The notes under the pieces are model-generated. The model made no database searches. It had not been told where the DNA came from and saw only the letters and a list, made by a program, of their open reading frames with translations. Of a stretch of 60,554 nt of DNA, positions 1 to 60,554 are shown one piece after another (the first letter of the stretch is position 1; the number at the start of each line of letters is the position of its first letter). Made by a program: the position numbers and the translations under genes. Source of the stretch: Candidatus Woesebacteria bacterium (lineage in GTDB: Bacteria > Patescibacteriota > Microgenomatia > UBA12405); the NCBI GenBank assembly GCA_035450165.1, contig DAOTMI010000002.1, forward strand, positions 12,343 to 72,896. The letters are read 5' to 3'.

Positions 1-617
1 TAGTATCCTCGACTCCATTTACGAAGAGCAATAGCGCCGCCGATTGTAACCAACGCCGCAAGAGAACCGAAAATTAAACCACTACCTGTTTTAGGAATAA
101 CCCTTTGAACCAAAGTTGTCCCTTGGGCGCCGGCATAATAGGAAGCAGTGTCCCGGTCGCCGATGCTGTTATCCGAAGTTACTTCGGCAATATTAGTGTA
201 TTGACCGGGGAATTTATCCGCTTCTTTAATTTGGGCTCTAACCGTAAAAGATCTTGATTCCGTCGGTGTTAATCGATCAATCCGCCAAACAATTTTATTC
301 TCAACTTGATTAAATTGACCATCATAAAGCTTTAAATCTAAACCAGTAGGAAGAATATCCCTAACTTCAATATTATTTAAATCAATCGGACCGGTATTTT
401 CCACTCTGATGCTAAACTCGATTAAATCACCATTTTTAAACCGAATCGTCCCCTCATCTAGATTGTCATAATAATGATCCATACTTATTCCTCTCACTTT
501 TTTATCGATAGAAACAGACCGTTCTTCATGACAACAATACTGAGCCAAAACTGTTTTAGGCGCTCCTAAAAAACTGAATATCAGAAAAGTTAAAATCAAT
601 TTTGCTATAATTTTCAT
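1..617 (-). CDS. Secreted surface protein with a DUF11-type repeat domain and a C-terminal IPKTG sortase sorting signal. The stop codon is split by the window edge and the gene is absent from the supplied ORF track.
   Basis: Manual minus-strand translation from the ATG at 617 gives MKIIAKLILTFLIFSFLGAPKTVLAQ (signal peptide), then GDLIEFSIRVENTGPIDLNNIEVRDILPTGLDL, then VIPKTGSGLIFGSLAALVTIGGAIALRKWSRGY, followed by TA at positions 2-1. IPKTG is encoded at 84..98. The end shows an LPXTG-like motif, a hydrophobic helix and a basic tail. Confidence 0.75.
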   Translation of the reverse strand, partial: MKIIAKLILTFLIFSFLGAPKTVLAQYCCHEERSVSIDKKVRGISMDHYYDNLDEGTIRFKNGDLIEFSIRVENTGPIDLNNIEVRDILPTGLDLKLYDGQFNQVENKIVWRIDRLTPTESRSFTVRAQIKEADKFPGQYTNIAEVTSDNSIGDRDTASYYAGAQGTTLVQRVIPKTGSGLIFGSLAALVTIGGAIALRKWSRGY

Positions 618-627
618 TACAGGATGA

Positions 628-655
628 ATTGTAGCTAAAAAATTTTATTTGTCAA
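628..655 (-). promoter_or_regulatory. Sigma70-like promoter for the DUF11 surface-protein gene
   Basis: On the minus strand: TTGACA (650..655), a 16-nt spacer, TACAAT (628..633), then 10 nt to the ATG at 617. Confidence 0.5.
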
Positions 656-678
656 GCAATTAGGGAAATTGATATACT
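649..678 (+). promoter_or_regulatory. Sigma70-like promoter for the GT2 gene at 687
   Basis: TTGTCA (649..654), an 18-nt spacer, TATACT (673..678), then 8 nt to the ATG at 687. The -35 overlaps the -35 of the divergent promoter. Confidence 0.45.
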
Positions 679-686
679 AGTTAGAG

Positions 687-1394
687 ATGATTAATCAACT
701 TTCTGTTTTTTTTCCGGCTTATAACGAAGAGGCCAATTTAGAAAATACCGTCGACAAAGCCATCCCTATTCTTAAGGAAATTTTCTCAAAATGGGAAATA
801 ATTATTATTAACGATGGGTCTAAAGATAAAACAGGAGAAGTTGCTCTTAAAATCCAAAAAAAATACAAAAATGAGGATCTTAAAATTATTACTCATTCAC
901 CCAATCGCGGCTATGGTGCCGCTCTCAAAAGCGGTTTTTATAATGCCAAATACTCTTGGATTACTTTTACCGATGCCGATGGTCAATTCGATTTCAACGA
1001 TATTAAAGAATTTATCGCTACTCAAACTAAAACCCAAGCCGACTTGGTTATTGGCTACTACCTTGGCCGCAAGGTTCCTTTTATCCGTAAATTCGGTTCA
1101 TTCTGTTGGCAATTAGCCGTTTTCCTTCTTTTTGGCCTAAAAGTCCGTGATATTGACTGCGGTTTCAAACTTATCAATAAAAAGGTAATTGAAACGATCC
1201 CAAAATTAGAGGCAGAAAGAGGACCTTTTATTTCTTCTGAATTATTGATTAAAGCCAAACGGGCCGGATTTAAAATTGTCGAAGTTGGCGCCCACCACTT
1301 CGAACGCCAAGCCGGTACCGCCACTGGTTCCAATTTAAACGTAGTTCTGGCTGGTCTAAAAGATCTTGTTCGTTTACGTTTTAAAATAAAATGA
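687..1394 (+). CDS. GT2 polyprenyl-phosphate glycosyltransferase (DPM1/ArnC/GtrB-like)
   Basis: Motifs FFPAYNEE, IIINDGSKDKT, NRGYGAALKSG, FTDADGQF and a C-terminal amphipathic region. An ATGA overlap couples it to the downstream GT-C gene. Confidence 0.8.
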   Translation: MINQLSVFFPAYNEEANLENTVDKAIPILKEIFSKWEIIIINDGSKDKTGEVALKIQKKYKNEDLKIITHSPNRGYGAALKSGFYNAKYSWITFTDADGQFDFNDIKEFIATQTKTQADLVIGYYLGRKVPFIRKFGSFCWQLAVFLLFGLKVRDIDCGFKLINKKVIETIPKLEAERGPFISSELLIKAKRAGFKIVEVGAHHFERQAGTATGSNLNVVLAGLKDLVRLRFKIK

Positions 1395-2866
1395 AAATAT
1401 TACCAAACGTCAAAATCCCCCCGTCCACCATTGGCGGACATCCCCCTTTGGCAAAAGAGGGATTATCATGGCGGATTCATCGACGTGACGTCTTAATTTT
1501 GATTTTAATTCTAATCGTCTCTGCTTTCTTTCGGTTATATAGAATTGATGGCTACATGGAGTTTTTAGGTGACCAAGGAAGAGACGCTATTATTATTCGC
1601 GACTTCCTCAAGCACGGCAATTTGTTTTTCATCGGCCCGCCGACCAGTATCGGTCATATGTATCTCGGTCCTTATTATTATTATTTAATTTCGCCATTTT
1701 TATGGCTTTTTAACTTTAATCCGGTGGGATTAGCGGTCTTCGTAGCTATTTTAGGAGTAGCTACCACTTATTTATTTTATTTTGTCGGCTCCCGTTGGTT
1801 TAACCGGGCTATCGGCCTAACTGCGGCTTTTCTCTTTGCTATTTCGCCAGTAGCCATCAAATATAACACTTTTTCCTGGAATCCCAATGTAATGCCATTT
1901 TTTGCCCTCCTTTTTGTCTACTGTCTAATAGAAAAGAAATATATTTGGGCTTCTTTGGCTTTTATTGGCTGTCTTAATTCCCATTATTTTAGCTTGGCTC
2001 TCCTGCCTTTAGCTGGCCTTTACTGGCTAATCAATTACAAAAAAGACGACCTTAAACCAACTATCGCCGCCATTATCATCTTCTTAATTTCACTCACTCC
2101 TCAAATCCTTTTTGATCTCAAACATCAGGGCACTAATGCCCAAGCTTTCAAAACCTTTTTCACTCAGCGGGAAACAACTGTCAGTATTTTACCTTATAAG
2201 GCGGTACCTAAACTTTTCCCCACTATAAACAATATCAATAGCCGCCTTATTTACGGCAAAAACACTACTATAGCCCCTTATCTAACGATCGTTTGGGTGA
2301 TTTTTCTAATCTACGGAATTTGCCGCTTTAAAGATAAAAAAGTTATTTGGCTTTCTCTTTGGCTTTTAATTGGAGCCACCGCTTTTGCTCTTTATAAAAA
2401 TCACATTTATGATCATTATTACGGTTTTATTGTACCGGCAGTTTTTCTTTTAACTGCTTATCTGATTAATAAAATAAAAATGGTGGGAATCCCGCTGGGA
2501 ATTATTATTGTCACTCTATCACTTATAGAAAATCCCCTTCGTTATCCGCCCAATAATCAGCTCAAAACCACTCGAGCTATTGATGAATTAATTATTCAGG
2601 ATGCTAACCAACAGGAGTTTAATTTTGCCCTGCTTTCTAAAATGAACTACGCTGATCCCTACCTTTATTTTTTCGAGGGTTCAAAATTAGTCGATACTCA
2701 CACAAAAATTACTGATCAACTTTATGTTGTTTGCGAACCATTTCAAATTGACTGCCAACCGATTAACAATCCAGAGTGGGGGATTGCTTCTTTTGGTTGG
2801 GCTAAAATTGACAAGCAGTGGGAAATCAACGGCATTAAAATCTTCCGCTTAGTTCATAATAAATAG
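1391..2866 (+). CDS. Polytopic GT-C-type membrane glycosyltransferase (ArnT/PMT/GT39-like)
   Basis: 491 aa with multiple hydrophobic helices. It has the GPYYYYLISPF motif shared with the 3351..4811 paralog and follows a DPM1-like GT2. Its N-terminal tail contains repeat copy A. Confidence 0.65.
   Translation: MKILPNVKIPPSTIGGHPPLAKEGLSWRIHRRDVLILILILIVSAFFRLYRIDGYMEFLGDQGRDAIIIRDFLKHGNLFFIGPPTSIGHMYLGPYYYYLISPFLWLFNFNPVGLAVFVAILGVATTYLFYFVGSRWFNRAIGLTAAFLFAISPVAIKYNTFSWNPNVMPFFALLFVYCLIEKKYIWASLAFIGCLNSHYFSLALLPLAGLYWLINYKKDDLKPTIAAIIIFLISLTPQILFDLKHQGTNAQAFKTFFTQRETTVSILPYKAVPKLFPTINNINSRLIYGKNTTIAPYLTIVWVIFLIYGICRFKDKKVIWLSLWLLIGATAFALYKNHIYDHYYGFIVPAVFLLTAYLINKIKMVGIPLGIIIVTLSLIENPLRYPPNNQLKTTRAIDELIIQDANQQEFNFALLSKMNYADPYLYFFEGSKLVDTHTKITDQLYVVCEPFQIDCQPINNPEWGIASFGWAKIDKQWEINGIKIFRLVHNK
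1423..1465 (+). repeat. Two-hairpin REP/MITE-like element, copy A, embedded in frame in a CDS
   Basis: Hairpin 1: GTCCACC-att-GGCGGAC (1423..1439, one mismatch). Hairpin 2: TCCCCCTTT-ggca-AAAGAGGGA (1441..1462). It ends in TTA and translates as GGHPPLAKEGL. Confidence 0.7.
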
Positions 2867-2867
2867 T

Positions 2868-2903
2868 TTAATCTCCCTTTTGTAAAGGGAGATGTCCGCC
2901 ACC
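2868..2903 (-). repeat. REP/MITE-like element, copy B, inverted relative to copies A and C
   Basis: The reverse complement reads GGTGGCGGACATCTCCCTTTACAAAAGGGAGATTAA. The hairpin is TCTCCCTTT-tgt-AAAGGGAGA (2872..2892). It starts one base after the stop of the 1391..2866 gene. Confidence 0.7.
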
Positions 2904-2986
2904 TGAAAAAGCTAGCTAGGGCAAACCGTAAAAATCCAACCAAATCCGAATTACTATTTTGGCATATAATAGCTCGAAAAAATAAG

Positions 2987-3415
2987 TTGGGATACCGATT
3001 CTTAAGGCAAAAACCAGTCAGTAACTTTATCATCGATTTTTATTGCTTTAAGCTAAAATTAGCTATAGAAATCGATGGTGACAGTCACGACGTCAAGGAT
3101 GAAGATGATTACCGAAGAGACATGAATTTGAGAAAAATAGGAATCAAGACAATTCGATACCAAAACGACCAAATTATTTACCAACTTGAAAATGTTTATT
3201 ATGATTTGGAGCAAAGGATTAGGGACAGAGAAAAAGAATTAGCAATTAATCCCCCGCCCCGACAGTCGTCGGGGCACCCCCTTTACAAAAGGGGGATTAA
3301 CAGGAAAGGTCAAAAAAGGGTTCCTGAAAGGAGAGAATGTGCCGCATTTGTCACTCCGTATATCCCAGCAGGGGATCGAGAGTTAAAGCTGGGTCGTCAC
3401 AAACCTGGGAATTAA
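2987..3415 (+). CDS. DUF559 (Vsr-like) endonuclease-domain protein; start uncertain and possibly degenerate
   Basis: Core sequence GYRFLRQKPVSNFIIDFYCFKLKLAIEIDGDSH...RD..L...G...IR. The frame is open from 2867 and encodes the family-typical ELLFWHIIARKNKL helix upstream of the first canonical start (TTG at 2987). The C-terminal tail reads through repeat copy C and overlaps the convergent gene. Confidence 0.6.
   Translation: MGYRFLRQKPVSNFIIDFYCFKLKLAIEIDGDSHDVKDEDDYRRDMNLRKIGIKTIRYQNDQIIYQLENVYYDLEQRIRDREKELAINPPPRQSSGHPLYKRGINRKGQKRVPERRECAAFVTPYIPAGDRELKLGRHKPGN
3256..3300 (+). repeat. Two-hairpin REP/MITE-like element, copy C
   Basis: Hairpin 1: GCCCCGAC-agtc-GTCGGGGC (3256..3275). Hairpin 2: CCCCCTTT-aca-AAAGGGGG (3277..3295). 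It ends in ATTAA. Confidence 0.7.
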
Positions 3416-4811
3416 CTTCAACCTCCTTTTTGTTTTTGATTACCCCAATTAAGCCAAATTTAGCTGTCAATTCCTTATCGCTTTGGGCGAAAGGAATAAC
3501 CAAATCGTATTGGGGAACATTTTCATGTGTTTTAACCACCTTCATTCCTTTATTCCAAAACAGATATCTAAAGCCGACACCATCGCCAAACTTAGCTATA
3601 TAATTAACGGAAATGCAGGGATAATTTTTAGATTTAGCATCGGCGACAATGAACTCAACTGCTTGTTCTTTATAAAAATATGAATCATTTAGTTGGGTAT
3701 AACGATTCAGCCAAAAAATATTTAAACCAAGATAGCCGGCTAGAAATATTCCCAAAACAGTTCTATTTGACAATATTTCACTGATAGATAGGGAAAAGAT
3801 AATAAAAAATAAAATCACTAAATTAGTGAAATAATATTCGGAAACAATCCGTTTAGAAACAAATTGAGCCCAACAGATGAGAAAAATCCATAACCATATA
3901 AAAATAGCCTGTTTTGCCGTAATTTTTTTAATTTTTAAGAGATAAATCATGGCAATAATAAAAACCGGCCAAATTAATTCCACCCGGTAAGTTTCCCAAC
4001 CCCTTACTAATCTTATTTGCAATTCCTGACTGGCCGCATTAAGGACTTTAAGAAATTTTGCCTTGCCGGTTGGAGCTCCAATATCTACTTGAGTAGCCGC
4101 CATCATTCCCTTAACCTCTGACCAATTATGTTTTAATTCAAATAACCAAAATGGACTGCTGAAAATCAAAAAAATCGCAATACAACCCAAATATTCCTTT
4201 AATTTTATCCGACTAAATTTTTCTTTTAAACTGCCCCTGGAAACCGCATAGGCTAAGATCGGCAAAGGTAAAATAGGCAGCAGGGCAATGTGAATGTGAT
4301 AAACCATTCCTAATAAAAAGCCGTATAAATAGATAATTTTTTTATCACCCTCGAGGGCTTTAAAGATAACATATAAAAACCAAATCGACCAAAGAATCGT
4401 CGGCTGAGTTGGCACCGACCAACGTTGAAAAAGAGCTATTCCCGTAGAAACGGCCATTAAAAAGGCACTAATTAAACCAGCTCTTTTACCCCAAAACTCT
4501 TTAACAACAAAATAAAGACTCCAAATGGAAAATAAACCAATAGCCGTAACTGGAATAATAGCACTCATGGGATTCATCCTAAAAATCCAATAAAATAAGG
4601 CAATTAAATAATAGTAAAATGGCCCGATAAAAACACCCGGAATACTGGTAACTTGGCCGACTAACCTTAAATGGCGATTGACAATAATATCTCTGGCAAT
4701 CCAGGAATAAAGATCTTGATCATGATTCCAAATTAAACTTAATTTAAAGTTATAAACTAGAAAAAATAACCCAAGGACTAGAATTCCCAGCAGTTTTCTC
4801 CTATCATTCAT
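3351..4811 (-). CDS. Polytopic GT-C-type membrane glycosyltransferase (ArnT/PMT/GT39-like), paralog of 1391..2866
   Basis: 486 aa and highly hydrophobic. GPFYYYLIALF and the surrounding block align by eye with GPYYYYLISPF in 1391..2866. Confidence 0.65.
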   Translation of the reverse strand: MNDRRKLLGILVLGLFFLVYNFKLSLIWNHDQDLYSWIARDIIVNRHLRLVGQVTSIPGVFIGPFYYYLIALFYWIFRMNPMSAIIPVTAIGLFSIWSLYFVVKEFWGKRAGLISAFLMAVSTGIALFQRWSVPTQPTILWSIWFLYVIFKALEGDKKIIYLYGFLLGMVYHIHIALLPILPLPILAYAVSRGSLKEKFSRIKLKEYLGCIAIFLIFSSPFWLFELKHNWSEVKGMMAATQVDIGAPTGKAKFLKVLNAASQELQIRLVRGWETYRVELIWPVFIIAMIYLLKIKKITAKQAIFIWLWIFLICWAQFVSKRIVSEYYFTNLVILFFIIFSLSISEILSNRTVLGIFLAGYLGLNIFWLNRYTQLNDSYFYKEQAVEFIVADAKSKNYPCISVNYIAKFGDGVGFRYLFWNKGMKVVKTHENVPQYDLVIPFAQSDKELTAKFGLIGVIKNKKEVEVNSQVCDDPALTLDPLLGYTE

Positions 4812-4813
4812 AT

Positions 4814-5578
4814 ATGGATTATAACGCTGTCAGTGTGGTAATTCCTTGTTATAACGAGGAAGAAAACTTAAAAAGAGGGGTTTTGGACCAAGTTGATAAT
4901 TTTTTAAAAAAACAAACATTTCAATGGGAAGTTATTATTGCTAATGACCATTCATCCGACCAAAGTTTAAAGCTGATTCAAAATTTTATTAAAAACCATG
5001 ATAAATTTAGAGTCTTAGATTTACCCCACGGCGGCAAACCCAGCGCTGTTTATGCCGGCATTAAAGCCGCCAAATATAATTTTGCCCTTTTCACCGACAT
5101 GGACCAATCAACACCTATTAGTGAATTAATAAAATTAATGCCGTACTTAAGGGATTTTGATCTCATTATTGGTTCACGCGGAACAACCCGAAGCGGTAAT
5201 AATCTGCTTCGCCGATTAGGGGCCCGAATTTTTTTAACTCTCCGTCGGTGGATTATTTTGCCCGAGATCAATGATACCCAATGCGGCTTTAAAATTATCA
5301 GAACTGATTTGGCTAAGAAAATATTTCCACGATTGTCTTTCTTTCAGGAAAATATTAAAGGTGGTTGGCGGGTTTCGGCTTTTGATGTGGAAATGCTTTT
5401 TATGGCTCAAAAATGGGGTTATAAAATAAAAGAAGTGCCGGTATTATGGCAAAATCAAGATATTTCTCAAACTAAGGGCAATCGAACCAATAATTATTTC
5501 AAAGAATCAATCCAAATGGTCAAAGAAATTTGGCAGGTCAGAAAAAACGACTATCATGGTAAATATGAAAAAAAATAA
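4814..5578 (+). CDS. GT2 polyprenyl-phosphate glycosyltransferase-like (DPM1/ALG5-like)
   Basis: Motifs VVIPCYNEEENL, IIANDHSSD, HGGKPSAVYAG and FTDMDQSTP. Confidence 0.75.
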   Translation: MDYNAVSVVIPCYNEEENLKRGVLDQVDNFLKKQTFQWEVIIANDHSSDQSLKLIQNFIKNHDKFRVLDLPHGGKPSAVYAGIKAAKYNFALFTDMDQSTPISELIKLMPYLRDFDLIIGSRGTTRSGNNLLRRLGARIFLTLRRWIILPEINDTQCGFKIIRTDLAKKIFPRLSFFQENIKGGWRVSAFDVEMLFMAQKWGYKIKEVPVLWQNQDISQTKGNRTNNYFKESIQMVKEIWQVRKNDYHGKYEKK

Positions 5579-6974
5579 TTGGCTTAGTTTAGGCATTATC
5601 AGCGGCCTCTATTTTCTTTCCCGACTGATTAATCTTACTAAATTACCGATTTTTTGCGATGAGGCTATTTATCTCCGTTGGTCACAGATTATCAAAGCCG
5701 TTGAAACCCTCCGATTTATCCCTTTAAGTGATGGTAAACAACCCCTATTTATGTGGTTAACAGTTCCTTTTTTAAAACTGTTTAATGATCCATTAATGGC
5801 TGGCCGTTTTGTCTCTGTTTTGGCTGGTTTTGGCACTTTGGTTGGCATTTATCTCATTACCTGCCTGATTGCCAACCAAAAAACAGCTCTAATAGCCACC
5901 CTTATTTATTTAGTTCTTCCCTTTACCTTCTTTTTTGACCGATTGGCTTTAGCCGATAATCTCCTGTCCATGTTTGGGGTTTGGTCGCTTTATTTTTCTC
6001 TTCTTATCACTAAGTATCCTCGACTAGATTTAGCCATGATTTTGGGAATTACCCTCGGTCTGGCCTGGTTGACCAAATCGCCGGCTATTTATTTCATTGT
6101 TTTGGCTTTTTTTACCATCATTCAGAAGCAGGCTAAAAAATTTTACTTGCCGATTATTTCGGTAATTTTTGCCCTGATCATTTATAATATTCTTCGCCTG
6201 GGACCGCAATTTCATCTCATCGCCCTGCGTAATCGCGATTACGTTTGGCCAGTTATGGAAATTCTCAAGCATCCTTTCGACCCGTTTAAACCTCATCTGG
6301 TTGATATTTTTAATATTTACAAACAATATCTCGGTCTGCCGTTTTTCTTTCTTTTCTTTACTCAATTTAACCCGATTTTATGGGCTTGGTTCATTCTACC
6401 CCTTCTGGCAACCAGTATTATCGCTAAGGTTTTTACCGCTCGTTATATTCTTTTTTCTCTGCCGCCGCTTATTATTTTATTAGCCTTAGCTTTAGGTAAA
6501 ATTAAAAATAAGCTCATTTTAGGCGGCTTAATCCTAACTTTTATTCCCGGGATTCTCTTTATCCATCGGTTAACAATTGACCCCTTCCATCAAAAATTAC
6601 CCCCGACCGAAACCGGTTATTTGAGCGGTTGGACAGCTGGTTGGGGTATTAAAGAAGCGGCTGATTATTTAAAGGAGCGGGCTAAACAGACCAATGTTAT
6701 TGTCGGTACTGAAGGTTATTTCGGCACTCTGCCTGACGGTCTTCAAATTTATACTAATGATGTTGAGCAGTTAACTATTCTAGGAGTTGGCTTAGATATC
6801 AGTCAAATTCCGCCATCTTTAACTGACGCTTTTCAGCATGGCGACGAGGTTTATCTTTTATTCAACCAAAGCCGATTAAAATTAAGTCCCCAGGAAAAAG
6901 AAAAAGTTAATCTGGTAAAATCATACCCTAAGCCAGATAACGATAATCTAGAACTTTACCAAATAATCAAATGA
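5556..6974 (+). CDS. GT-C membrane glycosyltransferase (ArnT/GT39/GT83-like)
   Basis: 472 aa and polytopic, with the N-terminal loop motif LPIFCDEAIYLRW and a soluble C-terminal domain. An alternative ATG lies at 5565. Confidence 0.65.
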   Translation: MVNMKKNNWLSLGIISGLYFLSRLINLTKLPIFCDEAIYLRWSQIIKAVETLRFIPLSDGKQPLFMWLTVPFLKLFNDPLMAGRFVSVLAGFGTLVGIYLITCLIANQKTALIATLIYLVLPFTFFFDRLALADNLLSMFGVWSLYFSLLITKYPRLDLAMILGITLGLAWLTKSPAIYFIVLAFFTIIQKQAKKFYLPIISVIFALIIYNILRLGPQFHLIALRNRDYVWPVMEILKHPFDPFKPHLVDIFNIYKQYLGLPFFFLFFTQFNPILWAWFILPLLATSIIAKVFTARYILFSLPPLIILLALALGKIKNKLILGGLILTFIPGILFIHRLTIDPFHQKLPPTETGYLSGWTAGWGIKEAADYLKERAKQTNVIVGTEGYFGTLPDGLQIYTNDVEQLTILGVGLDISQIPPSLTDAFQHGDEVYLLFNQSRLKLSPQEKEKVNLVKSYPKPDNDNLELYQIIK

Positions 6975-8665
6975 AAAAATTGATTCAAAAACATTGTCTC
7001 TTAATTATTCTTCTATTTTCTTTACCGGCTTGGGTTAACCTCCTGCGGCCGGTGTATTGGAATATGCATGATGATATGCAATTAATCCGCCAGCTTGAAT
7101 TTGAAAAATGCCTAAATGACGGACAAATTCCTTGTAGATGGACTCCAGATCTTGGCTACGGCTATGGTTACCCTCTTTTTAATTTTTACCCCCCTTTACC
7201 CTATCTTGTCGGTCAATTTTACCGTTTTCTCGGCTTTAGCTTCATCAATACTGTCAAATTAACTGCTATTACCCAAATTATTTTAGCCACTTTAGCCATG
7301 TATTACCTGGCTAAAGTTTTCTTTCCACCATTGAGTACTATCCTAGTAACTTTGTTATACACGTATGCTCCTTACCATGCCGTCAATATTTACATCCGCG
7401 GCGCCATGAATGAAGCTTGGGCCAGTGTTTTTTTCCCCCTTTGTTTTCTCTTCTCCTACCGTCTTATCAAAACCCCTAAAACTAATAATCTTATATTTTT
7501 AGCCCTAGCTTACGCCGGTTTGCTTTTAAGTCACAATCCAATGGCCTTAACTTTTTTTCCCTTTCTCCTGGCTTGGATTATTTTCTGGCTGATTATTTTT
7601 AAAAAATATCAAAAGATTAAAATATATCTCAATTTTGTTTATGCTGGTCTTTTGTCTCTTGGTTTAACGGCCTTTTTTACCCTGCCGGTTATTTTTGAAA
7701 GTCGACTAGTTCAAGTCGAAACTATGTTTCGAGATTATTTTCACTACTCGGTTCATTTCGTTTCTCTTTTTCAACTATTTATTAGTAATTTTTGGGGCGA
7801 TGGCCCGTCTGTCTGGGGAACAGGTGACCAAATGTCCTTTATGATTGGTCTTCTTCACTGGTTGATTCCTCTTCTTACTTTAGTAATAATCATCTTCCTG
7901 GCTTTTACAAAAAAATTGGAATGGAAAAAATATCGGTTATTCTTTCTTCTTCTCCTCCTTGCCCTTGGAGCCACTTTCATGACTCATGGTCGATCGACGT
8001 TTATTTGGCAATCAATTCATGTAATTCAAAAAATGCAGTTCCCATGGCGTTTTCTCAATCAAGCCGCTTTTTTCTTTTCTCTGTCTTCAGGTTTTTTCCT
8101 TCTCCTATTTAAAAATAAGAAAAGGGAATTGGTTTCTTTTTTTACTCTTTTAGTTTTAATTATTTTAATTAATGCTCATCATTTTCGTTTTGTTACGGCC
8201 GGACCGATTACCGATGAGCAAAAGTTTTCTGGTCAAGCCTGGACTAATCAGATAACCTCTGGTATTTACGATTATTTACCCAAAACTGCTGGGCGAGCGG
8301 CCACGGCCCCAGCCAACTTCCCCATTGACATGGTTAATCCTCCTCAGAGTCAATATGAGCTTAATGGAGTTAAACATGGCACCGATTGGTTCCTCTTTAA
8401 TATCAAACTCAATTATCAAACCGAATTAACCTTAGCTCAGTTAGCCTTTCCTAATTTTGAAATAAAAGACAACGGTCGACCAATCAATTACTTGATTGAA
8501 AAAGATTTAGGGCGAATGGTTATTTCTCTTCCTCGAGGTGAGCACCAAATTTATGTCAAGTTAAGGAATACTCCCATTCGCCATCTAGCCAATTTTATTT
8601 CTCTTTTAAGTTGGATCGGATTACTTGCTTACTTTTCTCAAAACTTATGGAAGAAATCAACTTAG
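6971..8665 (+). CDS. Large polytopic membrane protein, putative GT-C-like, family unresolved; paralog of 21785..23284
   Basis: 564 aa. It contains the motif MHDDMQLIRQLEFEKCLNDGQIPCRWTPDLGYGYGYPLFNFYPP, a C-terminal soluble domain, and a terminal anchor NTPIRHLANFISLL. Confidence 0.45.
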   Translation: MKKLIQKHCLLIILLFSLPAWVNLLRPVYWNMHDDMQLIRQLEFEKCLNDGQIPCRWTPDLGYGYGYPLFNFYPPLPYLVGQFYRFLGFSFINTVKLTAITQIILATLAMYYLAKVFFPPLSTILVTLLYTYAPYHAVNIYIRGAMNEAWASVFFPLCFLFSYRLIKTPKTNNLIFLALAYAGLLLSHNPMALTFFPFLLAWIIFWLIIFKKYQKIKIYLNFVYAGLLSLGLTAFFTLPVIFESRLVQVETMFRDYFHYSVHFVSLFQLFISNFWGDGPSVWGTGDQMSFMIGLLHWLIPLLTLVIIIFLAFTKKLEWKKYRLFFLLLLLALGATFMTHGRSTFIWQSIHVIQKMQFPWRFLNQAAFFFSLSSGFFLLLFKNKKRELVSFFTLLVLIILINAHHFRFVTAGPITDEQKFSGQAWTNQITSGIYDYLPKTAGRAATAPANFPIDMVNPPQSQYELNGVKHGTDWFLFNIKLNYQTELTLAQLAFPNFEIKDNGRPINYLIEKDLGRMVISLPRGEHQIYVKLRNTPIRHLANFISLLSWIGLLAYFSQNLWKKST

Positions 8666-10083
8666 ACGAAATTAAGGCCAAAACAACCACCAATATTCTT
8701 TTCTTATCATTAAGAAATATCGCTATTCAGGCTATTTCCTTTTTGGGATTTTTTCTTTTGACTATTCTCCTTAAAAAAGAAGAGATTGGTCTTTTTTCCC
8801 TTATTGTAGAAATCATCGGTATCTTAGGTTATTTTTCTGATATTGGCTTGGCAGCGGCTTTAATCCAACAAAAAGAGACTGTTACCAAAGAAGAATTACG
8901 AACAACTTTTTTTATCCAACAAACCTTAGTAGCCCTGAGTTTAATTGTTTTCTGGTCTTTTTTTTATAAATCGGTTGCTTCCAGTTTATTTTTGGCTATA
9001 GCTTTATGTTTCTCCTACGTTTGTGCTTCCTTGAAAACAATTCCTTCTGTTCTTTTGGAGAGAAAACTTAATTTTAAAATTTTATCAATGGTAGATATTG
9101 CTGAAAATACGAGCTTTTATCTAATTGCCGTCATTCTTGCCTTTTCAGGTTTGGGGATTCAATCATACGCCTGGGCCGTCATTTTTCGTTCTCTTCTAGG
9201 ACTAGTCTGGCTTTACCATGCCTCACCTTGGCCAATTGGTTTTGCTTTTTCTGTCAAAGCTATTAAAAAACTTTTTCGTTTTGGTATTCCTTTTCAACTT
9301 AATTCCTTTATTGCCGTGGTTAAGGACCGAATTCCAAATGTTCTTGTCGCCAAATATATTGGTCTGAGCTCTTTTGGTCTTCTTTCTTGGGCTCAAAAGG
9401 GACCCCGGGCTCCTCTCAGTTTTATGGATGCTATTCAGCGAGTTACTTTTCCAACCTTTGCCCGCCTTCAAGATAATAGGGATTTACTCGCCGCTTCTAT
9501 TAAGAAAAGCCTTTTTTTTATTGCCTTGTTTATCTTTCCTGCCTTAGCCGGTATTGCCCTTATTGCTCCCAACGTAGTTCATCTCATTCCCAAATACACC
9601 AAGTGGGAACCAGCTATTTTACCGCTCTATTTCTACTCCATAAGTTTTGCTATTGCCGCCGTAACGACTCCTTTGACTAATGCTTTCAATGCTGTTGGTA
9701 AAATAACCATCACTACCGCCTTAATGATCATGTGGACTGTTTTGACCTGGATTTTTTACCCTTTTCTTTCTCTCCGTTTTAATTATATGGGAACCGCTTC
9801 AGCGGCCTTGATTGTTGGGGCTAGTTCTTTCATTGTTTGGTATATTGCCCGTCGTTTATTTCATTTCAGTCCCCTTAAAACCATTTTTCATCCCCTTTTC
9901 GCTTGCCTAATTATGATTATCGTCGCTTTCCCAATTAATCGGTTAATTCCTCAGTATCTTCCTAACTTTATAGCCAAAATTTTGATAAGCGGTGGTAGTT
10001 ATTGCCTTTATCAATGGTTTTTCTGCCGTCAAGAAATTAACTGGTTTATTAAACAACTCAAATGCTATCTCGTCAAAAAATAA
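8647..10083 (+). CDS. wzx: Wzx-type oligosaccharide flippase (MOP superfamily, polysaccharide biosynthesis protein)
   Basis: About 478 aa with 12 or more helices. The N-terminal block NILFLSLRNIAIQAISFLGFF...DIGLAAALIQ is typical of Wzx/RfbX. I prefer the ATG at 8647 over the TTG at 8611. Confidence 0.6.
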   Translation: MEEINLDEIKAKTTTNILFLSLRNIAIQAISFLGFFLLTILLKKEEIGLFSLIVEIIGILGYFSDIGLAAALIQQKETVTKEELRTTFFIQQTLVALSLIVFWSFFYKSVASSLFLAIALCFSYVCASLKTIPSVLLERKLNFKILSMVDIAENTSFYLIAVILAFSGLGIQSYAWAVIFRSLLGLVWLYHASPWPIGFAFSVKAIKKLFRFGIPFQLNSFIAVVKDRIPNVLVAKYIGLSSFGLLSWAQKGPRAPLSFMDAIQRVTFPTFARLQDNRDLLAASIKKSLFFIALFIFPALAGIALIAPNVVHLIPKYTKWEPAILPLYFYSISFAIAAVTTPLTNAFNAVGKITITTALMIMWTVLTWIFYPFLSLRFNYMGTASAALIVGASSFIVWYIARRLFHFSPLKTIFHPLFACLIMIIVAFPINRLIPQYLPNFIAKILISGGSYCLYQWFFCRQEINWFIKQLKCYLVKK

Positions 10084-11651
10084 CTTTCTGGTCTTGTTTG
10101 TTAATATGTACTTTTTTTCAGGTTTTGCCTGTAATTCGCAGCGGTTGGCCATCAACTGCTGGTCTGAGTTTTTGGGGGCCAACCGGCCATGATGGCATCT
10201 GGCACCTCAGTTTAATTAATCATCTTCATAATCCTTTTAAAATTGACTTACCCACTATGGCAGGGGAGAGTCTGACCAACTACCATCCTTTTTTTGATAT
10301 TTTAGCTAAATTCCTAGCCTCGTTAACTCATTTACCTTCGACTTTAATTCTCTTCCAAATACTTCCTATTCTTATGGCTGTCTCCTTTCTGTACCTCAGT
10401 TTTTTAATCGGCGGTTACCCTTTAATGCTTTTGAATACTTTCGCTACTTCTTTGGGCTGGCTTTTTGGTAAAGGTGAAACTGCCTTCTGGGCCATGCAAT
10501 CACCCTCTAATCAGTTAAACCCTCCGTTTATGCTCTCTCTGGTCGGTCTTTCCCTTCTAATCTACCTTATTTACCGTAAAAATAAACTAAATGGTTTCCA
10601 TTTGGCCTTAATCTTTCTTATTTTAACCTTTTTGCCAATTACTAAAATTTATGCCGCTCCAACCGGATTTTTTCTATTTCTTATCTTCAGCCTTAAAAAA
10701 ATTAAATCCGACCGGCGGCCATTATGGATCTTACTTTCCTCTTTGATTACCAGCGTCGTTTTATTCTTTATTTATAATCCCAATCTTTCCGCTACTCTTA
10801 TCTATAAGCCCCTTTGGTTCGTCAACACTATGTTTGAATCCCAAGACCGATTTTTTCTTCCCCAAATTACCAATATAATTTACACCCTAAAGGCCTCGCC
10901 TTATTTTAGCCTGCGGCTGCTAATAGTCGAAATTTTTGGTGTTTGTCTCTTTATTATCGGCAATTATGCCTTTAGAATTTTGGGGTTTTTAAAAACTAAT
11001 AAAGAATTTCTCTTTTTGATCTTATTTAATACCCTAGTTCCTCTTTTATTTATTCAGAAAGGAACGGCTTGGAATACTATTCAGTTCCTATATTATGGCT
11101 TATTTATAGGTAATATTGCTTTAGCCAGCTATCTTAGGAACAAAAAAACTTTTTTGGCCGTAATTATCATAATTTCCTTCATTGCTAATTTCCCTATCTA
11201 TAAAAACTATTTGAGTAATCCGGCTCCAACAGCCATTTTTCCAGATGAAATTAAGGCTCTGAATTTTCTTCATTCTCAAACTCCAGGAATAGTATTAACT
11301 CATCCTTACGATCCTTACCTTAAAAACAAATTTTCTTCTACCCCCCTGCCCATTTATGCTTATGAAACAACTGCCTATGTATCAGCATTTTCACAACAAT
11401 TAGTTTTCTTAGAAGATGAAATGAACCTCCAAATTTTAGATAAAAACTATCTCCAGCGCCGCCAAGAATCCCTGACTTTTTTCGATCAAAAAAATGAATT
11501 TCAAAACCGTGGCTTTTTGGTTAATAATCAAATTGATTATATTTACCTTCCCAAAGATTTTCCCGATAGAATAAGCCAAAACTATCTAGCATTGGGTATT
11601 AAAAAAATCTTTGAAAATAATTCTGTTTTACTCTTTTCGGTCGAAAGGTGA
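10062..11651 (+). CDS. Polytopic membrane protein with a C-terminal soluble domain; putative GT-C-type transferase or polymerase
   Basis: 529 aa with many hydrophobic helices, sitting within the glycan locus. I recognise no diagnostic motif. Confidence 0.35.
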   Translation: MLSRQKITFWSCLLICTFFQVLPVIRSGWPSTAGLSFWGPTGHDGIWHLSLINHLHNPFKIDLPTMAGESLTNYHPFFDILAKFLASLTHLPSTLILFQILPILMAVSFLYLSFLIGGYPLMLLNTFATSLGWLFGKGETAFWAMQSPSNQLNPPFMLSLVGLSLLIYLIYRKNKLNGFHLALIFLILTFLPITKIYAAPTGFFLFLIFSLKKIKSDRRPLWILLSSLITSVVLFFIYNPNLSATLIYKPLWFVNTMFESQDRFFLPQITNIIYTLKASPYFSLRLLIVEIFGVCLFIIGNYAFRILGFLKTNKEFLFLILFNTLVPLLFIQKGTAWNTIQFLYYGLFIGNIALASYLRNKKTFLAVIIIISFIANFPIYKNYLSNPAPTAIFPDEIKALNFLHSQTPGIVLTHPYDPYLKNKFSSTPLPIYAYETTAYVSAFSQQLVFLEDEMNLQILDKNYLQRRQESLTFFDQKNEFQNRGFLVNNQIDYIYLPKDFPDRISQNYLALGIKKIFENNSVLLFSVER

Positions 11652-11666
11652 TAAAATAAAAATATC

Positions 11667-12602
11667 ATGGCAAATAAACCCTTAATTTCGGCAGTAATTA
11701 ACGTCAGAAACGAAGCGGATAATCTAGATAAATGTCTAAAATCTATTAAAAACTTGGTTGATGAAATTGTGGTGGTGGATATGCACTCAACTGATAATAG
11801 TGTTGCCATAGCTCAGAAATACGGGGCTAAAATATACTCTCACCGTTTTCTTAGGGTAGTTGAACCAGCCCGCAATTTTGCTCTAGCTAAGGCCACTGGA
11901 AAGTGGATCCTGCTTCTTGATCCTGATGAATATCTTGGTAAATCGCTTAAGAAAGAACTTTTAGCCATTACGAAACGAAATGATATCGATTATGTCAAAA
12001 TTCCTCGAAAAAATATTATTTTAGGTAAATGGCTTCGTCATGGTCGCTGCTGGCCAGATTATTTAATCCGTTTCTTCAAAAAAGGTCACGTCACTTGGAG
12101 TAAATTAATCCACAGTCAACCCACCGCTCGAGGCAACTGTCTTACTCTTCTTGATAGTGAAAAATTGGCCATCCGCCATAATAATTATCCCACTGTCACT
12201 ATTTTTATAACTAGGGCCCTTCGTTATGCGGGAATTCAATCTGATGAACTTCGGATGGCAGAATATAAAATTAAAGTTAGTGATTTTATCCTCAAACCAA
12301 TTCAGGAATTTAACAGTCGTTTTTTTATGGCTGAAGGTTACAAAGACGGTTTTCATGGCTTAATTTTCTGTCTCCTTCAAGCTATAGCAGTAGCTTTGGT
12401 TTATATCCGCCTGTGGGAGAAGGAAGGTGCTCAAGATAAACCTTTGCCCAAGAGTTCTTTCGTATCCAGCAGTCAAGAAAGCTTATTTGAATATGATTAT
12501 TGGTTTACTCGTTATTTTCAGAAGGAATATTCTCGGAATATTTTTAAAAATTTGATTATTAAAATTCGTCTTTTATTTGATAGATTAAGTAAAAATTTTT
12601 AA
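11667..12602 (+). CDS. GT2 glycosyltransferase (WaaE/KdtX-like subgroup)
   Basis: Motifs ISAVINVRNEADNLDKCLKSIKNLVDEIVVVDMHSTDNS and LLLDPDE. Paralogs lie at 13513..14298 and 27926..28735. Confidence 0.75.
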   Translation: MANKPLISAVINVRNEADNLDKCLKSIKNLVDEIVVVDMHSTDNSVAIAQKYGAKIYSHRFLRVVEPARNFALAKATGKWILLLDPDEYLGKSLKKELLAITKRNDIDYVKIPRKNIILGKWLRHGRCWPDYLIRFFKKGHVTWSKLIHSQPTARGNCLTLLDSEKLAIRHNNYPTVTIFITRALRYAGIQSDELRMAEYKIKVSDFILKPIQEFNSRFFMAEGYKDGFHGLIFCLLQAIAVALVYIRLWEKEGAQDKPLPKSSFVSSSQESLFEYDYWFTRYFQKEYSRNIFKNLIIKIRLLFDRLSKNF

Positions 12603-13534
12603 TGGCCAAAATTGCCGTTATTGTCCTTAATTACCGACAACCAACTTTAACGTTAGCGACTGTCCGTTCTCTTCTAAAAATAAGTTTGGAAGAAGCTTCT
12701 TATCACCTTTTTTTAGTTAATAATAATTGTCTCGATGATTCTCTTAATATTTTTGAAGAAAAATTAGCCGATAATCCCAAAATTACCTTAGTTTCTACCG
12801 GCAGTAATTTAGGTTATGCCGGTGGTAATAACTTTGGGATTAAACTGGCTTTAAAAGAAGGTTACGATTACTGCCTGATAATTAATAATGACGTTCTGGT
12901 TGATCCCAAATTCCTTCAATATCTTTACGAAACGGCCAAAAACACTGTTACTCCAGCCATTATTGGACCAAAAATTTATTTTGCTAAAGGCTATGAATTT
13001 CACCATGATCGGTATCAAAATAAAGAATTAGGTCGTGTTATTTGGTCAGCTGGCGGCCTAATCGATTGGAAAAATATTTATGCTTCCAATCTAGGAGTAG
13101 ATCAGGTTGACCGAGGCCAATTTGATCAAATCAATTCTAATTTAGATTTCATTACTGGCTGCTGTCTCCTTATCCCTAAGGAAATTTTCCATAAAATCGG
13201 GTTTTTTGACGAAAGATATTTTATGTATTTGGAGGATGTTGACTTCTGCTATCGGGCCAAATTACAAGGGTTCAAAATTATTTATCAGCCTAAATCATCC
13301 ATCTGGCATATCAACGCCGGCTCATCCTCCAGCGGTAGTTCCTTACATGATTATTTTATAACCAGAAACCGCCTTCTTTTTGGTCTGAAATATGCTCGAC
13401 CCCGTTCTAAACTAGCTTTAACCCGTCAAGCAGTTAGACTTCTTTTTACTGGTCGAAAATGGCAGAAAAGGGCTGTTATAGATTATTATTTAAAACATCT
13501 TGGGAAAGGTTCATGGCGAGAAATCTCTCTTTAA
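12602..13534 (+). CDS. GT2 glycosyltransferase (RfbF/WbbL rhamnosyltransferase-like subgroup)
   Basis: Motifs IAVIVLNYRQ, LVNNNCLDDS, NLGYAGGNNFG, LIINNDVLV and YLEDVDFCYRA. Confidence 0.75.
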   Translation: MAKIAVIVLNYRQPTLTLATVRSLLKISLEEASYHLFLVNNNCLDDSLNIFEEKLADNPKITLVSTGSNLGYAGGNNFGIKLALKEGYDYCLIINNDVLVDPKFLQYLYETAKNTVTPAIIGPKIYFAKGYEFHHDRYQNKELGRVIWSAGGLIDWKNIYASNLGVDQVDRGQFDQINSNLDFITGCCLLIPKEIFHKIGFFDERYFMYLEDVDFCYRAKLQGFKIIYQPKSSIWHINAGSSSSGSSLHDYFITRNRLLFGLKYARPRSKLALTRQAVRLLFTGRKWQKRAVIDYYLKHLGKGSWREISL

Positions 13535-14298
13535 TAGTCATAGCCGGCAATGAGGAAGAAATGATTGCCGATTGTCTTAAGAGTGCCAATTTTGCCGAAG
13601 AAATTATTTTAGTTGCCGCCAATTCCAACGATCAAACTTTAACTATCGCGAAAAAGATCATTACTAAAATTAAAATTATTAAAGTTAATGATGAATATAA
13701 TAAACATTTTGCCAAATGGCGCAATCTGGGTTATCAGGCGGCCACTAAAAAATGGCTTTTTTATCTCGATGCTGATGAAAGAATTTCTCCATTTTTAAGG
13801 GACGAAATTCTAAAAGTAACTTCTACCGGCCGTTATACTCATTATGCTGTTCCTCGAGCTAATTTTTTTCTCGGCCAACGGGTAAAATATGGCGGTACCT
13901 ATCCTGACTATGTCAAGCGTCTTTTTAAAAGAGAAAAATTCAAGGGATATCAAGGTATTTTACACGAAGAACCAATAGTAACCGGCCAAATTGGCTATTT
14001 AAAAAATGACCTTCTTCATTATACTCATCGATCTTTATCTTCTATGCTCCAAAAGTCAATTGCCTGGACCGATATGGAAGCTCAAGCCCTTTATCGAGCT
14101 AAACATCCACCGGTAACCTGGTGGCGAATCTTAAGAATGTTTTTTACTAAATTACATAGTCGTTTAATCACCCAACAGATGTTTCGGGACGGGACAGTCG
14201 GTTGGATTAGCAGTTTTTTTGAAGCTTTTGATACTTTTCTAATTTATGCTAGACTGTGGGAGAAACAACAACAATTAAAAATTAAAAATTACGAATGA
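13513..14298 (+). CDS. GT2 glycosyltransferase (WaaE/KdtX-like subgroup)
   Basis: Motifs LSLIVIAGNEEEMIADCLKS and YLDADERI. I prefer the internal ATG at 13513 over 13459. Confidence 0.7.
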   Translation: MARNLSLIVIAGNEEEMIADCLKSANFAEEIILVAANSNDQTLTIAKKIITKIKIIKVNDEYNKHFAKWRNLGYQAATKKWLFYLDADERISPFLRDEILKVTSTGRYTHYAVPRANFFLGQRVKYGGTYPDYVKRLFKREKFKGYQGILHEEPIVTGQIGYLKNDLLHYTHRSLSSMLQKSIAWTDMEAQALYRAKHPPVTWWRILRMFFTKLHSRLITQQMFRDGTVGWISSFFEAFDTFLIYARLWEKQQQLKIKNYE

Positions 14299-14353
14299 AA
14301 AACTGAAAAATTCGAGGATGTATTTTTTAATTCGTAATTCGTAATTTTTAATT
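14280..14353. repeat. 17-bp perfect inverted repeat spanning the stop codon; an AT-rich hairpin that could be a terminator or protein-binding site
   Basis: AATTAAAAATTACGAAT (14280..14296) pairs with ATTCGTAATTTTTAATT (14337..14353), leaving a 40-nt loop. Confidence 0.6.
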
Positions 14354-14372
14354 AAATTAAATTAAATTAAAT
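14329..14372. repeat. Microsatellites: (AATTCGT)x2 plus a degenerate third unit, then (ATTAA)x4.4
   Basis: Heptamers at 14329..14349 and pentamers at 14351..14372, directly abutting the ATG at 14373. Confidence 0.7.
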
Positions 14373-15551
14373 ATGTTGGCGGGTATCTATGATCCTTATC
14401 TTGACACTCTGGGAGGGGGAGAACGATATTGCCTGACTGTAGCTGAAATACTAGCTAAACATGGCTATCATGTTGATGTTTTCTGGTCGGGCGACAGCCA
14501 AATCCTTAATAAGGCTCAAGATCGTTTTTCATTGAATCTTAAAAACATCAATTTGGTTCCAGATATTTTTGATATTCCCCCCCAGACAATCAGTCCTATC
14601 CACAATCGTCATTTTCTTCATCGCTTAATTAAATATTCTCATTCCTACTCTAAATTTGACGAAAAAATTAAGAAAATGATTCAAAAATTCCGGATTACCC
14701 GGCAATATGATGTTTTCTTTTTTTTATCTGATGGCAGTAGTCCCTTCCTTTTTGGTAAGAAAAATATTCTTCATTTTCAGGTTCCTTTCAGTCAGGAAAC
14801 TTTAACGACTTGGCCTTTAATCAAGCCAATTAAAACCCTTTTTTTAGCGAAAATTATCTGTAATTCCCAATTCACCGCTAAATTTATCCAACCTTATTTT
14901 TCTAAAAAAATTGATGTTGTTTATCCTCCGGTCGATATTACCAAATTTTCCCCGGCTGATAATAAAAAAAATCTGATTCTTTCTGTAGGTCGTTTTGACA
15001 ATATTCTTAATGCCAAAAAACAGGACGAATTAATTGATGCCTTTCGACATTTAGTTAAGATTCATCGATTGGCGAATTGGAATTTAATTTTTGCTGGCGG
15101 TAGTTTACAACAACCAACCTCTAATTATTTCCTTCAATATCTTATCAAAAAGTCAGAAAATCTTCCTATCGAATTCATTGTTAATCCCTCTTTTAGTCAA
15201 TTAAAAGAGCTTTATTCTAAAGGAAAAATTTATTGGCATGCTGCCGGCTTTGGTGTCGATGAAAATTCTCATCCAGAAGAAACGGAGCACTTTGGAATGA
15301 CTATTGTCGAAGCCATGGCCTCCGGTCTTGTGCCGGTAGCGGTTGCCAAAGGGGGTATTCCTGAAATAATCGACGATTCAATTAATGGCTTCTTATGGAA
15401 AAGTTTAAAGGGACTTACCAGTAAAACTCTTCGTTTAATTAAGGACCCTAAACTCTTTAATCAAATGCAAGCTAAGGCTTTATTAAAAGCCAAACAATTT
15501 TCTAAAGAAAATTTCGAAGAAACATTTATCAGACTAGTTAAAATTAAATGA
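14373..15551 (+). CDS. GT4 (GT-B fold) glycosyltransferase
   Basis: C-terminal motif EHFGMTIVEAMASGLVPVAVAKGGIPEII, of the E-x7-E type. Confidence 0.75.
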   Translation: MLAGIYDPYLDTLGGGERYCLTVAEILAKHGYHVDVFWSGDSQILNKAQDRFSLNLKNINLVPDIFDIPPQTISPIHNRHFLHRLIKYSHSYSKFDEKIKKMIQKFRITRQYDVFFFLSDGSSPFLFGKKNILHFQVPFSQETLTTWPLIKPIKTLFLAKIICNSQFTAKFIQPYFSKKIDVVYPPVDITKFSPADNKKNLILSVGRFDNILNAKKQDELIDAFRHLVKIHRLANWNLIFAGGSLQQPTSNYFLQYLIKKSENLPIEFIVNPSFSQLKELYSKGKIYWHAAGFGVDENSHPEETEHFGMTIVEAMASGLVPVAVAKGGIPEIIDDSINGFLWKSLKGLTSKTLRLIKDPKLFNQMQAKALLKAKQFSKENFEETFIRLVKIK

Positions 15552-16420
15552 AAATATCAGTTGTTGTCACTAATTGGAACGGTTTACCGCTGTTGAAAAA
15601 GTATTTCGAAGAAATTGTTAAAACCAGTCCCGAAGCTGAAGAAATAATTTTTGCTGATGATGCTTCAGAAGACAATTCTGTCGCTTATATCAAATCTCTT
15701 CAAACTAAATACCCAAAAATAAAAATTATAGCTTCTAAAAAGAATAACGGCTTTGGAATTAACACTAATCAGGCGGTCAAAAGGGCAACCGGTAAATTAA
15801 TAGTTTTATTAAATAACGATATTAAACCCCAGCCAAATTATATTACCAATTGTCTCAAGCACTTTCAAAATCCGAAAGTTTTTGGAGTTGGTTTTGCCGA
15901 ATTAGGTCATGAGTGCTGGGCTAGAATTTATTGGAGTAATGGCTATCTTCAACATGAACCCGGTAAAAATACTGGCAAAACTCATATCTCTGCTTGGGTT
16001 TCCGGCGGCAGTGCGATCATTAGAAAAGAATACTTTGAAAAATTAGGTGGTTTCGATCCTATTTATAGCCCTTTTTATTCGGAAGATTTGGATTTAGGCC
16101 TTCGGGCTTGGAAGTCAGGCTACCAGCTTCTTTGGGAACCTAAGGCCATTGTTGAACATAAACATGAATCAACTATGTCTAAATTTCCCAAAAGGTTTCT
16201 TAATTACGTCCAAGAGAGAAATCGGCTTTTAAGTACTATCAGAAACTTTACTGAACCTAAATTTGTTTATTTAAATCGATTGGGACAATTAGGCCGAATT
16301 CTGTCTGGTCCTAATTATATTAAAATTATCCGAGCAGCCAAAAAACAAATCGCCACAAATCCGCCCCCAATTGTTTTCCCGATAATTTCCAGTCAACAAT
16401 TACTTGACCTTTTTAAATAG
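15548..16420 (+). CDS. GT2 glycosyltransferase
   Basis: Motifs ISVVVTNWNG, IIFADDASEDNS, NNGFGINTNQ, LLNNDIKP and SEDLDLGLRA. Confidence 0.75.
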   Translation: MKISVVVTNWNGLPLLKKYFEEIVKTSPEAEEIIFADDASEDNSVAYIKSLQTKYPKIKIIASKKNNGFGINTNQAVKRATGKLIVLLNNDIKPQPNYITNCLKHFQNPKVFGVGFAELGHECWARIYWSNGYLQHEPGKNTGKTHISAWVSGGSAIIRKEYFEKLGGFDPIYSPFYSEDLDLGLRAWKSGYQLLWEPKAIVEHKHESTMSKFPKRFLNYVQERNRLLSTIRNFTEPKFVYLNRLGQLGRILSGPNYIKIIRAAKKQIATNPPPIVFPIISSQQLLDLFK

Positions 16421-17381
16421 GTCGCCGTTCCACTTCCACCTGATTCCACTCATCTCCCAAACTCAAAAGGTCCATTTTAGCTCCCCATTGCTCCAAATTT
16501 TTAGCCGCATTGGCTGTCCCCAATTGAAGAGCTAAAACCATATCGCTACTTCTCAAATAGCTGCCCAAAAAACCGCTGTTAAAAGAATCACCGGCACCGG
16601 TTTTATCAATCACTTCTGTTGGTAAAATTCCACTCCGATAATAAAATTTTTTATCGGAGGCAATCGCTCCTTTAGATCCTCGGGTAATTACCCAAATTCC
16701 TTTTGTTAAATTATCCAACTCATGAGCTATTTCAACTAAGTTCTGAGAAGAAATCCCAGTTATAAGTGAAGCTTCTTCCTCATTAACGAATAAAATATCA
16801 ATTTTACCAAGAATTTCCCTTAATTTTGTCTTCATAAAAGTTATCTGCCTTGTTCCGGGATTAATAGCAACTCGAATTTTTTGCTCGCAGGAAAAATCTA
16901 AAAGGGGATTGAAAAATTCAAGGTTTTTGCCCCCTAGAGGAGCAAGATAAAACCAATCAGTCTGAAATTTAGACCAAGGAAGACTATTTTGATCCAATTC
17001 ATTTGAGGCTCCTCGATAAACTAAAATTGTTCTTTCTGTTCCCGGAGCCATTAAAATAACCGATTGATTAGTCGGTTTTTGATTATTCTTTAAAACAAGA
17101 GAAGTATCAACCTTAAAATTCTCTAAATCGTGAATAACCTCCTGGCCGCTTAAATCATTACCAACCATACCACACCATGCTGTGGTGAAACCCAGCTTCC
17201 TTAAGCCAACGGCTACATTAGTGCCGCCGCCGCCAGTTAAAGCCAAAACTCGATCTACTTCAATTTTTGCTCCCAAACTTAGTTTAATACCATCAGCAAT
17301 TGTCTCTGAAGATAAATGGTCAAAGATAAAATAAAAGTCTTTGGTGCCTGATCCGAAAGTAATAATGTCGAATTTCTTCAT
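16413..17381 (-). CDS. PfkB-family carbohydrate kinase (ribokinase-like)
   Basis: Motifs GGGGTNVAVGLRKLGF and the C-terminal DKTGAGDSFNSGF signature. Confidence 0.8.
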   Translation of the reverse strand: MKKFDIITFGSGTKDFYFIFDHLSSETIADGIKLSLGAKIEVDRVLALTGGGGTNVAVGLRKLGFTTAWCGMVGNDLSGQEVIHDLENFKVDTSLVLKNNQKPTNQSVILMAPGTERTILVYRGASNELDQNSLPWSKFQTDWFYLAPLGGKNLEFFNPLLDFSCEQKIRVAINPGTRQITFMKTKLREILGKIDILFVNEEEASLITGISSQNLVEIAHELDNLTKGIWVITRGSKGAIASDKKFYYRSGILPTEVIDKTGAGDSFNSGFLGSYLRSSDMVLALQLGTANAAKNLEQWGAKMDLLSLGDEWNQVEVERRPI

Positions 17382-17410
17382 TTAAGCAATGATACCACAA
17401 GGGCTATAAT
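17382..17410 (+). promoter_or_regulatory. Promoter for the GT2 gene at 17418
   Basis: TTAAGC (17382..17387), a 17-nt spacer, TATAAT (17405..17410), then 7 nt to the GTG at 17418. Confidence 0.45.
17389..17397 (-). promoter_or_regulatory. Extended -10 element for the PfkB kinase gene
   Basis: The minus strand reads TGgTATCAT, followed by 7 nt and then the ATG at 17381. Confidence 0.4.
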
Positions 17411-17417
17411 AGGGTTA

Positions 17418-18257
17418 GTGAGCCAAATCGAGCTTTCTATCATCATTGTCACTTGGAACACTGCTCCGATTACCCTCGAATGTTTAAAAACAATCCATCA
17501 ATATCTCTCCGATAAGTTATCTTTCGAAGTTATCGTCGTCGACAACGCCTCCACCGACAATACCATTTTAGAAATTAAAAATTGGTCTGCTAGCCGGCGG
17601 ATAAAAATTATTAATAATCCTCAAAATTATGGTTTTGCCCGAGCTTGCAACATCGGCGCCCGAAAAGCCAAAGGTATTTATCTTCTCTTCTTAAACTCTG
17701 ATATGAAATTAATCGATAGCAGTCTGGTTAAAATGGTTGAATATATCAAGAACCATTCCCGAATTGGTATTATCGGGCCAAAATTCCTCAATCCCGATTT
17801 AACCCCTCAAGGTTCTGTTTTTCCTCCCCAAACCGCCATAAACGCCTTTAAGGAATATATTTTAGGTATTAAAAATGCTTATTCAAAATATGTTCCGACT
17901 ACAAACCAACCAATTCCAGTATGGTCAATTTCTGGTGGAGCGTTAATTATAAAAAAAGAATTATTTTTTCAAGCCAAAGGATGGAATGAAAAATATTTTA
18001 TGTATTTTGAAGATTTGGATCTTTGCCAAACTATTAGACAATTAGGCTATCTGGTCATTTTTTACCCCCGATGTTCTTTAATTCATGCTCATGGTCAAAG
18101 CGGCAAAAACCTAACCCCAGCCAAAGACCAATGGCGCCGCCTTATTCCGAGTAGTATTAAATTTCATGGAAAAATCAACCACTACTTAATCAATATTATT
18201 ATCTGGTTAGGTCAAAAAATTCACCATTTATCTTTTCTTTCCTACTATCAATTATAA
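17418..18257 (+). CDS. GT2 glycosyltransferase
   Basis: GTG start. Motifs LSIIIVTWNT, VIVVDNASTDNT, NYGFARACNIG, FLNSDMKL and FEDLDLCQ. Confidence 0.75.
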   Translation: MSQIELSIIIVTWNTAPITLECLKTIHQYLSDKLSFEVIVVDNASTDNTILEIKNWSASRRIKIINNPQNYGFARACNIGARKAKGIYLLFLNSDMKLIDSSLVKMVEYIKNHSRIGIIGPKFLNPDLTPQGSVFPPQTAINAFKEYILGIKNAYSKYVPTTNQPIPVWSISGGALIIKKELFFQAKGWNEKYFMYFEDLDLCQTIRQLGYLVIFYPRCSLIHAHGQSGKNLTPAKDQWRRLIPSSIKFHGKINHYLINIIIWLGQKIHHLSFLSYYQL

Positions 18258-18311
18258 TTAATTATCACTAAATCAATCAAATTACTGGTTTTAGCTGTCA
18301 TTATCAGGGTT

Positions 18312-19442
18312 TTGGTTATGCCATGGTTTTTCCATCCTGATATTAAAAGCCAGTATTTTCATTTCCAATTTTTATCTCAGGGAGTAATTAACATCTACGA
18401 TCATATTGATAATAATAAAAACCAACTCCCATATCACGATACCTTCAATTACCCCCCTTTGGCTTATTATACTTTTGGCCTAATTAACATCACCCTAAAA
18501 CCATTTTTACCGGCTGATTTTTCTCAATGGATTAATGATTGGGGAATGAATCAAAATAATTATTCCCATCTACCAATATTTATGTTTGTTTTAAAACTGC
18601 CCTATCTTGTTTTGGATGTTCTTATGGCTGTTGTCCTTCTTAAAATTTTCAAAGATGAAAGGGTTTTTAAATTTTGGCTCTTTAACCCGATTAGTATTTA
18701 TTTAATCTATATTCTCGGTAATTTCGATATTCTTCCTACTTTCTTATCCCTCCTGGCTTTCCTTTTCTTAAGCCAAGAACGTGATTTTTGGGCTTTTTTC
18801 ACCCTCGGTCTAAGTATCGCCCTTAAAGCCTATGCTTTCATATTTGTTCCTTTTTTTCTCTTTTACCGACGATTTTCCGTTAAAAATATATTTTATCTTT
18901 CAATTCCCATCCTAGTAACCATCCTGCCATTTATTTTTCAACCTGTTTTTTTAAATTCATTTATGGGCTCCGGTTTAACCCAAAAAATTCTGGAAAATAA
19001 AATCTTTAATCTTCCAGTTTTTCCCTTAATTTATTTTTTTATTTTTATTCAATATTTTTGTGCCAAAAATAAACCAAAAGCTTTTCTTAAAAGCATTCTT
19101 TATACTTTTCTTTTCTTTTTTGCTCTAGTTAAATTTCATCCTCAATGGTTAATTTGGTTCTTTCCCTTTCTTATTCCCTCTATTATAGCTAATCAAAAAA
19201 AGCTCTTTTTATTTATCGTCTACCTTATCTTTGTCTTTGTTTATATTAGCCTAATAAATGATAGTTATTTAACATGGGGCCATTTAATCCCCATCAACCC
19301 GGCAATAGTTAATTTGACTACTCCTTATAATTTCATCAAAAACAGATTTATGGTCAATCCGGCAATAATTCAAAACATTATTAAAAACATTCTCTTTATT
19401 CTAGCTTTTTTCCACCTCGCTTTTTATGAAAAAAAAGAATAA
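18312..19442 (+). CDS. Polytopic GT-C membrane glycosyltransferase (DUF2029/GT87-like); true start probably upstream
   Basis: 376 aa and very hydrophobic, with the loop motif DTFNYPPLAYY. The frame is open back to 18258 and encodes a plausible first helix, KLLVLAVIIRVLV. Confidence 0.5.
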   Translation: MVMPWFFHPDIKSQYFHFQFLSQGVINIYDHIDNNKNQLPYHDTFNYPPLAYYTFGLINITLKPFLPADFSQWINDWGMNQNNYSHLPIFMFVLKLPYLVLDVLMAVVLLKIFKDERVFKFWLFNPISIYLIYILGNFDILPTFLSLLAFLFLSQERDFWAFFTLGLSIALKAYAFIFVPFFLFYRRFSVKNIFYLSIPILVTILPFIFQPVFLNSFMGSGLTQKILENKIFNLPVFPLIYFFIFIQYFCAKNKPKAFLKSILYTFLFFFALVKFHPQWLIWFFPFLIPSIIANQKKLFLFIVYLIFVFVYISLINDSYLTWGHLIPINPAIVNLTTPYNFIKNRFMVNPAIIQNIIKNILFILAFFHLAFYEKKE

Positions 19443-20001
19443 TTTTTTCTTTTTATTTTTAAGTGAAATTCTAATTTTATTTATTCTGCTTTTTATTATC
19501 CCAGCTATTTTTCTTAACCGTTTTTATGAAAGCAACGAGAGTGGTGATTATGAATTTATTCCTTTGGCCAACGGTAAAATCATCGAAGAAAACTTAAAAA
19601 CAACTCATTTTAACCTTGAACAAATTTCCCTCTTGTTTAAAAATCCAAATTTTAAAAGCGATCAGTCAATTTTTATTGAAATCAACCAGAACAGTTTAGC
19701 TTTAACCGGTCATTCGGTCGGTGATCCCAGCTGGGTACCATTTAAATTCCCGCCTACCAACGGCCAAATTAATCTCAAAATTTATTCTCCGACAACACCG
19801 AAGGATTTAATCTACTTAGGCATTAATCAAAAAGATAAAAGTATTGCTACCAAAAGTGTCTATCGGATTATCGGTTTCAAAAACCGTTTTATCGCTAATT
19901 CTACTTTTCAAATTAATCGCCTGAAAAACAATTTTACTCCGATTATTATTTATGGCTTAATTATTCTCATCCTGGATTGTTTTTATGTTAAAAAGAAATA
20001 A
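19426..20001 (+). CDS. Small bitopic membrane protein (N- and C-terminal helices), unknown function
   Basis: 191 aa. It has the N-terminal helix FFFLFLSEILILFILLFIIPAIF, a soluble middle of about 120 aa, and the C-terminal helix IIIYGLIILILDCF. Confidence 0.4.
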   Translation: MKKKNNFFFLFLSEILILFILLFIIPAIFLNRFYESNESGDYEFIPLANGKIIEENLKTTHFNLEQISLLFKNPNFKSDQSIFIEINQNSLALTGHSVGDPSWVPFKFPPTNGQINLKIYSPTTPKDLIYLGINQKDKSIATKSVYRIIGFKNRFIANSTFQINRLKNNFTPIIIYGLIILILDCFYVKKK

Positions 20002-21685
20002 AATCATCCTCATTCTATTAATCGCTTTTTTCCTCAGAACTATTTACCTTGGCATTTACCCAAATAATTTAACCAATGATGAACTTCATTTTGTCTTGAA
20101 TGCCAAAAGTGTCTTTCTCCAATTTTCCAATCTAGCTCATAACTGGAATCCCTTTAGTCTCACAACAATTCCCCAAGAAAGTAGTTCTGAACTGCCGTTT
20201 GTCTTGACTTCTTGGCTTATTGGGCCTCTACCTCTAGATTTGTTCTTCTCTAAATTAATCTATGTTTTATTCGGCGTTGGAACGGTTTATTTGATTTATT
20301 GTCTCAGCCAAAAATTATTTAATGAAAAAATAGCTCTCTTAGCGGCTTTGATTTTTTCTCTTAATCCTTGGTCTATTTTAGTTAACCGAACCGCTTTTGA
20401 TGCCCCATTAGCCATCTTCTTCTACCTCTTAACCCTCTATTGTCTTTTAATCTACCGGGGCAAGAAAATTCTTTGGTCATTCATCCCAGCCCTAATCGCT
20501 TTCTATTGCTATATTGGTACTAAAGTAATCTTTCTACCGATTATGTTCTGTTACCTAATTTTTACCTTTCACCGTAATCCTAAGGATAAAAAATATTACT
20601 TCATCGTTGCCCTGCTGTCTATTATTCTAGTTATTTTCTATTATAGTCGAATAGGTAATGGCGCATCTAGATTAAATGAACTGGCCACCCCCAATCATCC
20701 TTCAATTATCAATCAGTCATTAACTGATCGCAACCAATCATTAAAAACTCCCTTAAAAATAATTTTTTCCAATAAATACACCGTTTTTGTTGAGAATTTC
20801 CTGGTAAAATATTTTGGTAATTTTTCTCCCAATATCTTATTTCTTAAAGGTGATACCACTTATTTCATTTCTCTATGGCGGCATGGTTATTTTTACTTAA
20901 TCGATTCCATTTTCATTATTCTGGGTCTTATTGCCCTTTTCAACTTTAACAGACAATTGTTTTATTTTATTATTAGCTTAATCGCCCTTTCTCCTATTCC
21001 GGAGGCAATTAGAATTGATCCTATTCCAGCCTACGCTTTTCATAGCTGTTTTCAATATCCCTTTCTTTGTGTTTTAGTCGCTTTAGGTATCGACCAATTT
21101 TTAAAACTTAAAATTCCCCTGTCGAAATTATTACTTATAATCGTTTACAGTTTCTCTTTCTCTTATTTTCTCTATATCTATTTTTATCGTTATCCTGTTT
21201 ATCAATCAGAAGGTTTCTTTTTCAGCCGACGACTAGTTTCTCAATATTTAAAGCTGGTTCCCAATGATCATCCGATAGTAGTTATCAGCCCTGAACCTGA
21301 TTCTCTCTATCGCAATTACTTATTCAACAGTAATTTATTAAACCGAAATAATTTAAAAAACATTACTGAGCAGTACCAAAAAAATAGCTCCAGAGAACTT
21401 TTTACCGAGGCTAACATTACCTTTATTAACAAAATTCCCCAAACATTCGATAAAAACGTAACATACATTATTGACAGGCAAACCAACTGGCAACCCAAGG
21501 GGATTGATTTTCTCGTTATTAATAAATTAAATGAACCAGCTAACTTATTTTTTATCATTAATGATAACTTATGCGACCGAAACCAACTTGATTACTACGT
21601 CCACAATCTTCGTTTAGCCGATTTTAATTTAAATCAACTTAACCAACAGGCATTTTGCCAAAAATATCTTGACCGACCTCTTTAA
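19985..21685 (+). CDS. GT-C membrane glycosyltransferase (GT39/PMT_2-like)
   Basis: 566 aa and polytopic, with the first-loop motif NLTNDELHFVLNAKS and a soluble C-terminal domain. Confidence 0.6.
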   Translation: MLKRNKIILILLIAFFLRTIYLGIYPNNLTNDELHFVLNAKSVFLQFSNLAHNWNPFSLTTIPQESSSELPFVLTSWLIGPLPLDLFFSKLIYVLFGVGTVYLIYCLSQKLFNEKIALLAALIFSLNPWSILVNRTAFDAPLAIFFYLLTLYCLLIYRGKKILWSFIPALIAFYCYIGTKVIFLPIMFCYLIFTFHRNPKDKKYYFIVALLSIILVIFYYSRIGNGASRLNELATPNHPSIINQSLTDRNQSLKTPLKIIFSNKYTVFVENFLVKYFGNFSPNILFLKGDTTYFISLWRHGYFYLIDSIFIILGLIALFNFNRQLFYFIISLIALSPIPEAIRIDPIPAYAFHSCFQYPFLCVLVALGIDQFLKLKIPLSKLLLIIVYSFSFSYFLYIYFYRYPVYQSEGFFFSRRLVSQYLKLVPNDHPIVVISPEPDSLYRNYLFNSNLLNRNNLKNITEQYQKNSSRELFTEANITFINKIPQTFDKNVTYIIDRQTNWQPKGIDFLVINKLNEPANLFFIINDNLCDRNQLDYYVHNLRLADFNLNQLNQQAFCQKYLDRPL

Positions 21686-21704
21686 TTAATTGCCCTTACT
21701 CTCA

Positions 21705-21731
21705 TTAGCAGTCAATAGTTCTGACTGCTAA
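21705..21731 (+). terminator. Perfect 10-bp stem-loop after the operon; candidate terminator with no U-tract
   Basis: TTAGCAGTCA-atagttc-TGACTGCTAA, starting 19 nt after the stop at 21685 in a 99-nt intergenic gap. Confidence 0.4.
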
Positions 21732-21784
21732 AATTAAAACTGCAGAAATTAATAGTAAAATATAACTATCTAACTAAAATTAGA

Positions 21785-23284
21785 ATGAAAAATAAACTAG
21801 TGTTTCTAGCAGCTATTTTGGGTCTTTTATCCTGTCTGAGACTTTTTCGCCCCGGTTTCTATTCAACCCAAGACGAAATGCATATTTTTAGACTAGAGCA
21901 ATTTGATAAATGTTTTCATGACTTACAAATTCCCTGCCGTTACGTTCCTGATGCCGGCTTCGGTTATGGTTATCCTCTCTTTAACTTTTACGCCCCGGCT
22001 TTTTACTTTTTAGCTGAGATCTTCCACTTAATCGGATTTTCTTTCACCACCAGCGTCAAAATAATTTTAATTCTCATTAAAATAGGGGGGGGAGTTGGTT
22101 TATTTTTATTATCTCGATCTTTACTAGCCACTGCCTTGTTCACTTTTGCTCCTTATCAAGCTACTAATTTATTTGTCCGTGGGGCTTTTCCTGAATTACT
22201 AGCTCTTAATCTTATCCCTTGGGTTTTTTACTTTTTTAAAAATAAAAATTACCCTTGGGCTGCTTTCAGTCTTGCCCTCCTGTTTCTCTCCCATTCCCTT
22301 ACCAGTTTAGCCGTTCTAATTCTTCTTATTCCTTATCTTTTCTTTTTTGTTAAAGACTATAAACATCAGCTATTTACCTTTTTAACTGCCTTTGGCTTAG
22401 CCGCTTTCTTTCTATTGCCGGCTTTCTGGGAAAAAAACTTAACCACTATGTCAACTATGACTCAGGATTATTTTAATTACACCAATCACTTTACGACTCT
22501 TCATCAATTATTTATCTCCCGATCCTGGGGTTACGGGGCTTCTCTCTGGGGGCCAAACGACGATATGGCCTTTTCAGTCGGCTGGCTCCAATGGCTTATC
22601 CCCTTAATCACCTTGATTGTTTTAATTTTAACCCAAAAAAATTCCAAACCTTTTCTTTTCTTTTCTTTTTTTGCTTTATTTTTTCTCTTTCTAACTCACA
22701 ATAAATCGACTTTTATTTGGCAGACATTTCCTTTTATGGCCTATTTTCAGTTTCCTTGGCGGTTCTTAGGAATAGCTGTTTTCTGCCTTTCTCTAGCCAG
22801 CTCCTTTCTTCCTCTTCGTCAATGGCTGGCTATTATTTTTATAATCTTAACGATTGTTACTAATTTTAATTATTTTAAAGAAGATATTTGGTATCAAAAT
22901 TATAATTTACCAATTACTAAGGTTAGCGGTGAAGGATTAAAAGATTATTGGCCGAAATACGGCCAAAATTTTCCAACTGAATATATAGCTAACCCCTTGT
23001 ACACCAAAAAATCCAACCAAGTCACCACCGATTTAAATCTTACTCAAAAAACCGATCTACTCCTGCCCGTGGTTTATTTCCCTAATATGAAACTTTTTAT
23101 CAATCAACAAGAGCATCCCTATACCATCGATTCTCATTATGGCCAAGTAAAAACTACTCTTAATCCCGGCAGTTATAATCTAAAATTGATCTTTTACAAC
23201 ACCCCCATCCGTACCATCGCCAATTTTATCAGTTTGCTAGCATTATTCTTTTTGCCATACCTATGGCGTTTAAAAGAAAAATAA
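21785..23284 (+). CDS. Large polytopic membrane protein, putative GT-C-like, family unresolved; paralog of 6971..8665
   Basis: Contains QDEMHIFRLEQFDKCFHDLQIPCRYVPDAGFGYGYPLFNFYAP and the terminal anchor NTPIRTIANFISLL. Both blocks match 6971..8665. Confidence 0.45.
   Translation: MKNKLVFLAAILGLLSCLRLFRPGFYSTQDEMHIFRLEQFDKCFHDLQIPCRYVPDAGFGYGYPLFNFYAPAFYFLAEIFHLIGFSFTTSVKIILILIKIGGGVGLFLLSRSLLATALFTFAPYQATNLFVRGAFPELLALNLIPWVFYFFKNKNYPWAAFSLALLFLSHSLTSLAVLILLIPYLFFFVKDYKHQLFTFLTAFGLAAFFLLPAFWEKNLTTMSTMTQDYFNYTNHFTTLHQLFISRSWGYGASLWGPNDDMAFSVGWLQWLIPLITLIVLILTQKNSKPFLFFSFFALFFLFLTHNKSTFIWQTFPFMAYFQFPWRFLGIAVFCLSLASSFLPLRQWLAIIFIILTIVTNFNYFKEDIWYQNYNLPITKVSGEGLKDYWPKYGQNFPTEYIANPLYTKKSNQVTTDLNLTQKTDLLLPVVYFPNMKLFINQQEHPYTIDSHYGQVKTTLNPGSYNLKLIFYNTPIRTIANFISLLALFFLPYLWRLKEK
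22085..22092 (+). repeat. G8 homopolymer inside a CDS
   Basis: ATAGGGGGGGGAGTT encodes IGGGV. This is the longest G/C run I saw in the window. Confidence 0.9.
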
Positions 23285-24885
23285 GCCTGCCTGCCGCCAG
23301 GCAAGCTTTTATTCTAATTCTACTTTTAGCCGCTTTTTTAAGGCTTTATCAATTGGATAAATTCCCTGTCAGCCTTAATTGGGATGAAATCAGTCATAGC
23401 TACAATGCTTATTCCATTTTAAAAACCGGTAAAGATCAATGGGGGACAAAGATGCCAATTTTTAACTTCCGAGCTTATGGTGATTACCCAACTACTTTAA
23501 ATATGTATCTCACTATTCCCTGGGTCAAATTCCTAGGTTTAAATGCCTGGTCTACCAGATTGCCCTCGGCTATCTGCGGCATAGTCATCGTTATTTTTGC
23601 CTATCTTATCACCGAATCACTCTTGAAAAACAAATTGATCTCTTTATCGGTCATGTTTTTGGCGGCTATTTCCCCCTGGACTTTATTCACTTCCCGAGCG
23701 GCTTTTCAGTCGACTGTGGCTCAGGCCTTTCTCCTCATCGGCATTTATTTTTTAATCAATTTTTTATTCAACCAAAAAAGAACCCTCTTTGCTTCTCTTA
23801 TCTTTTTTAATCTTTCTATGTATGGCTATCATAGCAGCCGCATTTTTGTTCCGCTTTTCTTACTAGCAATATTGATTGTTTATTTTAAACCGATTAAAAA
23901 AAATTTTTTTGCCTTTATTATCGGCATTCTACTGATGCTTCCCATTTTCCTTAATTTCTTTAACCCCGAATCCCGGGCCAGATCGACCTGGGTCTCTATC
24001 TTAAATCCAAGCGCCATCAACACTATCAATGAATCACGCCGCCTTTTTAATGGTCCTCCTTTTCTAGCTCGGATTATCTATAATAAAGTTTCCTACTCCG
24101 TCCCTATTTTAATCAAAAATACCCTTAATTTCTTCAATCCTATTCCTCTTTTCATCACTGGCAGTCGCCAATACCAATTCAACGTGGCCAATCATGGTCT
24201 GATCTATTTAATCTGCTTGCCTTTTTTCTATTACGGCTTATTTATTATTTTTCAGCAGGTATTGAAACATAAAGACCAAAAATATTTGTTCCTCCTTCTT
24301 TGGTATTTAATCGGCTTGGTCCCGGCAATGATTACCACCGGAGATTTTCCGACTCTAAGATTATTTCTAATCATTCCTCTCCCTTTTATTGCTATTAGCC
24401 TTGCTCTTAACAAGAATAAAAAAATATTACCTTATTTTATCTTTTTGATTTCCTGCTCTCTTATTTACTATCTTTATCTTTACACCACCAGTTATGCCCG
24501 AAATTATTCAGCCAGCTGGCAGGCTGGCTACCAAGAAGCCGTAACTTATATCAAGGAAAATTATAACCAATATGAACAAATAATTTTCACTAAAAAATAT
24601 GGCGAACCTCACGAATTTATTCTTTTTTATTGGCCCTATGATCCGGCTAAATATCAACAAATGGCCCAAACTGACTACCACGCTTCATGGTACTGGGTAA
24701 ATGCTTTCGATAAATTCATTTTTATTAATGATTGGGAAATAAAAGAAAAAACAAAAAATTTATCCCGCCCCACCTTAATTATTACCAGCCCTAATAATTT
24801 TAACCCTGATGCTAAACTATTAAAGACCATTTATTTAAAAGATAAAACACCGGCCTTCGACATCGTAGCTGTTTATGAAAAATAA
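23263..24885 (+). CDS. GT-C membrane glycosyltransferase (GT39/PMT_2-like), tandem paralog 1 of 3
   Basis: Contains NWDEISHSYNAYSILKTGKDQWG and the C-terminal block YGEPHEFILFYWPYDPAKYQQ. Confidence 0.65.
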   Translation: MAFKRKISLPAARQAFILILLLAAFLRLYQLDKFPVSLNWDEISHSYNAYSILKTGKDQWGTKMPIFNFRAYGDYPTTLNMYLTIPWVKFLGLNAWSTRLPSAICGIVIVIFAYLITESLLKNKLISLSVMFLAAISPWTLFTSRAAFQSTVAQAFLLIGIYFLINFLFNQKRTLFASLIFFNLSMYGYHSSRIFVPLFLLAILIVYFKPIKKNFFAFIIGILLMLPIFLNFFNPESRARSTWVSILNPSAINTINESRRLFNGPPFLARIIYNKVSYSVPILIKNTLNFFNPIPLFITGSRQYQFNVANHGLIYLICLPFFYYGLFIIFQQVLKHKDQKYLFLLLWYLIGLVPAMITTGDFPTLRLFLIIPLPFIAISLALNKNKKILPYFIFLISCSLIYYLYLYTTSYARNYSASWQAGYQEAVTYIKENYNQYEQIIFTKKYGEPHEFILFYWPYDPAKYQQMAQTDYHASWYWVNAFDKFIFINDWEIKEKTKNLSRPTLIITSPNNFNPDAKLLKTIYLKDKTPAFDIVAVYEK

Positions 24886-26434
24886 AATTTTTCTTATTGC
24901 CGTTTTTTGTTTGGCTTTGTTTATCCGAATTTATAATTATCAATATCCGCCTCTTCTTTGGGATGAGGCTGCGCTTGGCTATAATGCTTATTCACTTTTG
25001 ACAACAGGTAAGGACGAATATGGCCAAACTTTCCCTTTAATTTTTAAATCATTCAACGACTACAAACCAGGGCTTTATGTTTATTTAACCCTCCCTTTTG
25101 TAAAGTTATTTGGTCTTAAAGAACTAGCGGTCCGTCTACCGTCAATTTTAATCGGCTCTCTAATTCCCATCGGGCTTTATTTTTTAATTTTAGCCATTAA
25201 TCCCCAAAATCGCCGGTTAGCTGTCATTGCCGCCCTTTTAGTGGTTTTAAATCCTTTCAATATTCACTATTCTCGAGGAGCCTGGGAAACTAATATTCTC
25301 ACCGGCGAAATGATCTTAGCTGCTTACCTTTTCCTTAAAAATAAATATTTTTGGTCATCAATTACCATTGCCGCCATGCTTTACACTTATCAAGGCGGCA
25401 AATTAATGGCTTTAATTCTAATTTTCATCCTATTAATCAACCAAATTTCAAATCTAACTCAATTAAAAGAATGGCTTTATCGCCATTTTTTCAATTTTAT
25501 TTTTCCTTTAATTATTTTGGCTTTGCCGGTCATCTTTGGTCTCCTTTTTAAATCTGAGGCAAACCGTCTTCGGGTGGCCAGCCTGTTTTCCTATCCCCGA
25601 TCGGCCCAAGAAGCCCAACAGATTATCGCCGAAGGCGGGCAAGTAGATTTTAATCTTTTTCATAATCAATCTATTTACTTTTTAAGAAATTCACTTCTTC
25701 GTTACTTTAATCATTTTTCGCCTGAATTTCTTACTTTTGTTGGTGATTGGCAGAATCCGCGCCATAGCTCTCCCTACACCGGAGTTTTACTTCTGCCTAG
25801 TATTATTTTTCTTATTATCGGCCTTTTAAATTACAGGAAAAAAGACCTATTTTTTCTTCTTTGGCTCCTCTTGGCCCCCTTGGCTTCAGCCCTAACCCGC
25901 GACAGCGTTTCTGCCACCCGGGCCATGTCCTTCTCTATTCCTCTAATTTATTTCACTGCCGCTGGCATCTTAATTTTCCTAAAAAGATTTCCTTACTTCA
26001 CTGTTTATTGTTTACTAATTACTGTTTACTTACTTTCTTTTATTTATTGGGCTGATCTCTATTTTAACCACATGACCAAAACTCACCCCTCCGACTGGCT
26101 GGTTAGCTACAAAGAAGCCATGGTCTATATAATCCAAAAACAGGACCAATATCAAACAGTTACCTTCACCGACTTTTACGGCCAGCCCTACATTTACTAT
26201 CTTTTTTATTCGAAATATCCACCAGCCAAATATCAACAACAAGCCCAATTAATTTCTTCTTCACCAGACGTCGGCCAAATTAAAAAAATAGACAAGATTA
26301 ACTTCGGTCCGGCCAACTTCCCCCCGGTTAATAATTCATTGACTGTTTTTTCTTATGACGAAATTATCCGACAAAATCTTGATTTCAAAAACTTCACTAG
26401 ATTTGGCAACTTCTACGCCTATGAAAACCCATAA
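24875..26434 (+). CDS. GT-C membrane glycosyltransferase (GT39/PMT_2-like), tandem paralog 2 of 3
   Basis: Contains LWDEAALGYNAYSLLTTGKDEYG, FKSFNDYKPGLYVYLTLPF and YGQPYIYYLFYSKYPPAKYQQ. Confidence 0.65.
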   Translation: MKNKIFLIAVFCLALFIRIYNYQYPPLLWDEAALGYNAYSLLTTGKDEYGQTFPLIFKSFNDYKPGLYVYLTLPFVKLFGLKELAVRLPSILIGSLIPIGLYFLILAINPQNRRLAVIAALLVVLNPFNIHYSRGAWETNILTGEMILAAYLFLKNKYFWSSITIAAMLYTYQGGKLMALILIFILLINQISNLTQLKEWLYRHFFNFIFPLIILALPVIFGLLFKSEANRLRVASLFSYPRSAQEAQQIIAEGGQVDFNLFHNQSIYFLRNSLLRYFNHFSPEFLTFVGDWQNPRHSSPYTGVLLLPSIIFLIIGLLNYRKKDLFFLLWLLLAPLASALTRDSVSATRAMSFSIPLIYFTAAGILIFLKRFPYFTVYCLLITVYLLSFIYWADLYFNHMTKTHPSDWLVSYKEAMVYIIQKQDQYQTVTFTDFYGQPYIYYLFYSKYPPAKYQQQAQLISSSPDVGQIKKIDKINFGPANFPPVNNSLTVFSYDEIIRQNLDFKNFTRFGNFYAYENP

Positions 26435-27929
26435 AATATTTTTTATCTTAATTCTCGCTATCGTTCTCCGTTTTCTCTTTATCGGCACTATGCCGGCGCT
26501 TAATCCCGATGAAGCCGCTCTTGGTTATAATGCTTACTCTCTCTTAAAAACTGGTAAAGACGAACATGGTTCATCCTGGCCAATTCACTTTAAATCTTTC
26601 GGCGATTACAAACCTGGGGGCTACGTTTACTTAGCCCTGCCTTTCATTAAAATTCTAGGTTTAACCCCGTTGGCTACTCGTTTACCCAACCTTATTCTCT
26701 CAATTTTAACCATTTATTATTTTTATCTTCTCATCAATCAACTATCAAAGAATGACAATTTAGCCGCCCTTTCGGCTTTGATTCTAACGATATCTCCTTG
26801 GTATTTACATTTTTCTCGAGGAGCTTGGGAAGCTGGAGCTGCCCTGGCTTTTACGGTTATTGGCACTTATTGCTTTTTCAAAAATCAAAAATACCTTTTT
26901 ATTCTTTTCTTCTCTCTATCTCTTTATACCTATCATTCCGCCCGCCTTATCACCCCTCTTCTAGCAATCATTCTTATAATATTAAACTATAAGATAGAAA
27001 TTAGGAATTGGAAAAAATGGCTTTTACCTATTGTCTTCGGGATTATCATTTGTCTGCCGGTTCTGTTCTCCTTCCTTCATCAAGGCGGAGCCAGCCGTCT
27101 AAACGGCGTTGGTTTAGCCGCCGATAAAGGACCATTAAACCGAGCCGAGGAATTATTAAATCAACATGGCAACACTAAAATTTTTAACCGTATTATCCAT
27201 AATAAACGTGTTTTATATCTTTTATCTTGGGGGCAAAAATACGCTTCTCATTTCAATCCTAATTTTTTATTTATCAACGGCGATGAAGTTCCTCGATCAA
27301 AAGTACCGGAAATGGGTCTCCTGTATCTTATCGAACTGCCCCTTCTTATTTACGGTTTTTATCAATCTAAAAAAAGAAACCAATTGAATCTTTTAATGTT
27401 TTCTTGGCTTTTAATCGCCCCGATTGCTTCCAGTTTAACTTTTCAGGCGCCGAGTGCTCTCCGTTCCCTTCCCATGGTTGTTCCATTATCTTACTTTATT
27501 GCCGTGGGTATAATTAACACCCAAAAAGTTTATCCGCCGGAAGGCGGGCGGGCCATTTACTGTCTACTAATTGCCATTTACTTGTTTTCTTTTGCTTATT
27601 ACCTTGACGCCTACTACCGCCATTACCAAAAACGCTGGCCCTTTGCCTGGAATTATGGCTTTGCTCAAATTGTTCCTTACGTTGAATCGCAAAAAAACCA
27701 GTACGATCATATTTTCTTTACTAATAAATTTGACCAGCCATACATTCTCTATTTATTTTTCAGCCAATATCCGCCGGCCCAACTTCAACCCCAAATTAAA
27801 TTAACTCCGCCTGATCAATATGGCTTTTCCACTGTCGATCAAATCGATAACATCACTTTTCATATCCCTCCCGAAAAAGATATTCCGCCCCATTCTTTAG
27901 TCATTTCTGATAAAATGCTCTTACCATGA
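26421..27929 (+). CDS. GT-C membrane glycosyltransferase (GT39/PMT_2-like), tandem paralog 3 of 3
   Basis: Contains NPDEAALGYNAYSLLKTGKDEHG, FKSFGDYKPGGYVYLALPF and FDQPYILYLFFSQYPPAQLQ. I prefer the ATG at 26421 (MKTHKIFF) over 26355. Confidence 0.65.
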   Translation: MKTHKIFFILILAIVLRFLFIGTMPALNPDEAALGYNAYSLLKTGKDEHGSSWPIHFKSFGDYKPGGYVYLALPFIKILGLTPLATRLPNLILSILTIYYFYLLINQLSKNDNLAALSALILTISPWYLHFSRGAWEAGAALAFTVIGTYCFFKNQKYLFILFFSLSLYTYHSARLITPLLAIILIILNYKIEIRNWKKWLLPIVFGIIICLPVLFSFLHQGGASRLNGVGLAADKGPLNRAEELLNQHGNTKIFNRIIHNKRVLYLLSWGQKYASHFNPNFLFINGDEVPRSKVPEMGLLYLIELPLLIYGFYQSKKRNQLNLLMFSWLLIAPIASSLTFQAPSALRSLPMVVPLSYFIAVGIINTQKVYPPEGGRAIYCLLIAIYLFSFAYYLDAYYRHYQKRWPFAWNYGFAQIVPYVESQKNQYDHIFFTNKFDQPYILYLFFSQYPPAQLQPQIKLTPPDQYGFSTVDQIDNITFHIPPEKDIPPHSLVISDKMLLP

Positions 27930-28735
27930 ATCTTTCCGTCACTGTTGCTACTTATAATGAGGAGGCCAATATCGGTCATTTTTTAAACAACGTTAGTGAT
28001 ATCGCTGATGAAATAATTATTGTTGACGGTAAATCAACCGACAAAACAGTTAAAATCGCCCGGGAATTCGCCAGGCGACAAACAACAACTAAAATCAAGA
28101 TTATTATCACTGATAATAAACCCATGTTTCATTTTAATAAACAAATGGGTATTGATGCCTGTCAGGGCAATTGGATTCTTCAATTAGATGCCGATGAACG
28201 ATTAACTCACGAATTAAAAAAAGAAATTTTGGAAATAGCAGGGAAGGATCCTCAAACAGTGGAATTCAACGGCTATTGGCTTAAACGCAAAAATTATTTC
28301 CTCGGTAGTTTTTTAAAAAAGGGCGGTCAATATCCTGATCCAACCCTTAGATTTTATAAAAGGGGTAGGGGACATCTGCCTTGCCGCGATGTTCATGAAC
28401 AAGCAGTTGTTAACGGCAAAGTTGGCTGGTTAAAACATGATTTGGAACATTATGCCGACCCTTCTTTTTCTCGCTATCTCCTCCGAGCCAATCGCTACAC
28501 GACCCTCTTAGCTCAGCAATTAGTTGGCCAAAAAGTACCAATCAATTTTCTCTCTTTTGTAAAATATTATTTTGTTCTGCCCCAAGGATGGTTTTTAAAA
28601 ACTTTTTTCCGCCACCGCGGCTACGTCGACGGTTTTAGGGGATTCGTTTTTTCCTTTTTTTCCGCTCTCCGTTTCCCCATCGCCTACACTAAATACTTCG
28701 AATTAAAACGCAATATTTCCCAAGGGTGGGAATAA
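27926..28735 (+). CDS. GT2 glycosyltransferase (WaaE/KdtX-like subgroup)
   Basis: Motifs LSVTVATYNEEANIGHFLNNVSDIADEIIIVDGKSTDKT and QLDADERL. Confidence 0.7.
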   Translation: MNLSVTVATYNEEANIGHFLNNVSDIADEIIIVDGKSTDKTVKIAREFARRQTTTKIKIIITDNKPMFHFNKQMGIDACQGNWILQLDADERLTHELKKEILEIAGKDPQTVEFNGYWLKRKNYFLGSFLKKGGQYPDPTLRFYKRGRGHLPCRDVHEQAVVNGKVGWLKHDLEHYADPSFSRYLLRANRYTTLLAQQLVGQKVPINFLSFVKYYFVLPQGWFLKTFFRHRGYVDGFRGFVFSFFSALRFPIAYTKYFELKRNISQGWE

Positions 28736-28737
28736 CA

Positions 28738-29754
28738 ATGATCCCCAAAATAAAAATCGGTTTCGTTAGTTCACCTTTAAATAATCAAAATAAAGTTCGC
28801 GGCGTCGGCTATTACACCAAAAAACTTTACGAAAATTTATCCAAAATAAAAACCTTAGAAGTTAATTTAATTAAAAATTGGAATTTAAAAATTGAAAATT
28901 ATGACCTTATCCATTATCCTTTTTTTGATCCTTTTAATTTAACCCTTAAAATTTTTAAACAGCCAACTGTAGTTACGGTTCATGATCTTATTCCTCTTCA
29001 ATTTAAAAAACATTTCCCCGCCGGTTTTAAGGGCAATTTAAAATGGCTGATTCAACTTTATCATCTTCGTCGAGCAGCGGCCATCATCACTGTTTCTCAA
29101 TATTCAAAAAAAATTATTCATCAAATCACTCACATACCTCTCAATAAAATCTTCGTCACTTATCTAGCGGCTGATTCTACTTTTAAACCGATTAATAACA
29201 AGTCTTATCTTCAGGCTATTAAAGCCAAATATCATTTGCCTGATAAATTTGTCTTATTTGTTGGTGATATTAATTGGAATAAAAATATTCCTAGTTTAGT
29301 AAAAATTTGTCAACATTTAAATTATCCTTTGGTCATTGCTGGTTCAGCTGCCGTCCAAAAAAACGTTCCGATTCATCCTTGGACTAAAGATTTACTTTGG
29401 CTCCAACAGCAAAAATACCCTCTTAAATTAGGCTTCGTTCCCGAAACCGAATTACCAGCTTTATTTAATTTGGCCACCATTTATTGCCAACCATCTTATG
29501 CTGAGGGCTTTGGTTTGCCGCCGCTACAAGCGATGGCTTGTGGTTGTCCGGTAATCTGCCGAATGGCTACCAGTTTACCCGAAGTAGTTGGTTCGGCTGC
29601 TTTGCCTTTTTCTATCGATAGTTTTCAAAAATTTTGGCAGGAAAAAAAAATTAGAGAAAAATATATTAAACTTGGACTAGACCAGGCTAAAAATTTTTCT
29701 TGGGAAAAAACAGCCCGGGCGACTATGGAAGTTTATGTCAAAATTAACTCCTAA
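28738..29754 (+). CDS. GT4 glycosyltransferase
   Basis: Motif [31 protein letters not shown] prefer the ATG at 28738 over the GTG at 28726. Confidence 0.7.
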
Positions 29755-30490
29755 TCATTTTCTATCCTTAATTGTCCCGGTTTATAAACAGGAAAAGACC
29801 ATAAAAAAAGATATTATACGACTACTTAAAACTCTCGATCAAATCCGCTATCCCTCCGAACTAATCGCCGTCGTTGACGGTATTCTGGTCGACACTTCTT
29901 ATTACATTCTTAAAAAAATAAAAAACCCTAAACTTAAGGTAATCGCGATTAAACGCAATCAAGGCAAGGGTTACGCCATCCGCAAGGGGATGGCTAAGGC
30001 AAAAGGGGATTATATCGCCTTTATTGATGCCGGCATGGAAATTGATCCTAATGGCATTTCCATGATTTTAGAACATATGGAATGGTATAACGCCGATATT
30101 ATTGTTGGCTCAAAACGTCATCCCGCTTCAATTATACAATATCCATTAGATAGGAAAATTATTAGCTTCTGCGCCCAGATTTATGCTCGTCTTTTTCTGG
30201 GCCTAAAAATTACCGACACTCAGGCTGGTTTAAAAATTTTCAAACGCAGAGTTTTGGAAAAAATCTTGCCAAAATTACTAGTAAAACAATACGCTTTTGA
30301 TCTGGAAATTCTAGCAGTTGCTAATCGTCTTGGTTTTAAACGAATTTATGAAGCTCCAATCAAACTTAACTATAGCTTTACTAGTTTAACCCACGCTAAT
30401 AGTTTAAACACCATTTACAAAACCCTAATCGACTCCTTGGCTGTTTTCTACCGCTTAAAAATCCTTCATTACTATGACAAAAAAAATTGA
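29735..30490 (+). CDS. GT2 polyprenyl-phosphate glycosyltransferase-like (DPM1/GtrB-like)
   Basis: Motifs LSLIVPVYKQEKTI, NQGKGYAIRKG, FIDAGMEIDP and DTQAGLKIF. Confidence 0.7.
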   Translation: MSKLTPNHFLSLIVPVYKQEKTIKKDIIRLLKTLDQIRYPSELIAVVDGILVDTSYYILKKIKNPKLKVIAIKRNQGKGYAIRKGMAKAKGDYIAFIDAGMEIDPNGISMILEHMEWYNADIIVGSKRHPASIIQYPLDRKIISFCAQIYARLFLGLKITDTQAGLKIFKRRVLEKILPKLLVKQYAFDLEILAVANRLGFKRIYEAPIKLNYSFTSLTHANSLNTIYKTLIDSLAVFYRLKILHYYDKKN

Positions 30491-31433
30491 TTTTTCGGTC
30501 ATTATTCCAGTCCGAGCTCCCAATAGCTACCTGAAGGAAACTTTAGCTCATTTAAAACAACAAATTTATAAACAATTTGAAGTCTTAGTTATTACCGACA
30601 ATGTTTCTAAAACTCCTAATCCAGCCGCCAAAAGAAATCTCGGCGCTAAAATGGCCAAGGGAAAATATCTTGCTTTCCTTGATGATGATTCATATCCTGA
30701 TCGTTTCTGGTTAAAAAATGCCAAAAAACAATTAGAAAAAAAATCGATTATTGCTGCCGTTGGTGGTCCTTGTCTAACCCCTCCTAACGATAATCCTTTT
30801 CAACAGGCTTCCGGTCTTGTCTGGAGTAGTTTTATGGGCAGCGGTGGGGCCGGTACTTACCGCAATCAAATTGCTCCCAGTCGTTATGTTGACGACTATC
30901 CTTCAGTTAATCTAATTGTTAAAAAAGAAGATTTTGATCAAATTGGTGGTTTTGATCTTACCCATTGGCCCGGCGAAGACACTCTCCTCTGTCTCAACCT
31001 TACTAAAAAACTCAAGAAAAAAATTCTTTATCACCCATCAATTCGGGTTTTTCATCACCGTCGACCGGTTTTTAAACAACATCTTCAACAAATCAGCCGT
31101 TATGCCTGTCACCGCGGTTATTTTGCTAAAAAATACCCTCAAACCAGCGCCCGGATTGGTTATTTTGCCCCAAGTATTTTTCTAATTTATCTTGTCACTT
31201 TGCCTCTCACCAAAGTCTTCTTTCCTCTTTATATTTATTTCTTTCTTCTCGGCCTTACTTTTATAAATTTCCTCACTGAAAATAACGGATTAATCTCACT
31301 CCTGGCAACAATAGCCATCCCTGCTACTCATCTAAATTATGGTTTCTTTTTTCTAAAAGGCTACTGCCAAAAAACTCTCGGCTTTATTCCCCATCCAATC
31401 GATGCTTCAACGGGCCGCTACCTTGGCGGTTGA
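30474..31433 (+). CDS. GT2 glycosyltransferase with C-terminal transmembrane helices
   Basis: Motifs FSVIIPVRAPNSYL and AFLDDDSYP, with a hydrophobic C-terminus (IFLIYLVTLPL...FFLLGLTFINF). Confidence 0.65.
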   Translation: MTKKIDFSVIIPVRAPNSYLKETLAHLKQQIYKQFEVLVITDNVSKTPNPAAKRNLGAKMAKGKYLAFLDDDSYPDRFWLKNAKKQLEKKSIIAAVGGPCLTPPNDNPFQQASGLVWSSFMGSGGAGTYRNQIAPSRYVDDYPSVNLIVKKEDFDQIGGFDLTHWPGEDTLLCLNLTKKLKKKILYHPSIRVFHHRRPVFKQHLQQISRYACHRGYFAKKYPQTSARIGYFAPSIFLIYLVTLPLTKVFFPLYIYFFLLGLTFINFLTENNGLISLLATIAIPATHLNYGFFFLKGYCQKTLGFIPHPIDASTGRYLGG

Positions 31434-31449
31434 TATCAGAAACCTTACT

Positions 31450-31878
31450 TTAACATCCTAAAAAATCAGCCGCGAGATAAACATTACCCTCTTTATCCAG
31501 TTCAAATTTACAATTTGACCTTTCAAAAATACAAGCCAGAGTTGCCTTATTACCTACGACCGATAATTTAATTTTCCCGGCTGTTTCTTTCACTTGTCTT
31601 TTTTTAACTAATTCTTCAATAGTATCTGAAGATGGGGTAATAATCTTTTTGGGTAAAAACAGAATTTTTTGGCCGTCCTGCTTCAATCGACTATAACTGA
31701 CTCCAGCTCGATTAATAACCGGCTGTAGCCGCCAGGAATCAAGCATCGATTGATCGTTCATTACTATCCTAACTGCTACCGGTTCATCCAGTTGACTTAA
31801 TTCAACTAAATGACTCGTTACCACCCCCTTTTCAGAAACCAAACGAGTATGAATCCACCTTATTTCTCTTTCTGCCAT
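31450..31878 (-). CDS. Hypothetical protein of 142 aa with no recognisable motif
   Basis: A reverse-strand ORF starting MAEREIRWIHTRL. A strong promoter occupies 31889..31917, which argues against the longer ORF start at 31917. Confidence 0.45.
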   Translation of the reverse strand: MAEREIRWIHTRLVSEKGVVTSHLVELSQLDEPVAVRIVMNDQSMLDSWRLQPVINRAGVSYSRLKQDGQKILFLPKKIITPSSDTIEELVKKRQVKETAGKIKLSVVGNKATLACIFERSNCKFELDKEGNVYLAADFLGC

Positions 31879-31888
31879 ATATTTTATA

Positions 31889-31917
31889 ATTATAACATAT
31901 TTAAACTTAATTATCAA
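31889..31917 (-). promoter_or_regulatory. Near-consensus sigma70 promoter with an extended -10
   Basis: On the minus strand: TTGATA (31912..31917), a 17-nt spacer, TGtTATAAT (31889..31897), then 10 nt to the ATG at 31878. Confidence 0.6.
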
Positions 31918-31956
31918 GTCGGCTGATTAATTGGCTTATCTTATTTTGCCTTAGAT

Positions 31957-31967
31957 TATAATATAAT
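31957..31967 (+). promoter_or_regulatory. Overlapping -10 boxes for the radical SAM operon
   Basis: TATAAT at 31957..31962 lies 7 nt before the ATG at 31970. A second TATAAT lies at 31962..31967. Confidence 0.4.
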
Positions 31968-31969
31968 TA

Positions 31970-33346
31970 ATGACTGCTGTTGCTATTTCTTATCCGCCGC
32001 TGGAATCAACTAAAGGCCAACCCTTCTTGTCCCAAAACCGTCAATTTCAATGGACCAAAACCAATGATGTTATTTTTCCAGTTATTCCGGCTTCGATGGC
32101 AACTTTGTTAAAATCAAAAGGTTATCAAGTCTATTGGGACGACGCTATTAGTGAAAATATTTCCTATCAAACTTGGCTGAATAGACTCATTCAAAGATCA
32201 CCCGATTTTGTCTTTATGGAAAGCAAAACACCGGTTATTAAAAAGCATTGGCAAATTATCAAAGATGTTAAAAAAAAACTGCCCAAAACCAAGGTAATTT
32301 TAATGGGAGATCATGTTACCGCTCTGCCCAATGAATCTTACCAAAACTCCCCGGTTGATAAAGTTCTTATCGGCGGTAATTATGATTTTTTAGCTTTAGA
32401 ATATCTCACCGGCCAAAAAATAAAACCTGACCTAGAAACCCTCCCTTTAATTGACCGGCAATTATGCCAGTGGCAAAATTATGCTTATCGTAACACTAAT
32501 TTTAAATGCAAACCGGGGGCTTACACGATGTTCGGCCGCGATTGTTGGTGGGGAAGATGCACCTTTTGTTCTTGGGCAGCCCTTTTTCCCGGCAATCATT
32601 ACCAAGTAGTTTCACCATTAAAGGCAATCGAAGAAATTCAATTACTTCAACACCTTGGAGTAAAAGAGGTCTTTGATGATTCAGGCACTTTTCCAGTGGG
32701 GGAGTGGTTAGAGCAATTCTGCCGGTTAATGATTAAGTCCGGCTTAAACAAAAAAATTCAATTGGGAGCTAATATGCGTTTTGGCGCTTTAAGTCAGACT
32801 GAATTTAATTTAATGAAAAAGGCTGGATTCCGCTTTCTCCTTTTCGGTCTGGAATCGGCCAATCAAACAACTCTAAATAAAATCAATAAAAATATTAAAG
32901 TTGATAATGTTATACCCACTTTAACTATGGCTCAAAAAGCCGGAATTAGCAGCCATATCACTATTATGGTTGGTTACCCTTGGGAAAATAAAAAAGATTT
33001 GAATAAAACCCTAGCTTTTTGTCGTAGCATTTTTCGCCAGGGATTGGTCGCCAGTATGCAAGCCACTATTATTGTTCCTTATCCCGGGACACCGCTCTTT
33101 AATTACTGCCGGAAAAATAATCTGCTAACCACCAGTAATTGGAACAAATATGACATGGGTCAGCCGGTTATCAAAACTAAAGTCTCTGCCGATTACCTTA
33201 AACAGTCGGTCCGAAATTTATTCAAGGGAATTATTACCCCCCGATTTATCTTTAACCAAATTACTTCTTTAAAATCATGGGCTGATTTTCAGCACTTACT
33301 TTTTTACACTATTAAATATTTCCAAAAACTAAATGATTTCCGTTAG
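31970..33346 (+). CDS. B12-binding-domain radical SAM protein (class B-like) with a non-canonical Cys spacing
   Basis: The N-terminal block VFMESKTPVIKKHW...VILMGDHVTALPNE...VLIGGNYDF is B12-binding-domain-like. The cluster motif is C-WWGR-C-TF-C at 32543..32569. Confidence 0.7.
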   Translation: MTAVAISYPPLESTKGQPFLSQNRQFQWTKTNDVIFPVIPASMATLLKSKGYQVYWDDAISENISYQTWLNRLIQRSPDFVFMESKTPVIKKHWQIIKDVKKKLPKTKVILMGDHVTALPNESYQNSPVDKVLIGGNYDFLALEYLTGQKIKPDLETLPLIDRQLCQWQNYAYRNTNFKCKPGAYTMFGRDCWWGRCTFCSWAALFPGNHYQVVSPLKAIEEIQLLQHLGVKEVFDDSGTFPVGEWLEQFCRLMIKSGLNKKIQLGANMRFGALSQTEFNLMKKAGFRFLLFGLESANQTTLNKINKNIKVDNVIPTLTMAQKAGISSHITIMVGYPWENKKDLNKTLAFCRSIFRQGLVASMQATIIVPYPGTPLFNYCRKNNLLTTSNWNKYDMGQPVIKTKVSADYLKQSVRNLFKGIITPRFIFNQITSLKSWADFQHLLFYTIKYFQKLNDFR

Positions 33347-34337
33347 CTTTATCATTCCCACTCTCAACGCCGGCAGGGTTTTGGGAAAATGTCTGGCTTC
33401 GATTAAAAAACAAAGAACAAAATATCATTATGAAATTATTATCATCGATGGCGGCAGTGACGATAAGACCCTTAAAATAGCCAAAAAAAACCAAGCTAAA
33501 ATTATCTCCAATCATCTCAAGACGGCTGAAGCCGGCAAGGCCGCCGGGGTCAAAATCGCCCGGGGAAAATACTTAGCCTTCATTGACTCTGATAATATTC
33601 TTCCTAGTCCCAATTGGCTTAACCAAATGCTTCAGCCTTTTTCCGAAAAAGAAATCATCGGCAGTGAACCGATAAAATTTACTTATCGTAAAAACGCTGG
33701 TTTAATCGAAAGATATAGCGCTCTCATCGGTGCTAATGATCCTTATGCCCTAATTACCGGTGTCTATGATCGCTTCAGTTACCTTACCCAAAAATGGACT
33801 GGCCTAAATCTGTCGACAACCGATAAAAGAAAATATTTGAAAATAAAATTGGAAAAAAATAAACTCCTGCCAACTATTGGGGCTAACGGGACTATTTTCC
33901 GCCGGCAACTTTTCCAAAACTTCCGGTCGGATTATTTATTCGACATTGATTTTTTAACATCTCAATTAAAACATCGACATTACCTTTATTTTGCCAAAGT
34001 CAAAACCGGTATTATCCATACTTATTGTGAAAATTCAATTAAAAAGTTTATCCGCAAACAAAACCGCCGAGTAGTTGATTATTTTACCTATCGGCGTCAA
34101 CGCCACTTTAATTGGGATCAAACTAATAAATGGGGAACTATCAAATTTGTTTTCTATACCTTAACTCTTCTTCCTATGATTTATCACCTAATTTTAGGTT
34201 ATAGCCGTCAACCTGACCGGGCATGGTTTTTTCACCCCCTAGCTTGTTTAATTACCCTTTACTGCTACACTATCAATTACCTTCGGTATCAACTTGGTTT
34301 AATTAAACCTTTAAACAGAAATCAATGGCGGCAGTAA
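33333..34337 (+). CDS. GT2 glycosyltransferase with a hydrophobic C-terminal region
   Basis: Motifs VSFIIPTLNAGRVL, IIIIDGGSDDKT and AFIDSDNILP, plus the C-terminal helix FVFYTLTLLPMIYHLILG. Confidence 0.7.
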   Translation: MISVSFIIPTLNAGRVLGKCLASIKKQRTKYHYEIIIIDGGSDDKTLKIAKKNQAKIISNHLKTAEAGKAAGVKIARGKYLAFIDSDNILPSPNWLNQMLQPFSEKEIIGSEPIKFTYRKNAGLIERYSALIGANDPYALITGVYDRFSYLTQKWTGLNLSTTDKRKYLKIKLEKNKLLPTIGANGTIFRRQLFQNFRSDYLFDIDFLTSQLKHRHYLYFAKVKTGIIHTYCENSIKKFIRKQNRRVVDYFTYRRQRHFNWDQTNKWGTIKFVFYTLTLLPMIYHLILGYSRQPDRAWFFHPLACLITLYCYTINYLRYQLGLIKPLNRNQWRQ

Positions 34338-35416
34338 AAGCAATTCTAATTCTTAGCCCCTTTTTTCCACCCAACATCGGCGGGGTAGAAACCCATTTAG
34401 CTGACCTTTGCCTAGAATTAGCTCGAAAAAACTATAAAGTTTATGTCCATACTTATTCGCCCTTAACTACCTCGGTTAAATATCAAAAATATGAAAAATC
34501 AAAAAATTTAACTATTTATCGCTATCCATGGTTGGGCAAGAATCTTTTCCACCGGCTGGAAAAATATCCACTGCTCGACTTTTTATATTTAACCCCTTAT
34601 CTTTTTCTCCGCACTTTTTTCTGGATGTTACTCAATAGCCACAAAATTAACATTATTCATTCCCAAGGCTTTAACGCCGCTTTTGCTGGCTACTGTCTTT
34701 CCCTTATTTTCCACAAAAAACATCTCATCAGTACCCACGCCGTTTATGACAACATTTCCACTTCCACCCCTTTGCGTTTCATCCTCAATCATTCCGACCA
34801 TGTTCTTTGCCTCTCCCACGCTTCCCAAAAACAACTCATCCAATGGGGGATTGATCCCAAAGTCATCGATATTTACAAGTATTGGATCAACTTAAAAATC
34901 TTTCAGCCGTCTTCCCCAAAATCAAAAAAATTTTCCGTTCTTTTCGTTGGCCGCCTGATTGAGAAAAAAGGCATTAAAGTCATTGTTGCCGCTGCCCAAA
35001 AACTTCCCCAAATCCAATTTAACTTTATTGGTACCGGCCCTTTATCTGATTATCTTTCATCTATCAAACAAAAAAATATCAAGTTTATCGGTAAAATCAG
35101 CAACATCAACACTCCCAAATATTATTCTCAAAATCACATTTTTTGTGCCCCATCTCTCTATGAAGAAGGCTACGGTCGGGTAGCCATGGAAGCAGTTGCT
35201 TGCGGCACGCCGGTAATTGCCAGTAACCGCGGCGGTTTACCCGAAGCTTTGGACAATTCAGTCGCTATTTTAATCAAACCTACTCCAACCAATCTCGTTA
35301 AGGCCATTAAAAAAATTCGGAAAAAATATTCGGTATATCAAAAAAACTGCCGTCCTTACGCTCTAAAAAATTACTCAAATAAAAATTTAACTCTAATTAC
35401 TCGCTTCTACAAATAA
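34325..35416 (+). CDS. GT4 glycosyltransferase
   Basis: Motifs PPNIGGVETH and YEEGYGRVAMEAVACGTPVIASNRGGLPEAL. Confidence 0.75.
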   Translation: MAAVKAILILSPFFPPNIGGVETHLADLCLELARKNYKVYVHTYSPLTTSVKYQKYEKSKNLTIYRYPWLGKNLFHRLEKYPLLDFLYLTPYLFLRTFFWMLLNSHKINIIHSQGFNAAFAGYCLSLIFHKKHLISTHAVYDNISTSTPLRFILNHSDHVLCLSHASQKQLIQWGIDPKVIDIYKYWINLKIFQPSSPKSKKFSVLFVGRLIEKKGIKVIVAAAQKLPQIQFNFIGTGPLSDYLSSIKQKNIKFIGKISNINTPKYYSQNHIFCAPSLYEEGYGRVAMEAVACGTPVIASNRGGLPEALDNSVAILIKPTPTNLVKAIKKIRKKYSVYQKNCRPYALKNYSNKNLTLITRFYK

Positions 35417-35968
35417 ACTATTCCCTTTGTATTGGGGTAAATCGATCTTCTTAATATTTGTAAACTTGATTGTTTGAAAACCAGCTTCCCGTAATTTTTC
35501 TTCCAATTCCTCTCTATCAAATAACCATTGATGTCCCCGAATAAAATTTCTAAATCTATAGGGCTTTTCCTTATCATAACCATAGACAAATTCATTAAAC
35601 CGCTTGGCACCAGCATAATTATTAATAATATATTTAATATCCGGCACCACTATCCGCAAAACACCATTATTTTTTAAAACTCGACGGCATTCCAATAAAA
35701 CTTTTCTGATTACTGCCGGTTCAAAATGTTCCAAAACATGGGAACAATAAATAAAATCAACCGAATGGTCTTTTAATGGCAGGGGTTTCCTAATATCCAC
35801 CAAATGAAATTTCGGCCATTTGACCAAATAACTTTTATCTATCAAACCGAAAGATATCGCAACTTTTAATAACCCCATTTTGTTTAACAGTGGTAATAAA
35901 CCCCAATCGTAATTAAGCCACCCTTTAGTTTTTCCTGAAGGACCACAGCCTAAATTAACTTTCATCAT
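35393..35968 (-). CDS. Class I SAM-dependent methyltransferase (Methyltransf_11-like)
   Basis: Motifs VNLGCGP, SVDFIYCSHVLEHF and LKNNGVLRIVVPD. Confidence 0.65.
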   Translation of the reverse strand: MMKVNLGCGPSGKTKGWLNYDWGLLPLLNKMGLLKVAISFGLIDKSYLVKWPKFHLVDIRKPLPLKDHSVDFIYCSHVLEHFEPAVIRKVLLECRRVLKNNGVLRIVVPDIKYIINNYAGAKRFNEFVYGYDKEKPYRFRNFIRGHQWLFDREELEEKLREAGFQTIKFTNIKKIDLPQYKGNSLFVEASN

Positions 35969-35970
35969 AG

Positions 35971-35976
35971 TACAAT
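35971..35976 (+). promoter_or_regulatory. -10 box for the GT4 operon at 35983
   Basis: TACAAT, followed by 6 nt and then the GTG at 35983. Confidence 0.35.
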
Positions 35977-35982
35977 AGAGCA

Positions 35983-37095
35983 GTGAAACAAATTTTATTT
36001 ATAGCTAATAATAACATCGGTCGAGGCCAAAGTGGAGGCGACACTATTTTCCTTAATTTTGCTAAATATTGGCCTGGGGTAACTATTATCGGCTCGGCGG
36101 AAACCAGAAATTTAATGGGGCGTTATCATCTCCGAAATCAATTTATTCAAACCGATAAAGCTTCTCATTTACCTCTTTTTTTTCATCAAATCAGAAGAAC
36201 AATTTTGGGTATATTAAAAATTAAAAATTTAAAATTTTTTAACTATGTTTACAGTGTTTCAGATTTTTACCCCGATCTCTTGCCGGCTATATGGTATAAA
36301 TTAAAACATCCCCAAACTAAACTTATTTGCGGTTACTACCTCCTAGCCCCTAACCCCTTTAGTCATTCATCGCCCTACCGACAAACTGGTCAATTTTTAA
36401 AAGGGCTTTTTTATTGGTTATCCCAACGTTTAAGTTTATTTCTAGTCAATCGTTACGCCGATATCGTTTTAATTACCTCAGAGCCCGATCGGAAATATTT
36501 TCCCAATAAAAAGGTCATAGTAGTGCAAGGAGGAGTTGACTTACCAGCCAAAATTAAATCCACCAAAATTTACGACGCTGTTTTTATAGGCCGACTGCAC
36601 CCCCAAAAGGGAATTCTGGAATTAATTGATATTTGGCAAAAAGTTGTCGGACAAAGACCAAATGCCAAGCTGGCTGTTATCGGTGATGGTTCTTTGGAAA
36701 GAAATTTAAAATTTAAAATTCAAAAATTAAAATTAAAAAACAATATCACCCTGTTTGGATTTAAAACCGGCAAGGAAAAATATCAAATCTTCAGTCAAAG
36801 TAAAATTGTGGTTCATCCGGCTATTTATGACAGTGGGGGAATGGCGCCGGCAGAAGCTATGTCGCTTGGTTTACCGGGAGTTGCTTTTGATCTAGAAGCT
36901 CTAAAAAGTTATTACCCTCAGGGAATGTTAAAAACTAAATGTTTTGACCAGAACTTATTCGCCCAAAATATTTTAAAACTACTCCAAGATAAGCGACTTT
37001 ACCGTCGCTTGTCCCAAGAAGCTCTAACTTTAATTAATCGTTATTGGCTTTGGCCTCAACGAGCCCAAAAAATCTATGAAAATCTTATTTATTGA
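35983..37095 (+). CDS. GT4 glycosyltransferase
   Basis: GTG start. Motifs FIGRLHPQKG and YDSGGMAPAEAMSLGLPGVAFDL. Confidence 0.7.
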   Translation: MKQILFIANNNIGRGQSGGDTIFLNFAKYWPGVTIIGSAETRNLMGRYHLRNQFIQTDKASHLPLFFHQIRRTILGILKIKNLKFFNYVYSVSDFYPDLLPAIWYKLKHPQTKLICGYYLLAPNPFSHSSPYRQTGQFLKGLFYWLSQRLSLFLVNRYADIVLITSEPDRKYFPNKKVIVVQGGVDLPAKIKSTKIYDAVFIGRLHPQKGILELIDIWQKVVGQRPNAKLAVIGDGSLERNLKFKIQKLKLKNNITLFGFKTGKEKYQIFSQSKIVVHPAIYDSGGMAPAEAMSLGLPGVAFDLEALKSYYPQGMLKTKCFDQNLFAQNILKLLQDKRLYRRLSQEALTLINRYWLWPQRAQKIYENLIY

Positions 37096-38191
37096 ACCTT
37101 GTTTTAAAAATTTCGGCGGTTATTTCCGATCGATTAATATCTGCCGTTCTTTAGCAAAAAAAAATATCAAAGTTACTTTGTTAATTTCCAGCGATCAGAA
37201 ATTTTCGCCAATCATTAAGAAAACTATTATTAACCGAAATTTGACTCAATATGAATTGCCCCGTTGGGAAATTAATTTTTACCTTAATGGTCGGATTTTG
37301 AGAGGTTTAATAGCCACGGTTTGGGGCCTCATCGGCCGCTTTGATATTATCCACGCGGCTGTCCCTGCCCAATTGGAAAGTAATATTCCCGCTCTTATTT
37401 TACGATTAAGTGGTAAAAAGGTCGTTTTTGATTGGGATGATCTTTTGGAAAATGAGATTTCAATCTCCCCCTTCTTACGCTCATACTCCCGCTTTTGTGA
37501 AAAGTTTTTTCCTAAAATAATCAAAAACTATGTAGTGGTTAGCGATCTTCTTTTTAATTTAGCCCAGTGCCGTGGTGCTACTAAAATTATTAAGATTATT
37601 AATGGTGTTGACGTTCATCAATTTAAACTTTATCCTCAAAAGAAAAATTATAATTTCCTTACCTTTGGCAATACTTACTCAAGGGATCGAACCAGGTTAT
37701 TACTTTTATTGTTCGAAAAAATTTGGCGGCAAGAACCGCGGGCTCAATTAATTTGGAATTTAGATCCTCTCAAACTTGTTCAACAACAAAAACTCAAAAT
37801 TAATCCCAAAATAATAAACAATATCCATAGCGTCGGTAATATTCCCCAGAAAAACCTCGGCAAATATATTGCTCAATCACAGGCAATTCTTTTTATGATG
37901 GGTAATTTGGATAGCGAGCGGGCTTGTTTTCCTATTAGAATCGGCAGTTATTTAAGCGGTGAAGCAATTATCATTTTAAATGATACCAACACCGAAGTGG
38001 TCAAAACTCTCAAACATTATCAATGTGCCATTATCGATAAAGATCTTGATATTTTGGCTTCAAAATCAGTCGAACTACTCCATAACCCTAAAATTAGGCA
38101 AAAATTACAACCAAAAATTAATCGTGCCAAAAGTGAACTTTCGTGGGATAATCTAATCACCCCCCTGATTAATTTTTACAAAACTTTATGA
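37076..38191 (+). CDS. GT-B-fold glycosyltransferase-like protein (divergent GT4)
   Basis: The N-terminus [36 protein letters not shown] is typical of a GT-B N-domain. The C-terminal catalytic motif is degenerate. Confidence 0.5.
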
Positions 38192-39255
38192 AATCGGGAT
38201 ATGTCTTAATTACCGGATCGGGCGGTTTAATCGGTTCGGAAGCGGCTAAATTTTTCGCCGATAAAGGCTTTAAAATTATTGGCATTGATAATAATCTGCG
38301 ACAGTACTTTTTTGGGCCGGAAGCTTCAACTCAATGGAACCAAACAGAACTCCAGAAAAAACTAAAAAATAATTATCTTTACTTTAATATCGATATCAGA
38401 GATGAAAAATCGATCGAAAAAATATTTAAGAAATATCGATTTGATTTAATTATCCATACAGCAGCCCAACCATCACATGATTGGGCCGCCAAAGAACCCC
38501 TGACCGACTTTACTGTCAATGCTCTAGGTACCTTAATTTTACTTGAAAATTACCGAAAATATTGCCCCAAGGCTGTTTTCATCTATACTTCAACTAATAA
38601 GGTTTATGGCGATACCCCCAATAAACTACCTTTAATTGAACTAAAAACCAGATATGAAATCGACCCAAAACATCCATTTGCCCAAAACGGCATTGATGAG
38701 TCAATGAGTATTGATAACTCAACTCATAGCCTCTTTGGTGTCTCGAAGGCGTCAGCTGATTTAATGGTCCAAGAATATGGTAAATATTTTGGTTTACCGA
38801 CAACCGTTTTTCGCGGCGGCTGCCTAACCGGTCCGAGTCATTCGGCCACCAAACTCCATGGGTTTCTTGCTTATTTAATCAAATGTATTGCTGAAGGGAA
38901 AAAATACACTATCTTCGGTTATAAAGGCAAACAAGTTCGCGACAATATCCACTCTTTTGATTTAGTCAACGCTTTTTATCAAGTCTATAAAAAACCACGA
39001 TGCGGAGAGGTTTACAATATTGGCGGCTCCCGCCATTCCCATATCTCCATGATGGAGGCAATTTTTAAAGTGGAAAGTGCTCTGGGTAAGTTTGCTCTTA
39101 TTGAATACATCGATACCCCAAGAATCGGCGATCATATTTGGTATGTTTCTGATGTTTCTAAGTTTAAAAAACATTATCCCAATTGGAACTATCAATACAA
39201 CATTGACGATATTATAAAGGAAATTTGTGAACTCGGTCATTTTCGTCAACAATGA
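38188..39255 (+). CDS. Extended-SDR NAD-dependent epimerase/dehydratase (CDP-paratose 2-epimerase/Tyv-like)
   Basis: Motifs [35 protein letters not shown] and GKQVRDNIH. Confidence 0.7.
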
Positions 39256-40256
39256 AATATAAAAATATTTTAATTACTGGCGGCGCCGGTTTTGTCGGCT
39301 CTAATTTAGCTATCAGTCTCAAACAAAAATACCCCCAAACTAAAATCACCTGTCTGGATAATTTGTCCCGCCGCGGCTCAGAACTAAATTTAACCCGACT
39401 TAAACAAAACAAAATTGTTTTTAATTATGGTGACATTCGTCAACCTGAAGATCTTAATTTTTTAACCGCTGATTTAATAATTGATTGTTCAGCCGAACCT
39501 TCGGTTTTAGCCGGCATCACCAACCCTTATTTTCTTATTAATAATAATCTAATTGGGACTATTAATTGTCTTGAATTGGCTAGAATCAGAAAGAGCGATT
39601 TTATCTTTTTAAGCAGTAGCCGAGTTTACTCTATTAAAGAATTAAACCGGCAGAAATTTAAAGCTGTGGCCGAAAATTTTCCTCTTGGCCGGGTTCGTTC
39701 ACTCTATGGCACCACTAAATTGGCTGCCGAATTAATTATCCAAGAATATGCTGACTCTTTTAATTTAAAAGCGATCATCAATCGCTGTGGTTGTCTGGCT
39801 GGTCCCTGGCAATTCGGCAAAGTTGACCAGGGCGTCCTTACTCTCTGGCTGGCCGCTCATTATTTTAAAAAAGAGTTAGCTTATATCGGCTTCGGCGGCC
39901 GGGGAAAACAGGTCCGTGATTTCCTCCATATTCAAGATCTTTTTGAAATTTTAGATATTCAAATTAATCATTTTTACCAATATTCTGGAGAAATTTATAA
40001 TATTGGCGGGGGAATAAAAAATAGTACTTCTCTGGTAAACCTTACCAAAATTTGCCAAAAAATCACTGGTAACAAAATAAAGATTAAATCCATCAAAAAA
40101 AATCGTCCCAATGACGTTATTTCCTATATTACCGACATTTCTAAAATTAAAAAACAGGCCCATTGGTCCCCACAAATCAGTCTGGAAAAAACAATTGAGG
40201 ATACTTACAATTGGATCAAAGAAAATGAATCAGTTTTAAAAAACATTCTATGTTAG
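39252..40256 (+). CDS. Extended-SDR NAD-dependent epimerase/dehydratase (CDP-paratose 2-epimerase/Tyv-like)
   Basis: Motifs [44 protein letters not shown] and GKQVRDFLH. Confidence 0.7.
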
Positions 40257-41584
40257 ACATTCTTCTCGTTGAACCGCCCAGCCGCCGAGCTTTTCATTAT
40301 CGCCCGCCAATTGCCCTGCTTTATTTAGCCGGATTCTTGCAAAAATTTAAAATTAAAGTCAAAATTTGGGATTCAAATAAAAAACTCGATTTTCAACTAA
40401 TTAAAAAAATGAATCCCAAATATATAGGCTTAACTTGCTACACCCCGGAATACGAAGAAGTGGTTCAATTGGCTAAAGAATTTAAACAACTTTTACCTCA
40501 AACCAAAATTGTTGTCGGCGGAACTCACCCCACCTTATATCCCCAAGAATTTCCCCGAAAATATTTTGACAAGGTTATCCAAGGCGATGGCGAAGAAAAA
40601 CTCTACCATTACTTAACTAAACGAAGAGGCAGAATGGCCCCGACAAATTTTCTGCCGGCTTATAATCTGATTGACATGTCCTACTACACCCACGCTAACC
40701 CTTATGCTATTCGAGGCTGCTTCCTTCGCCCAGCTTATCTTTTAGCCAGCCGTGGCTGTCCTTCAGAATGTACTTTTTGTGTAGCCAAAAAATTACGTCA
40801 ATTCACCTGTTTTCGAACTCGTCCTGCCGAGGAATTAATTAAGGAGATTAAATTACTCAGACGTAAATACTTAATCGACAGTTTTTATTTCATTGACGAT
40901 CTTTTCACTCTTAACAGAAATAATGTTTTAAAGTTTTGTCAATTATTTCAGTCGGCCAAATTAAATCTTCTCTGGGGTTGTGAAGCTAAAGTTTCAACTT
41001 TAGATGAGGAATTAATCAAAACAATGGCGGCAGCGGGTTGTATTCAGATTGATTTTGGAGTTGAACGTGGTTCAAATCAAGCCTTAAAACAATGTAAAAA
41101 AAATATTACTTTAACTCAAATCAAAAATACTTTTTATCTCTGTCATAAATACCATATTAGAACCTTCGCTAATTTTTTAGTTAATCTTCCCGGGGAAACT
41201 AAAAAGGATTTAGATGACATTCTTAAACTGGCTCGGGAAATTAAACCAGACATTGTTTCTTTTAATATTTTTACTCCTTATCCTGGCACAGAAATCTACG
41301 ACTCGGCTAAATTCAAATTCACCCCCGAAGAATACAAACTTCTCTATACTGGTTCGAATTACCTTAAAAAATATCCCCAAAAATTTAAATTTGCCCGGCA
41401 TAATATTGACCTTAGTCAATGGGCTAGGATCAATAATAAAAAATTCAACCGGTTGGGGCCAATAATCAAATTTCATCTCAGCCGCCGCTATCTCAAAACC
41501 CTTCTTTATTCCCAAAACAAACTAGATTATTTCCTCCAATTAGGCAATTTGCTCACTGAGTTTTACCGGCAGAAATTTGCTTAA
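40250..41584 (+). CDS. B12-binding-domain radical SAM protein (class B-like)
   Basis: The blocks IGLTCYTPEYEEV...IVVGGTHPTLYP...VIQGDGE form the B12-binding-like domain. A canonical C-PSE-C-TF-C motif lies at 40757..40780. Confidence 0.75.
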   Translation: MLDILLVEPPSRRAFHYRPPIALLYLAGFLQKFKIKVKIWDSNKKLDFQLIKKMNPKYIGLTCYTPEYEEVVQLAKEFKQLLPQTKIVVGGTHPTLYPQEFPRKYFDKVIQGDGEEKLYHYLTKRRGRMAPTNFLPAYNLIDMSYYTHANPYAIRGCFLRPAYLLASRGCPSECTFCVAKKLRQFTCFRTRPAEELIKEIKLLRRKYLIDSFYFIDDLFTLNRNNVLKFCQLFQSAKLNLLWGCEAKVSTLDEELIKTMAAAGCIQIDFGVERGSNQALKQCKKNITLTQIKNTFYLCHKYHIRTFANFLVNLPGETKKDLDDILKLAREIKPDIVSFNIFTPYPGTEIYDSAKFKFTPEEYKLLYTGSNYLKKYPQKFKFARHNIDLSQWARINNKKFNRLGPIIKFHLSRRYLKTLLYSQNKLDYFLQLGNLLTEFYRQKFA

Positions 41585-43274
41585 GAGTATTAACTGCTGG
41601 AGTAAAATTTGGATTTAACTGGAGAGCATAATTCAAATAGTCTTCGGCTTCTTTTAATTTTCCCCCCTGGGCCAAAACTACTCCCATCACATAATAGGCC
41701 TGGGGATTATTGGGCTGAGACTCGATCAGTTTATTAGCATAAGCCAAAGCACCATTCAAATCCCCCTGATACAAAGCCACTTGAGTGAGAGAAATATATG
41801 ATTGGTATAAACCGGGGTGAAATTTCAAGGCCATCTCGTATCCTTGCCGAGCTAAATCATATCTTTTAATTTTAAAAAAAATGTTGGCCTGATTATGGTA
41901 AGCATCGGCATAATTATTTTTAACTGCATATGACTGGCCAAAACCTTTAATAGCATTGTCATACTGGCCTAACTTATCATAATCGTCGCCAATATTATTC
42001 CAAGCATTATGACTATTCCAAGAATATTGAACCGTTCTTACCCACAAATTATGATTGGTTTGCCAATCAATATTTCGCAAATAAACTCTGATACCATAAA
42101 AGACTAACAATAGAGACAGGATAAGATAACTTAAATTTTTAATCCTTAAATCAATCGCCTCAAGTAATAAAGCTAAGAAAAGGCAAAATCCCAGTGATCC
42201 TAAAAACATATACCTTTCGGCTACCAACCAGCTGACCTTAACCGGTGCCATTGACGGAGCTAAAGCCAGTAAAATGAACATTAAAGCAAACCAATATCTT
42301 TTATCCTTCTTGCCCCAATACCACATGATTGCCAAAAACAACAGTAAAATTAGCCAATTCAACCAAGGTTCGAAAACATACATTGTATGATACAAAGTCA
42401 AATCAATCGGCAACCAAAGCAACTGCAAATACTTGGCTATACCGGTAGGGTACTGAAAGAACGGGTTATAAAAAATACTCTCCGAAAAATTATAACCCGA
42501 ATTGACTACGGCAACCCGAGAGCGAATATAAGGAATTGATAAAATAAAAAACGCAATACTGAAAGTAATAATATAGGGGATGAATTTACTTAATTTGTCC
42601 CTAACTTTCCCCCAGCCAAAATAAAAAACCACTAAAACCATCAAGAATATTAAAGAAAAAGGCCGAGGCTTATCGATCAAAAAACCCAAAATAAAAAATA
42701 AAATTACCCAGCCCAAAAATTTATATTTTCCTGTTTCCAAATAATAAATAAAAGCCATTAAACCAAGTAAGATATAAATGGCCAAAATAATATAAATCCT
42801 ACCCGAAATCCACGAAACCGCCTCAACATGAATTGGGTGAAAAGCAAAAAGAAGAGTAGTACTGATAGCCAACTTTTTTCCAAACATTCGGTAAATAAAA
42901 GCGAAGGCCAAAATAATAAATATCAAATATAAAAACAAACTATTAAGGTGGAAACCTAAGGGATTTTTAATTCCAAAAATAACTGCTAAAAGGTAAGTGC
43001 CAATTCGCATCGTGTTAAAACCAGAAAACATTACCCGGGGATTAAGAACATCCGGATTTTGGGTAATTGAGGCATAATCATCAGAAACAAAATCTCCATG
43101 AAGAGCATTTAGATAAATCAAAACTACCCCCATCCCGATTATCAACAAAAATGTCCAATTTTTTCTGATAATCTCCCAAAAACCTTCTTGAACCGCTAGG
43201 TTTTCCCGCTTGTCATCAATTGCTTCCCTTTCTCTTTCTAAAGCCCTTAATCGACGGTATTTTTTTTGAGACAT
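41553..43274 (-). CDS. GT-C-like polytopic membrane protein with C-terminal TPR repeats (TMTC-like architecture)
   Basis: Contains the loop motif HGDFVSDDYASITQNP and about 11 hydrophobic helices, followed by TPR-like repeats (AWNNIGDDYDKLGQYDNAIKGF..., AYHNQANIFFKIKRYDLA..., AYYVMGVVLAQGGKLKEAEDYL). Confidence 0.65.
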   Translation of the reverse strand: MSQKKYRRLRALEREREAIDDKRENLAVQEGFWEIIRKNWTFLLIIGMGVVLIYLNALHGDFVSDDYASITQNPDVLNPRVMFSGFNTMRIGTYLLAVIFGIKNPLGFHLNSLFLYLIFIILAFAFIYRMFGKKLAISTTLLFAFHPIHVEAVSWISGRIYIILAIYILLGLMAFIYYLETGKYKFLGWVILFFILGFLIDKPRPFSLIFLMVLVVFYFGWGKVRDKLSKFIPYIITFSIAFFILSIPYIRSRVAVVNSGYNFSESIFYNPFFQYPTGIAKYLQLLWLPIDLTLYHTMYVFEPWLNWLILLLFLAIMWYWGKKDKRYWFALMFILLALAPSMAPVKVSWLVAERYMFLGSLGFCLFLALLLEAIDLRIKNLSYLILSLLLVFYGIRVYLRNIDWQTNHNLWVRTVQYSWNSHNAWNNIGDDYDKLGQYDNAIKGFGQSYAVKNNYADAYHNQANIFFKIKRYDLARQGYEMALKFHPGLYQSYISLTQVALYQGDLNGALAYANKLIESQPNNPQAYYVMGVVLAQGGKLKEAEDYLNYALQLNPNFTPAVNTLKQISAGKTQ

Positions 43275-43276
43275 AA

Positions 43277-44242
43277 TTAACTCCTTAAAATTCGCTTAAA
43301 AAGAAGCGAAAGCTTTTTAACATCATGTCTGAGCCGTAAATTCTTTCTATCAACCACCACGATATCATTAACTTGAGAACCAGAGGAATAAAGATACGAA
43401 TGTTCATAGGCATAATTACGCTTAACTTCCGTTAATAGTTTTGGATTAATTTTAGTGAAATCAGGTTCAATAATGTCATCAAAACTATTTTTTCCTAAAT
43501 AATTCGAGAAGATCTTATAATAAGTGGCGGCATCTAATTTAGCCGTTTCGTTAGCTACTGAAGTTAAATTAGCAATTAAAATTTTTCTGGCCTGGCTGGA
43601 ACGATAGGCAGTAATCATTCCTTGGGGTAAAAAATTTACTAAGATTGAACCGTAAATACTTCCAGGACCAACAATAATGATCTCGGCCATTTTTAGAGTT
43701 TGTTTAGCTTCTTCACTAGCCTCTACCATTGGTTCCAGCCAAATTTTTTTAACTCTGTCTTCCGACATCCGATATTCATCAAAATAATGCTCACCAACAT
43801 ATTGCTTGCCGCTCTCCGTCTGCCAGCAAACATCGGCTGGTTCCAAAGAAACAGGAATTACTTCACCTTTTAATTCAGCTCCAGTTAATTCGGAAAATAA
43901 CCGGTCAACATTAGCCAAATTACCCGTTTTCTCCGTCATAAACTGGAAAAAAATATCGCCAAAGTTTCGCCCTCGACCGTCCCGATACCGCAACATTTCC
44001 TCCCAAATAGCCTTCTGCCGGCCATTTTTCCAGAGAGAAATTAAAGACCGCCAATAATCCGAAAAGGCTAATAATTTTCCTCTTTCATCTGTCTTCATTC
44101 GACCAGAATAGCCGCCACTGTCAAAAGTAGTTACTATCGAATGAATATCATTAAAACCAACCTCAACTAAAGCCTTATTAACGACCGGCATACCCGACCC
44201 ACCGCCAATTGTACACACTTTCACTTGTCGTTTTATAGCCAT
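43277..44242 (-). CDS. YvcK/CofD-family protein (UPF0052)
   Basis: Contains VCTIGGGSGMPVV, VTTFDSGGYSGR, a GPGS-type block (IIVGPGSIYGS) and a C-terminal region. Confidence 0.65.
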   Translation of the reverse strand: MAIKRQVKVCTIGGGSGMPVVNKALVEVGFNDIHSIVTTFDSGGYSGRMKTDERGKLLAFSDYWRSLISLWKNGRQKAIWEEMLRYRDGRGRNFGDIFFQFMTEKTGNLANVDRLFSELTGAELKGEVIPVSLEPADVCWQTESGKQYVGEHYFDEYRMSEDRVKKIWLEPMVEASEEAKQTLKMAEIIIVGPGSIYGSILVNFLPQGMITAYRSSQARKILIANLTSVANETAKLDAATYYKIFSNYLGKNSFDDIIEPDFTKINPKLLTEVKRNYAYEHSYLYSSGSQVNDIVVVDRKNLRLRHDVKKLSLLFKRILRS

Positions 44243-44248
44243 CTTAAA

Positions 44249-44257
44249 ATTATATCA
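44249..44257 (-). promoter_or_regulatory. Extended -10 element for the yvcK-like/TPR-GT-C operon
   Basis: The minus strand reads TGaTATAAT, followed by 6 nt and then the ATG at 44242. Confidence 0.5.
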
Positions 44258-44286
44258 TCGGCTTTAACATTCCTAGATAAAGAATT

Positions 44287-44295
44287 TGTTATAAT
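44287..44295 (+). promoter_or_regulatory. Extended -10 element for the ABC exporter operon
   Basis: TGtTATAAT, followed by 6 nt and then the ATG at 44302. Confidence 0.5.
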
Positions 44296-44301
44296 TCTAT
44301 C

Positions 44302-45102
44302 ATGTTGGAAATTGTCAAGGAAATTAAGGCTATTCTCCGCCAGCATGAACTTCTTAAACAAATGATTAACCGGGAAATTAAGGCCCGTTACAAACAATCT
44401 ATCTTAGGATATTTTTGGGTTATTCTTAACCCTCTTTTCCAAATGCTGGTGATGAGTTTTGCTTTTTCTATTATTATGCGCGTTCCTACCAAAGCCGCTA
44501 ATAATATTCCTTACTCAATTTTTCTCTATGTGGCTCTTTTACCATGGAATTTATTTTCTAATTCGCTAACTTCTGCTTGTTCTGCCTTGGTCAATAATGC
44601 CTCACTAATCACCAAGATTTATTTTCCCCGGACTATTTTAGTCATAGCCACGATTATTGCTAAAATTGTCGATTTTCTCTTTGCTTCAATTATTCTCATT
44701 ATTTTCATGATTATTTACCATCTTTCGATCAATATTAATATTGTTTGGATAATCCCAATCTTCTTAATCCAACAAATTTTCACCCTTGGTTTGGCCTTAA
44801 TTGTCTCAGCCGCTAATCTCCTTTATCGGGACATTCAATATCTCCTTGGTCTTATTCTCCTTCTTTGGATGTACCTTACTCCGGTTATTTATCCAGTCGA
44901 TCTTGTTCCGGAAAAATTTCGTTTTATTTTTCAACTTAATCCAATGAGTGTTATTATTAACGCTTATCGCCAAACCATTCTCGGCGGGGGATCGCCGAAT
45001 TACCAAAGTCTGCTTCTCGCCTTTTTAGTTTCTCTGATTGTCCTTTTCCTAGGTTTTGTTTATTTTAAATGGCGAGAAAAAACCTTTGCTGATAACATTT
45101 AA
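44302..45102 (+). CDS. ABC-2 type polysaccharide/teichoic-acid export permease (Wzm/TagG-like)
   Basis: The N-terminus LLKQMINREIKARYKQSILGYFWVILNPLFQM is the canonical start of this family. The protein is 266 aa with 6 helices. Confidence 0.8.
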   Translation: MLEIVKEIKAILRQHELLKQMINREIKARYKQSILGYFWVILNPLFQMLVMSFAFSIIMRVPTKAANNIPYSIFLYVALLPWNLFSNSLTSACSALVNNASLITKIYFPRTILVIATIIAKIVDFLFASIILIIFMIIYHLSININIVWIIPIFLIQQIFTLGLALIVSAANLLYRDIQYLLGLILLLWMYLTPVIYPVDLVPEKFRFIFQLNPMSVIINAYRQTILGGGSPNYQSLLLAFLVSLIVLFLGFVYFKWREKTFADNI

Positions 45103-45104
45103 CC

Positions 45105-45833
45105 ATGACACCAATAATTAAATTTGAAAACGTTACTAAAAAATTTATCCTCCAAAACCAAAAAACTTTTAAAGAATTTCTACCGGCTTTATTTAGTCGT
45201 CAAAAAACCAAAAATAATTTATTGGCGTTGAGTAATATTTCTTTTACTATTTCTCCCGGGGAATCATTGGGCATTATTGGTCCCAACGGTTCTGGCAAAT
45301 CCACCATTTTAAAACTCATTGCTGGGGTAACCGCCCCCACCAGCGGCCGGGTTACAGTCAATGGTCGAGTTTCTCCTTTAATCGAATTAGGTGCCGGTTT
45401 TCATCCGGAGCTCTCCGGCCGAGAAAATATTTACCTCAATGGGGCCATCCTTGGTTTAAGCCAAAAGGAAATTGGCCGCAATTTTGACAGTATAGTAAAT
45501 TTTGCTGATCTCTGGGAATTTATTGACCAACCGATCAAACATTATTCATCTGGAATGTATATGCGTTTAGCCTTTGCTGTCGCGGTTCATACCAACCCTC
45601 AAATCCTGATTATTGATGAAATTTTAGCTGTCGGTGATGCTGAATTTCAGGAAAAATGTTTTCAACGGATGGAAGAATTTAAACGAAGCGGAGTCACTAT
45701 TATTTTTGTTTCCCACAGTTTAGGTCAAATAGAAAACTTTTGTCATCGGGTCCTACATGTGCAACACGGTCAGCTTATCGCTGACGGCCCGGCCGGAGAA
45801 ATCTGTCAGCAGTATCAAGCAACTCTTACTTGA
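45105..45833 (+). CDS. ABC exporter ATPase (Wzt/TagH-like, short form without a C-terminal glycan-binding domain)
   Basis: Walker A GPNGSGKST, signature YSSGMYMRLAFA, Walker B LIIDEILAVGD. Confidence 0.85.
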   Translation: MTPIIKFENVTKKFILQNQKTFKEFLPALFSRQKTKNNLLALSNISFTISPGESLGIIGPNGSGKSTILKLIAGVTAPTSGRVTVNGRVSPLIELGAGFHPELSGRENIYLNGAILGLSQKEIGRNFDSIVNFADLWEFIDQPIKHYSSGMYMRLAFAVAVHTNPQILIIDEILAVGDAEFQEKCFQRMEEFKRSGVTIIFVSHSLGQIENFCHRVLHVQHGQLIADGPAGEICQQYQATLT

Positions 45834-45836
45834 AAT

Positions 45837-47132
45837 TTATCTACCAATAGACAAATAGTGCCAGCCCATTTTTTTCATTGTCTCTTTATCAAAAATATTC
45901 CGACCATCAACTAAGTTGGGAGCTTTCATAACTGATTTTAATTTCTTCAAATCAACCTGCTTAAATTCTGGCCATTCTGTAACCACCACTAAACAATCCG
46001 CCCTTCTAGCCGCCTGATAACAATCAGTCTCAAAGTCAATTGCTTTGCCTAAAATTTTTTGGGCTTGTTCCCGGGCAATGGGGTCAAAAGCGACTACTTT
46101 AGCCCCTCGGTCTAATAATTGCTTAATAATAACTAAAGATGGTGCTTCCCGGAGATCATCTGTTTGAGGTTTAAAGGCTAATCCCCAAAGGGTAATTCTT
46201 TTAGTTGCCAAATCATTACCCACCAAAGACTGAATTTTAACTAAAAGTGATTGTTTTTGAGCTTCATTTGTCGCTTCGACAGCTTCCAAAATACTAAATC
46301 TTTCACCGTTTTCATGAGCAATTTGGATCAGGGCTTTAACGTCTTTAGGGAAACAACTGCCGCCATAACCAACGCCCGCTTCTAAAAAAGCGTATTGACC
46401 AATTCTTCTGTCTAATTTCATTCCCTCTGCCACTTTAGTCACATCAGCACCTAATTTCTCACAAATATTAGCAACTGAATTAATAAAGGAAATTTCTGTG
46501 GCTAAAAGAGCATTAGAAGCATACTTGATCATCTCGGCTGTTTTAATATCAGTAATCACCATCGGCGCCTTCAATGGCTTATAAAGATCAATCATAATCT
46601 TTTTCACTTTCTGTTTTCCATTGCCAATAACGATTCTTTCTGGCTTCATAAAATCACTAACTGCCGATCCTTCCCTTAAAAATTCAGGATTAGAAACGAC
46701 TTCAAAATCACCTGAATAAAACTGTTTAATAATCCTGGCAACCATATTGCCAGTGCCAATCGGCACCGTTGATTTATTTACAATAATCTTGGGACCATTC
46801 ATTACTTTACCAATACTCTCTGCAACCGTTTTAACGTAATCCAAATTAACCGTGCCATCTGGTAGGGAAGGGGTACCGACAGCGATAAAGATTATCTCTG
46901 ATTTTTTTACCGCTTCAGCCAGATTAATAGTAAACTCTAATCTTTTTTCTTTGATATTTTTGGTCACTAAATCCGCCAATCCTGGTTCGTAAATAGGAAT
47001 TTTACCCTTGTTAAGACCATTAATTTTTTGCTTATCGATATCGACACCGATCACCTGATTACCCATCTCAGCTAAACAGGTACCTGTTACTAAACCAACA
47101 TAACCAACACCAATAACTGTTATTTTCATCAT
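45837..47132 (-). CDS. ugd: UDP-glucose 6-dehydrogenase
   Basis: Contains MKITVIGVGYVGLVTG, EPGL, NPEFLREG and the catalytic GGSCFPKD. The likely start is the second ATG, at 47129. Confidence 0.85.
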   Translation of the reverse strand: MMKITVIGVGYVGLVTGTCLAEMGNQVIGVDIDKQKINGLNKGKIPIYEPGLADLVTKNIKEKRLEFTINLAEAVKKSEIIFIAVGTPSLPDGTVNLDYVKTVAESIGKVMNGPKIIVNKSTVPIGTGNMVARIIKQFYSGDFEVVSNPEFLREGSAVSDFMKPERIVIGNGKQKVKKIMIDLYKPLKAPMVITDIKTAEMIKYASNALLATEISFINSVANICEKLGADVTKVAEGMKLDRRIGQYAFLEAGVGYGGSCFPKDVKALIQIAHENGERFSILEAVEATNEAQKQSLLVKIQSLVGNDLATKRITLWGLAFKPQTDDLREAPSLVIIKQLLDRGAKVVAFDPIAREQAQKILGKAIDFETDCYQAARRADCLVVVTEWPEFKQVDLKKLKSVMKAPNLVDGRNIFDKETMKKMGWHYLSIGR

Positions 47133-47192
47133 AATTAATTATTTATTTCATAAATTTTAATATATCTTATAGTTATTTGTTATAAGTTTAAT

Positions 47193-48164
47193 TTATACTT
47201 TAGCCTGGCGATGCCATTGCCAAGCCGTTTCTACAATCACCTTTAAACTATCGAAAACCGGCTGCCAACCCAAAACGGCCACTGCTTTTTGACTATCAGC
47301 CACTAAAATTGGGGGATCACCCGGACGTCTGTCTCCTTCAACCACCGGATAATCAATACCGGTTACTTTCTTAGTCATAGCCACTACTTCCCTTACCGAA
47401 AACCCCTTGCCATTCCCCAAATTAAAAACTTCACTCTTTTTTTCTCTATCTAAAAATTTCAAGGCGGCGACATGAGCCGCAGCTAAATCAGTCACGTGGA
47501 TGTAATCCCGAATACAGGTACCATCTGGGGTAGGGTAATTAGTACCAAAAATAGTCAATTCTGCTTTTCTACCCATGGCTACTTCTAAAGCTATCGGTAC
47601 TAAATTAGCACTGCTGCCGGGCCATTCACCAACTTCAGCTTCAGGATCAGCCCCAACAGCGTTAAAATATCTCAATCTAACGGACAAAAAACCATAAGCC
47701 CTTTCATAATCGTTGAGAATTTTTTCCACCATTAATTTAGTTGTTCCATAGGTATTAATTGGATTAGTTGGATGTTTTTCATCAATTGGAATATACTGCG
47801 GCTCACCATAAACTGCTGCCGATGAAGAAAAAATAAACTTATTAATTCCATACTGTCTCATAACTTTTAATAATCTCAGGGTAGCACCAACATTATTTAA
47901 ATAATATTTTTCTGGCTCAATCATCGACTCACCGGCGGCTTTAAAAGCCGCAAAATGCATTACGGCTTCAATTTTATTCTCAGAAAATATTTTAGCTAAT
48001 AATGCTTCATCTCCCAAATTGCCTTTGATTAACTTACCCCACTTAACCAAGATCTCTTTTCCTGACGATAAATCATCTAAGACTAAAGTTTCATAACCTT
48101 GTCGGGTTAATTCTTTATTAACGTGGGAACCAATGTAGCCAGCCCCGCCAACAATTAAAATCAT
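47193..48164 (-). CDS. galE: UDP-glucose 4-epimerase
   Basis: Contains ILIVGGAGYIGSH, FSSSAAVYG, YGTTKLMVE and DGTCIRDYIHV. The length of 323 aa fits. Confidence 0.85.
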   Translation of the reverse strand: MILIVGGAGYIGSHVNKELTRQGYETLVLDDLSSGKEILVKWGKLIKGNLGDEALLAKIFSENKIEAVMHFAAFKAAGESMIEPEKYYLNNVGATLRLLKVMRQYGINKFIFSSSAAVYGEPQYIPIDEKHPTNPINTYGTTKLMVEKILNDYERAYGFLSVRLRYFNAVGADPEAEVGEWPGSSANLVPIALEVAMGRKAELTIFGTNYPTPDGTCIRDYIHVTDLAAAHVAALKFLDREKKSEVFNLGNGKGFSVREVVAMTKKVTGIDYPVVEGDRRPGDPPILVADSQKAVAVLGWQPVFDSLKVIVETAWQWHRQAKV

Positions 48165-48168
48165 CGAT

Positions 48169-49074
48169 CTATTTTAACATTAATAAACCACCAATCAATG
48201 AATTTAAGACTCCAATAATCCCAATAAAAGCACTGGCGGCAACAACCTTTTCCGGCTGTCCTCCCATTTGGGTGAAAAAAAACAAAAACAATTGTTCTCT
48301 CGCGCCAAAACCAGCCACCGAAATAGGTAAAACTAAAACTGCCGATATTATAGGAAGAATTATCATGGCAGACCAAAAACTAATGGTTGTTCCAAAAACC
48401 CGGAGACAAACCCAAGTGGGAACTGCCCATAGAATTTGGCCAACAATAGACAAAATTAAACCACGAATAATTACCCGATGATTCTCCTTCCTCAAACACT
48501 CAATTAGAGAGGTTAATTTCCTTCCCCACAAATATTTTTCAAAATGAATAAAATTAATTATAATTAAAAAAATAATCATTGCTCCTAAACCAAAACTAAA
48601 AAGCCATAAAAGATAGATAGGGAACGGAATTTTAAAAAAATAACCGGCAACAGCTACTAAAAAGGCAACGATAAGAAATCCCATGCCGCCGATAATTCTA
48701 TCAGTTAAAACCGAAAGGCCGATTTTGGCTTTGCTAATCTTTTTGTATTTAGAAATTAAGGGCAGCCATTTAAGAAGATCACCGGCAACAGCAGTCGGAA
48801 AAACCAATCCGTAAAAAGAGCCAATATAATTCGATTTAACAAAATTCCAAGTATCAGCCCATTTGGCCTCATTACCCAATAAAACCAAACTCCAACGCCG
48901 GCCGGCTAAAAAATTGGTTAAAAAAAGATAGGCGACTAGGGCAATTGCCAGCCACCATGGAGCTTGGGCTAATTCTTTCCCCACTGCTCTAAAATCTACC
49001 CTAATCCAAACAAGATAAATCAAAAAAAAACTTAAGAGAATTTTCCACCAAACTTTTTTCATCTTTCCATTCAT
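48169..49074 (-). CDS. UPF0104 / lysyl-PG-synthase-TM-region-like (flippase-like) membrane protein
   Basis: About 300 aa with 8 helices, a family-typical N-terminus (KILLSFFLIYLVWIRVDF) and a conserved R-W/G pattern. The start may be the ATG at 49062. Confidence 0.5.
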   Translation of the reverse strand: MNGKMKKVWWKILLSFFLIYLVWIRVDFRAVGKELAQAPWWLAIALVAYLFLTNFLAGRRWSLVLLGNEAKWADTWNFVKSNYIGSFYGLVFPTAVAGDLLKWLPLISKYKKISKAKIGLSVLTDRIIGGMGFLIVAFLVAVAGYFFKIPFPIYLLWLFSFGLGAMIIFLIIINFIHFEKYLWGRKLTSLIECLRKENHRVIIRGLILSIVGQILWAVPTWVCLRVFGTTISFWSAMIILPIISAVLVLPISVAGFGAREQLFLFFFTQMGGQPEKVVAASAFIGIIGVLNSLIGGLLMLK

Positions 49075-49082
49075 ATTATACT
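49075..49082. promoter_or_regulatory. Overlapping divergent -10 boxes in a 15-nt intergenic gap
   Basis: On the plus strand, TATACT (49077..49082) lies 7 nt before the GTG at 49090. On the minus strand, TATAAT (49075..49080) abuts the ATG at 49074 and lies 12 nt before the ATG at 49062. Confidence 0.4.
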
Positions 49083-49089
49083 AAGAGAA

Positions 49090-49530
49090 GTGAAAAAAAA
49101 ACTTTTGATCTTTATCTTGCTATTCTCGATTATCTTATCAGTCATGACCGTTTTTTCCCGAAAAAATACTCATCAATTAATCATTAATGGCAGGAATTAT
49201 CAAATAGAATATGCCCTAACTGAGGCCCAAATTACCAAAGGACTTTCTGGTCGAACTTCTCTTTGCTCTAACTGCGGCATGCTTTTTGTTTTCAATAATG
49301 AAGGAATTTTACCATTTTGGATGAAAGATACTCTGATTCCTCTTGATATAATCTGGATTGACGGTAGCGGCAAAATAGTTCATTACGTTAACGCCACCAC
49401 CACTAATTCCCTTGAAACCTATCAAAATTCTATTCCGGCTAGGTATGTTTTGGAGCTTAATTCGGGTGATTTTAATAAATTAGGTTTAAAAATCGGCGAT
49501 GAAATTCTCAATTATCATTCCCAATTATAA
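49090..49530 (+). CDS. DUF192-domain secreted protein
   Basis: An N-terminal signal or anchor, then GLSGR....CGMLFVF....FWMKDTLIPLDIIWID..GKIV. Confidence 0.7.
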   Translation: MKKKLLIFILLFSIILSVMTVFSRKNTHQLIINGRNYQIEYALTEAQITKGLSGRTSLCSNCGMLFVFNNEGILPFWMKDTLIPLDIIWIDGSGKIVHYVNATTTNSLETYQNSIPARYVLELNSGDFNKLGLKIGDEILNYHSQL

Positions 49531-50407
49531 CGGGGCTGCTCTTTTAGAAGACTGCATTAAATCATTGGGTTTATCCAATGAATTAATTATCATCGACAAC
49601 GGCTCAAAAGATAATAGTCTTAAAAAAATTAATGAATTAAAACATTCTCTGAAAATTAAAAATTGCAAATTAATTATTAATCAAACTAATTATGGATTTG
49701 CTGCCGCTGTCAACCAAGGCATCAAAGCCGCTAAGTATAACTACGTGGTTATTGCTAACAATGATTTGGTCATTGATAAAAATTGGTTCAAATACATCAG
49801 CCAGGCAATTAAAAAATACCCTAAGGTCGCTTGTTTTTGTGGCATTGTTTTAAATAAATCTGGAACTAAATATGAAAGTGCCGGCTTGAAATTCTTCTAT
49901 TCCGGTAAATGTCAGAACCTTAAAAACGGTGAAAAATTTATTCGGGCAGATACACCGGTCAGCCCCTACTACGTCTGGGGTTCCTCGGCCGCTTTGGTCG
50001 TCTACCAAAAATCGGTTTTAGAAAAAATTGGTTTTTTTGATGAAGACTTTTTTGCCTACGAGGAAGATGTTGATCTTGCCTTAAGATTAGATAAATTTGG
50101 TTATAAAACTTTATTGGTCCCTCAAGCAATTAGTTATCATCTTGGCGGTGGTACTAGTTCAAAAATGGGTAATTTAAGACAAATCAATGATTTCAGCAAC
50201 TGGATTTTTATTATTATCAAAAATTTTTCTTTTAAAGAAATTTTCCTTAATTTTCCACAAATTATTTATCAAAGATTAATAAATTTTATAGTTATTCCCC
50301 ATAAATCAATTAAAATTTTCAGGCGATTAAAATTAATCCCCAAAATGCTTAAAAAACGCCAAGAACTGCAAAATTTGCTAAAATCATCTCATGATCATTG
50401 GTATTGA
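49499..50407 (+). CDS. GT2 glycosyltransferase
   Basis: Motifs FSIIIPNYNG, IIIDNGSKDNS, NYGFAAAVNQG, IANNDLV and EEDVDLALR. Confidence 0.75.
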   Translation: MKFSIIIPNYNGAALLEDCIKSLGLSNELIIIDNGSKDNSLKKINELKHSLKIKNCKLIINQTNYGFAAAVNQGIKAAKYNYVVIANNDLVIDKNWFKYISQAIKKYPKVACFCGIVLNKSGTKYESAGLKFFYSGKCQNLKNGEKFIRADTPVSPYYVWGSSAALVVYQKSVLEKIGFFDEDFFAYEEDVDLALRLDKFGYKTLLVPQAISYHLGGGTSSKMGNLRQINDFSNWIFIIIKNFSFKEIFLNFPQIIYQRLINFIVIPHKSIKIFRRLKLIPKMLKKRQELQNLLKSSHDHWY

Positions 50408-51503
50408 CGTTTCGGCCGTTCCTTATGGCACCGGTGTTTCCAATTATACCCTGAATTTAGTCCGGCATTTAGTAAAAATCGACCATTCCAACCAATATAA
50501 ATTTTTTTTCTCCTCCCGCCGGTTAAAACTACCCCGAGAAATTCAAAAGCTAACTAAACATCAAAATGTTAAAATTTATTCCTTCCACTATCCTCTGAAA
50601 CTCCTGGAATTTATTTGGAATCGGTTAAGAATTTTTCCTATAGAATATTTCATTGGTCAATGCGATGTTTTTCATACTTCCGACTGGACTCAACCGCCAA
50701 CCCGAAAAGCCAAAAGCATTACTACAGTTCACGATCTAGTTCCCTTCCTTTTTCCCCAGTGGTCTGATCCCAAAATCGTTTCTGTCCATCGGCGGAAAAT
50801 GCGATTAGCTCTAAAATTCTGCCGTCATTTTATTTGTGTTTCTCAAAAAACTCGTAATGATCTTCTAAAAACTTTTCCCAAATTAGAACCCGATCGCACC
50901 AGCGTCATTTATGAAGCCGCTGAAGATAAATATGGAAAATTCAACGACAATAAAAAAACAATCATTCAAAAACAATATGGTTTGAACAAATATTTTCTGG
51001 TTCAAGGAACAAGGGAACCCCGTAAAAATTTAAAACGGATTATTGAAGCTTTTATTAAATATAAAAATAAAAATCCTAAATCTAAATATGAATTGGCTAT
51101 TACAGGCAAATACGGGTGGGGAGAGGATATTTCCTCTTTTAAACGACCAGATATTAAAATTCTTGGTTATATACCGGAAAGAAATATGGTAGCCCTTCAT
51201 GCCGCCGCAGTTTGTTTAGTTTATCCTTCACTTTATGAAGGTTTTGGTCTGCCGGTTGTCAAATCACTAAAGGTCAAGGTTCCAGTCATTACTTCAGTTA
51301 ATTCCGCTATGGCGGAAATTGCTGGTTCGGCTGCGCTTACAGTTAATCCTGAATCGGTTGATGAAATCACTTTAGCTTTAGAAAAAATTACCCGCGATTC
51401 TTCTCTCCGCTATCGTCTCATACAATCATCCCGAAGGGTTGCCTCAAAATATTCATGGGATAAAACAGCCAAATTAACTTTAGCCGTTTATCAAACATTA
51501 TGA
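50391..51503 (+). CDS. GT4 glycosyltransferase
   Basis: Motifs REPRKNL and YEGFGLPVVKSLKVKVPVITSVNSAMAEI. Confidence 0.75.
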   Translation: MIIGIDVSAVPYGTGVSNYTLNLVRHLVKIDHSNQYKFFFSSRRLKLPREIQKLTKHQNVKIYSFHYPLKLLEFIWNRLRIFPIEYFIGQCDVFHTSDWTQPPTRKAKSITTVHDLVPFLFPQWSDPKIVSVHRRKMRLALKFCRHFICVSQKTRNDLLKTFPKLEPDRTSVIYEAAEDKYGKFNDNKKTIIQKQYGLNKYFLVQGTREPRKNLKRIIEAFIKYKNKNPKSKYELAITGKYGWGEDISSFKRPDIKILGYIPERNMVALHAAAVCLVYPSLYEGFGLPVVKSLKVKVPVITSVNSAMAEIAGSAALTVNPESVDEITLALEKITRDSSLRYRLIQSSRRVASKYSWDKTAKLTLAVYQTL

Positions 51504-52594
51504 TTATCGGCATTGATGGTAATGAGGCTAATACTAAAAAACGAGTTGGCGCCGGCCAATATGCCTACAATATTCTCCTCGAACTCCATCGTCTTGATTC
51601 TAAAAACCAATACTATATTTATTTAAAAAATCAGCCGCTTCAAGATATGCCCATAATTAGCCATAATTGGCACTATCTTGTTTTCGGTCCTAAATTCCTC
51701 TGGACTAAATTAGCTCTTCCCTGGAAACTCTATACTCAAAAAATTAAATTAGATCTCTTTTTTTCCCTTAATCACTATTCGCCGTCGCTATCACCTTTTC
51801 CTACTATTCCTACTATTCATGATTTAGGTTATCTTAGCTATCCCCAGCAATTTAACCGCCGTGATCTTTATCAATTAATTCATTGGACCAGAAAATCAAT
51901 CCGAAAGGCAAAAAGAATTATCGCCGTCTCTCAATTTACCAAAAACGAAATTATCAAAACCTATCATACTCCTGCCAATAAAATCACCGTCGCTTATAAT
52001 GGCGTCGGAAAAGCTTTGGATATTTCTCCCCGTATCACAAGCAAAATCTTAAATAAGTTCAAGATTAAAAAACCCTTTTTCCTCTACTTGGGAACTTTAA
52101 AACCAAACAAAAATATCAATTTAATTATTAAAGCTATAACTCAATTACCCCATCACCAATTGGTTATTGCCGGCAAAAAGGGTTGGCTTTATCACGATAT
52201 TTTTCAATTGGTGATTGATTTAAAATTAGAGAATCGAGTAATTTTTACCGATTTTGTCAATGAAAGGGAAAAATGGGCTCTTTATAAAAATGCTGTCGCC
52301 TTAGTTATTCCCAGCCTTTATGAAGGTTTTGGTATTCCTGCTATTGAAGCTCAAAAAGGAGGGCTGCCGGTCATTGCCAGTCGAATTCCTATTTATGAGG
52401 AAATTTTAGGCAAATCAGCCTTGTTAATTAATCCCTTAAATTCGGATGAATTGGTTAACGCTTTTAAAACCGTTCAAAATGATGCGGTAGCCCAAAAACT
52501 TATTAAAGCTGGATTTAAAAACGCGGCTAAATTCACTTGGGCAAAAACCGCTCATTCTATATTAAAATGCTTCTATGATGCCAAAAATTCTTAA
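51500..52594 (+). CDS. GT4 glycosyltransferase
   Basis: Motifs GTLKPNKN and YEGFGIPAIEAQKGGLPVIASRIPIYEEI. Confidence 0.75.
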   Translation: MIIGIDGNEANTKKRVGAGQYAYNILLELHRLDSKNQYYIYLKNQPLQDMPIISHNWHYLVFGPKFLWTKLALPWKLYTQKIKLDLFFSLNHYSPSLSPFPTIPTIHDLGYLSYPQQFNRRDLYQLIHWTRKSIRKAKRIIAVSQFTKNEIIKTYHTPANKITVAYNGVGKALDISPRITSKILNKFKIKKPFFLYLGTLKPNKNINLIIKAITQLPHHQLVIAGKKGWLYHDIFQLVIDLKLENRVIFTDFVNEREKWALYKNAVALVIPSLYEGFGIPAIEAQKGGLPVIASRIPIYEEILGKSALLINPLNSDELVNAFKTVQNDAVAQKLIKAGFKNAAKFTWAKTAHSILKCFYDAKNS

Positions 52595-53132
52595 TCGCCT
52601 TCAAACCATTATTTTGGAGTTTTGGCTTTTAATTTTAAGAATTGTCGGTCATATTCCTTCCCATATGATTCGTAAGTTTTTTTACCTTCTTTCAGGCGTT
52701 AAAATGAATTACTTCAAATCAACCATCCATATAGGGGCCAATTTCTTCAAACCATCAGGGATAACCATCGGTCAAGATACTATTATCGGTGATCACTGTT
52801 TCCTCGACGGTCGAGCGCCCCTTAAAATTGGCAATCATGTCGGTATCGCCTCTCAGGTATTAATCTATAACGATGAACATGATATTAATAGCCCTACCTA
52901 CGGTAATTCTTTTGGACCAGTGGAAATTGGCGACTATGTTTTTATCGGGCCGCGAGTAATTATCCTTCCTGGTGTTAAAATTGGGCGGGGAGCAGTAATC
53001 GCCGCCGGAGCGGTGGTTACTAAAAATATTCCTGATTTTGAAATTTGGGGCGGGGTCCCCGCTCGAAAAATAGCCGATCGTCAAATTAAAAATCCCAGTT
53101 ACAAACTGGGTCGAGCAATGCTTTTTCAATGA
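52575..53132 (+). CDS. Hexapeptide-repeat (LbH) sugar O-acyltransferase (WcaF/MAT-like)
   Basis: Repeated [LIV]-G-x4 hexapeptides (IGDHCFLDG, IGNHVGIAS, IGDYVFIGP, IGRGAVIAAGAVV) ending in WGGVPARKI. Confidence 0.75.
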   Translation: MMPKILNRLQTIILEFWLLILRIVGHIPSHMIRKFFYLLSGVKMNYFKSTIHIGANFFKPSGITIGQDTIIGDHCFLDGRAPLKIGNHVGIASQVLIYNDEHDINSPTYGNSFGPVEIGDYVFIGPRVIILPGVKIGRGAVIAAGAVVTKNIPDFEIWGGVPARKIADRQIKNPSYKLGRAMLFQ

Positions 53133-53665
53133 AACATAAAAAATATCTTTTCCTGATTATTTTCAATCTAATCGCCGTCCTTTATCTAATTCAACCTGTT
53201 CCCAATCTTCCTGACCTTCCCCAATCGGTTAAATCATCTCTTCCGGGTGATACTATTCAAATTAGTCACGTTAGGGCCTATTTCACTAACCTTTCTCGAG
53301 CTGAAGTCATTGATTTCTATCGGACTCATTATCGGGGATTGGGTCGAATTATTATTAATCACCCGCCAGAAAAGGCTAAAGAAATCTTTGTTGACACTAT
53401 TCAAAGCTATTATCTTGAGGAATTTATTCTTCCTTTTAAAGAATCTCTTTATATTAATGGTTTTGAATGGGAAAATGATGTTTTTACTAAACCGGAAAAA
53501 AGAATTGCCAACAAACTAATCTACGAAAACCAAACTTTTAAATCAAAGGTAACTATCCGAACTTTTTCCACTTCAATCTCTCAGCGTTTGATGATGCTTT
53601 TGCTTACCGAAGCGATTCTCTTTTTTATCTGTAAATCATATCAATTTGGCCGACAGTTAAAATGA
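53129..53665 (+). CDS. Small bitopic membrane protein, unknown function
   Basis: 178 aa with the N-terminal helix YLFLIIFNLIAVLYLI and the C-terminal helix LMMLLLTEAILFFI. Confidence 0.4.
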   Translation: MKHKKYLFLIIFNLIAVLYLIQPVPNLPDLPQSVKSSLPGDTIQISHVRAYFTNLSRAEVIDFYRTHYRGLGRIIINHPPEKAKEIFVDTIQSYYLEEFILPFKESLYINGFEWENDVFTKPEKRIANKLIYENQTFKSKVTIRTFSTSISQRLMMLLLTEAILFFICKSYQFGRQLK

Positions 53666-54582
53666 TTAAACCCATCCTTTCCATTATTATAGTTTCATAT
53701 AATACCGCCGATATTACCATCAATTGTCTACGATCAATCCTAACTGATAAAGGCCTGAAAAACATTCCTTACGAAATTATTATTATTGACAATAATTCTA
53801 AAGATAATTCTGTCAATGAAATTAAAAAAACATTTACTAGATATATCTCTAATTTTACCTTAAAAATTATCAAAAATTCCTGCAATCTTGGTTTTGGTAA
53901 AGCCAATAATCAAGGTTTAAAAATAGCCCAGGGTAATTACATCTTATTTTTAAATTCCGACACAATCGTTCTACACTCCTCTATTTCTCAAGCTCTTGAC
54001 TGGCTTTGCTCCCATCCAGAGGCAGCCGCCTGCACTGCTCAACTTTTAAATAAAGATAAAACCATTCAAGCTTCTGGCGGTTTTTTTCCAAATTTAGCGA
54101 ATATGTTAACCTGGTCGCTAGGTCTTGATGATTTGCCGGGAATCAACTACCTAATCAAGCCTTTTCATCCTCATCCTCCAAAATTTTATACCCATGATTC
54201 CTTTTATCTACGAGATCATCAACAAGATTGGATTACCGGCGCTTTCATGCTAATTCGCCGGGAATTACTTGATAAGATTGGTGGTTTCGATGAAAATTAT
54301 TTTATGTATGGTGAGGAGGTTGAGCTGGCTTATCGCTTAAAGCAAATTACCACCAACAATCAAATTTGGTATTTAGTCGGCCCTCAAATAATTCATTTTG
54401 GTCGAGCGTCGGCGGCTGATCAATCTCAACCAATTTTAAATGAATATCGAGGTGTTTTAGCCTTCTTTAAAAAACACAAGCCTTACTATCAATTTGTCAT
54501 AGCTCAGTTCCTGATTAAAACCAACGCTTGGTTAAGAAGTTTGATCAGGCCGGTTTATCGCCGTGTTTATCAACAATTATGA
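53662..54582 (+). CDS. GT2 glycosyltransferase
   Basis: Motifs LSIIIVSYNT, IIIIDNNSKDNS, NLGFGKANNQG, FLNSDTIV and GEEVELAYR. Confidence 0.75.
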   Translation: MIKPILSIIIVSYNTADITINCLRSILTDKGLKNIPYEIIIIDNNSKDNSVNEIKKTFTRYISNFTLKIIKNSCNLGFGKANNQGLKIAQGNYILFLNSDTIVLHSSISQALDWLCSHPEAAACTAQLLNKDKTIQASGGFFPNLANMLTWSLGLDDLPGINYLIKPFHPHPPKFYTHDSFYLRDHQQDWITGAFMLIRRELLDKIGGFDENYFMYGEEVELAYRLKQITTNNQIWYLVGPQIIHFGRASAADQSQPILNEYRGVLAFFKKHKPYYQFVIAQFLIKTNAWLRSLIRPVYRRVYQQL

Positions 54583-55952
54583 ATATTTTAAGGCCAATTT
54601 TAGCAATTCTGATCATTTTTATTCCTCTTTATCCCAAATTTCCCTTATGGGGAGTGGCTGATACTTACGTGGCTATTCGTTTAGACGATTTAGTCGTGGC
54701 AATAGCTGTTTTCATCTGGCTTCTTTACCAAATTAAACATCATTTTCCAATTCTAAAAGAAAAAATAACTTGGCTTGTTTTGGCTTACTTAGCGGCTATT
54801 TTGCTCAGCACCCTTTACGCCATTTTTATTTTCCAGGTAGTTTCATCTCATCTTCTTATTTTAAATTTTCTCCGTCGAATCGAATACATATCTCTTATGT
54901 TTATTACTATTTCCGCTGTTCAAAATAAAAAGGATTTAAATTTCACTTATATTTCTCTCATCATTACCGTCCTACTGGTTTCTATTTACGGATTTGGTCA
55001 AAAATATCTTCATTTTCCTGTTATCTCAACTATGAATTCAGAATTTTCTAAAGGACAACTCCTTCAGATGGATGTTTGGACAAGGATTAGCTCCACTTTT
55101 GCCGGCCATTATGATTTAGCCGCTTACTTAACTCTAGTTCTGATTATTATTGGCAGTTTATTTTTAATTAGCCGCTCAAAATCCTCAAAATACATTAGTT
55201 TAATCACCTGGTTGATCGGCTTTAGTCTTCTTAATTTAACTGCTTCTCGAATTTCCACTTTTGCATTTTGGGGAGGAATGATTTTAGCCTTGATTTTCAT
55301 CAAAAAGTATCTTTGGATTATTCCTTTTTCAATCTTAATGATTTTTAGCATTATCAACTCCAAAGATCTTAATCGACGGCTCGTGGCAACCTTGAACTAT
55401 CTGCCCCAACACTTTCCTTCTCTTCCTCAACAATCACCATTAACCAACACTCTTACTCCTACCCCTGTCTCTAGTCCAACCGTAACCCAATCAACTCCAA
55501 CCACAATTCTCTCTTCCAAACCTGTCCCTACTGTCTTTCATCATCTACCGGCAATAGAAGAATTTCCATCAATCGATACTGATGCCGGAGTAGCCCGATC
55601 GGGCGAAATTAGATTCAATGCTGAGTGGCCACGGGCGATTAATGCCTTCAAACGCAATATTTTTCTTGGCAGCGGTCCAGGCTCAATTACCTTAGCCACT
55701 GATAACGATTATCTACGTCTTCTGGGTGAAAGTGGTCTTTTGGGTTTAATTACCTTCTTAATTATCTTCCTCTATTTTATCTATCAAACAATTAAAAAGC
55801 CGAGTCATTTGGCATTTATTTTTCTCGCTTGTTTAATAGCCACTGGAGCCAACGCCCTTTTTATTGATGTTTGGGAAGCTTCTAAGTTTGCTTACACCTT
55901 TTGGATTATGATGGGTATTTACTATCAGGTTTTAAAATTTAATAATGACTAA
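54579..55952 (+). CDS. O-antigen ligase/polymerase-like (Wzy_C-type) polytopic membrane protein with an inserted Pro/Thr/Ser-rich loop
   Basis: About 457 aa with 10 or more helices and a large external loop. I prefer the ATG at 54579 (ATGA overlap) over 54528. Confidence 0.5.
   Translation: MNILRPILAILIIFIPLYPKFPLWGVADTYVAIRLDDLVVAIAVFIWLLYQIKHHFPILKEKITWLVLAYLAAILLSTLYAIFIFQVVSSHLLILNFLRRIEYISLMFITISAVQNKKDLNFTYISLIITVLLVSIYGFGQKYLHFPVISTMNSEFSKGQLLQMDVWTRISSTFAGHYDLAAYLTLVLIIIGSLFLISRSKSSKYISLITWLIGFSLLNLTASRISTFAFWGGMILALIFIKKYLWIIPFSILMIFSIINSKDLNRRLVATLNYLPQHFPSLPQQSPLTNTLTPTPVSSPTVTQSTPTTILSSKPVPTVFHHLPAIEEFPSIDTDAGVARSGEIRFNAEWPRAINAFKRNIFLGSGPGSITLATDNDYLRLLGESGLLGLITFLIIFLYFIYQTIKKPSHLAFIFLACLIATGANALFIDVWEASKFAYTFWIMMGIYYQVLKFNND
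55404..55532 (+). other. Pro/Thr/Ser-rich low-complexity segment inside the Wzy-like CDS
   Basis: Encodes PQHFPSLPQQSPLTNTLTPTPVSSPTVTQSTPTTILSSKPVPT. Confidence 0.85.
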
Positions 55953-57297
55953 AAAAATTTTAATTCTGGTGACTTTAATTTTGGGACTTATTGTCCGCCT
56001 TTATAAAATTGACAGCCCTATAGCTGACTGGCATTCCTGGCGCCAGGCCGACACTGCCTCGGTCACCAAAAATTTTATTAATCACACTGGTACTTTTTTC
56101 ATTCCCACTTACCATGACCTATCTAATATCCCTTCTGGTCAAGAAAATCCCCATGGCTACCGAATGGTAGAATTACCAATTTATAATTTGATTGCGGCGG
56201 GGTTATCCAAATTTTGCTCTGTCGAAATCGCCTCTCGATTAGTTTCCATCTTCTTCTCTCTTGGCAGTGCCCTTCTAGTTTATTTTATTACTATCAGTTG
56301 GACTAAGAACTTTAAAATCGGTTTCTTCGCTTTTAGCATTTTTCTCTTTCTCCCTTTTAATATCTACTATTCTCGAACAATTCTGCCTGAACCAACAGCA
56401 GTTTTTTTTATGCTCCTCTCTCTCTATTTATTTACAACCAACTTTTATCTTAGTGCCATTGCTTTAGCTATTTCGGTTTTAATTAAACCTTATACCGCTC
56501 TTCTTCTTTTCCCTATTTTTTTATTTCTGTCCTGGCATAAAAAAATAACTGCTAAATTTGCCTTCTGCTTAATTGCCTTCTTACCCCTATTTTTCTGGCG
56601 CCTCTGGATAAAAAACTTTCCCGCCGGTATTCCTGCTTCGGCTTGGCTTTTTAATGGCGGCAAGATGCGCTTTCGACCAGTCTGGTTCCGTTGGTTATTT
56701 TATGAAAGAATAGGCAAATTAATTATGGGAGTCTTAGGGGTTATCCCTCTTTATTTGGGTTTGGCTTTCCGAAAAAACAAAAATCGATCACTTTGCTTTT
56801 TTCTTTTCCTCGGCATTTTAACTTATTTTAGTGTCATTGCTAGAGGAAATATCCAACATGACTATTACCAAATTTTAATCATCCCCTTTATCGCCATAAT
56901 CACCGGTATTGGGCTAAATTATATGTTTAAATTCTCGTCATTTTTGGGCACCATTATCGTCATTATTTTTGCCTTGGCTTTTTCCTGGTACCAAATAAGA
57001 GATTATTACATTATTGACCCAGCCATAGTTGAGGCTGGCCAAGCCGCCCAACAACTTCTTCCGAAAGATGCTTGGGTTATTGCTCCACGTAATGGTGATA
57101 CTGCTTTTCTTTACCAAACGAATCATGCCGGCTGGCCAATCGAAATCTATGATTTAGAAACTCTTAAGAGTCGTTACCCTGAAAAAAAGTTCTATTTAGT
57201 AACTGTTAATAAAAACAGTTATACTACCGAATTAAAAGAAAAATATTCCGTTATAATAGACAATAATAACTATACTATAGTAGATTTAAATAAATGA
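55945..57297 (+). CDS. GT-C membrane glycosyltransferase (GT39/PMT_2/ArnT-like)
   Basis: Has the first-loop motif ADWHSWRQADTASVTKNF and is polytopic at 450 aa. Confidence 0.65.
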   Translation: MTKKILILVTLILGLIVRLYKIDSPIADWHSWRQADTASVTKNFINHTGTFFIPTYHDLSNIPSGQENPHGYRMVELPIYNLIAAGLSKFCSVEIASRLVSIFFSLGSALLVYFITISWTKNFKIGFFAFSIFLFLPFNIYYSRTILPEPTAVFFMLLSLYLFTTNFYLSAIALAISVLIKPYTALLLFPIFLFLSWHKKITAKFAFCLIAFLPLFFWRLWIKNFPAGIPASAWLFNGGKMRFRPVWFRWLFYERIGKLIMGVLGVIPLYLGLAFRKNKNRSLCFFLFLGILTYFSVIARGNIQHDYYQILIIPFIAIITGIGLNYMFKFSSFLGTIIVIIFALAFSWYQIRDYYIIDPAIVEAGQAAQQLLPKDAWVIAPRNGDTAFLYQTNHAGWPIEIYDLETLKSRYPEKKFYLVTVNKNSYTTELKEKYSVIIDNNNYTIVDLNK

Positions 57298-58508
57298 CTC
57301 CTAAAAGAAGGATTTTAATGATCACCCCTTATTTGCCCCGCCGGTGTCAGTCAGGCGGTCAAACCAGTTCTTATTATTCTATTAAATATCTGGCCAAAGA
57401 AAACGATATTACTTTAATCAGCTTCAGCCGGGATAAGGAGGGATTGGAGGAAATAAGTCAATATTGTCATCAAGTAATTGTAGTTAAACGAGGTCTAACT
57501 TGGGATCTTAAAAAAATACTTTTTACTGGGTTCAGTGTTTACCCATTTTTAGTTGTTAACTATCTTTCCAAAGATCTTCAACAAACCATTGCCCAAGAAC
57601 TACAAAAGAACCATTACGATTTAATTCACTGTGAATGTTTTTATCTAATGCCCAATATTCCGCCAACCAAAATTCCCATCGTCATGGTTGATCAAACCAT
57701 TGAATATGCCGTTTATCAACACTATGTTCAAACTCTTCATGGATGGAAAAAACTTATTACTCCTCTCTTGTGGATTGATGTATGGAAACTAAAATACTGG
57801 GAGATCTTTTATTGGAAACACACCCACACTGTGACTGCTTTTTCCACCGAAGATCAGGAAATTATTAGTCAAATAACCGGCAGAAAAGATATTCGTCTTT
57901 TTCAAAACGGAGTTGATAAAAGATTTTACGATTCTGTTGCCAAAACAGCTAAAAGCAAAAACCCTTCGATTTTATTTGGTGTTTCCAATATGAAATGGAT
58001 GCAGAACAGGGAAGCGGTCGAAATCCTTTATTATGATCTTTGGCCCAAAATTAAACAAGCTATTCCTCAGTGCGAACTCTATATCATCGGTCGGAATGCT
58101 CCGGAAAAATATGGCCACCTCCGTTCCACTGATGTCTTCGTTAATGAAGCCGAAAGTGACGGTCAACCACATGATCCCCAGTATTACTATAATTATTGCT
58201 GGGTATTAGTAGCTCCTATTGGCAGTGGGGGAGGAAGCCGTAATAAATTTTTCGAAGCTATGGCTTGTCGGCTACCAATTATTACTACTCCGGAAGGAAT
58301 GGGGGGTATTAAAATTACTAACTTCGTCGAATCAATTGTTTGCCCCTATCAGGATTTAGTTAAATACACTATAGAGTTGTTAAAAAACAAAAAAAGGAGG
58401 GAGGCAATTGGTCGAGCTGCCAATCGTCTTATTAAAAAAAATTATTCCTATGAAAAAAGTGCTCAAGGATTAAACCAAATTTATGGATCTCTCAATCATC
58501 ATTCTTAA
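57294..58508 (+). CDS. GT4 glycosyltransferase
   Basis: N-terminus ILMITPYLPRRCQSGGQ and C-terminus GSGGGSRNKFFEAMACRLPIITTPEG. Confidence 0.7.
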   Translation: MTPKRRILMITPYLPRRCQSGGQTSSYYSIKYLAKENDITLISFSRDKEGLEEISQYCHQVIVVKRGLTWDLKKILFTGFSVYPFLVVNYLSKDLQQTIAQELQKNHYDLIHCECFYLMPNIPPTKIPIVMVDQTIEYAVYQHYVQTLHGWKKLITPLLWIDVWKLKYWEIFYWKHTHTVTAFSTEDQEIISQITGRKDIRLFQNGVDKRFYDSVAKTAKSKNPSILFGVSNMKWMQNREAVEILYYDLWPKIKQAIPQCELYIIGRNAPEKYGHLRSTDVFVNEAESDGQPHDPQYYYNYCWVLVAPIGSGGGSRNKFFEAMACRLPIITTPEGMGGIKITNFVESIVCPYQDLVKYTIELLKNKKRREAIGRAANRLIKKNYSYEKSAQGLNQIYGSLNHHS

Positions 58509-59397
58509 CTACAAATCCTCCGATTATCTGGCCAAATGCCTTAAAAGCATTTATGCTTCAAAGTTAGGTAAATATAAAGTGGAAATTATTGTTGTTGATA
58601 ATCACTCTCCTGATAACAGCATCAAATTAGCTCAGTCTCTTAAACCTTTACTAATTACTAATTACTATTTACTAAATACCAACAACGGTTTCGCTTATGG
58701 TAATAATATTGGCGTTAAACATGCCGACAAAAACTCTCGTTATCTTCTCTTTCTCAACCCCGACACCACCGTCAAACCAGATACTTTTTATCACTGCCTT
58801 CAATTTATGGATCAACACCATGAAGCAGCGGCCATGACAGTTAAAATAAATTTAGCTAAAACCGGTAAGATTCAACCAGAATGTCATCGTGGTTTTCCTT
58901 ATCCTTGGCGATCGTTTTGTTACTTTACCGGCCTTTATAAATTAGCACCTCATTCTGCCTTTCTTAATGGTTATTTTCAGGGCAATTTAGACCTAAATAC
59001 AATTCATCCTATTGAAGCCTGCGTCGGTGCCTTTCTTTTGGTTCGAAAAACAGTTGGAGATCAATTAAAATGGTGGAATGAAAAATATCGTTTCTATGGC
59101 GAGGATCTCGACTTTTGTTTTAAATTAAAAATTTCAAATTTTAAATTATACTACTATCCCTACACCAGTATTAATCACTATCAAGGTATTTCTTCCGGGT
59201 TAAAATCCCAAACCAAACAATTAACAACAGCCGATAGAACCACTAAAATTAGGACTGCCAAAGCATCTACTGAAGCGATGCGAATCTTTTATCAAGAAAA
59301 CCTCTTAAAAAACTATAATTTTCTCATTAAATATTTAGTTTTACTTGGGATAAATATTCTAGAAATTTATCGCGTTTTCAAAGCAAAACATTTATAG
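58483..59397 (+). CDS. GT2 glycosyltransferase
   Basis: Motifs LSIIILNYKS, IIVVDNHSPDNS, NNGFAYGNNIG, FLNPDT and GEDLDFCFK. Confidence 0.75.
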   Translation: MDLSIIILNYKSSDYLAKCLKSIYASKLGKYKVEIIVVDNHSPDNSIKLAQSLKPLLITNYYLLNTNNGFAYGNNIGVKHADKNSRYLLFLNPDTTVKPDTFYHCLQFMDQHHEAAAMTVKINLAKTGKIQPECHRGFPYPWRSFCYFTGLYKLAPHSAFLNGYFQGNLDLNTIHPIEACVGAFLLVRKTVGDQLKWWNEKYRFYGEDLDFCFKLKISNFKLYYYPYTSINHYQGISSGLKSQTKQLTTADRTTKIRTAKASTEAMRIFYQENLLKNYNFLIKYLVLLGINILEIYRVFKAKHL

Positions 59398-59427
59398 CTA
59401 GTAATCAGCAAATAGAAATTATAATTT

Positions 59428-60504
59428 ATGAAAAGGATTTTAATTGATGCTCGGCTTTACGGTCCGAAACATACCGGAATTGGTCGTTATACCAAGAATT
59501 TACTATTAGCCTTGGCTGATTTACCCGATTTTTCCAACTATCAGTTTTCAGTTCTGGTAGCTGAACTGCACCCTGAACTAAAAAAATATCACCAAATTGT
59601 TACCAATATCCGCCATTACTCCTGGCAAGAACAGATTTTTCTACCATCGATGATCTATAACTTGCAACCTCACTTGGTGCATTTTACTCACTTTAATAAG
59701 CCTATTTTTTACCATGGCTCATCAGTAATTACCATTCACGACTTGATTAAACATTTTTTTACTGGCCAAGCAACAACTACTAAAAGCCCATTGCTATATT
59801 GGCCGAAACAGTGGCTCTATTTGCTTATTACCAAAATTAATATCAAAAATAATTACCTAATTACCCCCAGCAACTTTTGGCGCCGATATATATTGGATAC
59901 ATATCGGATCAAACCGGAAAAAATCATTACTACCTATGAAGCCGTCGATCCAAAATTGCTTGCGGGGGTGTGTGAAACGCGCCCCCATACTAAAAATTAC
60001 ATATTGTATACCGGCAATCTTTACCCCCATAAAAATCTTCAAGTAGTAATTGAAGCTCTCCAATATCTGCCGCAAATAAAATTAAAAATTATTTGCAGTC
60101 GGGATTACTTTCTAGAAAAATTTAAACAAAAACATCACGACAATCCCCAAATTGAATTTCTTGGTTTTGTTCCAGATGAAAAATTTAAAGAAATTTATTC
60201 TCAAGCTTTGTGCTTAGTCCACCCTTCATTAATGGAGGGATTTTCTCTTACTGGCTTAGAAGCTATGGCCTTAAATTGTCCGGTAATTGCCAGCAATGCC
60301 TCATGCTTGCCTGAAATTTACAGTGATTCTGTCCTTTATTTTGATCCCCATAATCCCTTGGATTTGGCCCAAAAAATTAAGTTGCTTACTCCCGAATATC
60401 GCCAACAATTAATTAAAAAAGGTCATCAGCAGGTCAAAAAATATTCCTGGCAAAAAACTGCTCGGCAAACTTTAGATTTTTACAAAAAAATACTAGACCA
60501 GTAA
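59428..60504 (+). CDS. GT4 glycosyltransferase
   Basis: Contains TGIGRYTKNL, GNLYPHKN and MEGFSLTGLEAMALNCPVIASNASCLPEI. Confidence 0.75.
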   Translation: MKRILIDARLYGPKHTGIGRYTKNLLLALADLPDFSNYQFSVLVAELHPELKKYHQIVTNIRHYSWQEQIFLPSMIYNLQPHLVHFTHFNKPIFYHGSSVITIHDLIKHFFTGQATTTKSPLLYWPKQWLYLLITKINIKNNYLITPSNFWRRYILDTYRIKPEKIITTYEAVDPKLLAGVCETRPHTKNYILYTGNLYPHKNLQVVIEALQYLPQIKLKIICSRDYFLEKFKQKHHDNPQIEFLGFVPDEKFKEIYSQALCLVHPSLMEGFSLTGLEAMALNCPVIASNASCLPEIYSDSVLYFDPHNPLDLAQKIKLLTPEYRQQLIKKGHQQVKKYSWQKTARQTLDFYKKILDQ

Positions 60505-60554
60505 TTAGTAATTAGTAATTAGTAATTAGTAATTAGTAATTAGTAATTAGTAAT
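60501..60554. repeat. Perfect heptanucleotide tandem repeat, (GTAATTA) x7.7, truncated by the window end
   Basis: GTAATTA is repeated with no mismatch from 60501 to the last base. The first unit contains the TAA stop of the GT4 gene. Confidence 0.95.

Follow-up and report, generated by a model that had tools for sequence, protein, structure and literature searches.

A putative 64-kb cell-envelope glycan locus with 13 GT-C membrane enzymes in a Shapirobacteria-type CPR lineage

Extent and gene content of the locus

The window, i.e., the whole stretch of 60,554 nucleotides that was analysed, is best explained as nearly all of a cell-envelope glycan locus of about 64 kb, which is conserved across a Shapirobacteria-type CPR lineage. 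Its likeliest product would be a wall-linked heteropolysaccharide that is completed outside the membrane. The probability of this explanation as a whole was estimated to be somewhat above one half (about 0.55).

The region from 687 to 60504 holds 55 CDS and one DUF559 fragment. Plus-strand genes account for 46 of the 55, and the reading frames overlap in 33 of the 42 same-strand neighbour pairs. The summed CDS lengths amount to 98.9% of the window, in agreement with the first-pass annotation, which had described almost no intergenic DNA. It had also reported about 37 glycan-building enzymes among about 56 genes, and the present count was 37 among 55-56 (13 GT-C, 1 Wzy-like, 14 GT2 and 9 GT4). 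The end of the locus, which it had set at 60504, had to be moved: the longer contig covering the window, from which the total length was read, revealed that the locus runs about 4.2 kb further and contains a GT4 gene, then a Bac_transf gene, and then a DUF4012 gene.

On one side of the locus lie cell-division genes (FtsEX, M23), on the other the dcw cell-wall cluster. The order in the left flank is LCP, FtsE, FtsX, M23 peptidase and DUF11 surface protein, and in the right flank RecO, an aminoacyl-tRNA synthetase (HisS-like), RsmH, PBP/FtsI and a Mur ligase. The LCP gene lies about 4 kb upstream of the locus, with FtsEX, M23 and the DUF11 gene in between, and its tie to the locus is positional only.

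Conservation and host

The homologues with names belonged to Candidatus Shapirobacteria, Microgenomates or Woesebacteria, and single contigs of relatives had lengths of 949-998 kb. Both results bear out the earlier suggestion of a small-genome CPR host, and the 64-kb locus makes up about 6% of such a genome, where several percent had been anticipated. The gene order from 687 to 17418 recurred in 42 loci, each 20 kb or longer, with proteins that were 37-72% identical in amino-acid sequence. In the relative with a genome of 998 kb, all three sampled segments ran collinear with the window, and the PGT-DUF4012 end was kept as well. The synteny comparison with relatives that had been proposed in the first-pass annotation thus revealed a gene order kept in more than 40 species. 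Such conservation across species argues against a variable O-antigen island and for a core envelope component; the locus is therefore a conserved trait of the lineage. A literature search found no characterised system and no paper describing this gene composition, as the first-pass annotation had stated.

Membrane glycosyltransferases of the GT-C type

The following 13 polytopic proteins were analysed (TM1, first transmembrane helix):

1391-2866 (+): GT-C (PMT_2), 491 aa; PF13231 26.8 bits, above gathering score; about 7 TM helices; paralogue of 3351 (E 3e-29)
3351-4811 (-): GT-C (PMT_2), 486 aa; PF13231 49.7 bits, above gathering score; DxD (D31, D33) past TM1
5556-6974 (+): GT-C (PMT_2), 472 aa; PF13231 59.1 bits, above gathering score; 'CDE' past TM1
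6971-8665 (+): GT-C (YfhO/PTPS_related-like), 564 aa; weak YfhO match, 18.4 bits; 'HDD' past TM1
10062-11651 (+): GT-C without Pfam or NCBIfam model, 529 aa, C-terminal alpha/beta domain; supported by AF2 and Foldseek
18312-19442 (+): GT-C (GT87, PimE-type family), 376 aa; PF09594 31.4 bits, gathering score 25; about 8 TM helices
19985-21685 (+): GT-C (PMT_2), 566 aa; PF13231 30.0 bits, above gathering score; 'NDE' past TM1
21785-23284 (+): GT-C (PTPS_related/YfhO-like), 499 aa; PF10131 26.7 bits, gathering score 26.4
23263-24885 (+): GT-C (PMT_2), 540 aa; PF13231 32.2 bits, above gathering score; 'WDE' past TM1
24875-26434 (+): GT-C (PMT_2), 519 aa; PF13231 25.0 bits, just under gathering score 26.1; 'WDE' past TM1
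26355-27929 (+): GT-C (PMT/PMT_2), 524 aa; PF02366 22.7 bits, exactly at cutoff; also PF13231 24.2 bits and EpsG 26.2 bits; 'PDE' past TM1
41553-43274 (-): GT-C (PMT_2-like) with C-terminal TPR repeats, 573 aa; supported by hhalign and TPR
55945-57297 (+): GT-C (PMT), 450 aa; PF02366 26.7 bits, gathering score 22.7

The results support a GT-C fold, and not a transporter fold, for all 13, as had been claimed, because Pfam matches, paralogy, hhalign with controls, a structure prediction for 10062 and acidic motifs point to it together. The gathering score of a Pfam GT-C family was reached by nine of the 13 (one exactly at the cutoff). A crude hydropathy scan predicted 6-10 TM helices in each protein, and an acidic motif just past TM1 was present in every one. 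The hhalign negative controls, i.e., Wzx, the Wzy-like protein and the LPG_synthase_TM protein, each remained below 1%.

The proteins with weaker family matches were linked to the others by comparison within the locus. The paralogues 6971 and 21785 (35% identity, E 4e-83) were compared as a pair with the PMT_2 paralogue profile, and hhalign returned 91.3% (E 9.5e-7). The close paralogues 24875 and 26355 share 37% identity (E about 1e-93), and 55945 was joined to the PMT_2 group by phmmer. The start of 26355 is that of the longest ORF and replaces the 26421 given earlier, which may still be the true start. For 41553, the N-terminal profile matched the PMT_2 paralogues with 96.8% (E about 2e-10, 302 columns). 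This protein has about 10 TM helices in its membrane domain and TPR at residues 405-573, an architecture like that of TMTC (GT-C fused to TPR). S64-D65-D66-Y67 is invariant in its family, and some homologues carry PF13231 and are named 'protein O-mannosyl-transferase' by JGI.

The last example was 10062, for which Pfam and NCBIfam contained no matching family. Its AF2 model (pLDDT 90.7, pTM 0.90) supports a GT-C assignment: the top 15 Foldseek matches were all GT-C, among them DPY19 (3.5e-8), AglB, STT3, AftA, PglB and ArnT. Its family has relatives in 174 species-representative genomes, and H43-D44 past TM1 is invariant.

For some or many of the GT-Cs, the acceptor could be a protein. Protein O-mannosyltransferases occur in the families to which the PMT_2/PMT and TPR-fused (TMTC-like) enzymes belong, and the proteins that best matched 10062 in structure (DPY19, oligosaccharyltransferases) act on peptides. 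A wall-linked heteropolysaccharide is nevertheless regarded as the likeliest product.

Cytoplasmic glycosyltransferases and candidate donor synthases

Among the CDS of the window, 14 GT2 genes exceeded the PF00535 gathering score and eight GT4 genes that of PF00534. The ninth GT4, 37076, was decided by hhalign: its Pfam score was 24.9 bits versus a gathering score of 28.5, and its match to the other eight was 96.3% (E 1.6e-9). The earlier numbers of 14 and 9 were thus reproduced.

687-1394 (+): short GT2, 235 aa, without TM helix, candidate polyprenyl-phosphate sugar synthase; PF00535 100.6 bits
4814-5578 (+): short GT2, 254 aa, without TM helix, candidate polyprenyl-phosphate sugar synthase; PF00535 79.6 bits
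11667-12602 (+): GT2; PF00535 74.5 bits
12602-13534 (+): GT2; PF00535 48.5 bits
13459-14298 (+): GT2; PF00535 55.9 bits
14373-15551 (+): GT4; PF00534 82.1 bits
15548-16420 (+): GT2; PF00535 89.4 bits
17418-18257 (+): GT2; PF00535 88.3 bits
27926-28735 (+): GT2; PF00535 67.7 bits
28726-29754 (+): GT4; PF00534 74.1 bits
29735-30490 (+): short GT2, 251 aa, without TM helix, candidate polyprenyl-phosphate sugar synthase; PF00535 82.9 bits
30474-31433 (+): GT2; PF00535 49.7 bits
33333-34337 (+): GT2; PF00535 84.3 bits
34325-35416 (+): GT4; PF00534 102.3 bits
35983-37095 (+): GT4; PF00534 100 bits
37076-38191 (+): GT4-type; Glyco_transf_4 only, hhalign to other GT4
49499-50407 (+): GT2; PF00535 89 bits
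50391-51503 (+): GT4; PF00534 69 bits
51500-52594 (+): GT4; PF00534 102.2 bits
53662-54582 (+): GT2; PF00535 88.7 bits
57294-58508 (+): GT4; PF13692 46.6 bits, PF00534 33.1 bits
58483-59397 (+): GT2; PF00535 76.8 bits
59428-60504 (+): GT4; PF00534 104.4 bits

Only 687, 4814 and 29735 among the GT2s aligned lengthwise with the models for ArnC, Dol-P-hexose transferase or PpgS; comparison with NCBIfam models revealed no likeness to polyprenyl-P-sugar synthases for the three GT2s at 11667-14298. Near full-length alignments to ArnC, Dol-P-hexose transferase and PpgS were found for 687, all under the equivalog cutoffs, and its best PDB matches were ArnC (9bhc, 3.7e-16), GtrB (5ekp, 2.8e-13) and the Dol-P-Man synthase DPMS (5mlz, 7e-12). 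The NCBIfam matches of 4814 were PgfS, ArnC and Dol-P-hexose transferase, also under cutoffs. For 29735, the PpgS alignment was near full-length (12-233 versus 4-218 of 226), and ArnC and PgfS matched as well, again under cutoffs. The GT-C genes 1391 and 5556 directly follow 687 and 4814, respectively, with overlapping reading frames. The three short GT2s are the probable source of lipid-phosphate sugars for the GT-Cs, and their likeness to ArnC, GtrB and Dol-P-Man synthase supports the earlier proposal that the GT-Cs use polyprenyl-phosphate sugars.

Priming, export and polymerisation

8611-10083 (+): Wzx / MOP-family flippase; Polysacc_synt_3 150.6 bits
19426-20001 (+): 191-aa ORF, N- and C-terminal TM helices (~7, ~170); Wzz/WpsH-like topology
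44302-45102 (+): ABC-2 exporter permease, Wzm/TagG type; PF01061 67.5 bits
45105-45833 (+): ABC-2 exporter ATPase, Wzt/TagH type; PF00005 87.3 bits
48169-49074 (-): LPG_synthase_TM / 'flippase-like domain' membrane protein; PF03706 99.4 bits
53129-53665 (+): 178-aa ORF, N- and C-terminal TM helices (~6, ~150); possible co-polymerase-like topology
54528-55952 (+): Wzy_C / O-antigen-ligase-family polytopic protein; PF04932 22.2 bits, gathering score 31.7

Models for MOP flippases, TuaB and O-glycosylation Wzx matched 8611. The best models for the ABC exporter were galactan Wzm, KpsM, TagH and galactan Wzt, all under cutoffs. The one Wzy-like protein of the first-pass annotation, 54528, was weak on its own; PF04932 was present in about two-thirds of its listed homologues, some of which NCBI names 'O-antigen ligase family protein'. 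It is a candidate polymerase, ligase or O-oligosaccharyltransferase. The protein at 48169, a candidate lipid-linked sugar flippase, matched TIGR00374 with 38 bits (under cutoff) and was kept in the locus of a relative. Family searches of the window detected neither a GtrA-family flippase nor a GacJ-like activator. Neither 19426 nor 53129 matched a Pfam or NCBIfam family; several relatives also have the former next to their GT87 gene, and a relative has a 180-aa ORF in the position of the latter. The Bac_transf protein just beyond the window is a polyprenyl glycosylphosphotransferase (priming phosphoglycosyl transferase, 258 bits).

The first-pass annotation had underplayed Wzx, the Wzm/Wzt-type exporter, Wzy_C, the 23 cytoplasmic glycosyltransferases and the priming enzyme. 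It had proposed that much of the glycan is built extracytoplasmically. The GT-C fold speaks for this; how much is built outside is a share that we infer, because conventional export, priming and cytoplasmic machinery is also present. The locus may also make several products rather than one, as Wzx/Wzy_C and an ABC exporter are both encoded.

Sugar supply, modification and remaining genes

16413-17381 (-): PfkB-family sugar kinase (ribokinase-like); PF00294 155.4 bits; ribokinase model 115 bits, under cutoff
31450-31917 (-): 155-aa ORF; no Pfam or NCBIfam match
31970-33346 (+): B12-binding radical SAM enzyme; PF04055 58.3 bits and B12-binding domain; HpnJ/BchE-like, under cutoffs
35393-35968 (-): SAM-dependent methyltransferase; PF08241 44.6 bits
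38188-40256 (+): two SDR sugar-nucleotide dehydratase/epimerase genes; PF01370 139.9 and 135.5 bits; closest to dTDP-glucose 4,6-dehydratase and GalE models, under cutoffs
40250-41584 (+): B12-binding radical SAM enzyme; PF04055 82.8 bits, PF02310 67 bits
43277-44242 (-): YvcK/CofD-related protein; PF01933 126.4 bits; YvcK model 143 bits, under cutoff
45837-47132 (-): UDP-glucose 6-dehydrogenase; all three UDPG_MGDP_dh domains; NDP-sugar dehydrogenase subfamily 470 bits, cutoff 190; TuaD-like 583 bits
47193-48164 (-): UDP-glucose 4-epimerase GalE; TIGR01179 450 bits, cutoff 262
49090-49530 (+): DUF192 protein; PF02643 96.1 bits
52575-53132 (+): hexapeptide-repeat O-acetyltransferase (WcaF-like); PF00132 60.5 bits; WcaF family 80 bits, under cutoff

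Proposed assembly and product

The gene families, the GT-C fold of the 13 proteins, the limits of the locus and its conservation are results of the analysis; the steps, donors, acceptor and product of the following scheme are proposed from homology. Nucleotide sugars would come from GalE, UDP-glucose dehydrogenase and the two SDR dehydratase/epimerases. The small phosphoglycosyl transferase encoded just beyond the window would prime undecaprenyl phosphate, and at the cytoplasmic face the 11 ordinary GT2 and nine GT4 enzymes would assemble at least one lipid-linked oligo- or polysaccharide. These chains may leave via Wzx and the Wzm/Wzt-type ABC transporter, and may then be polymerised or ligated by the Wzy_C protein. 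In parallel, 687, 4814 and 29735 (ArnC-, GtrB-, GacI- and Dpm1-like) would put single sugars onto undecaprenyl phosphate, which would be flipped perhaps by Wzx or by the LPG_synthase_TM 'flippase-like' protein. Outside the membrane, the 13 GT-Cs would use the lipid-phosphate sugars to add branches to the exported chains, lengthen them or link them together. The polymer could receive acetyl and methyl groups from the WcaF-like acetyltransferase, the SAM-dependent methyltransferase and both B12-radical SAM enzymes, and the LCP enzyme encoded upstream most likely attaches the finished polymer to peptidoglycan.

GT-A/flippase/GT-C systems, the joining of exported chains by GT-Cs and LCP anchoring are a known framework (PMC9574508). 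The logic is the same as in Gram-positive multi-component extracytoplasmic glycosylation; here, the number of GT-Cs is scaled up to the mycobacterial level. The analogy to mycobacterial envelope assembly that had been drawn earlier holds in logic only: Emb/Aft-family models did not match in the profile searches of the locus proteins. Taken together, the locus points to an elaborate cell-surface sugar coat in an ultrasmall CPR bacterium.

Gene Content and Packing of the Locus

The window coincides with an entire metagenomic contig (ENA ERZ795052, NODE_484). The region 687-60504 contains 55 tightly packed coding sequences and, in addition, one DUF559 fragment. The summed CDS lengths correspond to 98.9% of the window, 46 of the 55 genes are located on the plus strand, and 33 of the 42 same-strand neighbor pairs within the window overlap. 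A Pfam scan of every ORF revealed 14 GT2 and eight GT4 proteins above the gathering score, one Wzx flippase, and one weak Wzy_C match. A ninth GT4, encoded at 37076, had a weak Pfam match and was aligned by hhalign to the other eight at 96.3%. The 13 genes for GT-C proteins total 19.8 kb, i.e., 33% of the window. Pfam, hhalign, and structure comparison together reproduced the counts of the first-pass annotation (13 GT-C, 14 GT2, nine GT4, and one Wzy-like protein). The genes discussed below are named by their start coordinates in the window, with a trailing "-" for the minus strand:

3-617 (-), DUF11/CLIPPER-domain protein
687 (+), short GT2
1391 (+), GT-C, member of a group of eight paralogues
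2987-3415 (+), DUF559 (Vsr-like endonuclease) ORF
3351- (-), GT-C, paralogue group
4814 (+), short GT2
5556 (+), GT-C, paralogue group
6971 (+), GT-C with a weak YfhO match
8611 (+), Wzx flippase
10062 (+), GT-C candidate
16413-17381 (-), ribokinase-like PfkB kinase
18312 (+), GT-C of the GT87 family
19426-20001, 2-TM ORF
19985 (+), GT-C, paralogue group
21785 (+), GT-C with a PTPS_related match
23263 (+), GT-C, paralogue group
24875 (+), GT-C, paralogue group
26355 (+), GT-C, paralogue group
29735 (+), short GT2
31970-33346, B12-binding radical SAM enzyme
40250-41584, B12-binding radical SAM enzyme
41553- (-), GT-C fused to TPR repeats
43277-44242 (-), YvcK/CofD-related gene
44302-45833, ABC exporter
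48169- (-), LPG_synthase_TM protein
53129-53665, 2-TM ORF
54528 (+), Wzy-like protein
55945 (+), GT-C, paralogue group

The GC skew of the plus strand was negative throughout (-0.01 to -0.30 per 2 kb), and, as most genes lie on this strand, the coding strand is rich in C. Several complete genomes of the Microgenomates order UBA1400 have been reported to show a continuous G/C disparity between the strands (PMC7143001), and thus the skew probably reflects a lineage trait of this type. The DUF559 ORF, which starts with TTG, is lodged between two PMT_2 genes, with an overlap at the 3' end of 3351-. Its match of 71 bits covers only profile positions 32-107 of 109. The ORF is also present in identical contigs, and the 1-Mb relative GCA_049287145.1 has an unrelated soluble ORF of 98 aa at the equivalent site; it may be the remnant of a mobile or restriction-related gene. 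Two further genes lie within the locus on the opposite strand, i.e., the PfkB kinase gene and the YvcK/CofD-related gene, which belongs to a family of UDP-sugar-binding cell-wall regulators.

Boundaries and Conservation of the Locus

The named homologues of three locus proteins stem from Candidatus Shapirobacteria, Microgenomates, Woesebacteria or Patescibacteria (45-60% identity), and the single contigs of relatives have sizes of 949-998 kb. The taxonomic assignment is based on these homologues, as the best 80 loci of the genome scan did not include the species of the window. On a 126-kb contig of essentially the same organism, the left flank consists of genes for SecA, a release factor, an LCP (LytR-CpsA-Psr) protein, FtsE, FtsX, an M23 peptidase, and a DUF11 protein. 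On the right side, about 4.2 kb of the locus lie past the window and encode a GT4, a Bac_transf polyprenyl glycosylphosphotransferase, and a DUF4012 protein. Beyond the latter follow RecO, an aminoacyl-tRNA synthetase (HisS-like), RsmH, FtsI, and a Mur ligase. The locus is located between cell-division genes and the dcw cell-wall cluster. With the extension seen on the 126-kb contig it is about 64 kb long and makes up about 6% of a 1-Mb genome, in agreement with the earlier proposal of a CPR host that devotes several percent of its genome to this locus.

The window and the NCBI MAG contig CAZBAE010000002.1 both end about 50 bp after 59428, while the 126-kb assembly continues (L010, 11078-14685) into the paralogous GT4, the priming transferase, and DUF4012. 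The assembly break is probably due to the tandem GT4 paralogues or to strain variation. The DUF4012 protein (625 aa) closes the locus also in the relative. At the other end, the DUF11/CLIPPER-domain protein (205 aa; L007, 9314-9931) is encoded just upstream of the locus in divergent orientation. This protein may be located at the surface and might itself be glycosylated.

A synteny search in CPR MAGs, as had been suggested, revealed that the gene order of 687-17418 is kept in more than 40 species. The order of this left core (687–1391–(3351-)–4814–5556–6971–wzx–10062–11667–12602–13459–14373–15548–17418) was essentially invariant, with 37-72% amino acid identity, in 42 further loci of at least 20 kb obtained from the best 80 of 174 relatives. 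The median number of GT-C-like genes in these loci was six per 21 kb. Several loci from the scan with one genome per species, among them L018, L022, L082, and L084, came from MAGs that carry the names Methanoperedens, Clostridia, Bacteroidales or "uncultured Gammaproteobacteria"; apparently, such names result from mis-binning or are placeholders, instead of indicating true occurrences outside the CPR. In the 998-kb relative GCA_049287145.1 three segments were sampled, and all were collinear with the window, including LPG_synthase_TM, DUF192, the acetyltransferase, a small 2-TM ORF, the Wzy-like protein, PMT_2, and the terminal PGT (phosphoglycosyl transferase) and DUF4012 genes. The segments span 682.5-796.8 kb (about 114 kb) of JBAQFH010000001.1 with two gaps between them (703.9-733.9 and 755.7-775.2 kb), and extra GT, methyltransferase, and radical-SAM genes are present in the middle.

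The synteny bears directly on the possibility of a strain-variable O-antigen- or capsule-type island, which would be shaped by horizontal transfer and phage pressure and would lack a conserved structural role. The GT-rich composition with Wzx, Wzy_C, an ABC exporter, an acetyltransferase, and methyltransferases would fit, as would the middle part that differs between genomes and the assembly break between the tandem GT4 paralogues. Against it stand the conserved left 18 kb and the conserved right end, the uniform GC content of 0.31-0.38 together with the absence of mobile-element genes from the window except for the DUF559 fragment, and the position between division and dcw genes on a long contig. 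Such an island is highly improbable and was rejected, as this level of synteny rules out a hypervariable antigen island and indicates a core envelope component.

GT-C Fold of the Polytopic Proteins

Nine of the 13 polytopic proteins reached the gathering score of a GT-C model in Pfam (PMT_2, PMT, GT87 or PTPS_related), 26355 exactly at the cutoff, and 24875 was just below the PMT_2 gathering score (25.0 vs. 26.1). The eight members of the paralogue group form an old group with identities of 23-37%, and all of them match PMT_2 or PMT models at or near the gathering score. PF02366 (PMT) was at or near its threshold only in 26355 and 55945 and was sub-threshold in 23263. The matches of 18312 to GT87 and of 21785 to PTPS_related were above the threshold. 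6971 is 35% identical to 21785, and the profile of this pair aligned with the PMT_2 paralogue profile with an hhalign probability of 91.3%; PTPS_related and YfhO are both members of the GT-C clan.

For 41553- only TPR repeats were found by Pfam, and its architecture of GT-C plus TPR is TMTC-like. With the full-length model all top Foldseek matches were to the TPR domain and were uninformative about the membrane domain, which was therefore compared by hhalign with a trimmed profile of 41 homologues. It aligned with the PMT_2 paralogues at 96.8% (E 2e-10, 302 columns). Several homologues carry PF13231, and homologues in JGI are named "protein O-mannosyl-transferase".

The protein encoded at 10062 matched no Pfam or NCBIfam family and no PDB sequence. 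An AlphaFold2 model based on an alignment of 41 sequences had a pLDDT of 90.7 and a pTM of 0.90, and the best 15 Foldseek matches were all GT-C proteins (DPY19, AglB, STT3, AftA, PglB, ArnT; E down to 3.5e-8), with TM-scores of 0.43-0.48, i.e., the similarity is at the level of the fold only. An unrelated membrane protein was rejected, as non-GT-C structural matches had probabilities below 0.2. 10062 is not a member of the STT3/PglB/AglB oligosaccharyltransferases; an STT3 Pfam domain was not found, and a WWD/WWDYG-type motif is absent from the family consensus and from the invariant columns. Relatives were detected in 174 genomes by an alignment-based scan with one genome per species. Judged by its predicted structure, 10062 appears to represent a GT-C family for which no model exists.

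In each of the 13 proteins a Kyte-Doolittle scan indicated 6-10 TM segments, a crude value that probably undercounts the helices. About 5-20 residues past TM1, all 13 have an acidic motif (DE, DD, DxD or HD), which is invariant in both family alignments that were made (10062 and 41553-) and is a candidate for the modified DxD of the first extracytoplasmic loop. Searches of PDB chain sequences with 10062, 41553-, and 5556 gave nothing useful for the membrane domains, and NCBIfam gave no informative match for the uncertain membrane proteins and small ORFs. No window protein has a MIR or PMT_4TMC domain in Pfam, and none is a GT39 PMT in the sense of a PMT N-terminal domain combined with these two. 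The Arabinose_trans/Emb and AftA models had zero matches among the window ORFs.

Taken together, Pfam matches, paralogy, hhalign with controls, the modeled structure of 10062, and the post-TM1 motifs support the prediction of a GT-C fold for 13 of 13 proteins. The alternative raised in the first-pass annotation, i.e., that most of them might be transporters, was rejected, because the candidates reached 91-97% against the PMT_2 profile versus less than 1% for each of the negative controls Wzx, Wzy-like protein, and LPG_synthase_TM. HMM searches, hhalign, and structure comparison all pointed to GT-C.

Candidate Sugar Donors and Possible Acceptors

The proteins encoded at 687, 4814, and 29735 are the three shortest GT2s (235-254 aa) and have no TM helix. 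Only these three showed a full-length-type alignment to the models for ArnC, Dol-P-hexose transferase, PpgS, PgfS, and AglJ, and the other GT2s of the window had no such alignment to models of polyprenyl-phosphate sugar synthases. The best PDB matches of 687 were ArnC, GtrB, and Dol-P-Man synthase, and PgfS was the second-best NCBIfam match of 4814. From these similarities, the three are candidate lipid-phosphate sugar synthases. Two of them directly precede a GT-C gene (687 before 1391 and 4814 before 5556, with 3351- divergent), and this pairing is conserved in more than 40 species. A short GT2 gene with a neighboring GT-C gene is the layout of Gram-positive three- and four-component systems of extracytoplasmic glycosylation. 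The idea that the GT-Cs use polyprenyl-phosphate donors gained indirect support from three ArnC/GtrB/DPMS-like GT2s, two of them adjoining GT-C genes, and the GT-Cs are predicted to use lipid-phosphate sugars on the outer face of the membrane.

No window ORF matched the GtrA model, and no small membrane ORF that could be a GacJ-like activator adjoins the short GT2 genes in the window; the ORFs between 2867 and 3350 and the small ORFs of relatives are soluble or DUF559. Wzx (8611) lies within the GT2/GT-C block, and the "flippase-like" LPG_synthase_TM protein is also encoded in the locus. Either of them may flip Und-P-sugars. In lactococci the flippase is encoded at another genome site (PMC9574508).

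The locus might mainly serve protein O-glycosylation, with PMT_2/PMT and TPR-fused GT-Cs that are fed by the short GT2s and modify secreted or surface proteins, e.g., pilins, S-layer proteins or DUF11-type adhesins. The Wzy_C protein and the oligosaccharyltransferase-like 10062 would then transfer a Wzx-flipped oligosaccharide to proteins. Protein glycosylation by GT-Cs is the mode of action of actinobacterial Pmt, eukaryotic PMT/TMTC, and Streptococcus mutans Pgf. The eight paralogues with PMT_2 or PMT matches, the TPR fusion and the homologue name of 41553-, the PgfS match of 4814, and the DUF11 gene abutting the locus are consistent with this explanation. Moreover, the structures nearest to 10062 (DPY19, AglB, STT3, PglB) modify peptides, its gene overlaps the end of wzx, and the Wzy_C family includes O-oligosaccharyltransferases; the protein encoded here may be a polymerase, a ligase or an O-oligosaccharyltransferase. 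However, PF13231 also covers ArnT-type enzymes that modify lipids or glycans, so that the family name does not fix the acceptor. MIR, PMT_4TMC, and STT3 models had no match in the window, the 10062 family lacks the WWDYG-type motif, and the flanking genes are devoted to cell wall and cell division. In addition, no known system of protein glycosylation needs as much as is encoded here, with 13 GT-Cs, 23 cytoplasmic GTs, a polymer exporter of the ABC type, and a PGT. For some or all of the GT-Cs, protein O-glycosylation is a plausible function; as the main function of the locus it is rather unlikely.

Export, Priming, and Modification Genes

The ABC exporter consists of an ABC-2 permease and an ATPase (PF01061 and PF00005). 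Among the NCBIfam models, TagH and galactan Wzm/Wzt fit it best, with every score under the equivalog cutoff. The only priming PGT that was observed is encoded at the very end of the locus, 1.6 kb past the window end (Bac_transf 203 bits; EPS_sugtrans 258 bits). No protein matched a model for a Wzz/PCP chain-length regulator, and candidates for a co-polymerase, on topology only, are 19426, 53129, and the DUF4012 protein. The ORFs 19426 and 53129 have no family match and no detectable homology to each other, and in both, as in Wzz/WpsH-type co-polymerases, an N-terminal and a C-terminal TM helix flank a loop, here of about 130 residues. Relatives have kept both positions.

Nucleotide-sugar genes encode GalE (over the NCBIfam cutoff), a UDP-glucose dehydrogenase, and two SDR dehydratases/epimerases, and modification genes encode a WcaF-like acetyltransferase, a methyltransferase, and two B12-radical SAM enzymes. 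The latter two might C-methylate or otherwise modify sugars; the host is unlikely to make cobalamin. In the corresponding region, the 1-Mb relative has five genes for radical-SAM proteins, and a B12-binding domain is present in two of these.

The presence of two export routes, Wzx with Wzy_C and Wzm/Wzt, raises the question of whether several independent envelope-glycan systems are just co-located in a streamlined genome, e.g., an ABC-exported polymer similar to teichoic acid or galactan, a heteropolysaccharide of the Wzx/Wzy type, and at least one lipoglycan or glycolipid that GT-Cs elaborate. The finding of three separate candidates for lipid-phosphate sugar synthases and the strand switches that cut the locus into blocks would be in line with this. 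The locus also looks modular in the 998-kb relative, in which the three sampled segments span about 114 kb, with insertions in the middle and a fixed left core and right end. In contrast, only one priming PGT was observed, although a second, e.g., of the WecA/TagO type, could be encoded elsewhere. Strict collinearity over the full length in a relative with about 45-60% identity suggests co-selection as a unit, and in lactococci and streptococci dual export routes lead to one joined polymer (PMC9574508). A set of independent systems is possible, but doubtful.

Comparison with Known Systems

The gene families, GT-C fold, locus boundaries, and conservation observed here can be set beside several characterized systems. 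The rhamnose-rich wall polysaccharides of lactococci and streptococci are encoded by rgp/cwps loci with CsdAB-CflA, GacIJKL, and WpsG/I/J (PMC9574508). In the three- and four-component systems a GT-A makes the C55-P-sugar, a flippase of the GtrA or Wzx type translocates it, and a GT-C transfers the sugar to an exported polymer; further GT-Cs polymerize or join chains exported by Wzx and by the ABC transporter, and an LCP protein anchors the product to peptidoglycan (PMC9574508). The window likewise has GT-A/GT-C pairs, Wzx, an ABC exporter, and GT-Cs, and an LCP gene is nearby. The rgp/cwps loci are smaller (about 20-30 kb with one to four GT-C genes, compared with about 64 kb and 13) and belong to Firmicutes instead of a CPR bacterium. 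In contrast to them, neither rmlABCD (dTDP-rhamnose), with only GalE, Ugd, and two unassigned SDRs present, nor a GtrA/CflA or GacJ homologue was identified in the window.

Mycobacterial and corynebacterial arabinogalactan and LM/LAM are built by Emb, Aft, PimE, and MptA-C with DPA and PPM as donors. In mycobacteria more than ten GT-Cs share a few polyprenyl-phosphate donors and build the greater part of an essential, lineage-conserved wall polymer outside the membrane. The first-pass comparison with this assembly held for the number of GT-Cs and for the logic of outside assembly, and further likenesses are the GT87 (PimE-family) member 18312, galactan Wzm/Wzt among the best exporter models, and AftA among the structural matches of 10062. 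It did not hold for membership in the mycobacterial enzyme set, because the window has no Emb/Aft-family Pfam match and no gene of the UbiA-type decaprenyl-phosphoribose pathway. Furthermore, the GT-C genes are clustered here and dispersed in mycobacteria, and the genome sizes are about 1 Mb versus 4.4 Mb. By analogy, the resemblance is one of logic and not of descent.

GT39 PMT/TMTC1-4, actinobacterial Pmt, and S. mutans Pgf share with the locus the PMT_2/PMT matches, a post-TM1 DE-type motif, a synthase partner, and the TPR fusion. They differ in that MIR/PMT_4TMC are lacking here, that scores are at or near thresholds, and that there are far more paralogues than in known protein O-mannosylation systems. 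CsbB/GtcA/YfhO (teichoic-acid glycosylation) and GtrABC (O-antigen modification) are three-component systems that add single decorations. A GT2 Und-P-sugar synthase with a YfhO- or GtrC-type GT-C (6971 and 21785) resembles them, and a full YfhO gene is part of the corresponding locus in the relative. In contrast, a GtrA/GtcA flippase was not found in the window, and the number of GT-Cs points to chain building and not to single decorations. By analogy, the logic of the locus is that of lactococcal and streptococcal wall polysaccharide assembly, and its number of GT-Cs is that of mycobacterial arabinogalactan/LAM assembly.

Proposed Function and Significance

In the best reading, the product of the locus would be a wall-linked heteropolysaccharide. 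[quoted passage not shown] With a rough probability of one in three (0.35), CPR bacteria of the Shapirobacteria type have a lineage-defining, probably essential envelope polymer that is built largely outside the membrane by at least 13 dedicated GT-Cs, including the previously unrecognized and nearly lineage-restricted 10062 family.

CPR genome papers mention numerous glycosyltransferases and an envelope that is not understood (PMC5220378, PMC8080830, PMC7143001); the remarks are restricted to "20" or "29" glycosyltransferases and to an envelope that "remains unclear" (PMC5220378, PMC7143001). Literature searches on CPR, Patescibacteria, Microgenomates, and Shapirobacteria yielded generic remarks on glycosyltransferase abundance and no account of loci rich in GT-Cs; a characterized system of this composition was likewise not found in them. 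The enzyme classes and their logic are already known, while the scale, the clustering, the conservation in a minimal genome, and one GT-C family without a model are new.

With this locus, the remark on the CPR envelope becomes concrete, as the gene set is bounded and conserved and leads to predictions that can be tested. It comprises three candidates for lipid-phosphate sugar synthases, 13 transferases that face outward and have recognizable motifs, two export routes, and one primer. With 10062 it would supply a new GT-C family, and its divergent GT-C paralogues form a natural collection for studying how acceptor specificity evolves in a class that is hard to annotate. As CPR bacteria live attached to, or dependent on, other cells, the surface glycan is a prime candidate for a role in host recognition, phage defense, and immune-like interactions. 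If a polymer built by GT-Cs is indeed the product, the locus would stand for a strategy like that of mycobacterial arabinogalactan/LAM assembly, which evolved independently and occupies 6-11% of a 1-Mb genome. The polymer would then represent a new type of CPR envelope layer, which could mediate the attachment to hosts or the protection from them.

Follow-up and report, generated by a model that had tools for sequence, protein, structure and literature searches.

Glycosyltransferase-paired radical SAM genes in a putative ABC-exported glycopolymer locus of Candidatus Woesebacteria

In a stretch of 60,554 nucleotides from contig DAOTMI010000002.1 (positions 12,343 to 72,896; hereafter the window), two radical SAM genes stand at either end of a run of glycosyltransferase and SDR genes. 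This raises the question of whether the nine genes form one pathway that builds a modified sugar, or belong to something larger. Near-identical proteins in the databases come from Candidatus Woesebacteria, which indicates a CPR-type organism. The reading favored here, with moderate confidence, is that the nine genes make up the variable part, with a tailoring role, of a conserved Microgenomates glycopolymer locus of the ABC-exported (Wzm/Wzt) type, in which radical SAM enzymes are paired with glycosyltransferases and do not enclose a single pathway.

Gene content of the locus

Coordinates were those of the program-made ORF list of the window, in which all nine ORFs named in the preliminary description were found at exactly the positions given, and its gene order and Pfam assignments hold.

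31970-33346, +, rSAM1: radical SAM protein of class-B-type architecture, Cx4Cx2C, divergent Rossmann/B12-like N-terminal domain
33333-34337, +, GT2a: glycosyltransferase (Pfam GT2)
34325-35416, +, GT4a: glycosyltransferase (Pfam GT4)
35393-35968, -, class I SAM methyltransferase (Pfam Methyltransf_11)
35983-37095, +, GT4b: glycosyltransferase (Pfam Glycos_transf_1)
37076-38191, +, GT4-like protein, sub-threshold Glyco_transf_4; opens the inserted cassette
38188-39255, +, SDR1: Tyv-like extended SDR (Pfam Epimerase), catalytic Tyr replaced by Phe
39252-40256, +, SDR2: Tyv-like extended SDR (Pfam Epimerase), YxxxK intact
40250-41584, +, rSAM2: B12-binding and Radical_SAM domains, canonical CxxxCxxC

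The wording "GT4-like" for the ORF at 37076 was apt, because its Glyco_transf_4 match is sub-threshold (24.9 bits, with 28.5 bits needed). No NCBIfam model was matched above its curated cut-off by any of the nine proteins, and the literature yielded no paper on these families and no biochemical data for any member.

On both sides, the following genes were assigned.

21785-27929, +, four tandem GT-C (PMT_2/ArnT-like) membrane glycosyltransferases (Pfam PTPS_related, PMT_2, PMT)
27926-28735, +, GT2, member of the conserved block (Pfam)
28726-29754, +, GT4, member of the conserved block (Pfam)
29735-30490, +, small GT2, 251 aa (Pfam)
30474-31433, +, GT2u1: GT2, constant partner of rSAM1
31450-31917, -, unassigned small ORF between GT2u1 and rSAM1, 142 aa from the ATG at 31878
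41553-43274, -, TPR protein (Pfam)
43277-44242, -, YvcK/CofD-like protein (Pfam; YvcK model 143 bits, cut-off 196)
44302-45833, +, Wzm/Wzt (TagG/TagH-like) ABC-2 exporter (ABC2_membrane, ABC_tran; TagH/Wzt-like matches)
45837-47132, -, UDP-glucose 6-dehydrogenase (NDP-sugar dehydrogenase subfamily, 470 bits, cut-off 190)
47193-48164, -, true GalE (450 bits, cut-off 262)

Dozens of Patescibacteria loci share the order of four GT-C genes, GT2, GT4, GT2, GT2u1, rSAM1, GT2a, a variable stretch, TPR(-), YvcK-like(-), Wzm and Wzt; many of the sampled loci come from closely related genomes, so that this and all other locus counts given here overstate the number of independent observations. The four GT-C genes open the conserved Patescibacteria block, with orthologs (42-64%) in the same order 5' of rSAM1 in most low-GC loci, and the GT2 at 27926 and the GT4 at 28726 have orthologs of 44-72% identity at the equivalent position. 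No gene of the locus is more conserved than the small GT2 at 29735 (61-81% identity across Patescibacteria loci), which weakly resembles polyprenyl-phosphate sugar synthases (PpgS, ArnC, AglJ), with NCBIfam scores far under cut-off; most non-CPR loci, too, have a small GT2 at the equivalent place. The TPR and YvcK-like orthologs (46-70% identity) mark the same downstream end, and the Wzm/Wzt orthologs share 63-77% identity.

As in the Wzm/Wzt O-antigen and TagGH teichoic acid systems, a permease and a TagH/Wzt-like ATPase of the ABC-2 type are adjacent, and the locus holds many cytoplasmic GT2/GT4 genes as well as methyltransferases. Unlike in these systems, no priming phosphoglycosyltransferase of the WecA/WbaP type was detected in the window by Pfam. 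The Wzt has no room for a carbohydrate-binding domain since it is short (242 aa), and the locus carries about ten GT-C genes and the radical SAM genes, neither of which belongs to the described Wzm/Wzt or TagGH systems.

The UDP-glucose 6-dehydrogenase and GalE are the only clear nucleotide-sugar supply genes of the window. Pfam scans of every window ORF of at least 120 aa bore out the reported absence of RfbF, RfbG, RfbH and RfbS, and revealed no nucleotidyltransferase, no DegT/RfbH-type enzyme and no SDR other than SDR1, SDR2 and the true GalE. Because both the priming enzyme and a nucleotidyltransferase are absent from the window, the lipid carrier and donor sugars proposed below are guesses.

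rSAM1 and its constant glycosyltransferase partner

The preliminary description had labelled both radical SAM proteins B12-type; the label is secure for rSAM2 (B12-binding 67 bits, Radical_SAM 83 bits) and weak for rSAM1, in which Radical_SAM scored 58 bits and B12-binding 23.7 bits, below the gathering score of 32.1. The N-terminal domain of rSAM1 is homologous to a true cobalamin domain, yet its first strand is followed by an insertion of 17 residues that is invariant, and no solved cobalamin domain gave a sequence match; cobalamin binding by rSAM1 is thus doubtful. Its family comprises more than 5,400 uncharacterised homologs, whose alignment columns average 65% identity and in which the motif RDCWWGxCxFC is invariant; the cluster cysteines are spaced Cx4Cx2C.

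GT2u1, which lies outside the nine-gene range, was found directly 5' of rSAM1 in 71/71 loci whose flanks were long enough (52/52 low-GC, 19/19 high-GC; close relatives included), and the two genes mostly abut or overlap. The same gene stands upstream of rSAM1 relatives in Desulfovibrionales, Thermodesulfobacteriota and Acidobacteriota. Its best NCBIfam match is MftF (90 bits, cut-off 280). In the present window the pair, which abuts elsewhere, is split by the ORF at 31450-31917; this ORF had no Pfam or NCBIfam match, its sole homolog found (27% identity) occupies the same position in locus L090, and the best promoter-like site of the region is at 31917-31889.

GT2a follows rSAM1 on the 3' side in 38/46 low-GC loci and is the usual arrangement in Patescibacteria, while GT4a has orthologs of 45-70% identity in related loci. 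The methyltransferase at 35393, with an LGCGPSG motif near the N-terminus, is present in 13/36 low-GC loci (38-54% identity) and is antisense to its neighbours in all related loci. In L169, a locus of the same type, six radical SAM genes are interleaved with glycosyltransferases and rSAM1 is fused to a methyltransferase.

The rSAM2 module and the inserted SDR cassette

rSAM2 falls in a short clade of 443-446 aa, and its profile aligns with the cobalamin domains of OxsB, TokK and CysS. A module of GT4/GT1, rSAM2 and methyltransferase genes was observed in L001-L005 and L171. GT4b abuts rSAM2 in L001-L005, a Glycos_transf_1 gene lies 5' of rSAM2 in L006 and L171, and in L007 and L170 rSAM2 is followed by the methyltransferase with GT1 not directly upstream. 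In Patescibacteria, Omnitrophota, Firestonebacteria and two further contigs, the relatives of rSAM2 have glycosyltransferase and nucleotide-sugar genes around them. Conserved gene order links both radical SAM genes with glycan assembly and with neither lipid nor cofactor pathways. An accessory gene, rSAM2 belongs to a GT4-rSAM2-methyltransferase module of its own.

Between GT4b and rSAM2, the genes for the GT4-like protein, SDR1 and SDR2 (37076-40256) are an inserted cassette. This combination was observed in 1/36 low-GC Patescibacteria loci and also in L089 and L090, and it is missing from the loci closest in rSAM2 (L001-L003), where GT4b abuts rSAM2. Orthologs of the GT4-like protein were detected in L090 (70%), L036 (47%), L010 (44%) and L119 (42%).

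The two SDRs, 30% identical to each other, had been described as Tyv/RfbE-like, and CDP-tyvelose 2-epimerase is indeed the nearest solved relative of both (9rl0, 141 and 136 bits for SDR1 and SDR2; 1orr, 130 and 120 bits), with full-length alignment and shared GxxGxxG and STNKVYGD motifs. Tyv-type catalysis as such is excluded for SDR1, because FxxxK replaces the YxxxK of Tyv, as it does in 91/91 family members. SDR2 keeps YxxxK and shares its first 4 nt with the end of SDR1; its margin over dTDP-glucose 4,6-dehydratase is small (136 vs 111 bits). An assignment of SDR1 and SDR2 as ordinary UDP-hexose 4-epimerases was rejected (GalE model, 99 and 128 bits, cut-off 262), in line with the preliminary description. 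Tyv systems have CDP-hexose pathway genes and this window has none; unlike Tyv, the UDP-glucose dehydrogenase nearby, together with its adjoining SDR1 in five related loci, points to UDP-sugars.

SDR1 orthologs share 58-84% identity, and SDR2 follows directly 3' in 20/65 SDR1 loci. The expected link between SDR and radical SAM genes does recur: the order rSAM1-GT2-SDR1 was found in 10 high-GC loci and rSAM1-GT2a-SDR1-SDR2 in L035, L100 and L112, in L119 SDR1 has an rSAM1-like gene (40%) directly beside it, and SDR1 also lies beside rSAM1 in Fundidesulfovibrio and other lineages. The link is partial, as rSAM1 is present in only 7/47 SDR1 loci with at least 5 kb of flank, so that most SDR1 orthologs occur without it, and in the majority of Patescibacteria loci that carry rSAM1 the nearest 10 kb are free of SDR genes.

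Possible chemistry of the radical SAM enzymes

The proposal that all nine genes form one pathway, in which both radical SAM proteins are class B methylases that C-methylate an SDR-prepared sugar and the enclosed glycosyltransferases transfer it, is in our view unlikely. It draws on the class-B architecture of both proteins (Rossmann domain at the N-terminus, then the radical SAM domain), the true B12 domain of rSAM2, the SDR1-rSAM1 link in several lineages, and nearest curated families that include the methylases HpnR, PhpK and Sden_1168 and RiPP C-methyltransferases, although neither protein reached a methylase cut-off. Known class B enzymes also include GenK, GenD1 and MoeK5, which act on sugars; together with Fms7 they are precedents for radical C-methylation of sugar carbons, and the substrate of MoeK5 is a lipid-linked saccharide. 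The likeness of these four to rSAM1 and rSAM2 is one of architecture, and they belong to actinomycete secondary-metabolite clusters, whereas the present enzymes belong to a CPR Wzm/Wzt locus and are each coupled to a glycosyltransferase. The sub-threshold, insertion-bearing domain of rSAM1 also argues against this proposal, as does the non-methylating AprD4 as best structural match of both proteins. The bracketed, self-contained unit is not conserved, since the constant partner of rSAM1 begins outside it at 30474, few rSAM1 loci have an rSAM2 ortholog, and the SDR cassette is rare; the link to glycan assembly, the non-GalE nature of the SDRs and the recurrence of SDR1 beside rSAM1 stand.

AprD4 (PDB 6fd2), the apramycin 1,2-diol dehydratase that works with the reductase AprD3, was the top full-length Foldseek match of both models (TM 0.74/0.75 for rSAM1 and 0.71/0.70 for rSAM2), and it also led the PDB sequence matches of rSAM2 (92 bits; 79 bits with the profile). 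Like both proteins, it starts with a Rossmann-like domain and continues into a radical SAM core. Since both models match this sugar dehydratase best, a glycan role of the radical SAM enzymes is well supported and C-methylation by either is unproven. One or both might be 1,2-diol dehydratases that work without cobalamin and convert the diol of a sugar to give a keto-deoxy sugar, with SDR2, or SDR1 and SDR2, reducing the ketone to give a deoxy sugar in the polymer. A sugar ring is the target of AprD4, which relies on a partner NADPH reductase and groups with B12-type sequences yet binds no cobalamin; SDR genes recurrently adjoin rSAM1, and a cobalamin-free mechanism would suit reduced CPR genomes. 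This deoxygenation is nevertheless quite improbable, because sequence identity in the AprD4 alignments is 15-19%, the NCBIfam AprD4 model gave 100 bits for rSAM2 and 30 bits for rSAM1 (cut-off 500), and the true methylases MgmA, TsrM, TokK and CysS follow closely in the match lists. Moreover, the SDR commonest next to rSAM1 is SDR1, in which the Tyr required for ketoreductase catalysis is missing, and the Patescibacteria loci without a nearby SDR count against it as well. The substrate of AprD4 is a soluble pseudodisaccharide antibiotic, whereas the present enzymes are encoded in a locus for a cell-envelope polymer. Alignment to true cobalamin domains sets rSAM2 apart from AprD4, and the Cx4Cx2C spacing does so for rSAM1.

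A peptide, protein (RiPP-like or glycosylated surface protein) or lipid carrier as target, with the operon merely shared with glycosyltransferases, is very improbable. In its favor, rSAM2 scores highest in NCBIfam against the RiPP enzyme ApyD (141 bits), the match lists also contain HpnJ, BchE and a ladderane-lipid radical SAM protein, SPASM-type radical SAM proteins, typical of peptide modification, occur in loci of this type (L169 and L170), and PMT_2-type GT-C enzymes can glycosylate proteins. Against it, these NCBIfam matches are 4- to 5-fold under cut-off, the window showed neither a gene resembling a precursor peptide nor a protease nor a RiPP recognition element, the tetraether-lipid synthase of the CPR radical SAM literature is absent from the sequence matches and top 50 fold matches, and the constant neighbour of rSAM1 is a glycosyltransferase.

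The preferred reading of glycosyltransferase-radical SAM pairs has a parallel in HpnI/HpnJ, a hopanoid GT2 and a B12-type radical SAM enzyme for which rearrangement of the attached sugar has been proposed. The two share their logic, in that a GT2 loads a sugar on a lipid and the adjacent radical SAM enzyme reworks it. In NCBIfam, HpnJ ranks first among the matches of rSAM1 and second among those of rSAM2, at only 128-133 bits against a cut-off of 578. The HpnI model gave no match to GT2u1 at E<=1e-5, and, unlike in the HpnI/HpnJ setting, no hopanoid genes were found in the window.

From these families, motifs, fold matches and gene orders we infer substrate, carrier and chemistry as follows. 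In the core pair, GT2u1 would add a sugar to a cytoplasmic intermediate, probably linked to polyprenyl phosphate, and rSAM1 would next alter that sugar by 5'-deoxyadenosyl-radical chemistry, which may be either C-methylation or an AprD4-like dehydration or rearrangement. In the accessory pair, GT4b would attach a later sugar as the target of rSAM2, whose step would most likely be cobalamin-dependent C-methylation given its real B12 domain; the class I methyltransferase usually 3' of rSAM2 appears to have been lost at this locus. The cassette between the two halves of this second pair would most likely draw on a nucleotide sugar, with UDP-GlcA as a candidate precursor, to make and attach a single additional sugar of an unusual kind.

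Glycan locus and its conserved gene order

The 60 kb window is a glycan island over its entire length and encodes about 15 GT2, about 9 GT4 and about 10 GT-C (PMT_2/ArnT-like) membrane glycosyltransferases. A conserved gene order was observed in Patescibacteria, comprising four GT-C genes, GT2, GT4, GT2, GT2u1, rSAM1, GT2a, a variable stretch, a TPR gene (-), a YvcK-like gene (-), Wzm and Wzt. The main genes are as follows.

30474-31433, +, GT2 glycosyltransferase (GT2u1)
31450-31917, -, small ORF of 142-155 aa with no family match, within the 536 bp gap between GT2u1 and rSAM1
31970-33346, +, radical SAM protein (rSAM1)
33333-34337, +, GT2 glycosyltransferase (GT2a)
34325-35416, +, GT4 glycosyltransferase (GT4a)
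35393-35968, -, class I methyltransferase
35983-37095, +, Glycos_transf_1 glycosyltransferase (GT4b)
37076-38191, +, GT4-like protein
38188-39255, +, extended SDR (SDR1)
39252-40256, +, extended SDR (SDR2)
40250-41584, +, radical SAM protein (rSAM2)
44302-45102, +, ABC2_membrane permease (Wzm; Pfam), position conserved in related loci
45105-45833, +, ABC_tran ATPase (Wzt; Pfam plus TagH/Wzt-like matches), position conserved in related loci
47193-48164, -, true GalE of the locus (450 bits against a cut-off of 262)

Gene content and synteny were observed directly. The nine genes from rSAM1 to rSAM2, which the preliminary description had placed in one sub-cluster, were reproduced by the ORF list with their coordinates and strands, and Pfam upheld the domain calls, including the GT2, GT4, Glycos_transf_1, methyltransferase and extended SDR assignments, with a weak B12-binding match for rSAM1 (23.7 bits, below the gathering score of 32.1) and a sub-threshold match for the GT4-like protein. 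The proposed CPR type of the organism was confirmed, near-identical proteins being deposited as Candidatus Woesebacteria. The region described as a sub-cluster is the variable stretch of the conserved locus together with its two edges.

An adjacent ABC-2 permease and ATPase lie inside this glycosyltransferase locus, as in ABC-transporter-dependent assembly. Besides this Wzm/Wzt exporter (44302-45833), a Wzx-like flippase and a weak Wzy_C-like protein (8611-10083, 54528-55952) are encoded, as are UDP-glucose 6-dehydrogenase, a YvcK/CofD-like protein and a TPR protein. Among window ORFs of at least 120 aa, no match to a priming phosphoglycosyltransferase (WecA/TagO PF00953, WbaP PF02397) was found, and such a gene may be located elsewhere in the genome. 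Neither tRNAs nor Rfam elements, and hence no cobalamin riboswitch, were detected in the window.

The methyltransferase gene at 35393-35968(-) is encoded opposite to every neighbouring gene, with a 24-nt overlap at the stop of the GT4 gene upstream and a distance of only 14 nt to the next GT4 start; since this orientation is also kept in every related locus, its promoter must be within neighbouring coding sequence. Between GT-C genes there is a DUF559/restriction-endonuclease-like ORF (2987-3415, +, 142 aa) whose match covers just the C-terminal portion of the domain. A Patescibacteria locus of this type (L169, 1-22103) has six radical SAM genes interleaved with glycosyltransferase genes between GT2u1 and the TPR gene, namely an rSAM1-methyltransferase fusion, three SPASM-type and two B12-type genes. 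The full Patescibacteria order was also seen in low-GC loci (<45% G+C) from many TPA assemblies titled 'uncultured Gammaproteobacteria bacterium' (L009, L016-L018, L020, L026, L028, L030 and others), and these titles are probably wrong.

The rSAM1 gene and its partner GT2u1

BLAST comparison of all window proteins with ORFs from 88 related loci placed a GT2u1 ortholog immediately upstream of rSAM1, usually abutting or overlapping it, in every locus whose flank was long enough (71 of 71). In Patescibacteria and most other lineages, a small GT2 resembling polyprenyl-phosphate sugar synthases lies just before GT2u1. This constant pairing supports the glycan role previously proposed for the locus. 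The idea of a self-contained sub-cluster bracketed by two B12-radical SAM enzymes fails as stated, since GT2u1 lies outside the proposed range (31970-41584) and rSAM2 is an accessory module, not part of the locus core.

More than 5,400 rSAM1 homologs were found at E<=1e-10, with 47-70% identity and a mean column identity of 65%, and a scan with one genome per species found rSAM1 encoded in at least 533 genomes, in which Shapirobacteria and other Patescibacteria were the majority and Desulfovibrionales, Thermodesulfobacteriota and Acidobacteriota were also represented. Besides its Radical_SAM domain, rSAM1 carries a non-canonical cluster motif with three invariant Cys spaced Cx4Cx2C (CWWGxCxFC) in 30 of 30 sequences, and an invariant 17-residue insertion (FLSQNRQFQW...) directly after strand 1 of the Rossmann domain. 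Its profile gave no match to solved cobalamin domains and aligned only with the radical SAM core of MgmA and AprD4. At 28% identity, rSAM1 and rSAM2 are homologous over nearly their whole length in profile comparison, their N-terminal domains included (hhalign, 99.7%).

While GT2u1 and rSAM1 abut in other loci, they are split in the window by the small antisense ORF (31450-31917, -). The one homolog found, with 27% identity, occupies the same place in another related locus (L090), and the ORF may have been inserted recently. Directly upstream of it is TTGATA-17-TATAAT with TG, which ranked highest among the promoter-like sites of the region. The scan for such signals was informative solely for this ORF; neither promoter-like sites (43 against 38.5±6.6) nor terminator-like sites (19 against 11.2±3.6) were clearly in excess over shuffled sequence.

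Accessory modules: rSAM2 and the SDR cassette

For rSAM2 (811 homologs), a Radical_SAM domain and a solid B12-binding match (PF02310, 67 bits against a gathering score of 32.1) were found, together with an invariant RGCPSxCTFC motif giving the canonical CxxxCxxC and four further Cys (C230, C244, C264, C298) that are invariant across the family. Its N-terminal domain profile aligns with the cobalamin domains of OxsB, TokK and CysS. The window protein belongs to a five-member clade of short sequences (443-446 aa) that lack a 21-residue segment inside the Rossmann domain and a 29-residue linker, both of which are present in 25 of 29 other members.

Orthologs of rSAM2 at 40% identity or more were present in few rSAM1 loci. 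The usual neighbours of rSAM2 are a GT4/GT1 gene upstream and a class I methyltransferase of about 270-290 aa downstream (L001-L005, L171). In a Firestonebacteria locus (L007) the methyltransferase follows and no GT1 lies directly upstream, in L170 the methyltransferase follows and the upstream gene is GH130-like, not GT1, and in an Omnitrophota locus (L006) GT1 is upstream and no methyltransferase is downstream. In L001-L003 (69% identity), the closest relatives without the SDR cassette, the ortholog of GT4b is directly adjacent to rSAM2. The window has 3.2 kb encoding the GT4-like protein, SDR1 and SDR2 between these two genes and no downstream methyltransferase, a layout shared by L089 and L090.

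Outside Patescibacteria, a recurring module of rSAM2, a methyltransferase (~290 aa) and a further B12-rSAM (~525 aa) was observed in L007 (10001-13980), L170 (8001-13419) and L171 (8001-13403). In L170 and L171 it continues with a B12-rSAM of 479 aa and then a large protein without a family match. Carbamoyltransferase genes lie near the module in L170 and L171, and SDR genes in L007 and L171.

SDR1 and SDR2 share 30% identity, and for each the best solved relative is CDP-tyvelose 2-epimerase. The earlier assignment of both as Tyv-like SDRs holds for resemblance but not for the catalytic residues of SDR1, in which HSLFGVSK aligns where Tyv has HSPYGCSK, placing Phe (F185) at the position of the catalytic Tyr. 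The motif FG[AV]SK was found in 91 of 91 SDR1 relatives, so that the Ser/Thr-Tyr-Lys triad of extended SDRs is incomplete in SDR1, whereas SDR2 retains YxxxK as YG[AT]TK in 25 of 25. The SDR1 family also has invariant motifs of its own, e.g., AAQPSHDW, and a literature search gave no description of a Tyv-like SDR subfamily with Phe for Tyr. The SDRs are also not ordinary UDP-hexose 4-epimerases as judged by the GalE model TIGR01179, against which SDR1 scored 98.6 and SDR2 127.8 bits (cut-off 262). Within the 60 kb window, no nucleotidyltransferase, CDP-glucose dehydratase or RfbH-type gene was found, confirming the reported absence of RfbF, G, H and S and setting the locus apart from the CDP-3,6-dideoxyhexose pathway of Tyv.

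The comparison made for the rSAM1 loci was repeated for eighty metagenome loci anchored on SDR1 (62-84% identity). An SDR2 ortholog was directly downstream of SDR1 in 20 of 65 loci, a GalE-like SDR and a small GT2 came next in others, and UDP-glucose dehydrogenase adjoined SDR1 in five. From these varied neighbours, SDR1 and SDR2 appear to be a nucleotide-sugar module moving between glycan loci. SDR1 is linked to rSAM1 in several independent layouts: rSAM1-GT2-SDR1 in ten high-GC loci, including those of the cultured Fundidesulfovibrio agrisoli, F. soli and F. putealis; rSAM1-GT2a-SDR1-SDR2 in L035, L100 and L112; and an rSAM1-like gene (38-43% identity) beside SDR1 in L111, L118, L119, L126 and L127. 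Within Patescibacteria this link is rare (1 of 36 loci).

Family membership and predicted role

None of the nine proteins reached any curated NCBIfam cut-off, and the attempt to place the two radical SAM proteins in a curated subgroup accordingly gave no assignment. The best scores were HpnJ for rSAM1 (128 bits, cut-off 578) and ApyD for rSAM2 (141 bits, cut-off 750), while the AprD4 family NF033070 (cut-off 500) gave 30.1 and 100.5 bits, respectively. Membership in HpnJ, BchE, HpnR, PhpK, ApyD, AprD4, MgmA and GalE was rejected, all scores being below cut-off, and the cut-offs for BzaD and ladderane rSAM were likewise not reached. In public records the proteins bear generic names ('B12-binding domain-containing radical SAM protein', 'NAD-dependent epimerase/dehydratase', 'CDP-paratose 2-epimerase', 'glycosyltransferase'), and searches of the literature for radical SAM in connection with Patescibacteria, CPR, glycosyltransferases or polysaccharides gave no paper about the rSAM1 and rSAM2 families.

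A RiPP role was rejected, no precursor or leader-processing genes being found in the window. A tetraether- or ladderane-type lipid enzyme was rejected as well, since no such structure was among the sequence hits or top fold hits and the ladderane rSAM scores were 71-83 bits against a cut-off of 360; the paper linking CPR groups with radical SAM lipid synthases concerns Tes, which is without a B12 domain. The methyltransferase fused to an rSAM1 relative (P0206) was rejected as an ortholog of the window methyltransferase, the similarity being weak (28 bits).

Confident AlphaFold models of rSAM1 and rSAM2 (pLDDT 85 and 86, pTM 0.87 each) both had AprD4 as the best PDB fold match (TM 0.70-0.75), followed at TM 0.55-0.67 by the cobalamin methylases MgmA, TsrM, TokK and CysS, and by OxsB, a further cobalamin-dependent radical SAM enzyme. 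AprD4 is a cobalamin-independent radical SAM 1,2-diol dehydratase that acts on a sugar ring with a reductase partner, and MgmA, TsrM, TokK and CysS are true cobalamin methylases; with both kinds among the matches, the fold does not separate the possible chemistries. At the sequence level, the cobalamin-domain alignment, the insertion and the cluster motif do separate rSAM1 from rSAM2. For rSAM2, C-methylation would be the most likely chemistry, and for rSAM1 we infer either methylation or an AprD4-like dehydration or rearrangement. The earlier proposal of C-methylation by two B12 enzymes does not stand in that form, given the sub-threshold B12 match of rSAM1 and AprD4 as the best fold match.

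Like GenK, GenD1, MoeK5, AprD4 and HpnJ, both proteins are predicted to work as sugar-modifying class-B-type radical SAM enzymes, although by score they belong to none of the curated families tested. As to the substrates, carrier and chemistry of the rSAM pairs, the most economical reading that we infer is a set of glycosyltransferases paired with tailoring enzymes, acting on a cytoplasmic, probably lipid-linked intermediate that would later be exported by Wzm/Wzt. GT2u1 would attach a sugar that rSAM1 then alters, this pair being the locus core; GT4b would attach a sugar to be altered by rSAM2, as an accessory pair; and the cassette of the GT4-like protein, SDR1 and SDR2 would provide one additional sugar.

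A wider joint reading is conceivable, although we are inclined to doubt it: GT2u1 and rSAM1 would be a widespread undescribed pair through which the envelope polymers of Microgenomates and sulfate reducers acquire a sugar changed by radical chemistry (C-alkylated, deoxygenated or ring-rearranged), CPR loci with up to six interleaved rSAM genes would reflect a general unrecognised radical tailoring of surface glycans, and SDR1, lacking the Tyr, would act together with GT2u1-rSAM1 as a nucleotide-sugar enzyme of a new catalytic type.

What we regard as new, with the pair-based reading, is the predicted radical SAM tailoring within a conserved ABC-transporter-type envelope glycan locus, hard-wired to specific glycosyltransferases. 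To our knowledge, radical SAM chemistry on sugars is known almost solely from antibiotic pathways. Here, two large unnamed protein families, one of them with more than 5,400 proteins and present in over 530 reference genomes, are locked to glycosyltransferases in the principal surface-polymer locus of a major CPR lineage, and since a GT2-rSAM1-GT2-SDR1 operon is present in cultured Fundidesulfovibrio species, the question is directly testable. Should the proposed activities be borne out, these ultra-small host-dependent bacteria would display surface sugars of an undescribed kind, and the locus would also bear on the dependence of CPR bacteria upon scavenged cobalamin.
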